Shown here: positions 1-64,000 of the stretch, piece by piece
How positions within the stretch are numbered: the stretch's first letter is position 1
How the letters are laid out: each line of letters starts with the position of its first letter
Source: Ruditapes philippinarum
Lineage: Eukaryota
Assembly: GCF_026571515.1 (NCBI RefSeq)
Contig: NW_026867146.1
Coordinates: 1-64,000 of the forward strand
DNA: 64,000 nucleotides
Direction: 5' to 3'
The notes under the pieces: model-generated
Told to the model about the DNA's origin: nothing
Database searches by the model: none
Seen by the model: only the letters and a program-made list of their open reading frames with translations
Translations under genes and position numbers: made by a program

Positions 1-758
1 GAAAAATGAAACAACATTGGAAAAGGTTATAAAGAAATTTTCTGAGCTCAAACTGAGATCTCCATTATTTGATTGGTCAGAAACAAGCTTAGAATGCATA
101 CTGACCAATGAAAATGTTGATATTTGAGACTGAACTCAGAAAAAGGTTTCACAACCTTGAGGTCTGAAATTATGAAACATGAGACACGAGCGAAACTATT
201 AAACATATCCCAAATAATAGGAAAAACATATCCCAAATAAACGATTTGATTTCTTCAAAAAATGTTCTGATATGCTTTAGTATATGTTCAAATGCAAGTT
301 GAAATGTCTTTTTAATTACCTATGTTGTTTGGGGTTTTTTGAGTAGAAACATTTAAATAAGGAGAAACGACAAACTGACCTTGTTTGTATTTAATAAACG
401 TTCTACAAATTCTTAGTTGTTACGACAACGTTTGAACAATACAGTACGGTGTTATTAAATGACGACCACATACAACAAAAAAAACTGTTGTATAAACCAG
501 CTCGGTATCCTTTTTGCCGCGAGTTAAAGGGACTTCATTGAGGTGTTTGTATTAATATGCTTTGAGAGATAACCTGGTAAGAAGAGATCACCTGTGAAGA
601 AATTCCACTTATTATTTGCTTGTTTGTTTTGTTTTATTTTTTGTTTTTTGTTTTTAATTGTTTTTTTTCTTTCTTTTTTTAATAAGAAATGGATACTTAC
701 AAAGCAGTAGCTACACATAATGCAATCTAAACAACGTGTACAAATATACGTCTCTTAC

Positions 759-1136
759 CTCATTCCAAGCTTCGTCATCAAGTTTGCCGTCTATAGTTAT
801 AGATTTCCCATTGAGATGATACGCTATATAGTTCCTAGGCAACCCAAAATCCCAGCATTCCGACGCCGACTTCAAACAAATATTCTTCTCACTATGCTTC
901 TCAACGTACCGATCAAGAAACAACTTCCCCACCGCAGATTTAATTGTCGCCTCGCTACATTCGGACTTTATGGCTTCCGCAACGGTCCCCGAAGAGGTTG
1001 TAACCGTGCTTGAACTAGTCCCGCGACCGGAAAAATAGCCAATTATTATCCCAATTGCGAACAAAACTAGAGTTACTACTGAACATATCGCTATTATTTT
1101 TCTAGTTTTAACATCCACAATAAAATAACCTGCCAT
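759..1136 (-). CDS. Gene A, exon 1 of a type II membrane CBM9-like (DOMON-superfamily) protein; exon 2 not in window (expected left of position 1)
   Basis: ATG at 1136 (MAGYFIVDVKTRK), TM helix IIAICSVVTLVLFAIGIIIGYFSG, then ECWDFGLPRNYIAYHLNGKSITIDGKLDDEAWNE. GAG|GTAAGA donor at 758, the same phase-0 position as in the six paralogues. Confidence 0.85.
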
Positions 1137-2067
1137 TTTGAATGTTTGAAAAAAAACACACAGTGTGAAGACGTTCACATTAAATCTAGTTACGCAAACA
1201 AATTTTACGGATGCAATCGTAACCTATTAAGGTTACGATTGTTTTTATAAATTTACATCAGGTTATTCGACGACAAGTTATTCATTAAGGATACACCATA
1301 ATAATGTTTAGTTACGCTGTATTGTTTCGCATGCATGCATAATTTATACCATTCACAAAAAAATGCAATTTAACCGGCTGTGAGTTTACATTATGATAGC
1401 CTGAGGCTATGATTCGCTTGAATGAATATACGTATCATCTGTATTCTGTTTAATATATTAAATAATAACTGTTTCGTAACAGTCATGGTTATACTTCACT
1501 GGACTAGCTTCCCCCTTTTGAATTTTGTACTGTCAATTGTGAACTGAAGGGGAATAATTTAATTTCAAATTACAAAATCTGTCTTGCCAAATAACGCGCG
1601 CGTTCAGGCTGGAATGACTCTGTTTAGGTGATAAAAGGTAAGTAAAAGTCACCTTTACAGAGTTAGCAGACGATACCGTTATGTGCCGTTTTTGTTGTTG
1701 TTTTTGTTGTTGGCGACAAACTGCTTTCGTCTACAATATAAATGAAATATTGCAAAAAATTACCGAATTAAATGTATTATTGCGCAGTAAACAATAAGTT
1801 CAATTCACTGTCATAATTTTTTTATATAATGAACGATGCACGTTTAATTTTTACTAAACATGTATGTGGTAAAGTTTGCTGAAATAATTAAAGCTGCATT
1901 CCACCAGATGAGGCAAAATATTTCCAGAATAACAAATTTGAGAAATATGTACTCCAATTTTAAGAAAAAAAAAAGTCAAGATAAAAGTAATAATTTATGA
2001 CCGATTTTACAGTATTTCACAGAAAATAATTTTGATCTTGCTGTAAATGAATGTGCCTTTAAAAGTT

Positions 2068-5000
2068 TTACAAGAACGTTACGTATCTGTCAGACCGGAT
2101 AAATGCCGTCGTATTTGATAAAAGCAATGAGAGAACAGTTATATTAAAGTTTGCATTATCTTTGCTATTTGAAACATCTAGTTTTGGTATTTCTACGCAA
2201 GTTCGCGTCATGAGATATGGCGGGATATCAAGTTCTCTTATGTCGTCTGTATAAAAACCGTTCAGAGCTCTGTATTGTTTCATGGCATTGAGTGAATCAA
2301 ACAAGGCTTTATAAATATGCCATCTTTCAAACGTAAATTTCCTATCTGTGAACGTCCTTTTAAACTGAACGTGGCCCCATCGGTCTTGTAAATGACCGTG
2401 AAGGGTATAGCATGGTTGCCAGACCCACCATAGTGACGTTGCATTTGGGTCCTTTTCATATTCTCCATTTTTATCGACTCTTAAATATTGTTGTGGCCTG
2501 GCAAACTGCGAGAACCACACCTCGTTATTAAATGGGTACGGCTGTTCGCGGCGGGAATTTTCAGCCAGTTTTGTGAAAGGAAGCATTATCTCTAGCGACC
2601 AATACTTATCTCTGTCAGTAGGATCATTGACCGTTCCTTCCGTATAAATGGCCCTCTCTACACCAGAATCCCATTTCATATCATGCACCTTTTTACCGGC
2701 GGCATCCCAGTATGATTTGTACATAAGCAGATCCATAGCAACGCCTCGAGCATTGAGCTCCACTTGTTCATAATTAAACAATGTGCCATCTACATCAAGT
2801 AAAAGATCAAATCCATTTTCTGTCCATATTTTTGAGTCATGGGCTGAAAATTTCGCCCAGATATCATTTTCTTGGAGGTATACTCCAATATAAAGATTGA
2901 CATCGTCCCATCTGATTTTGAACTTTGTGACGTAATGAGGTTTTGGATATACCTTACTGCGCAGGTCAAGAAATGTTTCACTCCATGGAACCTAGTGAGT
3001 AAACAAAACATAAAGTTCATTAAGGACATGTTTTGCTAGCACAATTCATACTTACATGGAAACACAATTAAAAAAATGGGGAAAATGTTTGTGTGTTTGG
3101 GTTAGTTTGTTTAGGTTTGTTTCTCTCTTTCTTTTTTTCTTCATATTAGTCTTTTGCTAGCACATGTTATACTTACATGGAAACACAATTAAAAAAATGG
3201 GGGAAATGTGTGTGTCTTTGAGTTAGTTTGTTGTGGTTTGTTTGTTTGTATCTTTCTTTTTTTTCTTCATTTTAGTCCCTTGTCATATCTTGGCGGTCAT
3301 TGCAATTAACCGGTTTTCCTGGATATCTAACACAGTAATTTTCAATTTCTGCGTAATTCACCGACTACTGAATCCCACGCTATTTTTGAATCGGCGATAA
3401 GAGGAAAATACCTCGAAATGAATTTCAAAGAAAACTAGGCGGTATACAAAATAATTAATTGAAACACAAACTTCATTTCTGATTTGTATCGTAGCTGATA
3501 TTTGCCATGTCTTATTTTCGCGCAGCGAAGCGAATATACGAGATGACACAAATCATCTACAGCACGTTATGATACAAAAATAATCAAAATTTTGTCATAT
3601 ATCTATGACTTCAAAGCCATTAAAAAGTAACAGATATGTACAATGATTTTGGTTAACATCATATGTGTACAGTTATAACTGATAAAAAAGAACGTGCACA
3701 ATGTCTTCAAGGAAAGGATGCTGTTTAATTAAAATTAATTTTTTTCTTGCTACTACCTTTGAGATTTATTTTATATGTTTGGCTAATGAAAAGTATTCTT
3801 AATATTTCCTCGTATTAAGAACAAAACGATCTAATGATATAATCATGTTTTTTCATATGTGTATAAAATTCTCAAAACATAATTATGTTAATATATAAAT
3901 AACACATGGGTTTGTGGGTAACAGTAAAAATATCATCCCGAGGAAAATACTGTTACCCGAGGCGTAGCCGAGTGTAACAGTATTTTTACGAGGAATGATA
4001 TTTTTACTGTTACCCACAAACCCATGTGTTATTTATTTTATTACCCCGAACAAAAATACTGTGATGATCTGAAATAAAAAAAAATATTGTCAACTAAATC
4101 TAACTGTAACAAAAATAAACCAAGAGTAACAATAACTAAACTGTCCTTACCTTTTAAGTTTTAAGTGAACTTTAGGCCTACTTGAGAAGTTTTCTTTTTC
4201 TTTTATTCTTTAAGCAAGTGATGATATATACAAATCATAAACATACAATAAGCTAGGTTTTATTTAGAAAACAAAACACTAACCCATTTACACGGTTATG
4301 ATCTGTGAAATCTTATCCTTCTGTTTCTAGAATATTCTTAGCATGGTTTTTGACAAAATATCGATGATATCCTATGTCTGTCCACCATATCTGTAACATT
4401 TCACTGATTAGAATTGTTAAAACTTAAATAATCCTTTGTTGCATGCTTAAATCGTCTGCATTTATTTATTTATTTATTTATTAGTTACACTTGTATTTTT
4501 TGGATTNNNNNNNNNNNNNNNNNNNNNNNNNNNNNNNNNNNNNNNNNNNNNNNNNNNNNNNNNNNNNNNNNNNNNNNNNNNNNNNNNNNNNNNNNNNNNN
4601 NNNNNNNNNNNNNNNNNNNNNNNNNNNNNNNNNNNNNNNNNNNNNNNNNNNNNNTTATTATTATTTTCTTTTTTGTAAAATTAACTTTTAGTACATAATC
4701 AAAACCTTTACCTACCTCTTTCCATGCTTCTTCGTCAAGTTTTCCATCTAGCAAGATTGTTTTTTCGTTCAAATGATACGCAATATAATGCCTTGGTAGT
4801 TCGTAGTTCCAACAATCCGACTCGCGTTTTAGACATGTAAACTTTCCGCTATTTGTTTCCTCATATCGCTTAATATACAGTCGGGTAATGTTGGAGTAGG
4901 AAAACGACTCTCGGCATAGCGGTCCGATTACTTCCGCTTTTGTGGTCTTCGAACTGCGGTTACCATCCAATGCTTGCCGGTGACCAGATACATATCCTAT

Positions 5001-5102
5001 AACGATTCCTAACACAAATGCAACAACAGCTGCCACTGTACAAAGAGCTAAGATTTTCCGAGTTTTGTTGTCAACAATAAAATAAGTAAATGGCCCCGCC
5101 AT
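2068..5102 (-). CDS. Gene B, two-exon type II membrane CBM9-like protein, 436 aa (exon 1 5102..4716, exon 2 2991..2068)
   Basis: Exon 1 MAGPFTYFIVD...DGKLDEEAWKE with donor GAG|GTAGGT. Acceptor CTAG|GTT at 2991 opens VPWSETFLDLRSKVYPKPHYVTKFKIRWDD...IRSDRYVTFL*, in frame with ORF 2068..2781. The intron contains an N gap, so exon pairing is likely but unproven. Confidence 0.85.
3031..3275. repeat. Local tandem duplication (~121-bp unit x2) in gene B intron
   Basis: ttttgctagcaca..atacttacatggaaacacaattaaaaaa..gggg..gttagtttgtt starts at 3031 and again at 3152. Confidence 0.8.
3889..4043. mobile_element. Palindromic end of a Crypton-like non-autonomous element
   Basis: ~65-bp arms (aaataacacatgggtttgtgggtaacagtaaaaatatcat / atgatatttttactgttacccacaaacccatgtgttattt) around a cgaggcgtagccgag core; same architecture as the elements at 45.4 kb and 62.1 kb. 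Confidence 0.55.
4507..4654. other. Assembly gap (148 N)
   Basis: Run of n characters. Confidence 1.
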
Positions 5103-6397
5103 CTATCTTTACACTCACTGAAAATCGACCTCTCTAACTTGATATTTAGAGAAAACGTTTAAAAGAATGAAACATAATTAACCTTGACATTAATACTTGT
5201 CATTTGTTAATTACTTAGACGATACTGCATTTCTCAAGGTAATATATTAAGATGGTATATAATTTGAGATTTGTTTCAATGATTAAATACTGTTACTACA
5301 AAACAAATGTCTTATTTCGGTTTTATAACTTTTATTTGCCTCACAGGATGAACGAAAATAAATGGTAAGTACATGATAACTTATGGAAATGTGTACGCAG
5401 CTTAAATCACGAACCTGTTGAGGATGTTAAAGTTACATGCAATGAGCCTACCAATGTGATATTTTTGGTATCATATCAACTTGCTGTTTTGCTTCAATAA
5501 CCGGTAAATAGATGGCGTTTTTTGTTGGTTTGTTTGTTGTTGTTTTTGTTTGTTTGTTTGTTGCTTTTTTGTTGTTTGTTTGGGTTTTTTCTTTGTTTTT
5601 TTTCCAGACACATCGAGTCACTTGAGTTTCAACCAAATATATGTACACGTAGCTGAGCAATCGCATATTTTAGACACTTTCCGTAAAGCTGTCTATATAG
5701 TGGAACACCTCTGTTACAACCAAACACACCTCGGTTATTATTCATATTCACCTCGGACTTTATACGGATTGAAAGTTGTTCTATCACGTAATTTGACAAT
5801 ACCTCCTTGAACATCACATTCGTGGCAAGTTTGATAGAAAATATTCCCAATCTGTTTTTCAAGTTATGGATACAAAAAAGGAATTTCAAGGGACTACCAT
5901 GAGCGCGTTTGGATTCAGTCGCCAATTCGTCAGATTCTATAAACTTAAAACAATCTCTCTTTTTAGCGTGGCCATAATTTCGCGGAATCAGCATTTCGGA
6001 CTAATGCGCGCGAATTTCTACTTTTAGTGTAGCCGAAAGAAAAATAAAAAAGAATCATTTGCAACCGAAAGCAATGTCATTATCTTCGAAGAAAGATGAC
6101 AAATTATGACTTTCTGGGTCATTTGACAGCTCGTCTAAATTCATAACTCTCGGAAAGTAGCGAAAAGCGGCGAAATCTGCCGATATCTTACGAACATGTC
6201 CTAAATTACAAATCATCTTTACGTAATTCATTAAATTTGTTACAATTTCACATATCTCAAAAATTCAAATGAAGGGTAAAGATAAGAATAGCATTTCAAC
6301 CAAATCGATTACATGTAACATAGTGCTGTTATCACCCTTTAAATCTAGGTCACAACATTTTCTGCTTTGTATATGACGTGATAAAGCCTTAAAAACA

Positions 6398-9300
6398 ATG
6401 CCTAAACTTTTGCTGGTATTAATTATCATTTTATTATTTCGCGCTCGGTTAAAATGTTTTGCCGAAAAGATACTGGGCAGGGAAACGGATGATTTTGATT
6501 TTGACGGATTCCCCGGCGCGCAGCACGAGTTTAAATTTGAAATTGGTGGCGGGAAACAAGAATGCTTTTTCCAAAACTTAGCGGCTGGTGGGACACTACA
6601 TATATCATTCCAAGTAAGATTGTGTTATTTATTATTATTATTATTTCTCAATTTATATTTATATTTGGTGTCCTATTATAGTTTTCAACTATCATTTGCT
6701 ACTGCTACTTTTCGAACTAGTACAGTTATTGGTTTTTGTTGTTGTTGTTGTTGATGTTTTTTTAGATAAATTACTTCTGACGATCTCACGATATCCTACC
6801 TATATTAGCTATGTAAATCCATTTCTTCTATGAAAAACTTCCAAATTAATAATAATATATTTCTTAATTGTTTAACTTAACATTCAGGTTCTGCGTGGAG
6901 GAGATGGGAATATAATCTTCATGCTTATGAAGCCAGACAGAAACACATTTGACATTTTAAAATCAACGGATCCAAGTCCTAAAGGCTATTTAGAGTACGG
7001 ACCCGACACAGAAAGTGGTATGTCAATAACTTCCAAAGTCCTACATACTTTATGTTTAATGTTGAATTTATGTAAACATCTGTTTAGTTTTGAAATGACC
7101 ATTATTATTATTATTATTGTAAGAGGTTTGTAAATTCATTAAATCTTAAAATGGACAACTACCATTATACTGGAAGTTTTCTGACTACAAGGATGCTCAG
7201 GCCAGCCTGGCTTATCCATGCAGGTGTCAACATGTGCAAAATCCTATCGCAGTTAGAATTCACTATCACCGTTAGTATTCTCTTTCCCCATTTGTATTCA
7301 CTATGATGGTTAGCATTCATTATCGACATTTATATTCACTACTACCGTTAACTTTCTTTTTCACCATTAGCATTCACAAATGCCGTTTGTATTCACTATC
7401 GCTGTTAGCATTCACTTTCTCCATTTGTATTCACTTTCGCCGTTAGTATTCACTTTCTCCATTTGTATTCACTTTCGCCGTTAACATTCACTTTCTACAT
7501 TTCTATTCACTTTCGCCGTTAGCACTCACTTTCTACATTTGTATTCACTTTCGCCGTAAGTATTCACTTTCTACATTTGTATTCACTTTCGCCGTTAGTA
7601 TTCACTTTTCTCCATTTGTATTCACTTTCGCCTATTAACATTCACTTTCTTAATTTGTATTCACAATCGCCGTTAGCATTCACTTTCTACATTTGTATTC
7701 ACTTTCGCCGTTAGTATTCTACTTTCTACATTTGTATTCACTTTCGCCGTTAGCATTCACTTTCTCCATTTGTATTCACTTTCGCCGTTAGTATTCACTT
7801 TCTCCATTTGTATTCACTTTCGCCGTTAGCATTCACTTTCTACATTTGTATTCACTTTCGCCGTTAGCATTCAATTTCTACATTTGTATTCACTTTCGCC
7901 GTTAACATTCACTTTCTACATTTCTATTCACAATCGCCGTTAGCATTCACTTTCTACATTTGTATTTACTTTCGCCGTTAGTATTCACTTTCTACATTTC
8001 TATTCACTTTCGCCGTTAGCATTCACTTTCTCCATTTGTATTCACTTTCGCCGTTAGCATTCAATTTCTACATTTGTATTCACTTTTGCCGTTAACATTC
8101 ACTTTCTTCATTTGTATTCACAATCGCCGTTAGCATTCACTTTCTACATTTGTATTCACTTTCGCCGTTTACATTCACTTTTTACATTTGTATTCACTTT
8201 CGCCGTTAGCATTCACTTTCTACATATGTATTCACTTTCGCCGTTAACATTCACTTTCTACATTTGTATTCACTTTCGCCGTTAGTATTCACTTTCTACA
8301 TTTCTATTCACTTTCGCCGTTAGCATTCACTTTCTCCATTTGTATTCACTATCGCCGTTAGCATTCACTTTGTCCATTTGTATTCATTTTCGCCTATAAC
8401 ATTCACTTTCTATATTTGTATTCACTTTCGCCGTTAGTATTCACTTTCTACATTTCTATTCACTTTCGCCGTTAGCATTCAATTTCTACATTTGTATTGA
8501 CTTTCGCCGTTAGCATTCACTTTCTCCATTTGTATTCACTTTTGCCGTTAGCATTCACTTTCTACATTTGTATTCACTATAGCAATTATCATTCACACAC
8601 AGGTGTTGTGTCCAGATATCTTTGTATTGATACTTCTGCTTCTGTATACATATGGTCAGAAATTGAAAGATATAAAAAATGATTTAAAACATGTATGCAT
8701 TAAATATAATAAAAACAACATGCAACATGTATCTTTAACGCGTCACCTTTAAGAAATAATCGATTCCTTCGTCCAACTCAAGTTAAGAGACAACTTGAAT
8801 TAGAACACCACTTTTACTACCTCAGCCTAGTGGTCTCTTAAGACAGGCTTTACTGTTGTAGTCGGTCGGCTAAAGATTTGCGCATTTCCCTGTACGTATC
8901 AAAATGTTGGCTGACTGGCTTACTTTATTCAAACCGGTTTGTATTAAGATATTGTAATTATACATCAAACTTATCCAAATAGTCGAAAGATTGTGCAAAT
9001 ATACATAATAGCAGTGTTTGAAATGTTTTTGTGTTAACAGGATTTCAGTATTTCAAAATTTTCTCTGTTAAATCGCCTTACATTATAAAAAAGTGTTAAT
9101 AAAAGATATGTTCAAGCACTTATAAATTACTGCCTCGTTCTTGACCAATTTAATTTCATAAAAAACTTGCTAATGAACACAAACTTGTACTCAGACATGA
9201 ATTTGCTCATTTGACCTTTATTGTAAGCTATGTTTATGTTGTTTATTAACAGCTGATTATGCGATATGTGTTGACAACACTCAATCTCGTATGGCGTCAA

Positions 9301-10153
9301 AACTCGTGTACATATTTATAGTGACCCATTTAGAAGAGCACTATACTTGGTTCACGACAGAGAGGAAGGACATACGTGAAACAATGTCAAACGTCACGGT
9401 ACGAGAATTGTATCATTACGCTATATGTTTTACAACGTCGGAACATTATGTGTAGTAAAAGGTAGCAAAATTTAAACAAAGTAGTGTTTTGACTTCCATA
9501 CAAAATACTCATTCACACTTGTCTTCGCTGATCGCATTAAAAATCCTTAACGCCCGCACGATAAATTAAGTTCAGTTTTCCGTCCGACTTCTCGTGCGTT
9601 TGGCTCTTTGGCTCTTTACGTCGTTAACGTTGAAGACCTGTTTACAACACTCACTATAATTCCCACCAGTCTAAAATGAGATAGCCTGAATTGCTATTGT
9701 GAAATTGATAGTCCATTTTGACTTCCTTTAGCAGTTATTATTGTGTTCAAAGTTCAAACGCTTGAACGATATCTCTCACAATTTACAGAGATATAATTAA
9801 TCTAGTAAAGTAGTTTTTTTAAATTGCTACGATTATGAACTATTTAAATTATTTGTTACTATGTCAATGAAAAAAAAAAACTATGCAAAAACAGATGACA
9901 AAAAAAACTAACATTTTTTCACATTTTTCAGACATTAGTGCAAAAAGTTCAGGAATCCGTTTCAGCGACTGTCGCCCATCAAGTCGGAAGTAGAATGCAC
10001 GTGGTAAGAGACTGGTACCTGGCTATTGGGAACAACACGTACATTCAAAGATGGTCTATATGTCAATGTGTCGTAGTGCTAATAAGCTCAGCCTGTCAGG
10101 TGTTCTTTGTTCGGAGACTTTTTAGAAATTATAACACTAAGACACACCCATAG
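6398..10153 (+). CDS. TMED: p24/TMED family GOLD-domain cargo receptor (gamma-subfamily-like), 237 aa; exons 6398..6613, 6888..7017, 9253..9398, 9932..10153
   Basis: Signal peptide, GOLD motifs FKFEIGGGKQECFFQ and ADYAICVDNTQSRMASKLVYIFI, helical linker, RDWYLAIGNNTYIQRWSICQ, TM helix and QVFFVRRLF tail. All introns are GT-AG with compatible phases (0,1,0); 714 nt in total. The specific paralogue number is not assigned. Confidence 0.92.
7250..8595. repeat. Minisatellite, 38-bp unit made of two 19-bp subunits, in TMED intron 2
   Basis: About 30 copies of attcactttcgccgttagc+attcactttctacatttgt, degenerate at the edges. Confidence 0.95.
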
Positions 10154-12613
10154 CCAAGATCCATTCTCATTTAATTCTATTTAATGTGCATTTAGATAGT
10201 ATCCCTTTCTGTTCATTAGTGTTCTTATATATACATATGCAGTTATGATGGGGTTTATGTCGCATGGATGGATGGATGGATGGTTGGATGGGCCGTCCGC
10301 CCTTTCAGACTCTGACAGTACGAAACCCGATTATGTCACATCGATATACATGTTATGATTTAATATATAATTTAGTATCATGGTAATATGTCACAAATAC
10401 TTTTTCTTCCATTAAAATGCTAAACAAATAATACAATAATTTGAAAAGTTGCATAAATAAAGTATATTTACGCCACTATGCTCGTTACCAGTATGCCGTA
10501 TAGTAGACAAAAAGATATTGTCTCCGATTAAAGACCACTTGTAAAGAAATTCTTTTTTTTTTCATTTCCCCAGAGTGGCCATTAAATACAGGTTATTTTG
10601 TATTAACAAACATTTTATATACGTACATTTTATCAATAAGCGGTATAAATCATGCATATTAAAAGCTTTGCATACCATCAGTGTTGTCTCCCTTAACGTA
10701 GACAGAGTTCGTCAATTGTGAATATCTGTAATAGATGTGCAATTTGAAACTTCCATTGTTTTTATACGGACTTCAACATGAATCTAGTAGTATAAAGCCA
10801 TAAACAACCGGAAATCTTGTTAAATCAACGTGAATGCATATGAATGCCTGTATAATGATGGAATATAAAGTTTATATGTGGAGCAGACGATCAGAAATCA
10901 GTCAGTATATATATCACTACGCTCCAACAACTTCACTATGCTGGTGAGACATAACTCAACAAGAATTATCTTAGATAGACTCGAACCCGTTGCAGAATTT
11001 TCTGAGACATGGTCATTTTAGGAATATATTGCATCTTTGGAGTTTTGAAGAAAAAACATCGGCATTTAAAGGCACATAAAGCCCCAGAAAGGGCAAATAT
11101 TAATTTTATAGCGGTGATATAATGGTTTACAGAATGTGACATGCTTATCGCATAAAGCGCTGAATGAAAATGGTTTTGACATAAAAGAGGAAAAATTTAA
11201 CTTCCATACATACTACTTAATGAATATATAACTGTACTAATTGCAAACACAATGGCAGCAAAAGATGGGGCAGGACATTTGCACGAGTAACATTTGATAA
11301 ACTATACAAGGACACCAAAATTTAAAAGCTTTTCAGAAATATAAAATAATTCTTGGACATAATAGGCCTGACAAATATTTGACAAATACACATGTATCGC
11401 TTAAAACATTCTGACAATGTAAAAACGCCGTACTACTGACATTTTTTATAACTACATTTGGTATATATATAACCAAAGCGTAATAAAGGGGTCAGCTTGT
11501 TATGTAAATGGGGATAATTTGTACCAGGCAAAATTTTCAATATAAATATATCCGATAGGACCTACAGTGAAACTGCATGTACATGACAAAGATCTTTATA
11601 TTTACACTTTAAAGCCCATTAGGCAATTTCATTTACTAGTATCAAGAGCTGTTTCTCTTTGGCGTTTTGTAACAGTTTCGGAAATGGTACTAATTGTATA
11701 CATGACTGAGCTAACTTTTGATTTTCATCCATTAGTAAAGCTATAGCGATTTAGTATATTAAAGCGACACTAAGATTTTTTTGACATGACGTTAGTGAAA
11801 GTTATTTTTCGAGATTCATGATCCATTTGACGTATGTCTACACCAATAACTGGTGTGCAAAATTTACGTAATTTGTTTACCACCACGTTCTACCGGAATA
11901 ATTATTCTAATTGTGAAAAATGATTCATAATCGAAAAGCCTTGAAACGTTTTTCACTCAAATTGGTCTAAAAAGCGCATAATACACGATTTTGAATTTAC
12001 TCCTAAGTTTATTTCTTAGAAATTAATTTTGTTCATATGCACACTTTCTTTTTTATGTACTTCAGCTGATCTTTGTCTGAATTTTAAATTTCATGTTTTT
12101 AGAATTTTAAACCTCAGTGGAATTCCTTTAATGCAAATTTGTATTTTTTTTTTATTTTTTTTTATACTTTTAAGTAACATAACAAGATTTTACATTTGAC
12201 ATCGCTTATCTCGCGTTATACCATCAGGAATAGTCTTATTCCGTTATTAAAACATAAATATCCAGGCGAAATCGTGGCAATTTCCGATGCTTTACTTGCC
12301 TTTAAATATATAAAATATAGTTACTTATGTCTATATACATGTATTAATTATTATTTTGTGACCTCGTGCATTGTCCTCTAACTGTTCAGTAATTGTTCTT
12401 TCTTAATGGGTTCTAATTGAATAATACTCTTTGATAAACACATATTAAGTGCCTACGTTCTTATTAGTGCGAGTCAGCAGATCTGCCCACTTGCAAGTTA
12501 AGTGTCCATGTAAAGCTAGCTAATTATCAATATTTCGTATGGAAGAAGTAGGAGATTATTTTAATGCATAAGGTTATCCTTTTAAACGTGATTTATTGAA
12601 TATATAAAAGATC

Positions 12614-14495
12614 ATGCCAAGTTATATAGTGGTTGACGTAGAGACAAGAAAAGTAATTATAACATGTACGGTTACAGGACTTGTTATGTTTGCAATAGGA
12701 ATCGGAATTGGTTACGCTTCCGGTAAAGGTTCATCAAATACGGAATCACCAACTGCAAGCGTTGCCGAAGCAATACGTGCTACGTGTAGCGGTTCTGCTG
12801 CTCAGACGTCCTCTGGAAAACTTTACTTTGACCGATTTGTACAAAGACACAGTGAAAAGTATGCATGTGTTAAAACAGAGGAAGAATGCTGGAACTTGGG
12901 ATTGCCAAGAAATTATATTGCTTACCACTTGAATGGCAAAACAATCACGATTGATGGGAAATTAGACGATGACGCTTGGAAAGAGGTAAACATGTTTTAC
13001 CACTATTCTTTTGATATTGACACTTTGTCACTTTCCAGTCAGCCCGTGTTGCTTATCACTCAGTTGAACCAGGTCGTGCCAGCAGGCCTTCGGATATACA
13101 TATACATATAATAATCACCAAAACGTCAGCATTACGACGTGAGTCGTTGAGAGTACTTATATCGGACTGCTGAATTTAGTGGTGTACATCCTTGAGAAAG
13201 ATTTTACAAAATGCAGGTCGAGGCACATTTTATTAGAAATGTTATATCTTAAACAAAATAATTTATATCCTGGTTGAACTAAAGTCATTTATTCTAGTAA
13301 AGTGCAGTATCATACCGTATAATAAACATATGTACTGTACTACGGACCTTATATCAAAATAGCATTGTGGTAACCTTCCAGTCTGTTCCTGAACGGATTT
13401 CAGCCCCTGGCTTCGGCTGGGCCAACTTGGAAGTTAGTATGTAACAATGGTATGAGGCCGTCATTGCTGTTTACTTTTCCTTAAAAAATGTTTTAATAAA
13501 TCACGATTCCGTATTTTAAAGGGGTCACAATTTTATCTTTACAGGTGCCGTGGAGCGAAACTTTCGTTGACATGCGAAGTTCAGTTTATCCAAAACCATA
13601 TCTAGATACGAAGTTCAAAATACGTTGGGACGATGAACGAATGTATATAGGTGTTTATGTACAAGAAAATAATTTATGGGCGACAATTACCACACAAGAC
13701 GCGGCGATCTATAAAGAAAATGGCGTCGAATTTCTTATGGACGTAGATGGGTCTTTGTTCAATTTCAAACAAATGCAGATAAACGTCTTGGGTACAATGA
13801 TGGACCAACTGTTCTATAAATCATCTTGGGATAGCCCTGATGTACAGGTGAAGTTCAAGGACTGGCATCCTGACGTAAGGAAAGCAGTTTACACAGACGG
13901 TACTGTAAATACACCAGGTGACGAAGACAAATACTGGAGTATTGAAGTCTCGCTTTTGTTTGCGAAACTTGGTGAAAGGTCACAACGCGCGCAGCCAAAT
14001 CCCGTCGAGAACGAGGCTTGGTTTATACAATTAGGAAGATCTGAACAAAATTTGACAGTTGAGAATGGGCGCTACAAAAAAGTTCCAAGATCTAAACCAC
14101 AGTGGTGGTCATGGCAACAATGTGACACCATTAATTTACTTTTACAAGATCGCTGGGGTTTGGTGCAGTTCAAGAAAAACTTGTCAGACAAGAAGTTTCG
14201 ATTTGATAGATGGCATATTTACAAAGCCTTGTTTGATATGAAGGACGCTATGAAGAAATTTCAATCTGTAAATGGGAAGTACACGACTGACATAGAAGAG
14301 CTTGATGTTCCGCCATATTTATTGTCAGGAACTTGCGTTGAAGTTCCCGAAGTAAAGTATACTTACAGAAATAACGAAACGGCATTCAACCCGGTTACAA
14401 ATCCTATTACAGGTTTTGAGGTAACCGTTAAGTCGAAGTTGATTTCACATAAACCGGCACACATCCGGTCGGATAGATACGTTACATTCCAGTAA
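12614..14495 (+). CDS. Gene C, type II membrane CBM9-like protein, 440 aa (exon 1 12614..12985, exon 2 13545..14495)
   Basis: GAG|GTAAAC donor and TTTACAG|GTG acceptor. The joined protein reads PRNYIAY..ITIDGKLDDDAWKE-VPWSETFVD..TKFKIRWDDERMYIG..WSIEV..WSWQ..QDRWG, a CBM9-like pattern. Confidence 0.9.
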
Positions 14496-14802
14496 CTCTA
14501 AACCAACGTGTAGCAGAAAAATTTCAAACATTTTCAGATAGACGCTTGTTCAATTTATGTCTGCCATTTGGTTCCCATTCGGTCATATTTTACTTATTGC
14601 GTTGTATATATAAATAACAAAGTTTTATTCTTTCAATTAATGAACATATTATTATTCTTTTGTTGACCAACATTGTTGACGGAAACATAAGTATGTTGAC
14701 CAATATTATTTCACTTAGATATAATCAAGTACAACCTCTGCAAAGAAAGAAAAACACTTTGGAAAGCAACGATTTTGTTGTTGGTGTTGTTAAAAGTTAT
14801 GA

Positions 14803-15090
14803 AATAAGTTATAGATACCCATAAAATAAAAATACCTATATGTCATATGTTTTAGCAACCTATATAATATATAAGTTATATATACATATATGCCATAAGT
14901 TATAGATACCTATATTTTATAAATACTTACATGTTTTAAATTATAGATACCTTTTTTATGAGTTCAAGATATCTATTTGTTACAAGTTATAGATATCTTT
15001 TATATAAGTTATAGATACATATAGTTTATAAGTTATAGATATGTAAATGTCACAAGATATTACAAATGTATATTTTCTATGTTATAGATG
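14803..15090. repeat. Degenerate ~21-bp tandem repeat (ataagttatagatacctatat-like)
   Basis: Recurrent aagttatagata(c/t) motif at ~21-bp multiples. Confidence 0.7.
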
Positions 15091-15912
15091 TCTGTAAGTT
15101 CTTTGTTATACGTGAAACAGAGGCTATAGTTTGAATATGGCCCCTGCACCGTAGGGGTTGAAGTACATTGTAGTTTTACCATGAACATTTTGATGCTTAC
15201 AGATGCATTATGTAATGATTCAAACACACTTGATAGTGGTCTAGTAAACAATGTTAATCACCAAATATAAAACCTTAAGACCATACAATTTTGGGACCAT
15301 TTGAAAATTTCATAGCACTTTATGCACAGAAAACTTAAATAACAATTCATACAGAAAAACTTGTAATAGCGCTTCTTGCAAGGATATAAAATTAAAAGCA
15401 CTTCATGCAAGGAAAAATTTTAATAGCATTTCATGCAAGGAAATATTTATAGCACTTCACGCAAAGAACATTTCAGACAAGTTTCATCAGATTTGCACCA
15501 GTGGAGAATGTGCCATTTGAAACAATTGTAGAAAAATCTGGAAGAATGGTGATCCCTTGGAAGCATTTATCACAACTCAATGTAATGGAAGTTACAGACG
15601 GACAGACAAACGACGGACAGCTATCAATCCTAAGTCTTTGCCATGAACATCATGCGCTCAGGTGAAGACACCATCATGGAGATATATTATATATGTATAT
15701 GTGTTCGTTTATCCTGCCGCTCGGCTAACTTTAATGATTGGCCAAATTAATTGTATTGTTCGGCTCGATTAATTGTTTAATCTTGGTGTTTCTAATTAAA
15801 TTATACCCTGTGATAAACACTTGTGTGTTGCTATTCTAACTATCTACAAATAAATTATATGGATAAGTTTCTTTGTGCATCGGCTATGTAATTATCACGA
15901 GTGCTGTAAGAC

Positions 15913-15920
15913 TATAAAAA
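15913..15920 (+). promoter_or_regulatory. TATA box of gene D (conserved in E at 32855, F at 39258, G at 48607)
   Basis: TATAAAAA 72-74 nt upstream of the ATG in four paralogues. Confidence 0.7.
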
Positions 15921-15986
15921 GAGTTGGTCATCTTTATAGTTGTGGAGTATTCAGTTCAGGCTTTGATTGGAATATAAACAGCTATC

Positions 15987-18009
15987 ATGCCAAGTTATAT
16001 CGTTGTTGACGTAGAGACAAGAAAAGTAATTATAACATGTACGGTTATAGGACTTGTTATGTTTGCAATAGGAATTGGAATCGGTTTTGCTTCCGGGAAA
16101 GGTTCTTCAAATACTGAGTCACCAACTGCAAGCGTTGCCGAGGCAATACGTGCTACTTGTAGCGGTTCTGCTGCTCAGACGCCTTCAGGAAAACTTTACT
16201 TCGACCGATTTGTGCAAAGACACAGTGAAAAGTATGCATGTGTTAAAACAAAGGAAGAATGCTGGAACTTGGGATTGCCAAGAAATTATATTGCTTACCA
16301 TTTGAATGGCAAAACAATCACGATTGATGGGAAATTAGACGATGACGCTTGGAAAGAGGTTAGAAACAATATTTTACAAAGTTAAATATAAAAAGAATTC
16401 GGTAAACAAATATTTATTTTAATGCATATAAATGATTAAATCTTGTTAAAAAGATCTAACCGAGTTTTGAAGGAAACTACATATGTATTAACCATGTAGA
16501 ATTCATACTTTGCATCCTTTTGTAAGCTTATCAAAATTTAACAGTGACTTTTTCCTGTGAACGCTGTACAACTGTGGTGAATTTCTAGAACACTATAACC
16601 CCATTTACCTGACCCACTTTTATATACGTTTCTCAAAAGGTAAAGGAAGTTAGGCCAAAACCTTTACATCAATTAATGATTTCTTCACTTGCAATTGAAA
16701 AACGATTCCATTTCGAAAATAGTTTCTATTATGTACGTGTTAATTCTTTTTTATTCATTATTTGTTTGTACGCACTGTATTTGTGGTGATATATATAATT
16801 GAGCTGCGCCATGACAAAACCAACATAGTACGTTCGTGACCAGCATGGATCCAAACCAGCCTGCGCATATGCGCAGTCGGATCAGGATTCATGCTGTTCG
16901 CTATCAGTTTCTCTACTTATAGGGTTTGTAAGCGAAAAGCATGGATCCTGATCAGACTGCGCGGATGCGTACACTGGTCTAAATCCATTCTGGCCGCAAA
17001 CACACTATGTTAGTTCTTTCATGGCGCGGCTCATATGTGTGCCGTCTAATATTTACAGGTGCCGTGGAGCGAAACTTTTGTTGACATGCGCAGTTCAGTT
17101 TATCCAAAACCATATCTTGATACGAAGTTCAAAATACGTTGGGACGATGAAAGAATGTATGTAGGTGTTTATGTACAAGAGAAAAATTTATGGGCGACAC
17201 TTACCTCACAAGACGCGTCGATCTGGAAAGAAAATGGCGTCGAATTTCTTATGGACGTGGATGGCTCATTGTTCAATTTCAAACAAATGCAGATAAACGT
17301 CTTGGGTACAATGATGGACCAACTGCTATATAGATCTCCATGGGATGGTTGGGATCCAAGTATAAGTGTAATGGACTGGCATCCTAACGTAACGAAAGCA
17401 GTTTACACAGACGGGTCTATAAATACCCCGGGTGATGTGGACAAATATTGGAGTATTGAAGTCTCGTTTTTGTTTACGAAACTAGCCGAGAGGTCACAGC
17501 GCGCGCAACCAAAGCCCGCCGAGAACGAGGTTTGGTTTATACAATTAGGAAGGTCTGAACAAAATTTGACAGTTGAGAATGGGCGCTACAAAAAAGTTCC
17601 AGAATCTAAAACGCAGTGGTGGTCATGGCAACAATGTGACACCATTAATTTACTTTTACAAGACCGCTGGGGTTTGGTGCAGTTCAAGAAAAACTTGTCA
17701 AGCAAGAAGTTTCGATTTGATAGATGGCATATTTACAAAGCCTTGTTTGATGTGAGGGACGCTATGAAGAAATTTCAATCTGTAAATGGCAAAAATACAA
17801 CTAACATAGAAGAGCTGGATGTCCCGCCATATTTATTGTCAGGAACTTGCGTTGAAGTTCCCGAAATAAAGTATACTTACAGAAATAATGCAACAGCATT
17901 CAACCCGGTTACAAATCCTATTACAGGTTTTGAGATCACCGTTAAGTCAAAGTTGATTTCACATAAACCGGCTCACATCCGGTCGGATAGATATGTCACA
18001 TTCCAGTAA
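15987..18009 (+). CDS. Gene D, type II membrane CBM9-like protein, 440 aa (exon 1 15987..16358, exon 2 17059..18009)
   Basis: GAG|GTTAGA donor, TTTACAG|GTG acceptor, open frame, paralogous to C. Confidence 0.9.
16800..17033. mobile_element. Hairpin MITE in gene D intron (same family as 53399..53635)
   Basis: Long inverted arms tgagctgcgccatgacaaaaccaacatagt / actatgttagttctttcatggcgcggctca; absent from the introns of E, F and G. Confidence 0.85.
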
Positions 18010-21000
18010 CTCTAAACCAATATACCAACTTTTCGGCCCTTTCTGTCAGTCTTTGGATAAGGATTATTATGAATAATAGCCGAGGTGTTTCCGATTGCCA
18101 ACATTAAGCAGAAATGATCGACAATTTCTATAAAGACAAATTTTATGTTTCTTTATCTTATCGACAGTATATAATTCTGCAGCAAAAACATTCCCGATAT
18201 AGTGATATTCTAGTTATCACATTTTTCATAAATATTTTAATGTTTCTGCTCGTATCCGCTCCTTTGAAGAAATAGGTTTTTTGGGGTTTCCTTCAAATAA
18301 GGTTGAATATTTATCTTTCTATGCTCACCATCTGTAGAAAGAAGTATGAAATTATTTTTCATAAAAGAAATATTTCAACTTTCATACAAATCATTAACTC
18401 ACTATACATGTATATGTACTTATTTCCAAAAATCAACAGAGGCAAAAGATGGCTTAGGTAATTAACCAATGAGTATCGTTTTGAAAACTATAAAAGAACA
18501 TCCAGAGTAAACATGCTTTTCAAAGCTTTTGAGAGATAGAAATATAAATATTTCTGGGGCATATTGGGCCTATAAGCGACATTGCAACAGTGTGAACCTT
18601 GATGTTAATATATCGCATTCAAGGCGCGTTTATATAATTGTACAATTCAACCTTTAAAGAGGACACCTTTGTAAAATGAAGGTTTTTGGTAGTGTTTAAA
18701 AGGTGTTGCTCTTGAGTCTGAAGATGTTATTGCTTAGCAGAGGGTCTTTCTGTAGAGGTTGAACGTATATGTAACATTTACTGCTTTCAAAACTAAACTT
18801 GTATTATATCTTATTATATTAAAGCATGTATGAGTGTAAAGGTTGTTGCTTCATTTTTTTTTTTTTTTTTTTTTTTAAATAAAAGCCCCTTTTCCTTGTG
18901 GGTTAGAATACCGCCAAGGACTTTGGATTCTTTATGAGAGGAAGCTATCCAGCTAGCTAACAGAACATATGTGGTTCAACTCAGGTGCCCGTTTGTGTCT
19001 GTAATGGCTTAATCACATTTTGGCGATCTGTTAAAATGAGAGCCCTCGACCAAGTCAGACCCTGACCCCCAAACTTGTTCGACTTTTTTCTTTAAACACA
19101 AGTCATGCTGTCTCAATCATAAATTTTAGTTTATTTCAATTTGCACTTTTAACAAGTTGAATCACCATAAATTTTCAATAAAGATTTTTAATTGAACCTT
19201 AATTTTAAAATAGTTTTTTATTGTTAGAGATGTTTGACCTCTAATTGTCTGATGATAAACTTAAACAAAGAAATGGTATACTGAAGAAAATCTAAACTAC
19301 ACAATTGACTTAATTTGAGTATGATACAATACATGTACAAGTAATAGAAAGAATAGAAAGAAAATAAGGGGGCGTAGCCCCAGAGAGTATAGATCAGGCT
19401 GTCGATTGTTTATTGATCTTTCTTTTGCATCATAGGCAAGCATTAAACACGTTCACTGCTGTCACTATATAAAACTCCAGAAGACAAAGGAACAAATGAA
19501 CGAGCATCGTTATTCCTTCTCTGACGTCACATTATGTAACCCCCCCCCCCCCTTAAAAATGATCCAATCAGTAAGCAAGTTCTGGAGTGCGGGGTAACAA
19601 CTAACTACAAGTGAACGCGCTATGCACGTATGTGTACATACGATTTAACTCTGGCACATTTTCAACAAAATGGTGTCCACGTTATGAAACTATATACTAG
19701 TGTAGCACTACTCAATCGACTGTGTTTTTTTAGCATAATTCAAATATTCAGCCAACTGAGTTTAATGCCAATATATTTGAAGAAAATCGAACTTGGCCAA
19801 AGATGTACAAAGATTTTAGGAAAAGTAAAGAGTCAAGATTCAAGAAATAAACAGATAACTGCGATAAATGGCCGATTTGACTGTATTAATAAATAAAGTG
19901 TATTTATAACGAACATTCTGCGTGACAAAAGTTTAATTAAAATTCGTATAAATCTTGAAGCATGCTGCTAAATAGATTACATATTAAACAATAATAGTTA
20001 TCGAAATTGTGGACCAAGTTGCCTCGTATCTAAATAAGAGTGTTCCAATTATATGAAAAGATTCAGAATTAGTTAACTGATCATTATTCAACAGATAAAT
20101 AAGACAAAATAAGCGCACGAGAACTGTCGCAAGAAAGAGGTCAGTATACCGAAAAAACAAATTTGGTGAACTTTTTGTTAACAAGATTAATTCGTCCTAT
20201 ACTTGAACCATAACCCCATGCCTAGATCCCTGACCTGTCTGAATCTAATTATCAGATTAGTGGATACAACATTTTTGATAACAAAAGAGTGCATATCAAT
20301 GTTTGTGGTTAGATATATTGTTATTCAAATTCATGGTGGCTGATTTGGAACACTTTCGTGCGTGTATTTTCACTAGCGGCAGCACGACAAAGCGCCAAAC
20401 GGTGTGTTGTTGGTCTTTCGTCTTGGCGTCATGTCGCTTACGAAACGCCCTTGTGATATAATTCATCGCATCCGAACTTCAAACAGTGGTTTTATTGAAC
20501 GTGCACGCGGCGTCTTGTAGATATGCATTTGTCCATACAGCAATTGAGGAAATTTTAGACTTGATTTTGAGTATTTTCTTCTTTTTTTAACAAAATTGAA
20601 CTGTTTTCAACCTTTCTAATAAAAATAGCTTTTCTGATGTACAACATGTCACAGTGCTTTAAGGGATAAGAATAAACGTTGAACTGACGCGATAGTACCA
20701 TGTATGAATATCATGTTCTTTTTATCATTATCTAATTTTATCTACATAATAAATAACGTGCCAATGAGCCAGTCTATAGTCGATCGTTTTAAAACTTAAC
20801 CGTTGAGAGAGGTAACGACTGAGGCAGTGTCACTCACTTCATTTCCTGCGCCTCTGTTGAAGTTCTGCTCCGCCTTAAATTGTCGCCAAATTAAATATGA
20901 TGTTCCGTATGCTAGCATTCAGTCGTTTTGCGGCGAAAGGGAACCAGGACAACTTTGACCAATATCTAGTGTCGAATCATTAAATTACAAGTTACAAAGC

Positions 21001-21076
21001 TTAAACCACGCCCACTATCAGAGAGGCGGTTGTCCCTCAACCGTTAAAAACGTACGCCAAACTCTGCACAACGGTT

Positions 21077-21405
21077 TCAGGGGGCCTCCGTGGCCGAGTG
21101 GTTAAAGTCGCTGACTTGAGATCACAGATCCCTCACCGCTGTAGGTTCGATCCTCACTAGGGTCGAAATCTTTCATGTGAGGAAGCCATCCAGATGGCTT
21201 ACGGAAGGTCGGTGGTTCTACCCAGGTGCCCGCTCGTGCCTGAAATAATGCCCGAAGGGGCACCTGGGGTCTTCCTCCACCAATAAAGCTGGAAACAAAT
21301 CGACGAAAAATCTCGGCGGGACGCTCTAGGATGGCCCGACTTGAGTGTACGGTCGCCCATATGGGCTTTCCGGCGGCGACCTTAAATAAACGCATTAAAA
21401 AAAAA
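21077..21405 (+). mobile_element. tRNA-derived SINE, full length, 12-bp TSD
   Basis: A box (tggccgagtgg), B box (ggttcgatcc), central core (ggtcggtggttct..cttcctccacc) and A tail. TSD tgcacaacggtt at 21065-21076 and 21406-21417; empty site at ~43991. Confidence 0.92.
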
Positions 21406-22129
21406 TGCACAACGGTTATGCTACGGCCAGTAAGGGGGAGATCACTGCAGAACAGTTCGTCCTCAAAATCATTCGATCATAATGCAATTTTTACCAATAT
21501 TTAAATGGACATATTCTCGGCATTTATTTCTTGAATTTATCTTAAGTATACCAATCATTTCAATTTTTCTTTTTATCAAGTTTATTTTGCTTCGACCAGA
21601 CGTTTCACTCTTTGTCGCAACAGACAAACATTTCAGAATTTCAGACATGGCATTACTTTGTGAATTTATGCATTAGGTTCTACTTTTTCACAAAAATATG
21701 CAACTTAATTATTTAACAACGAGCACATACCAATAAAATTCTTAAAAAAATTAATTTATGCTTCGGATATTCAACTATAATGGAGAACGATTTTCAATGC
21801 TGATTGACTGTTCACATCATTTGGCGGCGTCTTTGATGTGCAGCATCACAGTTAACCTGTTAAATATTTTAAATACAGAAATAAGCGGACACGGAGATGT
21901 TGGTACGCTTACTTTAGTATTTACTACGCACGGTGACTATTATTTTCAAATATCATTTCACGAAACGTCAAATACATGTTAACTAAAATGTAAAAAAGTG
22001 AAGAATGGCTTGATAATGAATGTCGAACTTAAAATGACATTGCATCATTTTTTTTATCATTTTTTACATTCCCACGATATATGTGTGTAAGAAATAATAT
22101 TTCATTTATATTAATATTTATTATATGTA

Positions 22130-25100
22130 CAGTTGACTCTCAATAAGTTTTACTCAAAAATTCCGCGTTAGTCGAAGAATTTCGTCCCGTCAAATTTCCT
22201 TCTTTAACTAGGTCAAATTTTGACTTACCGAGACTCCTGTTTAGTCGAAAAGAAACATTTGGTCCCGTCAATTAAAGCCCAACATATTTTCATCTCAATA
22301 ACTCGAAGTGTGAAAACAGCCGACTGCTCAAAGGTTGGCGACATCAAGGTGAGATTTTGTCACTCGTGATTAACAAGTTTCATAGTATTTTTAATTGCCG
22401 GTCATCATGTATTATTAACACATCGTAGTAAAAATGGCTTTAATCTGTTTCAGGACTTAATTGGTTTTAACAGCCACGTCCAACCATCGAGTCTGATATG
22501 AATGCTTGTGATATTTGGTGTCAGTTTTTACAAACTTGTAAACATAAAGAGAATCTTATTGCCGCTGTTGTTAAAGTGAATAATTTCGTCGCAAACGCCC
22601 ATTTACATAAACAGTTTACCAAGAGACTAGCCTTACACTTTCTTTGTGCCAGTCTATCAGGTGTTAGTCAAATGCGTTAAGTATATTTGGTAAATATAAA
22701 TTTCTTAAAATTAAACGGAAAGTTAATTCAAATAAAAATAAATGGTTTAATACCGAATGTCTTCAAGCGCGAAGAGAATTTAATAAATCAAAAAATAAAT
22801 ATTTACGAAACAAGAACTCTGAAAATAAATTAGAGTTTTTAGATAAAAAACGAGTACATACAAATAAAACGTAAACAAAAAATAAAAAATAAACGTTCAG
22901 AGGGCAATCGTATTGCAGAGCGCGCTAAAAGTAACCCTAACTCTTTTGGAGAAACATTAATTTGCAATATAAAAAGATGTCATCTGATCCCGTAAATGTA
23001 CAGTTTCAAGATTTATTTGAACATTTCAACAAACTATATGGTGAACGACCCGAATCGAATGAAAATGATTTTAATGAAAATGAAAGTCAGGAAAACTATA
23101 TCCAAGATTAAGATTTGGATATTGAATTCACAGAATCGGAAGTAAGAAACGCAGTTTTTGCCCAGAATAATTCTAAAAGTCGAGGAATGGACAACCATAT
23201 AGCAGAAATATTTAAAACATCATTCGAACTAATTTCACCTTTTTGATTAAAACTTTACAATAAAATATTCCAACACGGATATTTTCCAGAAAACTGGACT
23301 GAAGGGCTAATTATACCCATATTGAAAGGCGGAAGTCAAGAAGTCAAATATTTTAGGGGCATCACATAACATTTTGTCGAAAATTTACTCAAAACTCTTA
23401 GTAAGTAGGTTAACTAAATGGGCCAAAAAGCATAAAAAATTAATAGACAATCAATACGGGTTTCAACAGAATAAATCCACTATCGATTGTATGTTTGTAC
23501 TCTATTCACTTATTGCAAAAACTATATCAAATAAAGAAAAATTGTTCGTTGCTTTTCTCGACTAGGAAAAGATGTTTGATAGAATTGACCGTGTACTACT
23601 ATGGCAAAAACTTTTAAATTTTAAATTTATTGTTGCTTTAAGGTCTATGTATACCTCTGTTAAATCTTCCGTTCGTTATAATAATGTCAAGTCAACTCCA
23701 ATAAATTCATACGTTGGAGTTAAACATGGAGACCCGTCAAGCAGTTTATTGTGTCTATTTTTCCTTAATGATATTTTGGAAAGTACACGGAATAATTTAG
23801 ACGGAATAATTATCTTGGTGATATGCAAATATTCCTATTATTGTTCGCAGATGACGCTGCGATTTTTTCTAAAAACCCTAAAACATTACAATCATTATTG
23901 AACGATATATAGTTATACTGTAATAATTACAATTTGAAACTTAATGTTAATAAACCAAAATAATGATTTTTTGAAAACAGCCGTCACACAATTATGATTT
24001 TTACTTATATAACACAAAAATCGAAGTTGTAAAAACGGACAATGGAATGGAACGCAGGAACGTATAGCACAACATGCGTCTTTCGCTCTTCATAATCTGT
24101 TTATTATCTTTAATCAAGTAGATTTACTCACAGCAAATAAAATTGTTTGATTCTCTCGTAACTTTAAATTACGCGGCGGAGGTATGGGGATCACACATCG
24201 CACCCGCTGTCAAAGTTATTCATTGTAAATTTTGTAGAAAAATGTTAGAAACTAAATTATCCACAAACCGAGAAGCGTTATATGGCGAACTTGGTCGAAC
24301 ACCTATGTATATTCAACGGAAAATAATTATGATTAAATATTGGATTAAGTTATTATCGCTTCAAGAAAGTACTATCCTTTTTAAAACATATTCTATGATA
24401 AGAATTGTTGCTGACAATGGACAATCTTATAATGGTAAAAATTGGGCTTACACTATTAAACAAATATTAGATGAATCTGGATTAATATTTGTATGGGAAA
24501 ACCAATATAGCATACAGGTAGATTTTAAAGCAATTAAATTCAGAATTCTTAGTTTGTATTACGAACAATGGTATACCTTGATAAATAATTCACCTCGTCT
24601 TATTTAAACATACTTTTGATTTAGAAAAATACTTAAGTGTAATTAAAGAACCAAAGTATAGAATAGCCTTATCTAGATTCAGAACATCGTCACACAATTT
24701 AGCTATATAATATGGAAGATATCGTAATATTCCAAGAAATGAACGTTTTTGAGAAAATTGTCATTTTAATCAAATAGAGAATGAATATCATTTTTTACTT
24801 ATTTGCCCGAAGTTCTCCGATTTGAGAAAAAAGTATCTTAAACGGTATTACTACACATGGCCGACTAAGCAAAAGTTTATCAATTTAATGTCTGAATCAT
24901 CGTTTACTGTAATAAATGGTTTAAGCAAATTTACATATCATGCTAACACTTTAAGAAATTAATCCTATCAAATGTGATCTGTATTTTATTCATAAGATTG
25001 TAAGGCTCTTCTGAAAAAATCCATGTACTTGTGTTGTTTGTGTTTATATATTTTGTACTTGCTATATGTATTTGTTTAATGCAATAAAATTTTGAAGTTG

Positions 25101-25217
25101 AAATAACAGCCTAGGTATTGATGTGTGTTATCAACGTAAATGACATTTGCTCAAATTCCGTTTCTCTCGAAGTAGAGTGCCCAGTCCCTTGAATTTCGAG
25201 TTACCGAGAGTCAACTG
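22130..25217. mobile_element. Tc1/mariner(pogo)-type non-autonomous DNA transposon, TA TSD, interrupted by a LINE
   Basis: TIRs cagttgactctc (22130) / gagagtcaactg (25206-25217) flanked by TA; empty sites atatgTAttttcttcc at ~37358 and ~45845. Confidence 0.85.
22680..25105 (+). mobile_element. 5'-truncated, degenerate non-LTR retrotransposon ORF2 (reverse transcriptase; clade tentatively RTE-X-like)
   Basis: RT motifs QYGFQQNKSTIDC, FVAFLD*EKMFDRIDR, GVKHGDPSSSLL, LFADD (FADD at 23844-23855) and C-terminal LNYAAEVWG..LYGELGR; multiple stops and frameshifts; aataaa near the 3' end. Confidence 0.9.
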
Positions 25218-27070
25218 TATTTTCTTCCATTTCATACCAAGAATATGTATGATTTTTTTCTTTTAATTATTTAACGACGATGATTTTATAATGCTTAATT
25301 AAATCAAATTAAATATTTGTTCTGTTTTCTATCAACCTTGTTCAAATATGTTTATTTGGTCAAATCAATGTGTCTTTCCAATGAAAAATAAGACTGGTGA
25401 CTATTTTCTTGTCTCAATAAAACTCATTAGTAGTACTCCGTGACAAATTATAAAATAGTTTCCACAACAAGTTTTATATATCACAGGTTCTTAATAGAAC
25501 AAGTAAGATTTTGCTTTAAATAATGCATTGCTTTTTTAAAAAAATCAATATATATTTCTAGTATTCCTAACACTATAGAAGAGGACAGAAATCGAAATTG
25601 GTAGCCTAGTTTGGAGACATTTTCATTGAAAATCTGTCAGAGTTAAATCGTATATCCATTTATGAGCGTATATATTAGTAATCTTTACTCCAATTAATGT
25701 CCAACAATATTGACCTGGCACAAAGGTCACTGGATAGTGGATAAACACTTGTTCACTGGTATCTATACTAGCAAACTTATTGGTTCAGACGTTAGTGATG
25801 GGTCATGTATTGGTATAGATCCCGGCCTACCGATTCAAGCTATAAAGGTCTCTGGGTCGATTCCTACCCAACGCCAAGTTATGTGGTGATAACAAAATTG
25901 TAATTAATAATTTCCTTGCAAGAATTAATTCGAAATCGTTTTACTACATCTGGTTTAAGGACCATTTTTAAGTAGTTATTTTTATAATATACTATTATTT
26001 ATTTTATTACAAATTACAGCACGGTTGAGATACAAAAAGATTAATCTAATAGTCGATTTCACTTGAAGTGTCAGTCGTACTGGCAAAACTGGCTGTTTTA
26101 AGAGAATGGCAATTTTACAATTAAAATAAATTTAAAGCATGATTGGTTTACTGCAGAGCTTCAGATAATTTTCCAAGCATTTAGTTTTAAACTTCTTGAT
26201 TTTTTCTTTCCACTACAGATTTCAAATTCTATTAGTTTTTTTTTATAATTTTCAATACGTTTTTTTAGTTGTTTGTTGGAGGTTTACAATTAATATTTTT
26301 CATAGAATATCAAATGAGCGACTAAAATGTCTGCAATGAAAGGCTAAGTTTTCTATAACAGAAGTAAGTTTTCCTCACGGTAATGTTAAAGTCAACTCCT
26401 TCGCCCTTCCAGTGCGTTGATTCTGCCCAAGATTACATTCAATGTCATAACTCAGCCAAATCTCTATATATTCTTAGAATTTGATCTCGATCACTTAGAG
26501 TGTAGATTTATATATCCAATGACATCTTCCAAATTAAGCAATGTTAAGTATTTCGTTTTATATGAAACCCAGAAACAGCCGGTAATGTGAAATTGGACAA
26601 GATCTGTTTCACGTAAATATTGAAATGTCCACGCCTGAATCGCTAAAAAAGGCAATGTTGAAATATCAGAATTTTTAAGACCTTCGAAACAGGGGCCAAA
26701 GCTTGAACATTTCTCCCACTCTCTAAGTTATGAAGTAGTTTTAGCATGTAAATATATTTTTGTTAACAAATGCCAGGTGTGATGATCTAAACAAACCTGT
26801 TAGTGGTATACTTAATAATGACAAGCATCAAATATAAAAATTAGTTTCATTTTTCTTTTTCATTTTTATGACCATTTGGTTTAGTATTTGTTATTTGCAA
26901 GATACCTCTTTTTTGATTATGTCTTTGATATATTTTTTACTAAATGAATTTTTTGCATGATAATAACATGAACTGTATATATGTAAACTGTTTAAACTGG
27001 GACATGACACTCATAAGCTTTCATAGCTTTCTGCCCAATCCCAAATGTATTGTATAAATTTTGTTCATTA

Positions 27071-27828
27071 TGTTATAAATTGTTCTCTCTCGTAATTATT
27101 AATTTCTACTACTTCCATAATTCCACATAAAATATACACAATAACTGTTCTTAATTTCATTTCACTGTTTATTTGTTATAAAATGTTCTAAATTTCTACT
27201 CTACAATTAATAATTAAAGTTACAGAGTTTTTCTTCCTCACACATGGTTGATAAGTCACTGAGAATTAACTCTCAAAAATCCCTATCCCGACTCTAGCTC
27301 TTACAACCTCACTCTTGCATTTTGAATCTTATTCTTCAACCTTCAATCTAGAATCCTGAATCTTGACTCTAGCTCCTACAATCTTACTCTTGCATTTTGA
27401 ATCTTGTTCTTCAATCTTCAATCTAGACTACCCCTAGAAAATCTTGTCCCAGTATTTATATGAAATACTTTGACTCTCCATATTTGGAGGTTACCTTAGT
27501 GTTAATTGACAAATCTAAGCCTTCTATATTTATGACGACAAGTGTTGATCAAGTAACTGTACCAGAAACAAACAGACTGATTCCTGGAATATTTATGATG
27601 GTAACCAATGATTGAGTTCCCTAAACACAATAATTGCAGGCCTCTTGTCCATAATTTATGCAGGTACCTGTTGACAGAGTTACCATACTAACATCTCCCA
27701 GACGGGTACACAGTCTAGCCCCAACAGATTTATAGTAATAAACAATGACAACAAATGAGGTCTCAATTCTCATACAAACTCAATCATTAAATCAAACCTT
27801 AACCAGGTGCCTTGCTAAAACTACAACA
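27071..27828 (-). repeat. 3' LTR (758 bp)
   Basis: Near-identical direct repeat of 31335..32106. Confidence 0.93.
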
Positions 27829-29091
27829 CTCCCCCAACCTTAAAAAGCTTAATTGTCCCAATTAAGTTAATAACACCAAACAAAAATATAGAAATGAAAC
27901 AAAAATCAGTGACTATTCAACCAATCTTACTCCCAAAATGAATAGAAGTTTAACAATAAAACATTCTCAATTAACATATAAACACTGCATTAACTAAAAT
28001 AAGCATTATTCAAATACGAAATTCTAAGAAAATACTAAATCTACAGAAATGTTACTTCTGTTAACGACAATATTTTTTCTGACTACAATTATACATTGAA
28101 TACTCAAAACAAACTAATTAAAGTTCTCAAACAGTTATTCAACTTTTAACACCGTGTTTTAATATCAAAATGAAACTTATTTTGTCACTCAATTATATAA
28201 TATAATTGTTCTGTTGTCCTTTTTTTTTTTTTACTATTTCACAATAATATATCCTAATTCAATCTTTCACACATTGTCTATTTCTTGCACACAAAGTCCT
28301 GGTGCCTATTTATTTCAAAATAAAACACTTTAAAATCCAATTTGAATCAGAATCACACAATAATATTCCAATCGAAAATAACACCAATTAATATTCCAAA
28401 TTGAAAAGAATTACAAGTTAATATTCCAATTCAGAATGAATCACAAATTAATATTCAAATTTGAACGAATCACAAATTAATTCCGATTGCGTTTTATATC
28501 CAATATATATTTATGTAAGAACAACGTTTAAAATTCCTCTTTTTTTTCACTATTTTCTTTACACTTTCATATTATTCCAATATTAATTCCCTACACAATT
28601 CTGAATAGTCGAAAACTCCGAAATGGCTGCAAAATCTTAGAGTACCCTTATATACCCAACATGTACTCCTTTGAAATCAAAACTTAATGAAAGATATTTT
28701 ACATGATGATTCTTTATGATCTTTATGTTCTGTGCTGGTATGGTATGTGTTGAGTCCTATTCCTTTTACCTCTTCTTACTTGTTGAAAATCTGATTCAAA
28801 CGTCATCTTTGGCATTGTTTTAGTTTCTTTGATGTGTAATTCATTGCTTTGCTTGTTGATCTTCGCCATATCTGATTGCCAATTTGTCATTTAATTTCCA
28901 TGATAATGTTTCAAACTATCATGATGCATGATTTCCACATGGCCATTATCTGTCCTTGTTATCAGTGCTAACCCTGTCCATTTTGTGATCAACAGTGCAT
29001 TTTGGAGATCGTTTTAGAAATGAACATGTCTTGCATTGCTTTATATGAATTTCAACACTGTGTCTTAGCTTAAACCAATAAAACTTGCATT

Positions 29092-30234
29092 TTATTTTAA
29101 CAAAGTTTTTGTAATTCCCAAATGAGCGCCAGTAACTGAGTCATGTGTAGATACCAAAATCTCTTTTTGTAAAACCTTTGGAACAATAAGAATCAAAGCG
29201 TCCTCTCTTGTGTTGAGAATACTGTTACATTTTATAAACAGCACTCCATCTTTCATCACTAGCAAGTCATAGTTAAACCAGTAGTTCCTTATGTTTGGAG
29301 AATATCTAGCTACCTTGTCCCTGGAGGGTCGTTTGTTTTCAATAACCCATGTTATAACAACTTCTAAATCTGGGTCTGCTCTCTGTAGTTTTGCAATTCT
29401 GACAGGTGAATTACAAGTAATGTTGAACTGCATAAGACAACCCAAGTTAGATGCCTGAGCTTCATTTACTGATGAAACAACTTCGCCACCTAGTATGGAA
29501 TTTACGTCCTTGTCAACCACTTGTTTGCTTCCAGTAACCCACAATGTCCCAAAACCTAAATCAAGGTCTGCTCTCTGTAATTTTGCCATTCTCATAGGTG
29601 AATAATTAATAGTGTTGAACCCCTTAAGACAACCCAAGTTAGATGCCTGAGCTTCATTTTCTGATGAAACAACTTCGCCACCTAGTATGGAATTTACGTC
29701 TTTGTCAACCACTTGTGTATTAATTTCACTGATGTTGAGATTGCTTCCACTTCTTCGACCATGCGAATGTAGACTTTCACAGAAATGAAGTCGACCAATG
29801 TGATATCGAAAATACTTCCTTGTCCTATTCATTCCATGGAAAAGTGATCTTAAACAACTCAATAATCTGATAACTTGTAGCTGCATGAACAAGAAAACAT
29901 TACAGTCATTTTGAGGTTTCACTCCTAACACAACAGGTTTGATACTTTTCCCTTTACCTATGTTCTCATCGAACAAGGGAACAACATTATCAAATTCGGC
30001 AAAATCTGACCAAGACTCATGTTTCTTCATACAGGTTACACATCCTTTGCAAGGTAATTCTTCCAAAATTGTTTTTCCATCATAACAACTACACTCTTCT
30101 TGTTCACATGACATTCTAGAGAGACTGTCAAGATTTGCTTGTTTTCTCCCACTTCTATGTTCAATCCTAAAATTTAACTGTGACAAAACTTCTAAACAGC
30201 GAGCCATTTGACCTGTCGGCGACTTGAACAACAT
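29092..30234 (-). pseudogene. pol: Gypsy pol remnant: RNase H C-terminus, spacer and start of the integrase zinc-binding domain
   Basis: GQMARCLEVLSQLNFRIEHRSGRKQANLDSLSR and LIVPKVLQKEILVSTHDSVTGAHLGITKT; FYW..CKTC continues past a stop codon; no RT domain or integrase core seen. Confidence 0.85.
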
Positions 30235-31334
30235 TTAACATCGCAGACTTGAACAAAATGTCCTTAAAAGAAATTCTCTTTCTAAAAGGTAGGGTCTATA
30301 CTGAGTGATAAAAGTAACGACATCCAAAAGTTCTCCCCCAGTTGCACAGTACAGTCTTTGAGTTTGATAAAAGACTTAATTGCAAACGTAAAAGGTTTCA
30401 CAACATTAACTTAAATTTCGCTTCCTGATGATCCCTTTTAACTTACTGCTCCATTTAGTGAAATCATATTTAATATTATCATATATTTTACTAGATAATT
30501 TGCAGTCATCAATTTTCACTTTCTCTTTCAATAAATCTAATTGATTTCATTCATGCAAATATCCAAATAATGACCCCTTGGTCAATTTTACATTTCTATC
30601 AAAAGTTAACTAATCTAATGGGAATTGAATTGCCTTGAACTTCCCTATGGGATACTAGCACACTTCCCATAAACACTTTATCTTCTGGCTATTTATTTTC
30701 CGAAATGCAGGAGATGCCTAATGATGAGTTAATTGTTCCAAGATTTATTGCCTTACCAGGTTTAACAATGTTTGAATTTACTTGAATTGATACCTTTGAC
30801 CATGTTATAATTTTCACAAATCTTAATGGCACCTTCTCCACAATTTCTTTTTTCATTTACCCTCATTTAATTCCAATCGAGCAATAAATTAAAAATTATT
30901 TTTCATTTAAAGTCTTATCCTATTAATCTATCTTCATGAATATGTGCAATGAAAACAGTGAACTTAAAAGTCTGACAAAAATTCACAATGACCAACTATA
31001 ATTAATAATCCATCTATGTCACTAATCCTCTGTAGATAATGATTCACAATTTTATCTCTCTATACCATGGCTTCTTGTTCTGTTTTTCTAATAGCTACTT
31101 CTAATTTTCTGTTTTCTTCTTCTGCAATTCTCAGTTTTTCATGTAATAACTCAGTTTCTGATAAAACATCACCGAATTGTTCTTCCACAATAATTGAAGC
31201 TGCACCGGTTTGTTTCTTTGATCCCATTCTATTAATTTTATAATGTAGAGTTCAAATGAATGTCTCTTCAGATAGTCACTTTAAAATCTTTTCTAAACGT
31301 GTTAAAGTCCAAAAATCCCGTCCGCTGCCACCAG

Positions 31335-32106
31335 TGTTATAAATTCTTCTCTCTCGTAATTTATAATTTCTACTACTTCCATAATTCCACATAAAATATA
31401 CACAATAACTGTTCTTAATTTCATTTCACTGTTTATTTGTTATAAAATGTTCTAAATTTCTACTCTACAATTAATAATTAAAGTTACAGAGTTTTTCTTC
31501 CTCACACATGGTTGATAAGTCACTGAGAATTAACTCTCAAAAATCCCTATCCCGACTCTAGCTCTTACAATCTCACTCTTGCATTTTGAATCTTATTCTT
31601 CAACCTTCAATCTAGAATCCTGAATCTTGACTCTAGCTCTTACAATCTTACTCTTGCATTTTGAATCTTGTTCTTCAATCTTCAATCTAGACTCTTGAAT
31701 ATTGACTGCCCCCAGAAAATCTTGTCCCAGTATTTATATGAAATACCTAGTCTCTCCATATTTGGAGGTTACCTTAGTGTTAATTGACAAATTTAAGCCT
31801 TCTATATTTATGACGACAAGTGTTGATCAAGTAACTGTACCAGAAACAAACAGACTGATCCCTGGAATATTTATGATGGTAACCAATGATTGAGTTCCCT
31901 AAACACAACAATTGCAGGCCTCTTGTCCATAATTTATGCAGGTACCTGTTGACAGAGTTACCATACTAACATCTCCCAGACGGGTACACAGTCTAGCCCC
32001 AACAGATTTATAGTAATAAACAATGACAACAAATGAGGTCTCAATTCTCATACAAACTCAATCATTAAATCAAACCTTAACCAGGTGCCTTGCTAAAACT
32101 ACAACA
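31335..32106 (-). repeat. 5' LTR (772 bp)
   Basis: Near-identical direct repeat of 27071..27828; the PBS lies immediately internal (31322-31333). Confidence 0.93.
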
Positions 32107-32139
32107 ATTATAACATAAATATATCGAATAAAATAGGTT

Positions 32140-32550
32140 TAACCAAATATAAAATGCTTTAAGTTGCAATGTTTTGGAACCATTTGAAAATCGTAAATAG
32201 CGCTGAACGCAAGGAAAATGTTTTATAGCGCTTCATGCTAGGAAAAACTTTGATACCGTTTCATGCTAGGAAAATCGTTAATAGCGCTACATAGTAGAAA
32301 AACTTTATTATCGCTTCATTTTAGAAAAAACTTCAAGAGCGCTTCATGGTAGGAAAATCTTTTATAGTGCTTCAAGCTAGAAGATATGTTAATAGCGCGT
32401 CGTGCTCAGAACATCTCAGACAAGTTTCATCCGATTTTGGTCCAGTGGTTACAACAGAAATATTTGTAGAAGACAGAAGGACGGACTGACAAAAAGACGA
32501 CGATCAGAAGTCCTCGCCATTAGCACTGTGTGCACAGGTAAACTAAAAAC
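32140..32550 (+). mobile_element. Helentron/HINE-like remnant with ~30-bp tandem repeats upstream of gene E (homologues at ~15.3-15.67, 38.6-38.97 and 47.95-48.3 kb)
   Basis: aatagcgcttcatgctaggaaaa-like repeats, gacgg/gacag microsatellite and a terminal hairpin-like gcactgtgtgcacaggtaaactaaaa. Confidence 0.5.
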
Positions 32551-32926
32551 GCTTAAACACCATCACTGTGCTGTATTTAATTTAGTTTATACTGCCACTG
32601 GACTACTTTAATGATTTGCGAAGTTCATTGTATTGTTTATCTAATCTTCATATTTATGATTGAATAATACACTTTGATAACTATAACTCATAAATGCCGT
32701 CGCACTCTAGGCTCTTAACACTGCAGCTTCGCAATCGTAACTTTTCAGTCCTTCTGTCAGTCTTCGTAAGGTTATTATCACAGATTATAGCCGAAGATGT
32801 TCCGATTTTATCACAGATAATAGCCGAAGATGTTCCGATTGTGTCAATGTGTCGTATAAAAAGAGGGAGTGATTTTTATACTTTGGGATTATTCAATTCA
32901 GTTTGATAAACATTTAAAGAGCTATC

Positions 32927-34722
32927 ATGCCGAGTTATATCGTGTTTGACGTTAAGACAAGAAAAGTAATTATAATATGTACGGTTATAGGATTTCTTAT
33001 GTTTGCAATAGGAATTGGAATCGGGTACGCTTCACGAAAAGGTTCGTCAAATACGGAGTCACCAACTGCAAGCGTTGCCAAGTCAATCCGTGCTACGTGT
33101 AGTGGTCCAGCGGCCCAGACGCCCTCTGGAAAACTTTTCTTCGACCGATTTGTGCAAAGACACAATGAAAAGTATGCATGTGTTAAAACAAAGGAAGAAT
33201 GTTGGAACTTGGGATTGCCCAGAAATTATATCGCTTACCACTTGAATGGCAAAACAATCACGATTGATGGGAAATTAGACGATGATGCTTGGAAAGAGGT
33301 TAGAAACAATATTTCACCTACTTGTACATGTGAAGGGAATGGAAGCATATACATAAATGATTAAATTTTATTTTTATTATTTATAAGATCTAATCACGTT
33401 GTGAAGGAAACTACTTATGTATCTTCTGTATAGAAATTGTATCCAAATGTAAGCTTGTTAAAATCTTACAGTGAATAGTACATTTTAATAAGAAAGTACG
33501 ATAAGCCCTATGGTATACACAACGGTGTCAAATATCAGTGAGACCGGTGTACATGTTGCGATCAGCCCACTTTAATATACGTTGCACAAGTGGTGGAAGA
33601 AATTAGGGAAAAACCTTTCGAGCCAAAAACATATTCATTTATGTCTTGCTCGCTTGGAATTCAAAAGTAATTTAGTAACGAGTATAATTTTATTAACAAT
33701 CTAAGATTTTTTATTTTTTGTATATGCATTTTAAATATATATGATAACATATTTGGTGGGTCGTCTTATTTTTACAGGTGCCATGGAGCGCAACTTTCGT
33801 TGACATGCGCAGTTCAGTTTATCCAAAACCATATCTAGATACGAAGTTCAAAATACGATGGGACGATGAAAGAATGTATGTAGGTGTTTATGTACAAGAA
33901 AAGAACTTATGGGCGACACTTACCACACAAGACGCGGCGATCTTTAAAGAAAATGACGTCGAATTTCTTATGGACGTGGATGGGTCTTTGTTCAATTTCA
34001 AACAAATGCAAATTAACGTCTTGGGTACAATGATGGATCAACTGTTCTATAAATCTCCCGGGGATGATGTGCAGGTAAAGTTCAAAGACTGGCATCCTGA
34101 CGTAAGGAAAGCAGTTTACGCAGACGGTACTGTAAATACACCAGGTGACGAAGACAAATACTGGAGTATTGAAGTCTCGCTTTCGTTTGCGAAACTTGCC
34201 GAAAGGTCACAGCGCACGCAGCCAAATCCCGTCGAGAACGAGGCTTGGTTTATACAATTTGGAAGATCTGAACAAAATTTGACAGTTGAGAATGGGCACT
34301 ACAAAAAAGTTCCAGAATCTAAAACGCAGTGGTGGTCATGGCAACAATGTGACACCATTAATTTACTTTTACAAGACCGCTGGGGTTTGGTGCAGTTCAA
34401 GAAAAACTTGTCAGACAAGAAGTTTCGTTTTGATAGATGGCATATTTACAAAGCCTTGTTTGATATGAGGGATGCTATGAAGAAATTTCAATCTATTAAT
34501 GGGATAAGCACAACTAACATAGAGGAGCTGGATGTGCCGCCATATTTATTGTCAGGAACTTGCGTTGAAGTTCCCAAAATAAAGTATACTTACAGAAATA
34601 ATGTAACAGCATTCAACCCGGTTACAAATCCTATAACAGGTTTTGTGGTAACCGTGAAGTCGAAGTTGATTTCACATAAACCGGCACACATCCGGTCCGA
34701 TAGATATGTCACATTCCAGTAA
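32927..34722 (+). CDS. Gene E, type II membrane CBM9-like protein, 438 aa (exon 1 32927..33298, exon 2 33778..34722)
   Basis: Same splice sites and phase; open frame; 2-codon deletion in the variable loop. Confidence 0.9.
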
Positions 34723-37382
34723 CTCTAAACCAACATACCAATCGCAACTTTTAGGGCTTTTCTGTCAGACATTGGATAAGGATTATTATAATAGCCGGCT
34801 TTTTTTCGATTGCCAACATTAAGCAGAGATGATCGACAATTTCGATAAAGACGAATTTCATGTTTCTATATCTTACTGCCAGTATATAATTCTGCAGTAA
34901 GAAAATTCCCGATATATAAATATTATAGCTATAACTACATGTACCACGTTTTTTCATAAATATTTTAATAAGTCTGGGCTTATCCGTTCCTTTGTAAAAA
35001 TAGTTTAATTTGGGGTTCCTTCAAATACGGTTCATTATTCATTTTTCTATGCTCACCATCTTTAGAAAGTAGTATAAAATTATTTGCCATAAAAGTAGCA
35101 AATAAAAGTAGTATTTCAACTTCCATACCAATCATTAAATCACTATATTTTGTACTAATTTCCAAATGGCAACAGAGGCAAAAGATGGCTTATGTTATTG
35201 GCCAATGAGTATCGTTTTGAAAACTATAAAGAACATTCAGAGTAAACATGCTTTTTAAAGCTTTTGAGAAATAGAAAAAAAACATTTCGTGGGCATAATG
35301 TGCCTATATGCGACATTGCAACAGTGTGAAACTAGATGTCAGTATGTCGCCTGCAAGGCGCGTTTTTTTAATTGTACAATTCAACCTTTAAATCGGACCC
35401 ATTTGTAAGATGAAGGTTTTTGGTAGTGTTTAAAAGTTGTTGCGCTTGAACCTGAAAAGGGTATTGCTTAGCAGAGGGTCTTTCTGTAGAGGTTGAACTA
35501 TATTTAACATGCACTGCTTTCACAACTAAACTTGTATTATATCTTTATATCATACATAAAAAGCATGTGTGAGTGTAACCGTTGTTGCTTCATTTTATTA
35601 TTTTTTATTTTTCTTTTCTTTTTTTTTCTTTCTTTTTTTGAAAATAAAAACCCTTTCTGATTCCTTATGTGAGGGAACTTTACAGCTAGCTAACAGATTA
35701 TCTGTGGTTCTACTCAGATGCCCGTTTGTGTCTGATATGGATTAATCACATTTTGGCGATCTGTTTAAATGAGAGCCCTCGAACAAATAAGACCCTGATC
35801 CCCAAACTTGTTCCACCATTTTCTTTTAACATAAGTCATGCTGTCTCAATCATAAATTTTAGTTTATTTCCACTTTAAAAGTTGAATCACCATAAATTTT
35901 AATTAACAAAGAAATGGTATACTGAAGCAAAAACTAAACTACACAATTGACTTTATTTGAGTATGATGCAATTCTTGTACAGGTAAAAGAAAGAACATAG
36001 GGGGGTTGCCCCCTTGCCGAGTGTTTTGATGTTCTTTCTGTAGAATATAAGGCAAAATTAAAATACGTTCACTGCTATCACTATTTAAATTTCCAGAAGT
36101 AACGAGCATCGTTATTCCTTCTCCTACGTCACATTATGTAAACCCCCAAAAAATGAGCCAATCAATAAGCAAGTTCTACAAGTGAACGCACTCTGCATGT
36201 ATGTATACATACGATTTAACTCTGGCACATTTTCAACAAAACGGTGTCCACACTATGAAACTATATACTAGTGTAGCACTACTCAGTCGACTGTGTTTAT
36301 TTGAGTATAATTCAAATATTCAACCAAATGCATTTTAAGCCAATATATTTGAAGAAAAGAATTTAGGAAAAGTAAAGAGTCAAGATTCAAGTAATAATTA
36401 ATATGCTAACTGCGATAAATGGCCGATTTGACTGTATTAAATAAAGTGTATTTATAACGAACATTCTGCGTTACATTTTCTTTAAAAAGAAGTGTAATGA
36501 AAATTCGCTTGAATCTTGAAGCATTCTGCTAAACAGACAACATATCAAACAATAATAGTTATTGAAATCGTGGACCAAGTTGTCTCGTATCTAAAAAAGA
36601 GCGTTCCAATTATATGAAAAGATTCAGAATTAGTTAACTTACCATTATTCAAAAGATATATAAGACAAAATAAGCGCACGTGAGCTGTCGCAAGAAAGAG
36701 ATCAGTATACCGAAAACACAGATTTGGTGAACTTTTTGTTAACAAGATGAATTCGTTATATACTTGAAACATGCCTAGATCCCTGACCTGTCTTATTCTA
36801 ATTATCAGATTAGTGGATACAACTCAACATTTTTGATAACAAAAGAGCGCAAGTCAATGTTTTTGGTTAAATATATTGTTATTTAAATTCAAGGTCGCTG
36901 ATTTGGAACACTTTTGATCGTCGTATTTTCACATCGACAGCACGACAAAGCGCCAAGCAGTGCGGTGTCTGACTTTCGTCTTGTCGTCCTGTCGATAACT
37001 ATACGCCCTCGTGATATAATTCCTCGCATCCAAACTTCTAACAGTGAATTTATTGAGCGATAAAATCACTGTTTGGGATATATTATTTCTTAAATAACAT
37101 ACAGTCTTAATTATATATTTTTAAATACAGAAATAAGCGGACACGGAGATGTTGATCGCTTACTTCTATGTTTACTACGCACGGTGACAAGTATTTTTAA
37201 ATATCATCTCACGAAACATCAAATATATGTTATAAAAAAATGAAGAATTGTTTGATAATGCATGTCGGACTTAATATGACATTGTGTCATATATTTTTTC
37301 CCTTTGTTACATTCCCACCATACATGTGTTAAAAAATAATATTTCAATTACTATATGTATTTTCTTCCATTTCATACCAAGA

Positions 37383-37390
<8 letters not shown>

Positions 37391-37432
<42 letters not shown>
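37391..37432. repeat. (GT)n microsatellite
   Basis: ~21 GT units. Confidence 0.95.
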
Positions 37433-37434
<2 letters not shown>

Positions 37435-39329
37435 CTTTTAATTGTTTAACGACGATGATCTTGTAATGCTTAATTAAGTAAAATAAAATATTTATTCTTT
37501 TCTGCTCTGTATCAACTTTGTTCAAATGTGGTTATTTGGTCTTTTCAATGTATCTTTCAATAAATAAAGCTGATGACTGTTTTTCTAGTCTCAATAAAAT
37601 TCATTGGTAGTACTCCGTGACAAATTATAAAATAGTTTCCACAACAAATTTTAGTCAGACTCTTAAAACTCTGTGACAAGTAAGTTTTTTAGTTTGCTTT
37701 AAATAATGCATTGCATTTTTATCTCAATATCTTGTATTTCTAACACTTTAGAAGAGAACAGTAAGCGAAATTTGTATCCTAGTTTGGAGACATCTTCATT
37801 GAAAATGTGTCAGAGTTCAATCGTATACCCATTTATGAGTGCATATATTAGTAACCTTTACTCCAGTTATTGTCCATCAATATTGACCTGACAAAGGTCA
37901 CTGGATAAACACTTGTACACTGGTGGTATCTATACTAGCAAATTTATTTGTTCAGACGTTAGTGATGTGTGATGCATTGGTATAGATCCCAGCCTACATA
38001 TATAAAAGTCTCTGGGTCGATTCCTACCCAAAGCATCTCCCGGGGATCGAACCCACGCCAGAGAAGTAACTTGATTAGAATTCATCGACTCTAAGCCCTC
38101 GACCACGGAGGCGGTTTATGAACCGCTAAAAAGAGGCAATGTTGAAATATCAGAATTTTTAAGACTTTCAAAACAGGGGTCAAAGCTTGAACGTTTCTCC
38201 CACTCTCTAAGTTATGAAGTAGTTTAAGCATTCAAATATTTTGCTGCTAACAAATACCAGGTGTGATAATCTAAACAAACCTGTTAGTGGTCTAGTTAAA
38301 AATGACAAGCATCAAATATAAAAATGTGTTTCATTTTTCTTTTGCATATTTTTTCATGACCATTTGGTTGAGTATTTGTTAATTGTAAAATACATGTTTT
38401 TTGAAAATGTCTTTGATATATTTTCTCTACTAAATGAATTTTGTGCATGTTAATGCCATGAACTGTGTATATGTAAACTGTTTAAACTGGGACAGGAAAC
38501 TCATAAGCTTTCATAGCTTTTTGCCCAATCGCAAATGTATTGTATGAATATTGTTCATTATGATATAAATATATCGAATAAAATATGTTTAAACCAAATA
38601 TAAAAATGCTTTAAGTCGCAAGGTTTTGGTACCATTTGAAAAATGTAAATAGCGCTGAACGCAAGGAAAATGTTTAATAGCGCTTCTTGCTAGGAAATAC
38701 TTTGATACCGTTTCATGCTAGGAAAATCGTTAATAGCACTTCATAATAGGAAAAACTTTATTATCGCTTCATGCTAGAAAAAACTTCAAGAGCGCTTCAT
38801 GGTAGGAAAATCTTTTATAGCGCTACATGCTAGGAAGTATGTTAATAGTTATACATGATAGGAAAATCTTTAATAGCGCGTCATGCTAGAGACATCTCAG
38901 ACAAGTTTCTTCCGATTTGGTCCAGTGGTTACAACAGAAACATCTGTAGAATACAGAAGGACGGACATACCCAATGAACACCATCACTGTCCTGTATTTT
39001 ATTTAGTTTATACTGCCACAGGATTCACTTTAAATGATTTGCGAAGTTCATTGTATTGTTTGTCTAATCTTCATATTTATGATTGAATAATACCCTAGAT
39101 AACTATAACTCATAAAGGCCGTCGCACTATAGGCTCTAAACACTTCAGCTACGTAATTATCGCTGTGCAATCGTAACCTTTCAGCCCTTCCGTCAGTCTT
39201 CGTTAGGTTATTATTACAGAAAATCGGCAAAGACGTTCCGATTGTGTCAATGTGTCGTATAAAAAGAGGGAGTGATATTTATAATTGGGGATTATTCAAT
39301 TCAGTTTGATAGAAATATAAAGAGCTATC

Positions 39330-41093
39330 ATGCCGAGTTATATCGTGTTCGACGTTAAGACAAGAAAAGTAATTATAACATGTACGGTTACAGGACTTGT
39401 TATGTTTGCAATAGGAATCGGAATTGGTTACGCTTCCCGAAAAGGTTCGTCAAATACGGATTCACCAACTGCCAGCGTTGCCGAGGCAATACGCGCTACG
39501 TGTAGTGGTCCAGCGGCCCAGACGCCGTCTGGTAAACTTTACTTCGACCGATTTGTGCAAAGACACAATGAAAAGTATGCATGTGTTAAAACAAAGGAAG
39601 AATGTTGGAACTTGGGATTGCCAAGAAATTATATTGCTTACCACTTGAATGGCAAAACAATCACTATTGATGGGAAATTAGATGATGATGCTTGGAAAGA
39701 GGTTAGAAACAATATTTCACCTAGTTGTTAAAAACATGTAAAATGAATGGAAGCATTTATAGACCTTAATATCTAAATGATTGAATTTTATGTATATTAT
39801 TTGATAAGATTTAACGCGTTGTGAAGGAAACTACATATGTATCTACTATGTAGAATTCATACTTTATATCCAATTGTAAGCTTATTAAAATCTTTCAGTG
39901 AAAGTACATTTTAATAAGAAAGTTCGATAAGGCCATTTCACAGGACCTTTTAAATACGTCACACAAGTGGTGTAGGGAATTATGGTAAAACCTTTCGAGC
40001 CAAACACATAATGTTCACTTGGAATTGAAAACTATTTTAATAACGAGTATAATTCTATTAACAATCATAGTTTTTATATATATTGTATATGCACTTTAAA
40101 TATATATGAAAACATATTTGGTGGGCCGTCTTGTGTTTACAGGTACCATGGAGCGAAACTTTTGTTGACATGCGCAGTTCAGTTTATCCCAAACCATATC
40201 TAGATACGAAGTTCAAAATACGATGGGACGATGAACGAATGTATATAGGTGTTTATATACAAGAAAATAATTTATGGGCGACACTAACCACACATGACGC
40301 GGCGATCTCGACAGAGAATGGCGTCGAATTTCTTATGGACGTAGATGGGTCTTTGTTCAATTTCAAACAAATGCAAATTAACGTCTTGGGTACTATGATG
40401 GACCAACTGTTCTATAAATCTCCTTATGATAGTCCTGATGTGCAGGTATGGTTCCAAGACTGGCAACCTGACGTAAGGAAAGCAGTTAACACAGACGGTA
40501 CTGTAAATACACCGGGTGACGAAGACAAATACTGGAGTATTGAAGTCTCGCTTTCGTTTGCGAAACTTGCCGAAAGGTCACAGCGCGCGCAGCCAAATCC
40601 CGTCGAGAACGAGGCTTGGTTTATACAATTTGGAAGATCTGAACAAAATTTGACAGTTGAGAAAGGGCAATACAAAATAGTTCCAGGATCTGAATCGCAG
40701 TGGTGGTCATGGCAACAATGTGACACCATTAATTTACTTTTACAAGACCGCTGGGGTTTGGTGCAGTTCAAGAAAAATTTGTCAGACAAGAAGTTTCGAT
40801 TTGATAGATGGCATATTTACAAAGCCTTGTTTGTAATGAGGGACGCTATGAAGAAATTTCAATCTGTAAATGGGAAGTATACAAATAAAATAGAAGAGCT
40901 GGATGTTCCGCCATATTTGTTGTCAGGAACTTGTGTTGAAGTTCCTGAAATAACGTTTACATTCAAAAATAATGCAATAGCATTCAACTATGTTACAAAT
41001 CCTATAACAGGTTTTGTGGTAACCGTTAAGTCGAAGTTGATTTCACATAAACCAGCTCACATTCGATCGGATAGATACGTCACATTCCAGTAA
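39330..41093 (+). CDS. Gene F, type II membrane CBM9-like protein, 440 aa (exon 1 39330..39701, exon 2 40143..41093)
   Basis: GAG|GTTAGA donor, TTTACAG|GTA acceptor; open frame. Confidence 0.9.
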
Positions 41094-44000
41094 TTCTAAA
41101 CAAACATATCAATGGCAACTTTTCGGCCCTTTCCGTCAGTCTTCGGATTAAGTTTATTATTAGTAATAGCCGAGGTGTTTCCGATTGCTAACATTAAACA
41201 GAAATGATCGACAATTTCGATAAAGACGAATTTCATGTTTCTATATCTTACCGCCAGTATATAATTCTGCAGTAAGAAAATTCCCGATATATTTATATTA
41301 TAGTTATAACTACATGTACCACGTTTTTTTATAAATATTTTAATATTTCTGCGCTTATCCGCTCCTTTGTAAAAATAGTTTATTTTGGGTTTTCTTCAAA
41401 TTCTTCAAATATTCATTTTTTCTATGCTCACCATCTGTAGAAAGTAGTGTGAAATTATGTGTCATAAAAGTAGCAAATAGAAGAAGTATTTTAACTTCCA
41501 TACAAATCATTAATCACTATATTCTGTATTAATTTCCAAAAGTCAACAGAGGCAAAAGATGGCTTAGGTAATTAACCAATGAGTATCGTTTTGAAAACTA
41601 TAAAAGAACATCCAGAGTAAACATGCTTTTCAAAGCTTTTGAGAAATAGAAATAAAAATATTTCTTGGGCATATTGGGCCTTTAAAGCGACATTGCAACA
41701 GTGTGAACCTAGATGTCAATATGTCGCCTGCAAGGTGCGTTTATATAATTGTACAATTCAACCTTTAAAGAGGACCCCTTTGTAAAATGAAGGTTTCTGG
41801 TAGTGTTTAAAAGTTGTTGCTCTTGAATCTGAAGAAGATATATTGCTTAACAGAGAGTTACTCTGTAGAGGTTGAACAATATGTTACATACACTGCTTTG
41901 ACAACTAAACTTGTATTATATCTTATTATAAATTAAAGTATGTATGAGTGTAACGGTTGTTGCTTCAGTTTTTGTTGTTTTTTTTGAATCCATATTTGAG
42001 GATATCCATCTAGCTAACAGAACATCTGTGCTTCAACTCAGGTGCCCGTTTGTGTCTGAAATGGCTTAATCACATTTTCGCGATCTGTTTAAATGAGAAC
42101 CCTCGACCAAATCAGACCCTGACCTTCAAACTTGTTCCACCATTTTCTTTTAACACAAGTGGCGCTGTCTCAATCATAAATATTAGTTTATTTGAATTTC
42201 CACTTTTAAAAGTTGAATCACCATAAATTTTAATGAACAAAGAAATGGTATACTGAAGAAAAACTAAACTACACAATTGACTTTATTTGAGTATGATACA
42301 ATACATGTACAAGTAATAGAAAGAACATAGGGGGTGTAGCCCCCCTTGCCGAGTGTTTTGATGTTATTTCTGTTGAATATTAGGCAAAATTAAAACACGT
42401 TCACTGCTGTCACTATTTAAATCTCCAGAAGAAAAAGAATCAAATGAGCGAGCATCGTTTTCTTATTCTGACGTCACATTAGGTAAACCCCCCAAAAACT
42501 ACAAGTGAACGCACTGTGCATGTATGTGTACATACGATTAAACTCTGGCACATTTTCAACAAAATGGTGTCCACACTATTTAACTATATACTAGTGTAGC
42601 ATTTCTCAATCGACTGTGTTTATTTGAGTATAATTCAAATATTTAGGCAACTGTGTTTAAAGCCAATATTTTTGAATAAAATCTAACTTGACCAAAATGT
42701 ACAAAGATTTTAGGAAAAGTAAAGAGTCAAGATTCAAGTAATAATTAACATGCTAACTGCGATAAATGGCCGATTTGACTGTATTAAATAAGGTATATTT
42801 ATAACGAACATTCTGCGTTACATTTTCTTTAAAAAAGTTTAATTAAAATTCGCATGAATCTTGAAGCATGCTGCTAAAAGGATTACATATTAAACAATGA
42901 TAGTTATTGAAATTGTGGACCAAGTTGCATCGTATCTAAATAAGAGCGTTCGAATTTTATGAAAAGATTTGGAAATACCTAACTTATCATTATTCAGAAG
43001 GTAAATAAGACAATATAAGCGCACAAGAACTCAACTGTCGCAAGAAAGAGGTCAGTACAGTATACCGAAAAAACAGATTTGTTGAACTTTTTGTTAGCAA
43101 GATGAATTCGTCCTATACTTAAACCCTAACCCAATGCCTAGATCCCTGACCTGTCTAAGTGTAATTATCAGATTAATGGATACAACATTTTTGATAACAT
43201 AAGAGCGCATGACAATGTTTGTGGTTAAATATATTGTAATTGAAATTCAAGGTGGCTGATTTGGAACCCTTTTGTGCGTCGTATTGTCGCTAGCGGCAGC
43301 ACGACAAAGCGCCAAACGTAGTGTTGTCGGCCTTTCGTTTTGGCGTCCTGTCGCTTACGATACGCCCTTGTGATATAATTCCTCTTATCCGAACTTCAAA
43401 CAGTGGTTTTATTGAGCGTGACCGCGGCGTCTAGTAGATATGCATTTGTCCATACAGCAATGGAGGAAATTTTAGACTTGATTTTGTGTATTTTCTCCTT
43501 TTTTTAACAAAATGCATTTGTCTATACAGCAATGGAGGAAATTTTAGACTTCATTTTGTGTATTCATGTCACAGTGCTTTAAAGGGGTTAGAATAAACGT
43601 TTAACTGAAGTGATGTATCATGTACCATGTATGAATATCATGTTCTTTTTATCATTATCTAATTTTATCTACATAATAAATAACGTGCCAATGAGCCAGT
43701 CTATATTCGATCGTTTTAAAACTTGACCGTTGAGAGTGGAACGACTGAGGCAGTGTCACTCACTTTATTTGCTCCGCCTCTGTTGAAGTTCGGCTCCGCC
43801 TTAAATTGTCACCAAATTTGATATGATGTTCCGTATGCTAGCTTTCAGTCTTCGTGGGGCGGAAGGGAACCAGGACAACTTTGACCAATATCACGTGTCG
43901 AATCATTAAATTACAAGTTACAAAGCCTAAACCACGCCCACTATCAGAGAGGCGGTTCTCCCTCAACCGTTAAGAAAGTACGCCAAACTCTGCAGAACGG

Positions 44001-44235
44001 TTACGCTACAGCCAGTAAGGGGGATCACTGCAGAACAGTTCGTCCTCAAAATCATTCGATCATTATGCAATTCTTACCAATATATAAATGAACATATTCT
44101 CGGCATTTATTTCTTGAACTTATCTTAAGTATACTAATCATTTCAATTTTTCTTGTTATCCAATTTATTTTGCTTCGACCAGACGTTTCACTCTTTTTCG
44201 CAACAGACAAACATTTCAGAATTTCAGACATGGTA

Positions 44236-44964
44236 TTGTTTGGTTTTATTAACCTGTCAATTACATACTGATTACACGGTCGATGCACACAATATATCAA
44301 TTTTCGGTAGATTTTCGGAAAGTTCCGTGCGATGTACGTTGTACGATGGAATTTAATTTAATTTGTATCTATGAACTAAGTGTACTGATCGTTATAGCGC
44401 AATAGGGTAAAGCACGAGTTTATAATCTCGTGTCATAGATGTTTTAAGTTCGAGACCGCGTTGATCCATGTTTTTTTTTATTCTTATTAATACTTTCAAC
44501 ATTATTAAAGCTTCACATGATTATTTCTCATGTTGTTCGTTTTGTTTTATTATGTTTTGCTTTATTTTGTAAAGTCTATACTCTTTTTAAATAACATGTT
44601 TTCAGAATTCATGTTTAAAATTGAAACAGATTAAAACCAATAAATGTCTTTTCAATGCCGTAAAACACACTACAAATCGGTCCCATTAAAATATACTGCA
44701 AAAATAAAGAGAGAGTAAAGCCTAAAAGAATTTCATCAATAAGGATCGAACCACAGACCTCTCAATTATTAGGCATGCTCTTAACCGACTGCACTATTGC
44801 GACTTAACGAAAACCTTCATATTAAGCTGGCCTGACTTTCAAAACATGACTTATATACTCCACATTAATTCTCGTAAACTACACGGACCAAACCGAAGAG
44901 GGGTCGAATATTTAAATGAGTGCTTTAATGTATTCATAATTGACAGGTCAATAAAATCAGACAA
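44236..44964. mobile_element. MITE with ~30-bp TIRs and TA TSD, carrying two convergent tRNA-like segments
   Basis: ttgtttggttttattaacctgtcaatta / taattgacaggtcaataaaatcagacaa; empty site atttcagacatggcattactttg at ~21640. Confidence 0.85.
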
Positions 44965-45370
44965 TATTACTTTGTGAATTTATGCATTAGGTTTTACTTT
45001 TTCACAAAAAAATGCAACTTAATTAGTAAACAACGAGCACATACCAATAACATGGAAAAAATGATTTGTGCTTCTGATATTCAATTGTAATAGAGAACGA
45101 TTTTCAATGCTTATTGACTGTTCAAATCATTTGGCGGCGTCTTTGATGTGCAGCATCAACATTTAACTTGTTAAATATTTTAAATACAGAAATAAGCGGA
45201 CACGGAGGTGTTGATACGCTTACTTTTGTATTTACTACACACGGTGACAAGTATTTTCAAATATCTTTTCACGAAACGTCAAATATCTGTAATCAAATAC
45301 GTAAAAGAAATGAACAATGGTTTGATAATGAATGTCGGATTTAATATGACATTGCGTCACGATAAATGTG

Positions 45371-45823
45371 TGTAAGAAAAATAGAGGATATTTGTTTAGT
45401 TCAGTGTAAGATCGGAATATAATTCACCAAGTGAGCACCAAAAGGTATATTTCACGAGTGGCGCAGCCACGAGTGAAATATGAACTTTTGGTGTTCACAA
45501 GGTGAAATAAATTTCGATCTTACACTAAACTAAACAAATTTTCTTTTTATTATATGCAAAGAAACGTTTTAAAAAGACATTTAAACCTAATACTTAATGA
45601 AAAGCGCGCCAAATGATAATACAACGTGACGTCATTTACGACGTCACGTCATGAAGTTGGTACCCAGTACTGTGCACGCTGCTATTTCACTGAAACAACG
45701 TAAGGGGCTTAAATTCAAAACAGTGAAATTATCAAAGTGGTAATTTCACTGTTTCAAACAGTGAAATTACCAGTTTTATATCACTGATATATTTCTATAA
45801 AACACCGAAAAGCATGTAATAAA
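45371..45823. mobile_element. Crypton-like non-autonomous element (terminal palindrome, short terminal direct repeats)
   Basis: Palindrome centred on gtggcgcagccac; ends tgtaagaaa / tgtaataaa; empty site gtgtaagaaataatatttc at ~22085. Confidence 0.65.
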
Positions 45824-48678
45824 TAATATTTCATTTATTATATGTATTTTCTTCCATTTCATACCAAGAATATGTATGTGGTTTTTTTCTTTAACGACTA
45901 TGATCTTGTAATGCTTAATTAAGACAAATAAAATATTTGTTCTGTTTTGTTCTTCATCATCTTTGTTCAAATGTGATTATTTGGTCAATTAAATGTGTCT
46001 TTCCAATGTAATAAAGCTGATGACTGTTTTCTTGTCTAAATACGATTATAAGTAGTACTCCGTGACAAATTATAAAATAGTTTCCACGACATGTTTTAGA
46101 TGGCAATGTCTTTGAACTCCGTGACAAGTAAGTTTATTTGCTTTAAATAATTCATTGCATTTTTTAAATAGTATTCCTAACACTACAGAAGAGGACAGTA
46201 ATCGAAATTTGTATCCTAGTTTGGAGAAATTTTCATTGAAAATGTGTCAGAGTTCAATCGTATACCCAAATATGAGTGCATATATTAGTAACCTTTACTC
46301 CAGTTATTGTCCAACAATATTGACCTGGAACAAAGGTCACTAGATAAACACTTGTACACTGGTATCTACACTAGTTCAGACGTAAGTGATGTGTGGTGGA
46401 TTGGTATAGATCCCGGCCTCTATATAAAGATCTCTGGGTCGATTCCTACCCAACGCCAAGTAATGAAGATACAATTGTTTTAATTTACTTACAAGAATTA
46501 ATTTGAAATTCTTTTACTTCATCTGGTTTAAGGATCCCTTTTAAGTAGTTATTTTTCATAATATTCTATTATTTATTTTATTAAATTATCTTTTACCAAA
46601 AAGTACAGCGCGTTTGTAATACAAATAAATTAATTGAATAGTCGATTTCACTTGAAGTGTCAGTCGTACTGGCAAAACTGGCGGTTTTAAGAGAATGGCA
46701 ATTTTACAATTAAAATAAATTAATGGCATGAAGGACCATATTGGTTTACTGCAGAGCTTCAGATAATTTTTCAAGCATTTAGTTTTAAACTCCTTGATTT
46801 TTTTCCACTACAAATTTCAAATTCTAGTAGTTTTTTTTATAATTTTCAATACGTTTTTTTAGTTGTTTTCGGAGGATTAAAATTAAAGTTTTTTCATAGA
46901 ATATCAGATGAGCGACTACGCTGTCTGCAATGAATTAAGGCTCTATTTTCTATGACTGAAGTAACTTTTCTTCTTGGCAAGGTTAAAGTCCGCAACGTTT
47001 CACGTTTTTCTTCACAGACTAGAAACGATTACATTTGCTATTAACTCATTTCCTATTTCGATTTCCACGTTCTTTTTATAAAAAATAGCATAAAAATGTG
47101 TTGTCTGTTACGGACCAGGGGACATATTCAAATGATGGCCCCGTCAAATTTATTAATAACTCAAACATGGTGTTTTGAAGGTACTATATACCGAAACTAA
47201 ACATTTTGGAAGCTTTGTATGTATGACTTCGAATGGAGGTGAAAAGTTAAAAATTAAGTTTTGACAATTGGTGCCAAACAAGTAAGAAAATTCGGATAAA
47301 TTGTGTGAAAAAATATAACCGTATGACCGGCAGTTTTGTTGTAGATTTTTGAAAATGTCGTTGATTGCAATCTGTGTTAGTGATATTTTTTAAGGAATAT
47401 CGTGAATTCTGGATTATCCTGCACCTTCATGAAGATAGCCCAATATTAGATATTTCATGCACGGGGATAAGACGCTATGATCTGATATCATCCCCTACCG
47501 CTACCTTCTCCCCTCCCTCCAGTCCCAGTAACAACCCGAAAAAAACATATCATTTTATGTCAATTTCCACATTCATGACAACAATAATATGAATGACTCT
47601 ATTGCACATTATACCTCTATACCAACGAAATTATCGTCTAAAACAATTTTATACCTTTTATCGTTTAAAAGATCGTCGCTCTACTATAAAATTAGAGTAT
47701 TCCGTGCAGTGACAAAGAAAATACACGTTTTATTTTCTTTTCTTTTTTGTAGCTACAGTATAAGTAAGTGTTGGAAAGGATTTTCGTTGGTGAGCGTAAT
47801 CGGTCGTTTAGGTTTTTACAAATGCAATGATATTTCTTACGAAATATGTTTTGCATGCAATTTTTTGGCTGCTTGCAAATGCCAGTTGTGATTATCTAAA
47901 CAAACCTGATAAGGGTCTAGTTGTTAATGACAAGCATCAAATATAACGAATAGTTTTGAAACCATTTGAAAAACATGAATAGCGTTGCACGCAAGGAAAA
48001 TGTTCAATAGCGCTTTCGTGTTCGGCAAACATCAGAAGCGTTTCATTCTAGGAAACTGTTTAATAGCGCTTCATAATAGGAAAAACTTTAATGGCGCTAC
48101 ATGCTAGGAATAACGTTAATAGCGATACATGCCACGAAAATCTGTAACAGCTTCATTCTTGGAACATCTCAGACAAGTTTCATCCGATTTTGGTCCAGTG
48201 GTTACAGCAGAAATATTTGTAGAAGACCGAAGCACGGACTGACAAAAAGACGACTATCCGAAGTCCTCGCCATTAGTTCTGTATGCTAAAGTGAACTAAA
48301 AACGCTTAAACACCATCACTGTGTTGTACTTTATTTAGTTTATACTGCCACTGGACTTACTTTAATGATTTGCGAAGTTCATTGTCTTGTTTATCTAATC
48401 TTGATATTTCTGATTGAATAATATACTTTGATAAACGCTTGTGTGTTGCTCTTCTCTATCTTTAACTCATAAAGGCCGTTGCACTCTATGCTCTGAACAC
48501 AGCAGATACGTAATTATCGCCGTGCAAACGTAACTTTTCAACCATTTGGTCAATCTCCGTAAGGTTATCATTACAGATAATAGCCGAAGCTGTTCCGATT
48601 GTATCCTATAAAAAGAAGGAGTGATTTTTATACTTAGGGATTATTCAATTCAGTTTGAAAGAAATTTAAAGAGCTATT

Positions 48679-50474
48679 ATGCCGAGCTATATAGTGTTTG
48701 ACGTAAAGACAAGAAAAGTAATCATAATATGTACGGTTATAGGACTTGTTATGTTTGCAATAGGAATTGGAATCGGGTACGCTTCCCGAAAAAGTTCGTC
48801 AAATACGGAGACACCAACTGAAAGCGTTGCCGAGTCTATCCGTGCTACGTGTAGTGGTCCAGCGGCCCAGACGCCCTCTGGAAAACTTTACTTCGACCGA
48901 TTTGTGCAAAGACACAGTGAAAAGTATGCATGTGTTAAAACAAAGGAAGAATGTTGGAACTTGGGATTGCCAAGAAATTATATTGCTTACCACTTGAATG
49001 GCAAAACAATCACGATTGATGGGAAACTAGATGATGATGCTTGGAAAGAGGTTAGACGCAATATTTCACCTAGTTGTTAAAACATGTAAAAATAATGGAA
49101 TCATTTATTCATCTTAATACATATATGATTGAATTTTATGTACATTTTGTATATTATTCAATAAGATCTAAGCGCATTGTGAAGGAAACTACATATGTAT
49201 ATCTACTATGTAGAATTGATACTTTATATCCATTTGTAAGCTTATTAAAATCTTACAGTGAATAGTACATTTTAATAAGTACGATAAGCTTAATTTTATA
49301 AACAATTTCACATACGATGCAGAAGTGTTGGAGGAAATTAGGGTAAAAACTTTCGAACCAAACACATAATGTCTGGTTCACTTGGAATTGAAAACATTAA
49401 ATAACGAGTATTCACGTATTTCTATTAACAATATTTTTATATTTACTTTTATTTTTTATTTCTTGCATAAACACTTTATATAAATATGATAATATTTGGC
49501 GTGTCGTCTTGTGTTTACAGGTGCCATGGAGCGCAACTTTTGTTGACATGCGCAGTTCAGTTTATCCAAAACCATATCTAGATACGAAGTTCAAAATACG
49601 ATGGGACGATGAACGAATGTACATAGGTGTTTATGTACAAGAAACGAACTTATGGGCAACACTTACCACACAAGACGCGGCGATCTGGACAGAAAATGGC
49701 GTCGAATTGCTTATGGACGTAGATGGGTCTTTGTTCAATTTCAAACAAATGCAGATAAACGTCTTGGGTACAATGATGGACCAACTGTTATATAGATCTC
49801 CTTGGGATGGCGGCTGGGATCCTAGTAATAGTGAAATGGCCTGGCATCCAAACGTTACGAAAGGAATTTACGCAGACGGTTCTATAAATACCCCGGGTGA
49901 TGAGGACAAATATTGGAGTATTGAAGTCTCGTTTCTGTTTACGAAACTAGCCGAGAGGTCACAGCGCGCACAGCCAAATCCTGCCGAGAACGAGGCTTGG
50001 TTTATACAACTCGGAAGATCTGAACAAAATTTGACAGTTGAGAATGGGCAATACAAAAAAAATCCAGGATCTAAACCGCAGTGGTGGTCATGGCAACAAT
50101 GTGACGACATAAATTTACTTTTACAAGACCGCTGGGGTTTGGTACAGTTCAAGAAAAACTTGTCAGACAAGAAGTTTCGATTTGATAGATGGCATATTTA
50201 CAAAGCCTTGTTTGATATGAGGGACGCTATGAAGAAATTTCAATCTGTAAATGGGAAGTATACAACTAACATAGAAGAGCTGGATGTTCCGCCATATTTA
50301 TTGTCAGGAACTTGTGTTGAAGTTCCCGAAATAAAGTTTACTTACAGAAATAACGAAACAGCATTCAACCCGGTTACAAATCCTGTTACAGGTTTTGAGG
50401 TAACAGTTAAGTCGAAGTTGATTTCACATAAACCAGCTCACATTCGGTCGGATAGATACGTCACGTTCCAGTAA
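48679..50474 (+). CDS. Gene G, type II membrane CBM9-like protein, 441 aa (exon 1 48679..49050, exon 2 49521..50474)
   Basis: Same splice sites and phase; open frame; 1-codon insertion in the variable loop. Confidence 0.9.
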
Positions 50475-51053
50475 CTTTTCAACAACGTCCAGCAGAAATG
50501 TTCAGCATTTTTAATAAAGACGATTTTAATATACTAGTAATACAAAGTAGTAAAACAACATGTCTTTTTTCCAATTGAAATGTTGCCGCCCTTGTCTATC
50601 CTTTGTTGTAGCTTAACTTTTTATCTAATATTATATTAATGTAAACGTTGTTGCTATATTTTCTTTCCAATAAATATACACTATAACTATATCAGAGCAT
50701 TTGACTGCATATGTGTTTGTGTCCCATATCGGTCAGGATCAAGTGGTTTGAAGTCAATGACCTTTACCAATTGGTGGCAGACGCCCCCTAATATTTTAGT
50801 AAATTAAGCAATAGCAAGTATCTTGTATATTTTTTCAGTATATTCTGCTAGGAACCAGTACTTAATTACTTTTTCTTCAAAAATAAATGGATAAATAAAT
50901 AAATAAATAATATAGATATATAAATACAATAAATTCATAAATAATAATATACCTACATAGAACATTCAAAAACTGCAATTAACGACGTGCATCAGTCAAA
51001 TCGTCATTGAAAACAATTCATCACTGTAAGATGTGAAACACTTACACTTATAG

Positions 51054-51757
51054 ACGTTTTCGGGAGTTTTCATATAGACATATAGGAAAAATTAAAACTG
51101 TTCAATAGATTTTCTTTAAACTTGGCATTTTGTTAGAATATGATAACAGAAACATTTTAAGCGAAAAAACAATTGTGGTCACGGTTCTCGTTTTCAGTTA
51201 TCTGCCCTTGAATTGGACTTTTTTGTTAAATTCAAGGGCAGATAAGTGAGATAACTTACAATAAAAGGAAACAAAAAACTTTTTTTTCTTACTTTCATGA
51301 AGCTTACCTTCGTTTCAGTTGATTTGCAAAATTCCAAGAACAAATTAAGAGTGGGTAGTTTTTATTCCCACTTTTTCTTTTAACCTGCGCATTTTTTCTT
51401 AAAAAATGGCCTATGTTTTAAGAATTTCAGGTACCTTTATTTTCATTGAAAAATATTAACAGAAACAATGTAAGGAATTGCATGTTATTATGTATTGTAC
51501 TCAGAAATAAAAAGAAAAACATAATCCAGAAGTAAAAACAAGAATTCATTTAAGTATGTATAAGTTATCTGCCCTTGAAATAAGTAGAAAAGTCTGATTC
51601 AGGGGCAGATAACTCAGAAACGAGAACGGTGACCCCAAATTTATTTTCGCTTAAAATGTTTTTGTTATCATATTCTAACAACATGCCAAGTTTAAACAAA
51701 TTCTATTGAACCGTTTTAATTTTGCATATATGTCTATATGAAAACTCCCGAAAACGT
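51054..51757. mobile_element. MITE with ~160-bp terminal inverted repeats
   Basis: acgttttcgggagttttcatatagacatata.. / ..tatatgtctatatgaaaactcccgaaaacgt; internal repeated ttatctgcccttgaa motif. Confidence 0.85.
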
Positions 51758-53398
51758 ACTTTACCTCTTTCGCTGATGAAGTGTGATATACAAGTCTTGT
51801 GTTATTTTCTTTGGAATTAAAGCTAATATTATATACTAATTCTAGGCTTTATTTCCATAATTGAATGAAATACAGAAAATCAGAGGATGCTTCTTGATAA
51901 AGGTGATTTTCTTTTTAAATTAAAATTTAGGGATAGGGAATTTACATTTGATTCAGCATAAATAATAAAACTTAAGTGAGCAAGACACTTATTATTGTAA
52001 ATTTTCTATTGATATACAAATTATCATCCTTGACCTTAGTGAAATTAAATTCCCCTTGCTTGCTTTAGTGAATGAGATTGCAATAATTGCAAATATTAAG
52101 GCTAACGTGTAAACGCAAGATATTAATTTAACTTAGTTACTATAAACCCTGCAAAATTGATAAAAAGTTGATAACTTTCATGAATACGAAGGCCGTTTGT
52201 TTACAGGTTTGTTGTTAATCGAGTGACTTTCTCTAGAGCTAGTTTGTATGCAAACCATCCGTTTGTTTCGCTTAAATGGCATACCCTGAATTAACCCATT
52301 TATAAAATGGATTTGTAATTGGAACAGGCTACTTCAGTATCAAAACAAACATAAGATGTGCTACCAACAGCCAGACGGCAAATTATCATGACAGGACAAT
52401 ATGGACAATACACATTTAATTTCTATATTCGACTTATTCTACTTGAAAAAGAAAATGAAATGTGATGGGCTGCAAGATAAATTTGAGCAACACGAAAATA
52501 CAACACTGGTAAATCTATATACATGTATTTGCAAGTCTTATCATGCCTGCTAAATATGAATGAAGTAAGCCGAAAAGTTGCGATCATGTAGTCACCAGAC
52601 CTTCATCCGTGTGACGTCATTTAACGATTTTCATGAGAAAATTTCCTATCAAAAGAGATACCTTAATTTAAGCTATATCTACCCTTCTTAAAGTAATCTA
52701 ACGCAAAACATATACAATGCATACATATTCATGTAGTAGAGACTTTCTTTTTCTTTTCTTTTTTTTAATTTCGTTTTTATCTAGATCTAGATCTAGGCGT
52801 TTATGTCTAAATTGATATTACGCCCCCTGCCGGTCAAGCTGGTAGGGGTCTTAGTGAACAGCAAATCAGCGATAGATAAGTTTCTCATTGAGATCACATT
52901 TAAAATGTACAATTATCTTATTAATAATTAATAAATTGATAAATATCCGCAACTGATAGACGCTGGCCATATTGTAATACCGTATTCGTTTCACCAGGAC
53001 CGTTTATTTTTCAGAAGGACCGTAAATAAGTTTCTTCAGGACCGTATCTCACACCACGATCGTATTTATTTTACCATTTACTAGTATATTCTTTCTTCGG
53101 TGAACATCTTCGTGAAGTTCCTCGTCAGCGCACCACGTGGTGGACTACATACATGACACATACTTACGGACAGTAAATTTGTATATATTGGATGAGGCAG
53201 GCAACTAGTTCAACGATAATTAAATAGCTTCGTGGCGGTACATAACTTTAATACTGTTTGTCTATATAATTACGGTTAACCCAAAAACACTAATGGGGTC
53301 AAACACTGACCGCAGCCTTTCTCCGCGATTTTTAACTCTCAGCAACTTTCAAAATTAACACAAATACATGCACATCTGTCTCATTCATAAACTTAATT

Positions 53399-53635
53399 TG
53401 AGCCGCGTCATGACAAAACCAACATAATGGGTTTGCGACCAGCATGGATCCAGATCAGCCTGCGCATCAGCGCAGTCTGATCAGGATCCATGCTGTTCGC
53501 TTACAAACTGTATAACAAGTAGAGAAACTGATAGCGAACAGCATGGATCCTGATCAGACTGGGCAGATGCGCAGGCTGGTCTGGATCCATGCTGGTCGCA
53601 AACCCATTATGTTGGTTTTGTCATGACGCGGCTCA
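53399..53635. mobile_element. Near-perfect hairpin MITE (~105-bp arms)
   Basis: tgagccgcgtcatgacaaaaccaacataatgggtttgcgaccagcatggatccaga and its reverse complement at the right end. Confidence 0.92.
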
Positions 53636-55682
53636 TTTATTTATTTCAGTATATAAATACATCGTGACATTTCATACACATATTTATTTTTTTTATATAA
53701 TTTATATTTCTTTAATTCATGGGAAATCGAAGCGAAACACATTTTATTATTGACATATAAATTATGTCAAAAAATTACTGACAGTCGGCAATGGCCTCGC
53801 AATTCTCAATGGACGAGTATAATTCAAATTAAAGCTGCATGACTTCGACTGAAAATCAAATTTGAGGAAAATGATTCAAGATTAAGTTATTATGTGCATG
53901 TTACTTGTATATGCATAAATGACTTATTTTACCGTTTATTTATCAACATAATAATGCGTGACTAACGCAGTGAGGACTATTATTGCATATTATTTTACGT
54001 GTCTTGTAAGTGCCGCTTGCAATGTGTAATTCTCTTTCTTTGTTTTTCATCACAATAGTTTACTTTTTAAATACATTCTCAAATAGTTTATGAAAATAAT
54101 TCTCAAATATTTTATGAAAATTAACATGAATCTTGAGGCATGCTGCTTAAAGCTGAATAGACAAATACAATAAAACAATTATAGCTATTGAAATAATGGA
54201 TGGAGTTGCCTCGTATCTTAATTAGAGCGTTCCAATTCAATGATATCGGAATTAATTAACTTATAATTATTTGAGAGATAAATGAGGCAAAATAAGCGCA
54301 CGTGAACTGTCACGAGGGTAACCTAATTACGAGACAAGTGGTCAGTGTACCAAAAAAAAAGATTTGGTGAACTTTGGGTTAACAGGATAAATTTATTTTT
54401 AACTTGAATCGTCATCCCGTAAACAAGCAAAACAACAATAATTATGCAGAAAACTATTTTGATTTTATCAGACAAATTCTTTGACTAATCATCAGAAGAG
54501 CATCAAGACAAATGGTCAGAAGAATTTATTACGTGACAGTATTCATGAGAACTGCAAATGTAATATGTGTGACAGCAGGGTAAGTATAAAAAGAGATACT
54601 TTATAAAGGCATAAGTCGAAGTTGTCCACTAAAATCTAGCTGCATTATAAGTGTTGAATATCGTCGTTTTGGGCTTCATTCATGGTAGAAGGGAAGATCC
54701 TGTAAAAACTTTCGGTTAGTGGTCTCTGTAAGTTTGTTGTACCTTTCAAGATGCCTGTACTTGTCTTAAATATACATTGAAATATGCAATTTCATCATTA
54801 GAATGTCAAGTTATTTAAAAGGGAAATGAAATGAAACTATGTTAGTTACACGCCAATATGCACGATTCACTTATCTTCCCTTGTAACCCCATTCCTTATA
54901 AGAAAAATGATGGAAGGGAGACAACTCTTTAAAAAATAAGGGTCATATTTTTACAGAGTATTGCCTCTTTTAGATGCGTTTATGCTCTTATTATAGTCGG
55001 GAATAAATTTCACGTTGTCGTGGAGGAGTACATTTTTGATGCTCCGTGGAAGGTTTTGTATTTTGCCCGTCGGGTTTGACAGCCAATGAAGTTTTAATGT
55101 TCTATGTAAGTAGGCAAGGTAAGATAATCTAAAACTGTTGTAAATTCGAAAGCTATTGGATATTTACATTTACCCTGAAGTTTTAAATGATATTATTTAT
55201 CTAAATAAACTAAATAAATAAAAGTTCTTAAATTATTTTCATCATATAAATACTTATATTGACATAAATAAATCATACTTTTCTAAACCTGATGGTATCA
55301 CGTGTTATTACTTATTAGTAATATATACTCGTGTATTACACTTCGTCCGTCCTGGTGAATTCAAAATTTCAACTTCATGAATTTACAATTTTAACTTAAC
55401 GAATTCACGATTGCACTTCATGGATTCACAATTTCAATATACAGTTCACGTGTCGAATTCTGTACGTAGGAATCATGAATTCGTGAAGTTGAAATTGTGA
55501 ATTCGTGAAGATGAACCCAAGAATTCATATTGCATGAAATTGAAATGTCATCACTGATCTTTCGTAGTATAAATTGTTTGCTCTTGTATTTTTAAGTTAA
55601 GCTAGCATAGCATAGAGCTTTTTTGGTTAAGTGTTTAGCTATTAGTGTAATAGATTCGCTCTAAAGTCCATTCAAAGTTTAA

Positions 55683-56039
55683 AGGCCCACTAAGCCTCAG
55701 AAATGCTATCAATTTTATTTCTTAGAAACTTTCAACTTTTGGTATGCTGTTACAGTTTCCGAAAATATACTGGTCTGCCAGGTTCATGAAATATTTTAAC
55801 TACTTTCGTTCTCTTGACAACTGGTATAATTATAGTGAATGAGTATTTTGAATGGAAGTCAAAATACTACTTTACATTTTAGTTCACATTTTGTTACCTT
55901 TACAACACATTATGTACTGCATGTTTTCAGTTATTAAATGTCTCAAATGCTCTAAATTCATTATTAGAGCATTATTGAACAAATATTTTACATTTTTAAA
56001 GATTACAAAAAATATGAATTTTTGAGGCATAGTGTGCCT
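55683..56039. mobile_element. TTAA-flanked MITE (Kolobok-like termini)
   Basis: TTAA-aggcccactaagcctcagaaat ... atttttgaggcatagtgtgcct-TTAA. Confidence 0.65.
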
Positions 56040-57250
56040 TTAAAGTATTTCAGATAGGCTGGCCTGACACAAGCCAACTCCAATCCGCGCTAATTTTGTG
56101 AAATATCGGCTTAAATTCCTCCTTTTTCATGTAAAAATTTTAAAAATAAAGAAATAGATATATTTAAATATTATATTAAGTACTGTCAAGTAATGACACT
56201 TGCCGGATTTGTACATGTATGTACTATTTATAGATGAAATATTCTTAAATGTGTAAACACTTGGTTTTACTGACGTATGAATATTAATGACATATATAAT
56301 ATATAACAGAGAAGGATATAATCATACATATATAACTGGTTCAGTAAGTTTGTACACTGAATATTTGTTACATACTAAATTGCACAAATTCCGCGTTGGA
56401 CGGTTAAAAGTGTACAAAGTTTTACTTTGATAACGCTGATTACATATTTTATACAAAAATAGATCTAATTATCTGTTAACAACATATATACATGTGTACA
56501 GATGTATTGATGTGACTGAAAAACTAACTGGCGTCCTAATTTAACATAACTGTGTTATATCAATACAGATTGATTTATTGTTATTTGATACCATAACATT
56601 TTAGTAACGTTGTTTAAACAAAGTGTATTGTTAGTATACATTTTGTTTGACCCAAAAATACGAGCTAGATCTGCAGTTACACTTAATATGCTGTTTGTCC
56701 TAGACCATTATTTTAAAATCACCCAGTGCACGTGCCATATGACCTATCCCGACCTCACCAAAATTTTATTAAAATAGCCTAACTGTTGTAAGTAGCCAAA
56801 CTGGTTAAATGAAGTTATACTAAGCTACACAGTAAAACCTGTCTTAAAGGTCACATGTGACCTCCGAATAAAGACCAATATTTCACCAACCTATATTGAT
56901 AAAAACACAACAGAATAAACTCTGATTAAAGAACATTTGTCAATAGAGGTCATGTATGGTCTCTCCTGTGGATGGCCTTTATACACAGGTTTGATTATAT
57001 CTTCCTAATATTCCTTCGGATCTACTGTCACTTGATTATTTAAATATCTATGCAGAGCCTCTATATACAGCACTCTTATATAATATGCCTCTGATCTATG
57101 TAATTTGATCCGGGGTCTAATGACGTGATCTATAAATAAAACGAATAGGCCTAAACAAAAATATCTTGCACTATTCAAATTAAATCCGACAAATCATTTG
57201 TAGGTCTGAACGCATCCCTAACTTTACCGGCCACCGCTTCACTTAATGAA

Positions 57251-57443
57251 AGGGTTGGTCTCGTTGTTAAGTTGTCTGCCTCTCAACCCAGGAATCATGG
57301 GTTCGAGTCCTACTCGGGTCACGATCATGTTTCTTCACATGGCACCAGTACTCTTTGGTTCCAGGAAGCGTACTTGAAAGTGATTAAAATATGCTGCAAG
57401 AACTTATTTCGCAATCGAGCTTAAATAAATATGTCAAAACCAA
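57251..57443 (+). mobile_element. tRNA-derived SINE, second family, degenerate
   Basis: tRNA-like head with B box gggttcgagtcc, followed by an unrelated body and an A-rich end. Confidence 0.6.
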
Positions 57444-58054
57444 ATGTTCCAGTCATTACCAAAGTATCACACGAAAAAAAACGAGGACTTTGATCGAGTT
57501 TGGGACCAGCAAATCCTCGACAGTTTTTAGAACTATCAAGCGATAAAAATCAAATGTTTTTACCAGAATAGAAAGGCCCTGTGTATTATCATGCAAAACA
57601 TGAATTACAGAAAACATGTGTAATGGCAGCCCAAGCCATCTTGACATGTATAAATACATGTAAAATTAATGTACAGATAACGTTAACATCTCTGCCTAAT
57701 ATATTAAGCTTTAAGCAAAATATTACCTAATGACTGCATGATATACAACTAATTATGTGAATTTATTTAATTAATTTTTATAATTATATAGACGTTTATT
57801 TTCTTGTATAAATGTTAATAAAAAACTAACAATATAGCTACATACATGTACGTATAAATATATAGCGAGGCTTTCTCTTTAATGGAGCATAAATATTTTG
57901 GATTATAATGAAAGACTCTGGTTTAAATCATAATCATAAATTAACGCAACCACGACAAAACATTGCAGACGGCAATAATTTCTCAGTTCGTTCTAAATTC
58001 CATTGATGAGTTTTTGATATTTTTTATTTATTTACTATGTCTTGCGAAATTGTT

Positions 58055-58315
58055 TGATTGGCCGTAATTTTATATCGGGAACTCATGATGAACGTGACTT
58101 CCTGTTTGCAAAGGGACGTAATCAATATTAATATGGCTGTCATTTATAACCGCCCCTTTCAATTGACGCCATTTTTGTTTTGATGAAAATAAACCATGAA
58201 AATCATCAAAATTCACTGCTTTATCAAATATATTGTTTGAAATAATGGACGCCAAACAAAATATTTTTACTCAAAGATTGTATTGTCATAAAAATTGGTC
58301 CAAAAAATGGCGACA
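58055..58315. promoter_or_regulatory. Probable promoter of the downstream zinc-finger gene
   Basis: Clustered CCAAT (gattggc ~58057), ETS (acttcctgtt ~58097) and two YY1-like motifs (cgccatttt ~58167; aaaatggcg ~58304); candidate donor AG|GTATTA at ~58408. Confidence 0.45.
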
Positions 58316-60255
58316 GTTAATTTTTCAGTCCTCCGTGTAAAGGGGTCAGTGTCTCGCCTTACAAAATTTCGTCTCGCCTGGCTCTTTATGCATATTGAGA
58401 AAAATAGGTATTATACTTTTTTTAAACAGGATTTTCATAAAATATTCACATTTCTGATATTTTTATACCTTGTAGAATCCAGGACATTAAGTTAATATCA
58501 CGGATCTTGCGGTTTAAAGAAATTATGCAAAGAAATCTGTCAACACGTTATGTGTCACTAGTTTTCGCGACACGCAACATGAACTAGTTTACGTTGCAAA
58601 CATTGTATACTAGTGTTATACATACTATAAGTAGCTAAGTTGATGCAAGCTAAACATATGATCGAAATGTATGGTGCCAATGGCTAAGTAAGAATTTGAA
58701 AAGTGTAGTATTTTGGTGGTTTTTAATGAAATTCTCTTAATTGGCCACTCCTGTGAATGAAAATTGTTTGTTTTGATTATTATGATCATTTATCATGACT
58801 TATAGAGATCAGTTGTTACAACGACTATCAGAATTGAAGAAATGTAGACTAATTGTACAAAATCCATTACAAAATGGATAATAAATTTGAAAATGATAAT
58901 TGCAATTCCACTTTTTATGTAAGATTTAGAATGACTCAGTGGGTGTTCCCAAGGGAATAAACAAATCTGAAATACTGGTTTTATTTTATATCAAAGTAAG
59001 CATTCATACTTATATAGATACTTAAGTTATTTGGATTACTTTCAGACATTCAGCACAATTTATTGCATTCAGAAAGTAGGGAATAAGACTGAATAGGGTT
59101 ATTTCACATAACAAAGTTTTTAATGATATAGAATTCTTATCATTTTGCTAAGCCATTTGAGATTTATAGTAAGGCAGGTAAGTTTCAACATGTTGGTGTT
59201 CACATAAATGAAATGCTCCCGACTTGAAAACAGAAAAGTTTATTTATTTTTTTAGCTTCATGGCACACAACCGGTGACAATAGATTAGTTAACTTGTTGT
59301 GCTTATTTTCAAAGTAAAAGTTTGTTTGTACCCCAGGATCATCCACGAAAACACAAAAATGTTCTTAATTCAGTAGTAGCTCTTTTGACAATCATTGTAA
59401 TGTTATAGATGTTTTTCTACCATATTTCACTCATGTAAAATTGTACAACATTTCAGGTTCAGTAATGTAAATATCATATCATGCAATGATACTATTAAAG
59501 GAATGAAAAATCCACATATGACTAACATATTACAGATTACTTAGCATATATAGTAGTACCTGAAGGATACCTGTAGGCTCTGATCTTAGGGCTAAGTCAT
59601 AAGAAAAACATGGTATTCGTATCTTTTCCTCTGCTTTTTCTACTATTTATGTATTGGCATGTTATTGCACTACTTTCACTAGGACGTGTACAATAACAGA
59701 GCAGATTTTAATGAGATTGTAAATGTGATAACAATTTCTGACCCAGATGTGTATTTCTGAAAATAAAAGGCATTTCATCCAGTTATGTTTTTAAATTACC
59801 TTAAATTTAAAACTTTTTCTCTTTTGCTTCATTTCAGGTGAGAGGAAATTACTTGACAGTGGCTTGCACAAAAACTTATTAGCTATATCTAAACAGACAC
59901 AAACAGAGATACAGTTTTCACAAGCTAGTCGTCAAAGTTATTTCAGATTTAAACGTCTTTTTCTGTTAAAACATGTTCAGATAATCTGAACGAACAATGG
60001 ATGAAATGGAATAAAAACAACAACAACAACATGTGAGTTGTGAAGATCGCAGGACATGTTTATAGTGATCGAGAATTTACTGAAGTGATATATAGTCCTC
60101 TGTAAATGACTACAGTAGCGAGGGACGCAGTGAAGTTATGTTGATTAAGCATTGAAGAAAGCGGTCGTAAAACTGTACAATAAGCTCCTTGAAAAAAGGG
60201 CTGTACAGGTTTTTATTAAGCTGTTTGTTTGGTACAGTACGTAAATCGTGACATC

Positions 60256-61811
60256 ATGGATAATCAACTGTTTCCAGGGGGCGGAGCATTCCTGGACGAC
60301 ATGGCTCAGGGGTGTCCGCTGTGTGGGGTGATGTTCAACAACACGCTGGCTTATCAGCACCACATGCAGCTTCATATTCTGTCTGCCAATGCAATTTTGG
60401 GGAACCAGCCTCCACCTGACCCAGGTATGAAATTTGAATTGGAATGTGAACAAAAAAGGCAGACAACATGCTTGTAAGCTAATTCAATTAAAACAAGTTA
60501 GCACAATGACATACACTCGGTAACCTAGGCTATTTACCGTAAAATGTAGTATATGCAGAATGTGTACCATGGGTTCCGACAGTGACTGATATATAACTAA
60601 TTATACAATTTAGTATTTGAATACATTGACATAATTATAAGGTTACATGGTGTGAAGTTTTGATGCACATAAAAATCATTGAGAAGTCTTATGGGCAGCT
60701 CTTGTGTTTTAATGGTTTAAGTTCAATTGTAGTCAAGCATCACACACTTTCCTTCGTGAGGTCACAAGTTTTGATGTAATAATGTCATTTAAAAAAAACA
60801 AATTTATTCAATTTTATAGATTTTTGTTACATTTTAACATTAAGGTAGCAATGTTGAAATAGTTGTTAACTCAGCAAATGCTAGTTTTTCCGAGCTAATC
60901 CCCTAGTCCACACACAAAATTGTACCATTATTACTTCATGATGCACTTCCATTCACAATAGATAAGTCAACCTGTTGCACTTAATTTTGAAGTTGTAACA
61001 GTAAAACTTTGTTTGTACCCTTGGATTAGCTGGGAAAACCCAAAATATTCTAAATTCTGGAGTAAGTGTATTTGATTGCAGTTTTTGTATAAAATTTAAC
61101 ATTCAATTGACTGAATAGAGTTAATTTTCTGCTGAAATTACCATAGATTTAATTAATATAGATGTTATTCTTTTGCTTTCAATTGTAGTATGACTAAAAT
61201 TCTTTTGTATTCAAACATTTTGGCTATGTACATATGATATTATGCATCATAATTATTATAATTTCTTTTTTTGGTTGGGTTTTATGTCGTACCAAACACA
61301 GTATAAGTCATATGGTGCCTTTCCAGCTTTACTGATGGAGGATGGCCTCAGGTGCTCTTCCATGCATTATTTCAGGCATAAGCAGTGCCTGAGTAGAACC
61401 ACCCACGTTCTGTAAGCTAGCTGGATAGCTTTTTCACATGAAAGAATGTGAAGACACTGGCAAGGATCAAACCTACATGTACAACTGTAGATGAGAGGCA
61501 AGAGGTTTGAAGTCAACAACCTTAACCACTTTGCTATGGACGCCCTACGCATAATAATTAAGTCTGAAATATAATTCACTATCGTCTATGATATTTCAGT
61601 ACTTACTCTCCTGAAAAAGTATGTTTTAAATAAGAATATGAACTTTTTTTATTTACAGGGATTAGTATGCCTACACCAAGCACTATATTAGATCTGATGG
61701 GAGGGGTATCCCAGCATCCACTGTCCACTGGTTCTGGAATGCCTATGGTATCACAGCAAGCCATATTCTCCGGTTCAGCCGGTTCAATGCCTCCGCACTT
61801 GATATCTCAAG
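60256..61811 (+). CDS. C2H2 zinc-finger protein gene, first two coding exons (60256..60424, 61659..61811); continues beyond window
   Basis: MDNQLF..CPLCGVMFNNTLAYQHHMQLH fits C-x2-C-x3-F-x8-H-x3-H. Phase-1 donor CCAG|GTATGA and acceptor TTTACAG|GG join in frame to a Pro/Ser/Met-rich exon ending CAAG|GTAAT. Confidence 0.75.
61268..61545 (-). mobile_element. tRNA-derived SINE (same head and core as 21077..21405, older, different tail) in the zinc-finger gene intron
   Basis: Reverse complement reads gggcgtccatagcaaagtggttaagg..catgtgaaaaagctatccagctagcttacagaacgtgggtggttctactcagg..aaagctggaaag. Confidence 0.85.
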
Positions 61812-62081
61812 GTAATCTAAAGATTAATCTGCCAGGAATTATCTTGAACACTTGCATGTACATGTATGTGATTCATAGATGTACTCTTATATATATTTTC
61901 AGCTTGACTATTCGAAGCTATTTGTACTCACCTTGGCTTCACCGTCAGGATTACACTTTGGTTAAGTTTTTGAGATTGGATAAGGTTTCATAAGGTTGAA
62001 ACTTCACATTTATTTGGCAATCACTTTCCGAAGCCCATAAGTTTAACAAGGGTTTTGTGTGAATCGTGGCTCTATTTGAAC

Positions 62082-62483
62082 TTAGAATTGTGAAATAATA
62101 TATCCCAAACTGTGTATTTATCGCTCAATAAAATCAATGTTTGGTGTTTGGATGCAGGGAATTATATCACGAGGGCGTAGCCCAAGTGATATAATGATGT
62201 GCATCCCAACGACAAACAGTGATTTTATAAAGCAATAAAATCACCGATTTGGATATATATTATTTCGATTCTAACACAACATCAACAAATGAATTCTGCG
62301 TTACCTGATATTAAGCTTAATTGCACCTGATTTGTTTCCATACTGATTGTCAGCGCTTCACATTTTTAGTAGTTACGCAACGTGTATAATGATTACATCA
62401 CATGTCAGTGATTTTATAGCATAATAACATACACTTTTGGTTCTTCTATGTTCAATAGGGAAAAATGCGGGTCGTATTAGAAT
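62082..62483. mobile_element. Crypton-like non-autonomous element
   Basis: TTAGAAT direct repeats at both ends; ~190-bp terminal palindrome centred on gggcgtagccc; half-copies at ~20450, ~37005 and ~43365. Confidence 0.6.
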
Positions 62484-63018
62484 ATTCCACATTATCCAGG
62501 CTGTTAGTTGAAACTTCAAGCACGTATTTGAAAGCATAATAGAAGGTCACTGTCTTAGGCCCATAACTCTAAAATGGTTTTTGACAGGTTTTTTTAACCG
62601 TGTTAAACGTTGAAGTTAAACAGACCATACTTTTAAAATCCTTAGATTTTTAACATTACCTTTGTTTCTTTATGACAAGATATGCCATTTTGTTCGTATT
62701 TTGTTGTAATCAACAACTAAATGATTACAATACTTTTCGGATATGGAGTCACTATTTTCTGCAAGGATCGTACTGTTTTCAATCAGATTGGAAAAAATAC
62801 ATTGTCGAGTACAACTAAAACACAAACAGTTGTCATATCTTGTTATAAAAAAAACTAAGGTAATATTTAGAATCAATTTATAACTTTGTCAAATACTATT
62901 TCTAACCAGTTTTTAGCTAAAAACCGACCCTACCCGTTTAAACAGATAAACATGACATCCCTAGCTCTTGTTGTTAGCTAAGTTTGGTTTAACCAAGACA
63001 ATGAAAGATATGCATTAA

Positions 63019-63639
63019 CCTTTTCCCTCATATAAGCGTGTTTCGACGGCTTTCCCCCCCCCCCCCCCCCTTTTTGAGGCCTCAAACACTGAAAAAATGC
63101 CCAATATAGGCCCCAAACACTGGTTTTCGTTTGAGAAAAGTTGTTAAAAAAGTGACCACTTTTTTGGCGCGGTCCCCCATCCAAATGTTACATCAGGGGG
63201 TTTCCAGAATGGGGATGTGCCAAGTTTGGGGGGTTTCAAGGGGGGCGGAGTCCCCCTCATCGCCAAGAAAACTTTGGATATGTGACAGGCTAAAAATGGC
63301 CTCAGGTCGATCCTAGGGTAACTAGTAACCGGCGCTGAAAAGCCTTTTACTCTATCTCAATTCATTGAGAAGTTGCAGCACTTTGAAATCAGTTTTGATG
63401 GAAAAAAACAACAATGCAAAATAGTGATTTTTGGCAATTTTGAGACATCCCCCCATTGCCATGGTAACAGGAAATTTACGATTGAGCATGCTGTTACAGA
63501 GGCTATGGTGTAGTCAACATTTGTGCCAAGTTTCATCAGTATTGAAGCATTTTCATAGTTTCATAGCAGTTTGAACTTGTAACAGGAGGCTTTTCAATGA
63601 AAACGGCCATTTTTCGCAATAAGCTCATGGGGTAAAAGG
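63019..63639. mobile_element. piggyBac-like MITE
   Basis: TTAA-ccttttccctcat ... atggggtaaaagg-TTAA (11/13 TIR match). Confidence 0.65.
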
Positions 63640-64000
63640 TTAACATGAATGTTACAAATATTGTAATTTCAAGTTGAATTGTTTCTGACTGTGATCTACA
63701 CTAACGCAGTAAGCATAAATAGCTAAAAAAATGAAACTGAATATGAAATTTGAAAATTTCAAGATATTCTATGCTCATCTTTTGGTAAAATACTTTTCTT
63801 GCAGAAATATTTTGCTATGTAGTAACCTCTAAGAATATGTCAAAATTAAAATGTTTACAGAATGCTCAAACCCTGCTTAGAAAGTGCATTCCTTACTACT
63901 GTTAATTTTGGTCCTTTCTTAGTCAAATTTTACATGACACTATGTATTCATAGTTTTTTTACCTGTAGTTACAAAGTATGTAAAGTTTAAAACATAACAT

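Follow-up and report, generated by a model that had tools for sequence, protein, structure and literature searches.

A tandem cluster of predicted membrane-anchored CBM9-fold proteins in the clam Ruditapes philippinarum, with a putative role in glycan binding

The window analysed here, a stretch of 64,000 nt of a Ruditapes philippinarum contig, harbours a gene family represented by seven first and six second exons, and a glycan-binding role is the most likely one for the encoded proteins. The reading we prefer, at a probability of roughly 0.55, is a functional tandem array of type-II CBM9-fold proteins that would be displayed at the cell surface and bind glycans via the CBM9 cleft. Each protein would consist, in order, of a short tail in the cytoplasm, a helical signal anchor, a Cys-containing helical stalk, a CBM9-fold beta-sandwich and a small C-terminal subdomain made of a helix plus sheet. 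The ectodomain is a member of an old family shared by animals, protists and bacteria. The CBM9-fold module would be held outside the cell, where it could bind glycans, probably chains of mannose/GlcNAc type or the ends of such chains, through the cleft used by canonical CBM9. In the Ruditapes lineage, one ancestral gene has given rise to five copies (genes C to G), with purifying selection keeping them intact.

The exons and other features are listed in Table 1. The original prediction described seven paralogues of a single architecture, each with a single phase-0 intron after AW[KN]E. The seven first exons (372-387 nt) are indeed alike, as each starts with ATG, codes for an N-terminal tail of 13-16 aa, a single hydrophobic segment and the stalk, and ends at AW[KN]E followed by GT. 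However, the window holds just six complete genes, as gene A is represented by exon 1 alone. The six second exons (921-951 nt) begin at AG/GTN CCN TGG and remain in an open frame through to the stop. All introns of the cluster genes are phase 0 with GT..AG ends, as predicted, and 13 out of 13 exons are open with intact splice sites, in line with the proposed absence of stops and frameshifts. No family fragments beyond these 13 exons were found in the window by tblastn.

Table 1. Features of the CBM9-like gene cluster (positions within the window)
Feature	Position	Strand	Remarks
Gene A exon 1	759..1136	-	126 aa: tail, TM, stalk, start of CBM9-like domain; donor AATGAG/GTAAGA at 759
Gene B exon 2	2068..2991	-	307 aa + stop; acceptor TAG/GTTCCATGG; top match Mercenaria LOC123528165 residues 130-436
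Assembly gap, 148 N	4507..4654	.	within gene B intron, starting 61 nt past exon-1 donor
Gene B exon 1	4716..5102	-	129 aa; top match Mercenaria LOC123528165 residues 1-129
Gene C exon 1	12614..12985	+	124 aa
Gene C exon 2	13545..14495	+	316 aa + stop; low exon-limited RNA depth, run X21
Gene C Tyr codon	13710..13712	+	aligned with clamp Trp71 of T. maritima CBM9-2 (HMMER alignment to 1i82)
Variable loop patch (gene C)	13809..13907, approximate	+	columns 89-122 in the alignment of exon 2; residues 213-245 (approx.) in the complete protein
Gene D exon 1	15987..16358	+	
Gene D exon 2	17059..18009	+	
Gene E exon 1	32927..33298	+	
Gene E exon 2	33778..34722	+	
Gene F exon 1	39330..39701	+	translation identical to first 124 residues of RefSeq LOC132735000 (P0001)
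Gene F exon 2	40143..41093	+	translation identical to last 316 residues of P0001
Gene G exon 1	48679..49050	+	
Gene G exon 2	49521..50474	+	translation includes database protein P0003 exactly

Since the window begins at base 1 of contig C15633, exon 2 of gene A lies past the contig end. On contig C9706, a copy of gene A exon 1 (A', 96% identical) is followed, at a distance of about 1.9 kb, by an intact exon 2. For gene B, all coding letters are present and the N gap is confined to the intron. Both of its exons have their best match in one Mercenaria protein at adjoining positions, which supports the putative assignment of the two exons to one gene. Among the matches, gene F alone was recovered as a named RefSeq protein. 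The assembly has diverged duplicate contigs (C9706; C844 versus C9393), with one broken copy on C844, and the family comprises at least about nine genes per haploid genome in R. philippinarum.

The clam proteins have a predicted single-pass type-II membrane architecture, which agrees with the membrane anchor proposed earlier. The only hydrophobic segment spans residues 14-34 (Kyte-Doolittle 2.35) and is preceded by charged residues, with a helix at residues 9-35 in the model. A CBM9-like reading of the ectodomain is strongly supported. The original prediction assigned it to the CBM9-like/DOMON superfamily based on short motifs; these are present, the same region aligns to solved CBM9 modules, and Pfam, a family profile and superposition of an AlphaFold2 model all concur. 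The full-length gene F product (P0001) matches Pfam CBM9_1 at 24.9 bits against a cut-off of 23.4, a match that is limited to positions 1-77 of the 185-position profile and drops below the cut-off for exon 2 alone; relatives pass as well. A profile of 74 family members matches 7nwn (E 1.5e-8) and 1i82 (E 4.4e-7), both of them solved CBM9 modules, and every solved relative recovered by sequence is a CBM9 module. The AlphaFold2 model (pLDDT 91.1) matches CBM9 structures in Foldseek with a probability of 1.0 and a TM of 0.70-0.77 by target. VIA-align superposes it on 1i82, 7nwn, 7nwo and 4jpq with a Z of 20.0-22.0 and an rmsd of 2.2-2.9 A over 179-206 residues, the top match being 4JPQ (BACUNI_03838, function unknown; Z 22.0). 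From bacteria to clams, residues G115, W122, N204, W255, E258 and R289 are invariant in the 74 members, while D153, N183, E186, N246 and H323 are near-invariant; a near-invariant Lys was also noted. The six strictly invariant polar/aromatic residues would suit an enzyme equally well, and this was counted against the glycan-binder reading.

With the CBM9 modules of CAZy (T. maritima Xyn10A CBM9-2, 1I82/1I8A; C. kristjanssonii CBM9.3, 7NWN/7NWO), the clam module shares the beta-sandwich (Z 20.0-20.5, rmsd 2.2-2.9 A, 179-182 residues), a sequence similarity that can be detected over the N-terminal half, and an aromatic residue that occupies the clamp Trp71/Tyr89 position on a short helix between two strands. 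In contrast to these modules, it is of eukaryotic source, is not joined to a xylanase or other catalytic domain and comes with a C-terminal subdomain and an N-terminal membrane anchor. Its length appears to exceed theirs by about 55 residues, and it seems to have an additional hairpin as well as a loop, the variable patch, of about 20 residues.

Genes C to G were previously called near-identical, which overstates their likeness, as pairwise identities are 88-95% at the DNA level (88-97% for protein) and pairwise dS is 0.13-0.39. With a dN/dS of 0.06-0.39, they are under purifying selection and kept intact. The exons of the cluster are better conserved (90-93%) than introns and flanks (81-86% or unalignable). 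Since C to G share one contig and have distinct flanks and spacers, they are not collapsed alleles. In the tree they form a clade (support 100/100) that is sister to one Mercenaria gene. C to G are a recent, Ruditapes-specific five-fold expansion of a gene that is single-copy in Mercenaria, in agreement with the expansion proposed earlier.

The amino-acid differences among C to G cluster in one loop and at the position that aligns with the clamp tryptophan of CBM9. The pN/pS is 0.83 in the loop patch and 0.49 in the surroundings of the clamp-1 helix, compared to 0.02-0.28 in most other parts. Genes D and G have a common, distinct patch haplotype (exon-2 nt 270-464), and pN/pS between the two patch types is about 1.1-1.3. 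The loop was placed at the cleft by counting along alignments rather than by superposition. The aromatic clamp residues of CBM9 are those given in PMC8280721. In the paralogue alignment, the Trp71-aligned residue is W in B, D and G, Y in C, F in E and S in F, and this column is aromatic in 68 of the 74 family members. The Ser of gene F at the first clamp position was counted against the glycan-binder reading. A clam counterpart of the second clamp residue, Trp175, was not identified; a count from the point where the structural alignment ends suggests about residue 322-323, without placing it exactly. Near this point, the family has a near-invariant His (69/74) and C to G have Leu, and the second clamp residue may be the His that C to G replaced. 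As the differences among C to G lie in the loop and at the position of the sugar-stacking tryptophan, they would fit a diversified ligand preference.

Over its entire length, the clam ectodomain can be aligned colinearly with proteins that bacteria secrete or anchor to lipid. P0001 is 33% identical to bacterial P0074 over 270 aa, and the structural match to bacterial proteins in the Atlas covers residues 78-440 with a TM of 0.82-0.86 by target. These stand-alone ‘carbohydrate-binding family 9-like’ proteins (about 350-390 aa, e.g. P0074) likewise have a CBM9-like domain followed by a C-terminal helix/subdomain, share the invariant residues and are predicted to be tethered or secreted outside the cytoplasm. 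Whereas they have signal peptides or lipoboxes and are encoded in GH130/SSF/GH38 operons, the clam proteins have a type-II TM anchor with a Cys-containing stalk and come from a tandem paralogue array. Animal and protist members are split from the sampled bacterial set with an SH-aLRT of 100%, and functions are putative on both sides. At about 26 of 40 bacterial loci, from at least eight phyla, the gene is co-directional with GH130, SSF symporter, GH38, GH20, GH92 or GHL10. The operon layout is GH130 - X - symporter - GH38, to which some loci add GH20, GH92 or GHL10. In nine operons it is mostly the CBM9-like gene alone that has a signal-peptide/lipobox-like N-terminus (in one, a GH20 too), with some start codons uncertain. 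In these operons, which serve the import and breakdown of mannosides/N-glycans, the bacterial members are the partners tethered to the surface or secreted; this context derives from one bacterial subfamily (P0074 relatives) and is transferred here to the eukaryotic clade at about 30% identity. The same module also occurs in fusions with peptidase M61, transglutaminase, kinase-WD40 and GHL10 domains.

The main rival to a surface glycan binder is a carbohydrate-acting enzyme that trims or releases mannose/GlcNAc oligosaccharides outside the cell, in which case the clam proteins would be membrane-tethered ecto-enzymes. The inspected operons lend this some weight, as the CBM9-like protein is their main extracytoplasmic member, no signal peptides are present in their GH130 and GH38 ORFs, and the operons listed have no endo-acting glycosidase; binding proteins are not normally used by SSF symporters. 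The module is moreover conserved as a free-standing protein of about 350 aa that includes a C-terminal subdomain, rather than as an accessory to a catalytic domain, and six invariant plus five near-invariant residues are maintained over the 74 members. We nevertheless hold an enzyme to be rather unlikely: we know of no CBM9/DOMON beta-sandwich with catalytic activity, the nearest solved structures are binding modules, fusions such as those to M61, transglutaminase, kinase-WD40 and GHL10 are usual for a binding module, and C to G lack the near-invariant His323, yet purifying selection persists. A DOMON-type domain with haem or another small molecule as a non-sugar ligand, acting in membrane redox or sensing, is improbable. 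The model does share the general beta-sandwich with haem-binding/DOMON relatives (VIA-align Z 8-14), namely ethylbenzene dehydrogenase gamma (2IVF_C; Z 14.0), the NxrC chain of 7b04 (Z 12.7), the cellobiose dehydrogenase cytochrome domains (Z 8.4-8.7) and the dopamine beta-hydroxylase DOMON domain (Z 8.0), and a His and a Lys are near-invariant in the family. However, the scores of CBM9 modules are far higher (Z 20-22) and their rmsd is lower, only they are matched at the sequence level, the bacterial gene context is glycan catabolism rather than redox, and the clam proteins have no partner cytochrome or oxidoreductase domains.

Alternatively, the cluster could consist mostly of silent or decaying duplicates or be a haplotype assembly artefact, leaving most copies without present function. 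Evidence for expression of the cluster genes is weak. RNA run X21 gives a low read depth over the exons of C and D and none in the C intron and most of the C-D spacer, two true RNA runs contain no splice-junction reads, and reads at 95% likeness cannot tell the paralogues apart. In related clams, intron-free Logan contigs of 1.5-2.9 kb code for complete 442-aa orthologues. The low depth and the lack of splice joints would suit silent copies, as would the diverged duplicate contigs, the broken copy on C844 and the recovery of gene F alone under a RefSeq name. Even so, we consider this very improbable, given that all exons are open with intact splice sites, dN/dS stays at 0.06-0.39 at a dS of up to 0.39, exons are more conserved than introns and flanks, C to G lie on one contig between distinct flanks and spacers, and the X21 depth is confined to exons.

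Bivalve C-type lectins, FREPs, C1q-domain proteins and galectins show tandem, lineage-specific expansion and variation at the putative binding surface. Under the glycan-binder reading, the clam cluster resembles these families in being tandem and lineage-specific, with variation in one region of a putative binding domain. It differs from them in its unrelated fold, the absence of any of their Pfam domains and its small size, and a lectin or receptor role is putative. The earlier suggestions of microbe recognition and particle sorting are conjectural, as the data gave no lead towards either.

The family was also thought to be undescribed. This holds insofar as no publication on the clam CBM9-like family was found in the literature searched, but automatic annotation already names relatives ‘Carbohydrate-binding domain-containing protein’. 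New here are the colinearity of the ectodomain with bacterial proteins and their operons, the split between eukaryotic and bacterial members, the C to G expansion and the focused variation. The spacers, described earlier as rich in TEs, were checked in part: one ORF in the spacer DNA has a weak integrase zinc-finger match, and the intron of gene D contains a foldback repeat of very high copy number.

A combination of ORF listing, motif scans and tblastn revealed one gene family in the window, represented by seven copies of exon 1 and six of exon 2, and no additional family fragments. The window covers the initial 64 kb of contig C15633 (assembly size 1.41 Gb); as it begins at contig base 1, the second exon of gene A is absent from it. 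The seven-gene cluster of the original prediction stands for the seven first exons, which share one architecture, but only six second exons are present and gene A is truncated at the contig start. All thirteen exons of the window have an open reading frame, in line with the absence of stops and frameshifts noted earlier in the coding sequence. The single phase-0 intron noted after ...AW[KN]E holds for all introns of the family genes, which are bounded by GT..AG and followed by an exon 2 that begins with Val-Pro-Trp. The exon translations of gene F correspond exactly to residues 1-124 and the last 316 residues of LOC132735000, a RefSeq 'uncharacterized protein' of 440 aa (P0001). Being identical to these translations, P0001 served as the full-length query for Pfam, structural modelling and the Atlas, while the exons were searched separately. 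In gene B, a 148-N assembly gap starts 61 nt past the exon-1 donor and is therefore intronic, leaving the coding sequence complete. The junction of the two gene B exons spans this unread stretch; both have Mercenaria LOC123528165 as best match, at the adjoining residues 1-129 and 130-436, which supports a single gene B.

Positions of the family genes and of other features discussed in the text. Positions without a contig name refer to the window; residue 180 is taken from the paralogue alignment.
Feature	Exon 1 or extent	Exon 2	Strand	Residue 180
Gene A	1136..759	past contig start	-	
Gene B	5102..4716	2991..2068	-	W
Assembly gap	4507-4654			
Gene C	12614-12985	13545-14495	+	Y
Intron of gene C	12986-13544			
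Codon of residue 323, gene C	14139-14141			
Gene D	15987-16358	17059-18009	+	W
High-copy repeat in gene D intron	16668-17055			
ORF of 380 aa	29092-30234		-	
Gene E	32927-33298	33778-34722	+	F
Gene F	39330-39701	40143-41093	+	S
Gene G	48679-49050	49521-50474	+	W
Relative of the gene D intron repeat	53398-53636			
Short ORF with zinc-finger-like motif	60229-60477		+	
DNA copy of window 631-3024	within C9706:33654-38765			
Second locus	C9393:13484-18235			
Second locus, counterpart	C844:26631-31359			
Split copy on C844	26631-27143 / 27157-27558			
Weak matches on C9950	494162-494296 and 505435-505545			

Against the Pfam family CBM9_1 (PF06452), which has a gathering score of 23.4 bits, P0001 reached 24.9 bits (E 2.1e-5), over profile positions 1-77 of 185 only, and its relatives reached 24.8-31.8 bits. 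Because exon 1 encodes the start of the domain, the exon-2 translations alone stayed under the cut-off, at 18.0-18.9 bits. CBM9_1 was the sole accepted Pfam family for the clam proteins. Matches to IL22, DUF6808, Prominin, DUF5849 and VIT1 scored far under their cut-offs and were discarded as chance matches. A profile made from 74 full-length family members matched the solved CBM9 modules 7nwn (E 1.5e-8) and 1i82 (E 4.4e-7), with the N-terminal half alone aligning. The AlphaFold2 model built from the same 74-member alignment (pLDDT 91.1, pTM 0.84) is predicted to consist of a TM helix (residues 9-35), a helical stalk (50-92), a beta-sandwich (97-338) and a long helix with a small sheet (347-439). 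When superposed, this model gave a Z of 22.0 against 4jpq, the BACUNI_03838 structure (VIA-align), 20.5 against 7nwn (rmsd 2.3 A, 179 residues) and 20.0 against 1i82 (rmsd 2.2 A, 180/189 residues), and Foldseek matched it to solved CBM9 modules with a probability of 1.0. Haem-binding/DOMON structures gave a clearly lower Z of 8.0-14.0, compared to 20-22 for CBM9.

Taken together, the Pfam result, the family profile and the model superposition strongly support a CBM9-like fold, so the first assignment to the CBM9-like/DOMON superfamily was correct; profile search, structure prediction and Foldseek had been proposed there as checks, and all gave CBM9 matches. The fold was also rightly placed outside the C-type, FREP, C1q and galectin families, since no C-type, FReD, C1q or galectin Pfam domain was found in the exons or the full-length homologues at E values up to 0.1-1. 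No NCBIfam match was obtained for the clam, annelid, choanoflagellate or bacterial members. Folded alone, the C-terminal subdomain resembled type IV pilins (Z 9.4-9.7), which was taken as a common helix-on-sheet arrangement; its model was based on nine sequences only, and the mean pLDDT of two of the five was below 50. Functional CBM9 modules are appended to a glycoside hydrolase, typically a GH10 xylanase. Unlike the functional CBM9 modules in CAZy, the clam proteins have no attached glycoside hydrolase nor, according to Pfam, any catalytic domain, and carry a membrane anchor and a stalk instead.

The anchor corresponds to a single hydrophobic segment at residues 14-34 with a hydropathy of 2.35, nothing else in the protein exceeding 1.6. 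This segment is preceded by a charged tail of 13-16 residues, is larger than a cleavable signal peptide and contains a TM motif common to the Lottia and Patella homologues. Based on these sequence features, the clam proteins are predicted to be type-II single-pass proteins with a signal anchor, the remainder being extracellular. Cysteines at P0001 residues 58, 85, 92, 317 and 388, all predicted to be extracellular, are conserved in A-G; as five is an odd number, one would be left free for a possible interchain disulfide.

In canonical CBM9 modules, the sugar is stacked by a clamp of two aromatic residues, Trp71 and Trp175 in the Thermotoga module TmCBM9-2 and Tyr89 and Trp191 in the Caldicellulosiruptor module CkCBM9.3. 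The first clamp residue is located on a short inter-strand helix and the second on the loop preceding the last helix, while Gly108 is also counted among the binding-site residues (PMC8280721). In the HMMER alignment to 1i82, the Trp71 region pairs with the clam region around residue 180. This residue lies in a three-residue helix between strands in the model and is aromatic in 68 of the 74 family members; the Glu six residues further is conserved as well. The second clamp position, estimated by counting back from where the structural alignment ends, would fall at approximately residue 322-323. Residue 323 sits on the loop corresponding to the second-clamp loop of CBM9 and is a His in 69 of the 74 members, from bacteria to molluscs. 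Gene B and the A-type orthologue P0005 retain the His, which is replaced by Leu in C-G and their Mercenaria orthologue P0002. The near-invariant Trp314 is found on the same loop, nine residues upstream. With an aromatic residue at the aligned position 180 in all window copies of exon 2 but that of gene F, and an approximate second position, the sugar clamp was recovered by half. Six residues (G115, W122, N204, W255, E258 and R289) are invariant in the 74-member alignment and present in all window copies.

Genes C-G show a pairwise DNA identity of 88-95%, with a dS of 0.13-0.39 and a dN/dS of 0.06-0.39. These copies are under purifying selection and are not near-identical, so their similarity had been overstated in the original prediction. 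For A and B, silent sites are saturated against every other copy, and the exons of the cluster genes are conserved above the surrounding DNA. Exon 2 of C-G contains 74 variable amino acid columns, the densest block being columns 89-122 (approximately residues 213-245), a loop patch with lower model confidence. The pN/pS is 0.83 in this loop patch, 0.49 in the region of the first clamp helix and 0.02-0.28 elsewhere, and rises to about 1.1-1.3 between the two loop types (C/E/F vs D/G). Counted approximately along the alignments, the loop inserts about 19 residues relative to 1i82, starting near the position of Gly108. All 25 sites uniting D with G fall in exon-2 nt 270-464, and elsewhere D and G are not specially alike. 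Therefore, either the loop has been exchanged between D and G, which lie 32 kb apart, or both loop types are old and have been maintained. Genes D, E, F and G have colinear flanks that are 81-86% identical, within a duplication unit of about 6.4 kb, and their introns are common to one another at the same 81-86%. Gene C can be aligned to D-G across the two exons only (90-93%), its intron and flanks not aligning; either its non-coding DNA has been replaced or its exons have been homogenised by conversion.

A maximum-likelihood tree was constructed from the exon-2-equivalent regions. C-G form a clade (100/100) with one Mercenaria gene, LOC123527253, as sister, so that the five-fold expansion is specific to the Ruditapes lineage. 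The count of five C-G copies against one Mercenaria gene agrees with the expanding cluster first described. The adjacently numbered LOC123527254 is the orthologue of the A type, LOC123528165 that of B, and the second Ruditapes locus (contig C9393, with its counterpart on C844) is orthologous to LOC123528156. An exhaustive HMMER search returned family matches in 1667 representative clusters (E <= 0.001), many of which span query residues 1-255 to 1-315. Animal relatives were found in Mactra, Mya, scallop, unionids, limpets, Elysia, Argonauta and the annelid Owenia, and protist relatives in a choanoflagellate, a dinoflagellate, Diplonema papillatum and MMETSP transcriptomes.

One candidate origin for the clam genes is a recent bacterial transfer into molluscs. 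A quick tree of 74 sequences, many of them without a taxon, places the animals in one clade (SH-aLRT 96); this clade and a protist-containing group are jointly set apart from the bacterial sequences by a 100% branch. The choanoflagellate, dinoflagellate, Diplonema and MMETSP sequences fall with the animals rather than with the bacteria, so a recent transfer is not favoured; the tree argues instead for an old eukaryotic family that would have been patchily retained. P0001 is 33% identical over 270 aa to P0074, a stand-alone CBM9-like protein from bacteria, and in the Atlas its residues 78-440 match the structures of bacterial proteins of about 360-380 aa as well as GHL10 fusions. Next, 42 loci around P0074 relatives were analysed, sampled from Planctomycetes, Zixibacteria, Gemmatimonadota, Verrucomicrobia, Cloacimonadota, Calditrichota, Bacteroidia and others, with neighbours clustered and counted per 40 loci. 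Co-directional neighbours encode the GH130 mannoside phosphorylase family (16/40 loci), a sodium:solute symporter (SSF; 16/40), GH38 alpha-mannosidase (14/40), GHL10 (8/40), GH20 hexosaminidase (6/40) and GH92 alpha-mannosidase (4/40). The usual operon order is GH130 - CBM9-like - SSF - GH38, observed in at least eight bacterial phyla. In a subset of Gemmatimonadota loci, the CBM9-like gene is paired with a radical-SAM protein and GHL10 instead.

Nine of these operons were inspected for N-termini. The GH130 and GH38 ORFs have no signal sequences, and most CBM9-like ORFs start with signal-peptide or lipobox-like N-termini. Together with the operon neighbours, these N-termini suggest that the bacterial module is an outward-facing, often lipid-tethered member of a unit for mannoside/N-glycan import and breakdown. 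Such a position is consistent with a binder that captures the substrate. The main rival explanation is that the module is an extracellular enzyme, and the operon placement of an outward-facing protein allows this equally well.

For the clam proteins, a lectin or receptor role is a plausible inference, and the bacterial operon context provides an independent lead towards mannose/GlcNAc glycans. Candidate ligands would be high-mannose and paucimannose N-glycans, Man-beta-1,4-GlcNAc and mannan fragments. Combining these elements, we tentatively propose, with a probability of about 0.3, a eukaryote-wide, surface-tethered module of CBM9 fold that recognises N-glycans or mannosides and is kin to the bacterial partner of GH130, SSF and GH38. 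Its venerid amplification would then be a small variable receptor set and an animal lectin family of a new kind, the fold being new to glycan recognition in animals, with specificity tuned at the clamp residue and at one hypervariable loop exchanged between paralogues. In the literature searched, neither the animal family nor the stand-alone proteins of bacteria were covered by any paper; the term 'carbohydrate-binding' is already attached to relatives by automatic annotation. The operon link represents a first functional handle on 'carbohydrate-binding family 9-like' proteins, a group of more than 1600 representative clusters with no tested member. If the ectodomain binds glycans, a lectin fold would be added to the animal repertoire, and the cluster would allow the diversification of paralogues to be followed on a small and tractable scale, in an aquaculture species currently investigated for its disease resistance.

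Expression was checked by comparing four sequencing runs with genes C and D. Runs X1 and X3 were rejected as RNA and are uninformative on expression, because single contigs traverse the C-D spacer, as expected for DNA. RNA run X21 (approximately 4% sampled) showed a depth of 1-9 over the C and D exons, with no depth in the gene C intron or most of the spacer and no junction reads. In RNA run X23, neither depth on the C/D exons nor splice joints were detected. Related clams yielded intron-free contigs of 1.5-2.9 kb with complete A-type ORFs of 442 aa. Based on these observations, expression of the family in Ruditapes philippinarum is likely, if only weakly shown.

Elsewhere in the assembly, contig C9706 contains a DNA copy of window 631-3024 that is 92% identical. 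It comprises an A-like exon 1 (96% at the amino acid level) and a B-like exon 2 (97%). The A-like exon 1 is followed, about 1.9 kb downstream, by an A-like exon 2 that is intact. The segment represents a haplotig that has diverged or, alternatively, a recent segmental duplicate. The second locus, on C9393 and C844, contains two more family members with 50-53% amino acid identity to gene C; one of the C844 copies is split by an in-frame TAG and is probably a broken gene. Two weak matches to the family, of exon size, are located on C9950.

Besides the family genes, several other elements were observed in the window. The gene D intron contains a very high-copy repeat with a summed contig word depth of 10^4-10^5. 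In RNA run X21 this repeat reaches about 750x per orientation, with numerous 'opposite strands' joints of the kind expected from a foldback or MITE-like element, and a 239-nt relative is found downstream of gene G. The 380-aa ORF in the D-E spacer has a C-terminal integrase zinc-binding match (E 1.7e-4, under the cut-off) and an internal direct repeat of about 60 aa, and is probably a retrotransposon remnant. Finally, a short ORF downstream of the cluster, with a C2H2 zinc-finger-like motif (Cys-x2-Cys ... His-x3-His), possibly represents an exon of another, unrelated gene.

Follow-up and report, generated by a model that had tools for sequence, protein, structure and literature searches.

A tandem array of membrane-anchored, CBM9-fold paralogues in the Manila clam that differ at the predicted sugar clamp

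Tandem families of lectin-like proteins in invertebrates, such as the FREPs and the C1q-domain proteins, comprise paralogues that differ in their binding loops and exchange sequence through gene conversion. CBM9, a family characterised by three calcium sites and by binding to the reducing ends of sugars, is known from bacterial plant-cell-wall enzymes; here it is the predicted fold of the extracellular part of mollusc membrane proteins that form an uncharacterised family of recent expansion. A literature search for CBM9 in bivalves found no report. The sugar clamp of the bacterial module TmCBM9-2 is made up of Trp71 and Trp175, and the specificity of CBM9 modules shifts with the aromatic residues of the clamp and with those surrounding them (PMC8280721). 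The clam paralogues described below differ exactly at the predicted position of this clamp.

The window, 64,000 nucleotides of Ruditapes philippinarum (positions 1 to 64,000 of contig NW_026867146.1, assembly GCF_026571515.1), carries five Manila clam genes arrayed in tandem; transcription is seen for copy C at least. The five paralogues, C to G, each have two exons and all lie on the + strand, to which the coordinates below refer unless stated otherwise. Copy C has its exons at 12614–12985 and 13545–14495, copy D (15987–18009) at 15987–16358 and 17059–18009, copy E (32927–34722) at 32927–33298 and 33778–34722, copy F (39330–41093) at 39330–39701 and 40143–41093, and copy G (48679–50474) at 48679–49050 and 49521–50474. 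The lengths of exon 2 given in an earlier, preliminary description of this DNA (951, 951, 945, 951 and 954 nt for C to G) are exact, and the reading frames are intact in all five copies. The translation of copy C exon 1 is identical to the N-terminus of NCBI protein P0057, copy E is identical to P0060 and copy F to P0001, the protein that was modelled with AF2. The GT..AG splice joining 12985 to 13545 in copy C is present in RNA-like contigs from runs X5 and X14, and the 3′ UTR of a second paralogue was also found in an RNA-like run. A divergent paralogue on the − strand (2074–2991), with 55% identity in exon 2, provides an outgroup.

Each of the paralogues encodes a type II single-pass membrane protein, in whose ectodomain a CBM9-fold module precedes a small alpha/beta domain. 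Exon 1 encodes the cytoplasmic tip, the transmembrane anchor (residues 9–35 are helical in the AF2 model), a Cys-containing stalk and the first CBM9 strand with its IDGKLDDDAWKE motif, and exon 2 encodes the remainder of the CBM9-fold domain and the C-terminal alpha/beta domain. Against Pfam PF06452 (CBM9_1; cut-off 23.4), full-length copies C, E and F reach 30.3, 27.9 and 24.9 bits, in a match that covers only positions 1–78 of the 185 in the profile, while exon 2 alone, at 18 bits, falls under the cut-off. The modelled ectodomain has the CBM9 fold: the AF2 model of the copy F protein (pLDDT 84.3) matches known structures over residues 99–335, the best being 4JPQ (Z 21.5, 206 residues aligned), followed by 7NWN (Z 20.6) and 1I82 (Z 19.8, rmsd 2.4 Å, 179 of 189 residues). 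By sequence, the broader profile A5 matches CBM9 structures with E values of 2.5e-9 and 5.8e-9. The C-terminal half of the domain gave no match to 1I82 or 7NWN in sequence alignments, and 4JPQ is the sole structure that aligns with it, weakly and using the broad profile A5.

Among the five copies, 135 of the 317 codon columns of exon 2 are variable, with a mean pairwise dS of 0.24. The 74 columns at which the residue varies are clustered (index of dispersion 2.53 vs 0.73 in permutations; P < 2e-4), while the 61 columns with silent variation only are evenly spread (P = 0.24). The preliminary description had these differences concentrate in three short patches. Its fifteen patch peptides (three patches in five copies) are exactly as quoted, the indels are confined to patch 2 and are all in frame, and the combination of the three patches differs in every copy, with no two alike. 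The clustering is real, but the patches hold only 22 of the 74 variable columns, and there are extra clusters at columns 241–255 and 271–285 that had gone unlisted. Likewise, the flanks are not almost invariant at silent sites over most of exon 2, as had been supposed, but only around patch 3, in columns 151–240 or thereabouts (13992–14261 in copy C), where the sliding pS is 0.06–0.12 compared with 0.19–0.39 elsewhere and a peak of 0.27–0.39 around patch 2, dS being highest at columns 76–135. The low-dS block around patch 3 appears to have been recently homogenised. Nor are the variable positions rich in aromatics, which occupy 14 of the 74 variable and 35 of the 243 invariant columns, and variable columns are not enriched in loops (34/155 vs 39/161). 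The columns that vary among C to G are also the more variable ones family-wide (2.13 vs 1.16 bits, p = 2e-12), variation at these positions being common to the molluscan family as a whole.

Within the species, an allele of copy C (P0058) and one of copy D (P0059), both derived from other samples, have patches identical to those of the window copies, and the patches are unchanged in copy C transcript contigs from two further studies. In this very small sample, two alleles and two transcript contigs, we found no allelic variability of the patches and no somatic or allelic hypervariability. Polymorphism in public runs was rejected as input to a McDonald–Kreitman test; most of the ‘variants’ in DNA-like runs carry another paralogue's letter, and therefore represent cross-mapped short contigs and are unusable.

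Patch 1 (DAAIYKENG in copy C, 13698–13724) forms a short helix between two strands in the AF2 model. Its fifth residue, column 56, is Tyr in copy C (codon 13710–13712), Trp in D (17224–17226), Phe in E (33943–33945), Ser in F (40308–40310) and Trp in G (49686–49688), a codon that has undergone at least four replacement changes. This column is aligned with Trp71 of TmCBM9-2 in both HMMER alignments to 1I82 and with Tyr89 of CkCBM9.3 in one of the two alignments to 7NWN. Elsewhere in the family the position is Trp in 26 sequences, Tyr in 8 and Phe in 3, with no non-aromatic residue. The first arm of the clamp, taken as an aromatic at the Trp71/Tyr89 position, is thus present in copies C, D, E and G. 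Copy F, with its Ser, lacks it and has the sole non-aromatic residue at this position in alignment A3.

Patch 3 (KKVPRSKP in copy C, 14076–14099; 17590–17613 in D, 34303–34326 in E, 40674–40697 in F and 50055–50078 in G) is a hairpin running into the motif QWWSW (14100–14114 in copy C), which is invariant in all five copies. The last Trp of the motif, column 191, lies five residues from the end of the patch and is likely to be the second arm of the clamp, the counterpart of Trp175/Trp191. It is Trp in 49 of 50 family members, being nearly invariant both in A3 and in the broad alignment A5; it aligns with the Trp of the C-terminal SWSP of 4JPQ, in a weak match with the broad profile A5; and it precedes the last short helix of the AF2 model, matching the published description of Trp175/Trp191. 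Patch 3 would then be homologous to binding-site positions. Patch 2 may be so too, its putative place relative to the binding site being read only from strand order.

Patch 2 (YKSSWDSPDVQVKFKDW in copy C, 13815–13865; 17329–17379 in D, 34048–34092 in E, 40413–40463 in F and 49791–49844 in G) is a long loop that the model renders with low confidence (pLDDT 55–70) and is the densest 18-codon window of the exon, with 14 variable columns vs 8.7 expected. What had been read as five independent versions are largely two haplotypes, one in D and G and the other in C, E and F. Copies D and G share a type II block of 66 codons (columns 90–155; 17326–17520 in D and 49788–49985 in G), which holds every one of the 25 informative sites that unite D with G. 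The dS of this block to C, E and F is 0.44, vs 0.20 outside it, and its omega is 0.3. At its centre a core of 27–30 nt (17347–17373 in D, 49809–49838 in G) has been replaced, and is no more similar to the core of C, E and F than shuffled sequence would be. Most of the divergence of patch 2 stems from a single event, an old block with a replaced core, and not from selection site by site. Selection against homogenisation would likewise be expected to leave a doubled dS around the core. As for the origin of the D/G core, a compensated frameshift was rejected: in five of the six pairs, gapped nucleotide alignments of the cores did not outscore shuffled sequence, the exception being off-register, and the alternative reading frames hold stop codons. 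Searches of the 1.4 Gb assembly for a donor of the block or its core, with a 114-nt query and with a 27-nt pattern allowing up to three mismatches, recovered no copies besides D and G.

Gene conversion has made mosaics of the copies. The 57 informative sites of exon 2 include mutually incompatible splits, the incompatibility between neighbouring sites is below that in all 5,000 permutations (P < 2e-4), and three segments of the exon give different trees. The exons of copy C are 91–95% identical to those of D to G (exon dS to the other copies 0.20–0.33), while its intron is unrelated to theirs, being as distant as shuffled controls are, and the flanks are not alignable. The introns of E, F and G differ by a K of 0.15–0.19, near the exon dS, and conversion is therefore not needed to explain these three copies. 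Insertion of a repeat or transposon was rejected as the source of the copy C intron, which is single-copy in the genome, and this intron showed no resemblance to those of the outgroup copies.

We favour, with moderate confidence, an explanation that combines these features. The scaffold is held by purifying selection (omega 0.1–0.25), and amino-acid differences accumulate in a handful of loops that include or adjoin the clamp's two predicted aromatic arms; taken jointly, these loops change at close to the neutral rate (omega about 1). Gene conversion acting in blocks, within the exons only, would have shuffled variants among the copies, wiped out silent divergence around patch 3 and left the 66-codon block as two old haplotypes, D/G and C/E/F, the core having been replaced in one step. 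As a functional outcome the paralogues would differ in glycan preference or affinity, with a first clamp arm that is Trp, Tyr or Phe in four copies and has been lost in copy F. Of the possible consequences, such a difference in preference or affinity seems the most likely, and divergence of the binding cleft among the paralogues is likely.

The rates of change bear directly on this. Partition maximum likelihood gave omega values of 0.83, 1.04 and 1.04 for the three patches and 1.0 for the three jointly (approximate interval 0.6–1.5), compared with 0.18 outside them (0.1–0.25 across all copies). The preliminary description had proposed diversifying selection and named a patch dN/dS of 1 or less as telling against its proposal; at the level of the patches the value is 1.0, and an omega of 2 is rejected by a drop of 6 log-likelihood units. 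With only five sequences, and thus little power, the site-wise comparison of M2a with M1a was not significant over the whole exon (p = 0.079), nor was the sum over three segments fixed beforehand, each on a tree of its own (p = 0.38). Recombination inflates tests of this type.

Another possibility, to our minds doubtful on balance, is that diversifying selection on a glycan-binding surface keeps the loops distinct in spite of homogenising conversion, the array serving as a germline repertoire of specificities. The clamp codon, with its Tyr, Trp, Phe, Ser and Trp, is the clearest point in its favour, having an omega of about 8 and, under M2a, a posterior probability of 0.98 that omega exceeds 1. 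The whole-exon M2a estimate, an omega of 2.2 for 10% of sites, has its top sites in or adjoining the three patches. For the low-dS block around patch 3 the likelihood ratio of M2a to M1a is 9.7 (p = 0.008), a value attained by none of 18 data sets from a parametric bootstrap under M1a, and patch 3 itself has an omega of about 3 against the local silent rate (p = 0.036); however, this block was picked after the dS profile had been seen, in one of about six tests, and it is the only one to reach significance. The raised dS around the core of patch 2 would fit the same idea, as would the location of patches 1 and 3 at the two arms of the clamp, the second of them a candidate. Of the claim that a ligand-binding surface is under diversifying selection, the surface has fared well, given the CBM9 fold, the coincidence of patch 1 with Trp71 and the proximity of patch 3 to the candidate second arm, but the selection has not, with patch omega at 1.0. 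The likeness to CDR loops drawn in the same place goes beyond the evidence, and CDR-like diversifying selection is not demonstrated, because the patches evolve at an omega of 1.0, the likelihood-ratio tests on the exon and on the segment sum are non-significant, patch 2 is one replaced segment in an old block of low omega, the alleles and transcript contigs are unchanged and the loops vary family-wide. The evidence for selection as the driver of the loop differences is only suggestive. The signals at the clamp codon and in the low-dS block point past neutral drift, and are evidence against the combined explanation that we favour.

That constraint was simply relaxed after duplication, so that the loops tolerate change without functional meaning and some copies drift towards loss of binding (F has Ser in the clamp position, E has a Gly at column 95, and neither D nor E has a conserved Tyr at column 247), is very unlikely: the patch omega of 1.0, the exceptional Ser of copy F, the low-confidence loop of patch 2 and the family-wide variability of the same positions would agree with it, but five intact reading frames, an omega of 0.1–0.25 outside the patches in every copy, the splicing and transcription of copy C together with the second 3′ UTR, and an aromatic clamp position in four of five copies argue against it.

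If the copies do bind different glycans, as the combined explanation would have it, the array would offer a small-scale experiment of nature in the tuning of CBM9 specificity, and its members would be candidate receptors by which a farmed clam selects particles, digests food or recognises microbes. The array also shows cleanly how exon-limited gene conversion and local divergence can be found together. A more far-reaching proposal, which we think rather unlikely, is that this is a membrane-anchored animal CBM9 array in which selection against homogenisation keeps clamp variants (Trp, Tyr, Phe or none) and two loop types as a germline glycan-recognition repertoire, used in the sorting or uptake of algal and microbial polysaccharides or in the recognition of microbes.

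Compared with the CBM9 modules of bacterial xylanases, namely TmCBM9-2 of Thermotoga maritima Xyn10A (1I82, 1I8A and 1I8U) and CkCBM9.3 (7NWN), the modelled clam domain has the same beta-sandwich (Z about 20, rmsd 2.3–2.4 Å), matches in the N-terminal sequence motif with profile A5 and, in copies C, D, E and G, an aromatic at the Trp71/Tyr89 position. The published effect of the clamp aromatics on specificity parallels what varies among the clam copies (PMC8280721). The clam proteins, however, are animal type II membrane proteins, whereas the xylanase modules are parts of secreted bacterial enzymes; the clam domain exceeds theirs by about 48 residues, has additional loops and is followed by an additional C-terminal alpha/beta domain. 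Sequence identity is only 14–17%, and sugar binding by the clam proteins is predicted.

A second known group comprises bacterial proteins of the BACUNI_03838 type (Bacteroides uniformis, 4JPQ); the C-terminal SWSP...FG of 4JPQ can be aligned with WSWQ...WGLVQF of the clam proteins. In the ESM Atlas the nearest clusters consist of bacterial proteins of the CBM9 family, similar in length to the clam ectodomain. These ‘carbohydrate-binding family 9-like’ proteins, of around 330–350 residues, are without a membrane anchor of the clam type, and the 4JPQ-like proteins, unlike the clam copies, are not found in diverging tandem arrays.

In its organisation the clam array follows the familiar pattern of tandem lectin-like paralogues that differ in their binding loops. 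With the FREP and C1q-type families it shares recent tandem expansion, a conserved scaffold, variable loops at the putative binding site and mosaic exchange between copies, but it is built on the CBM9 fold, which is different from theirs.

Five paralogues of two exons apiece lie on the + strand of the window, which is positions 1–64000 of a 124-kb contig of Ruditapes philippinarum (Manila clam). These are copy C (exon 1 12614–12985, exon 2 13545–14495), copy D (15987–16358 and 17059–18009), copy E (32927–33298 and 33778–34722), copy F (39330–39701 and 40143–41093) and copy G (48679–49050 and 49521–50474). A sixth copy, 55% identical, is on the − strand at 2074–2991, and older relatives are on other contigs. 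The two-exon model of 438–440 residues is confirmed by the NCBI proteins P0057, P0060 and P0001, which are copies C, E and F respectively. In scripted analyses the two exons were handled separately and the run of N at 4507–4654 was left as is. In contigs of two RNA-like public runs 12985 is joined to 13545 across a GT..AG intron, which shows that transcripts of copy C exist and are spliced in the modelled way. Loose contig ends in one RNA-like and one DNA-like run match the first part of the 3′ flank in copies E and F (34735–34764 and 41106–41135), so that at least one further paralogue is probably transcribed. None of the contigs appeared to be human. Amongst the divergent paralogues there are near-identical pairs on separate contigs, the − strand copy at 2074–2991 with locus L008 (contig C9706) and locus L009 with L010 (contigs C9393 and C844). 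The pairs probably reflect haplotigs or contig ends that overlap, in which case the copy number of the family in the assembly is likely to be inflated.

At the N-terminus are a transmembrane helix and a stalk, both encoded by exon 1. Full-length sequences score above the Pfam CBM9_1 threshold, and in the AlphaFold2 model of copy F (pLDDT 84.3, pTM 0.79) residues 99–335 are predicted to form the CBM9 beta-sandwich. The model aligns with TmCBM9-2 (1I82; Z 19.8, rmsd 2.4 Å, 179 of 189 residues), CkCBM9.3 (7NWN; Z 20.6, rmsd 2.3 Å, 178 residues) and 4JPQ (Z 21.5, rmsd 2.8 Å, 206 residues). A profile including scallop, gastropod, chiton and bacterial relatives matched 7NWN (E 2.5e-9) and 1I82 (E 5.8e-9). 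The related proteins P0063, P0064, P0067, P0068 and P0072–P0090 include some from scallops, the gastropod Gigantopelta and the chiton Liolophura, and the nearest ESM Atlas clusters are bacterial CBM9-family proteins of about 330–350 residues. P0020, a Mya arenaria homologue of 477 residues annotated as ‘6PGD-like protein, partial’, also carries PF03446, probably because two genes were fused or wrongly merged in the gene model.

The preliminary description had reported that the differences between the copies concentrate in three aromatic-rich patches of exon 2, with flanks almost invariant even at silent sites. Its peptide strings, in-frame indels and exon lengths all proved exact on rechecking. 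The five-copy alignment of exon 2 has 317 codon columns, 74 with amino-acid differences and 61 in which all variation is silent. Replacement differences are indeed strongly clustered (index of dispersion 2.53, permuted value 0.73, P < 2e-4) and patch 2 is the densest 18-codon window for them, but the three patches hold just 22 of the 74 variable residues. Nor are they the sole clusters, as others are found at columns 241–255 and 271–285. These form a second variable set in the C-terminal alpha/beta domain (14270–14495; model residues about 340–440), where the tyrosine of column 247 is kept in 42 of 50 relatives but replaced by Asn in D and by Ser in E. Variable columns hold aromatic residues no more often than invariant ones do. 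The variable columns are also those that change fast in the family at large (entropy 2.13 versus 1.16 bits, p = 2e-12) and show no enrichment in loops in general. The silent invariance of the flanks did not hold either, mean pairwise dS being 0.24, dN 0.064 and omega 0.27 (Nei-Gojobori). The columns that vary only silently are spread evenly over exon 2. In sliding windows the level of silent divergence is very uneven: pS peaks at 0.27–0.39 at columns 76–135 around patch 2 (13767–13946 in copy C) and is low, at 0.06–0.12, only at columns 151–240, which surround patch 3 and the best-conserved motif (13992–14261 in copy C).

CBM9 proteins clamp the sugar with a pair of aromatic residues, which are Trp71 and Trp175 in TmCBM9-2 and Tyr89 and Trp191 in CkCBM9.3, and specificity differs according to this pair and the residues around it (PMC8280721). 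Column 56, the Y/W/F/S/W site of patch 1, falls on Trp71 in both HMMER alignments to 1I82 and on Tyr89 in the first alignment to 7NWN, the second being shifted in a low-confidence stretch. In the model it is placed in a short helix between two strands, as described for Tyr89 (PMC8280721). In the other family members this position is occupied by W (26 sequences), Y (8) or F (3), the serine of copy F being the only non-aromatic residue amongst the family sequences aligned. The end of patch 3 is five residues before the last tryptophan of the invariant QWWSW motif. This tryptophan probably serves as the second clamp arm, since it is nearly invariant in molluscan and bacterial relatives, is located before the final short helix of the domain and aligns with a C-terminal tryptophan of 4JPQ. 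Assuming no indels, columns 180 and 188 would correspond to the TmCBM9-2 binding-site positions Ile164 and Asn172. Patch 2 is predicted, with low model confidence (pLDDT 55–70), to be a long loop past the third strand following the clamp helix, and may lie roughly at the position of Gly108 in TmCBM9-2.

Copies C–G are mosaics. The 57 parsimony-informative sites support the mutually incompatible splits DG, DE, CE, FG, EF, CD and EG, agreement between neighbouring sites exceeds that in every one of 5,000 permutations, and three segments of exon 2 give three different trees. By dS the copies fall into the groups (C,D) and (E,F,G) in exon 1, whereas their relations in exon 2 are star-like. The non-coding DNA reflects an older, hierarchical history, with a pairwise K of 0.15–0.19 between the E, F and G introns and of 0.44 between these and the D intron. 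The intron of copy C (12986–13544) is single-copy in the genome and its p-distance to every other intron equals that of a shuffled control; neither it nor the flanks of copy C have detectable similarity to those of D–G. The exons of C, on the other hand, are 91–95% identical to the other copies, the similarity ending 10–16 bp beyond each exon. The simplest explanation of this contrast is exon-limited gene conversion, with replacement of the intron of C as an alternative.

All 25 sites grouping D with G lie within one block around patch 2, columns 90–155. Its core (17347–17373 in D and 49809–49838 in G, 27–30 nt) is unrelated in nucleotide sequence to the C/E/F segment. The two forms, GWDPSISVM and SPDVQVKFK, are saturated at silent and replacement sites, and for five of the six pairs their alignment is no improvement on that of shuffled sequence. 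That the D/G core is a frameshifted form of the other was ruled out by test, and no donor for it was found in the assembly. With the core excluded, dS between the D/G and C/E/F haplotypes is 0.44 in the block (omega 0.29), compared with 0.15 within haplotypes (omega 0.34) and 0.20 between haplotypes outside the block (omega 0.20). Taken together, these results indicate that the diversity of patch 2 is mostly one replaced segment on an old D/G block and did not arise five times independently. Two explanations would fit the higher dS next to the core: selection that opposes homogenisation, or a core that, being non-homologous, mechanically blocks conversion.

Selection was assessed with a purpose-written codon-model likelihood program, which returned an M0 omega of 0.28, in agreement with the Nei-Gojobori estimate. 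For the whole of exon 2, M2a against M1a gave an LRT of 5.08 (p = 0.079), with omega 2.2 for 10% of sites and columns 56, 177, 104, 95, 186, 247, 183 and 102 at the top. With three segments on their own trees the LRTs of the same comparison were 4.73, 0.42 and 1.20 (summed p = 0.38), and the only prominent site was column 56, with a posterior of 0.98 and omega about 8. Partitioned by maximum likelihood, the patches have omega 0.83, 1.04 and 1.04 against 0.10–0.25 for the rest. The joint profile peaks at an omega of 1.0, with 0.45 and 2.0 each about 6 log-likelihood units worse. Judged by the refuting condition of the preliminary description itself, a patch dN/dS of 1 or below, the strong claim of diversifying selection fails at patch level. 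The low-dS block, columns 151–240, gave an LRT for M2a against M1a of 9.73 (p = 0.008) when picked post hoc with the dS profile already seen, as one of about six tests. Within it patch 3 has an omega of 2.95 (p = 0.036 against 1), and 18 data sets simulated for the block under M1a all had LRTs of 4.6 or lower. Uneven genealogies driven by conversion could also inflate omega in this block. For the clamp codon and patch 3 the evidence of selection stays suggestive. The patches are unchanged in one C allele and one D allele from other samples and in C transcript contigs from two further studies. The public DNA runs are unusable for a polymorphism test because short paralogue contigs cross-map.

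The patches are real, and as patches 1 and 3 lie at the predicted sugar clamp, the most likely reading is that the five putative receptors have diverged in sugar binding. The pattern of differences results from a constrained scaffold, loops that change roughly as fast as neutral sequence, and gene conversion that works in blocks within the exons and includes the one old block with its replaced core. The present data do not demonstrate diversifying selection of this surface, though selection like that on CDR loops may be acting, above all on the clamp residue and patch 3.
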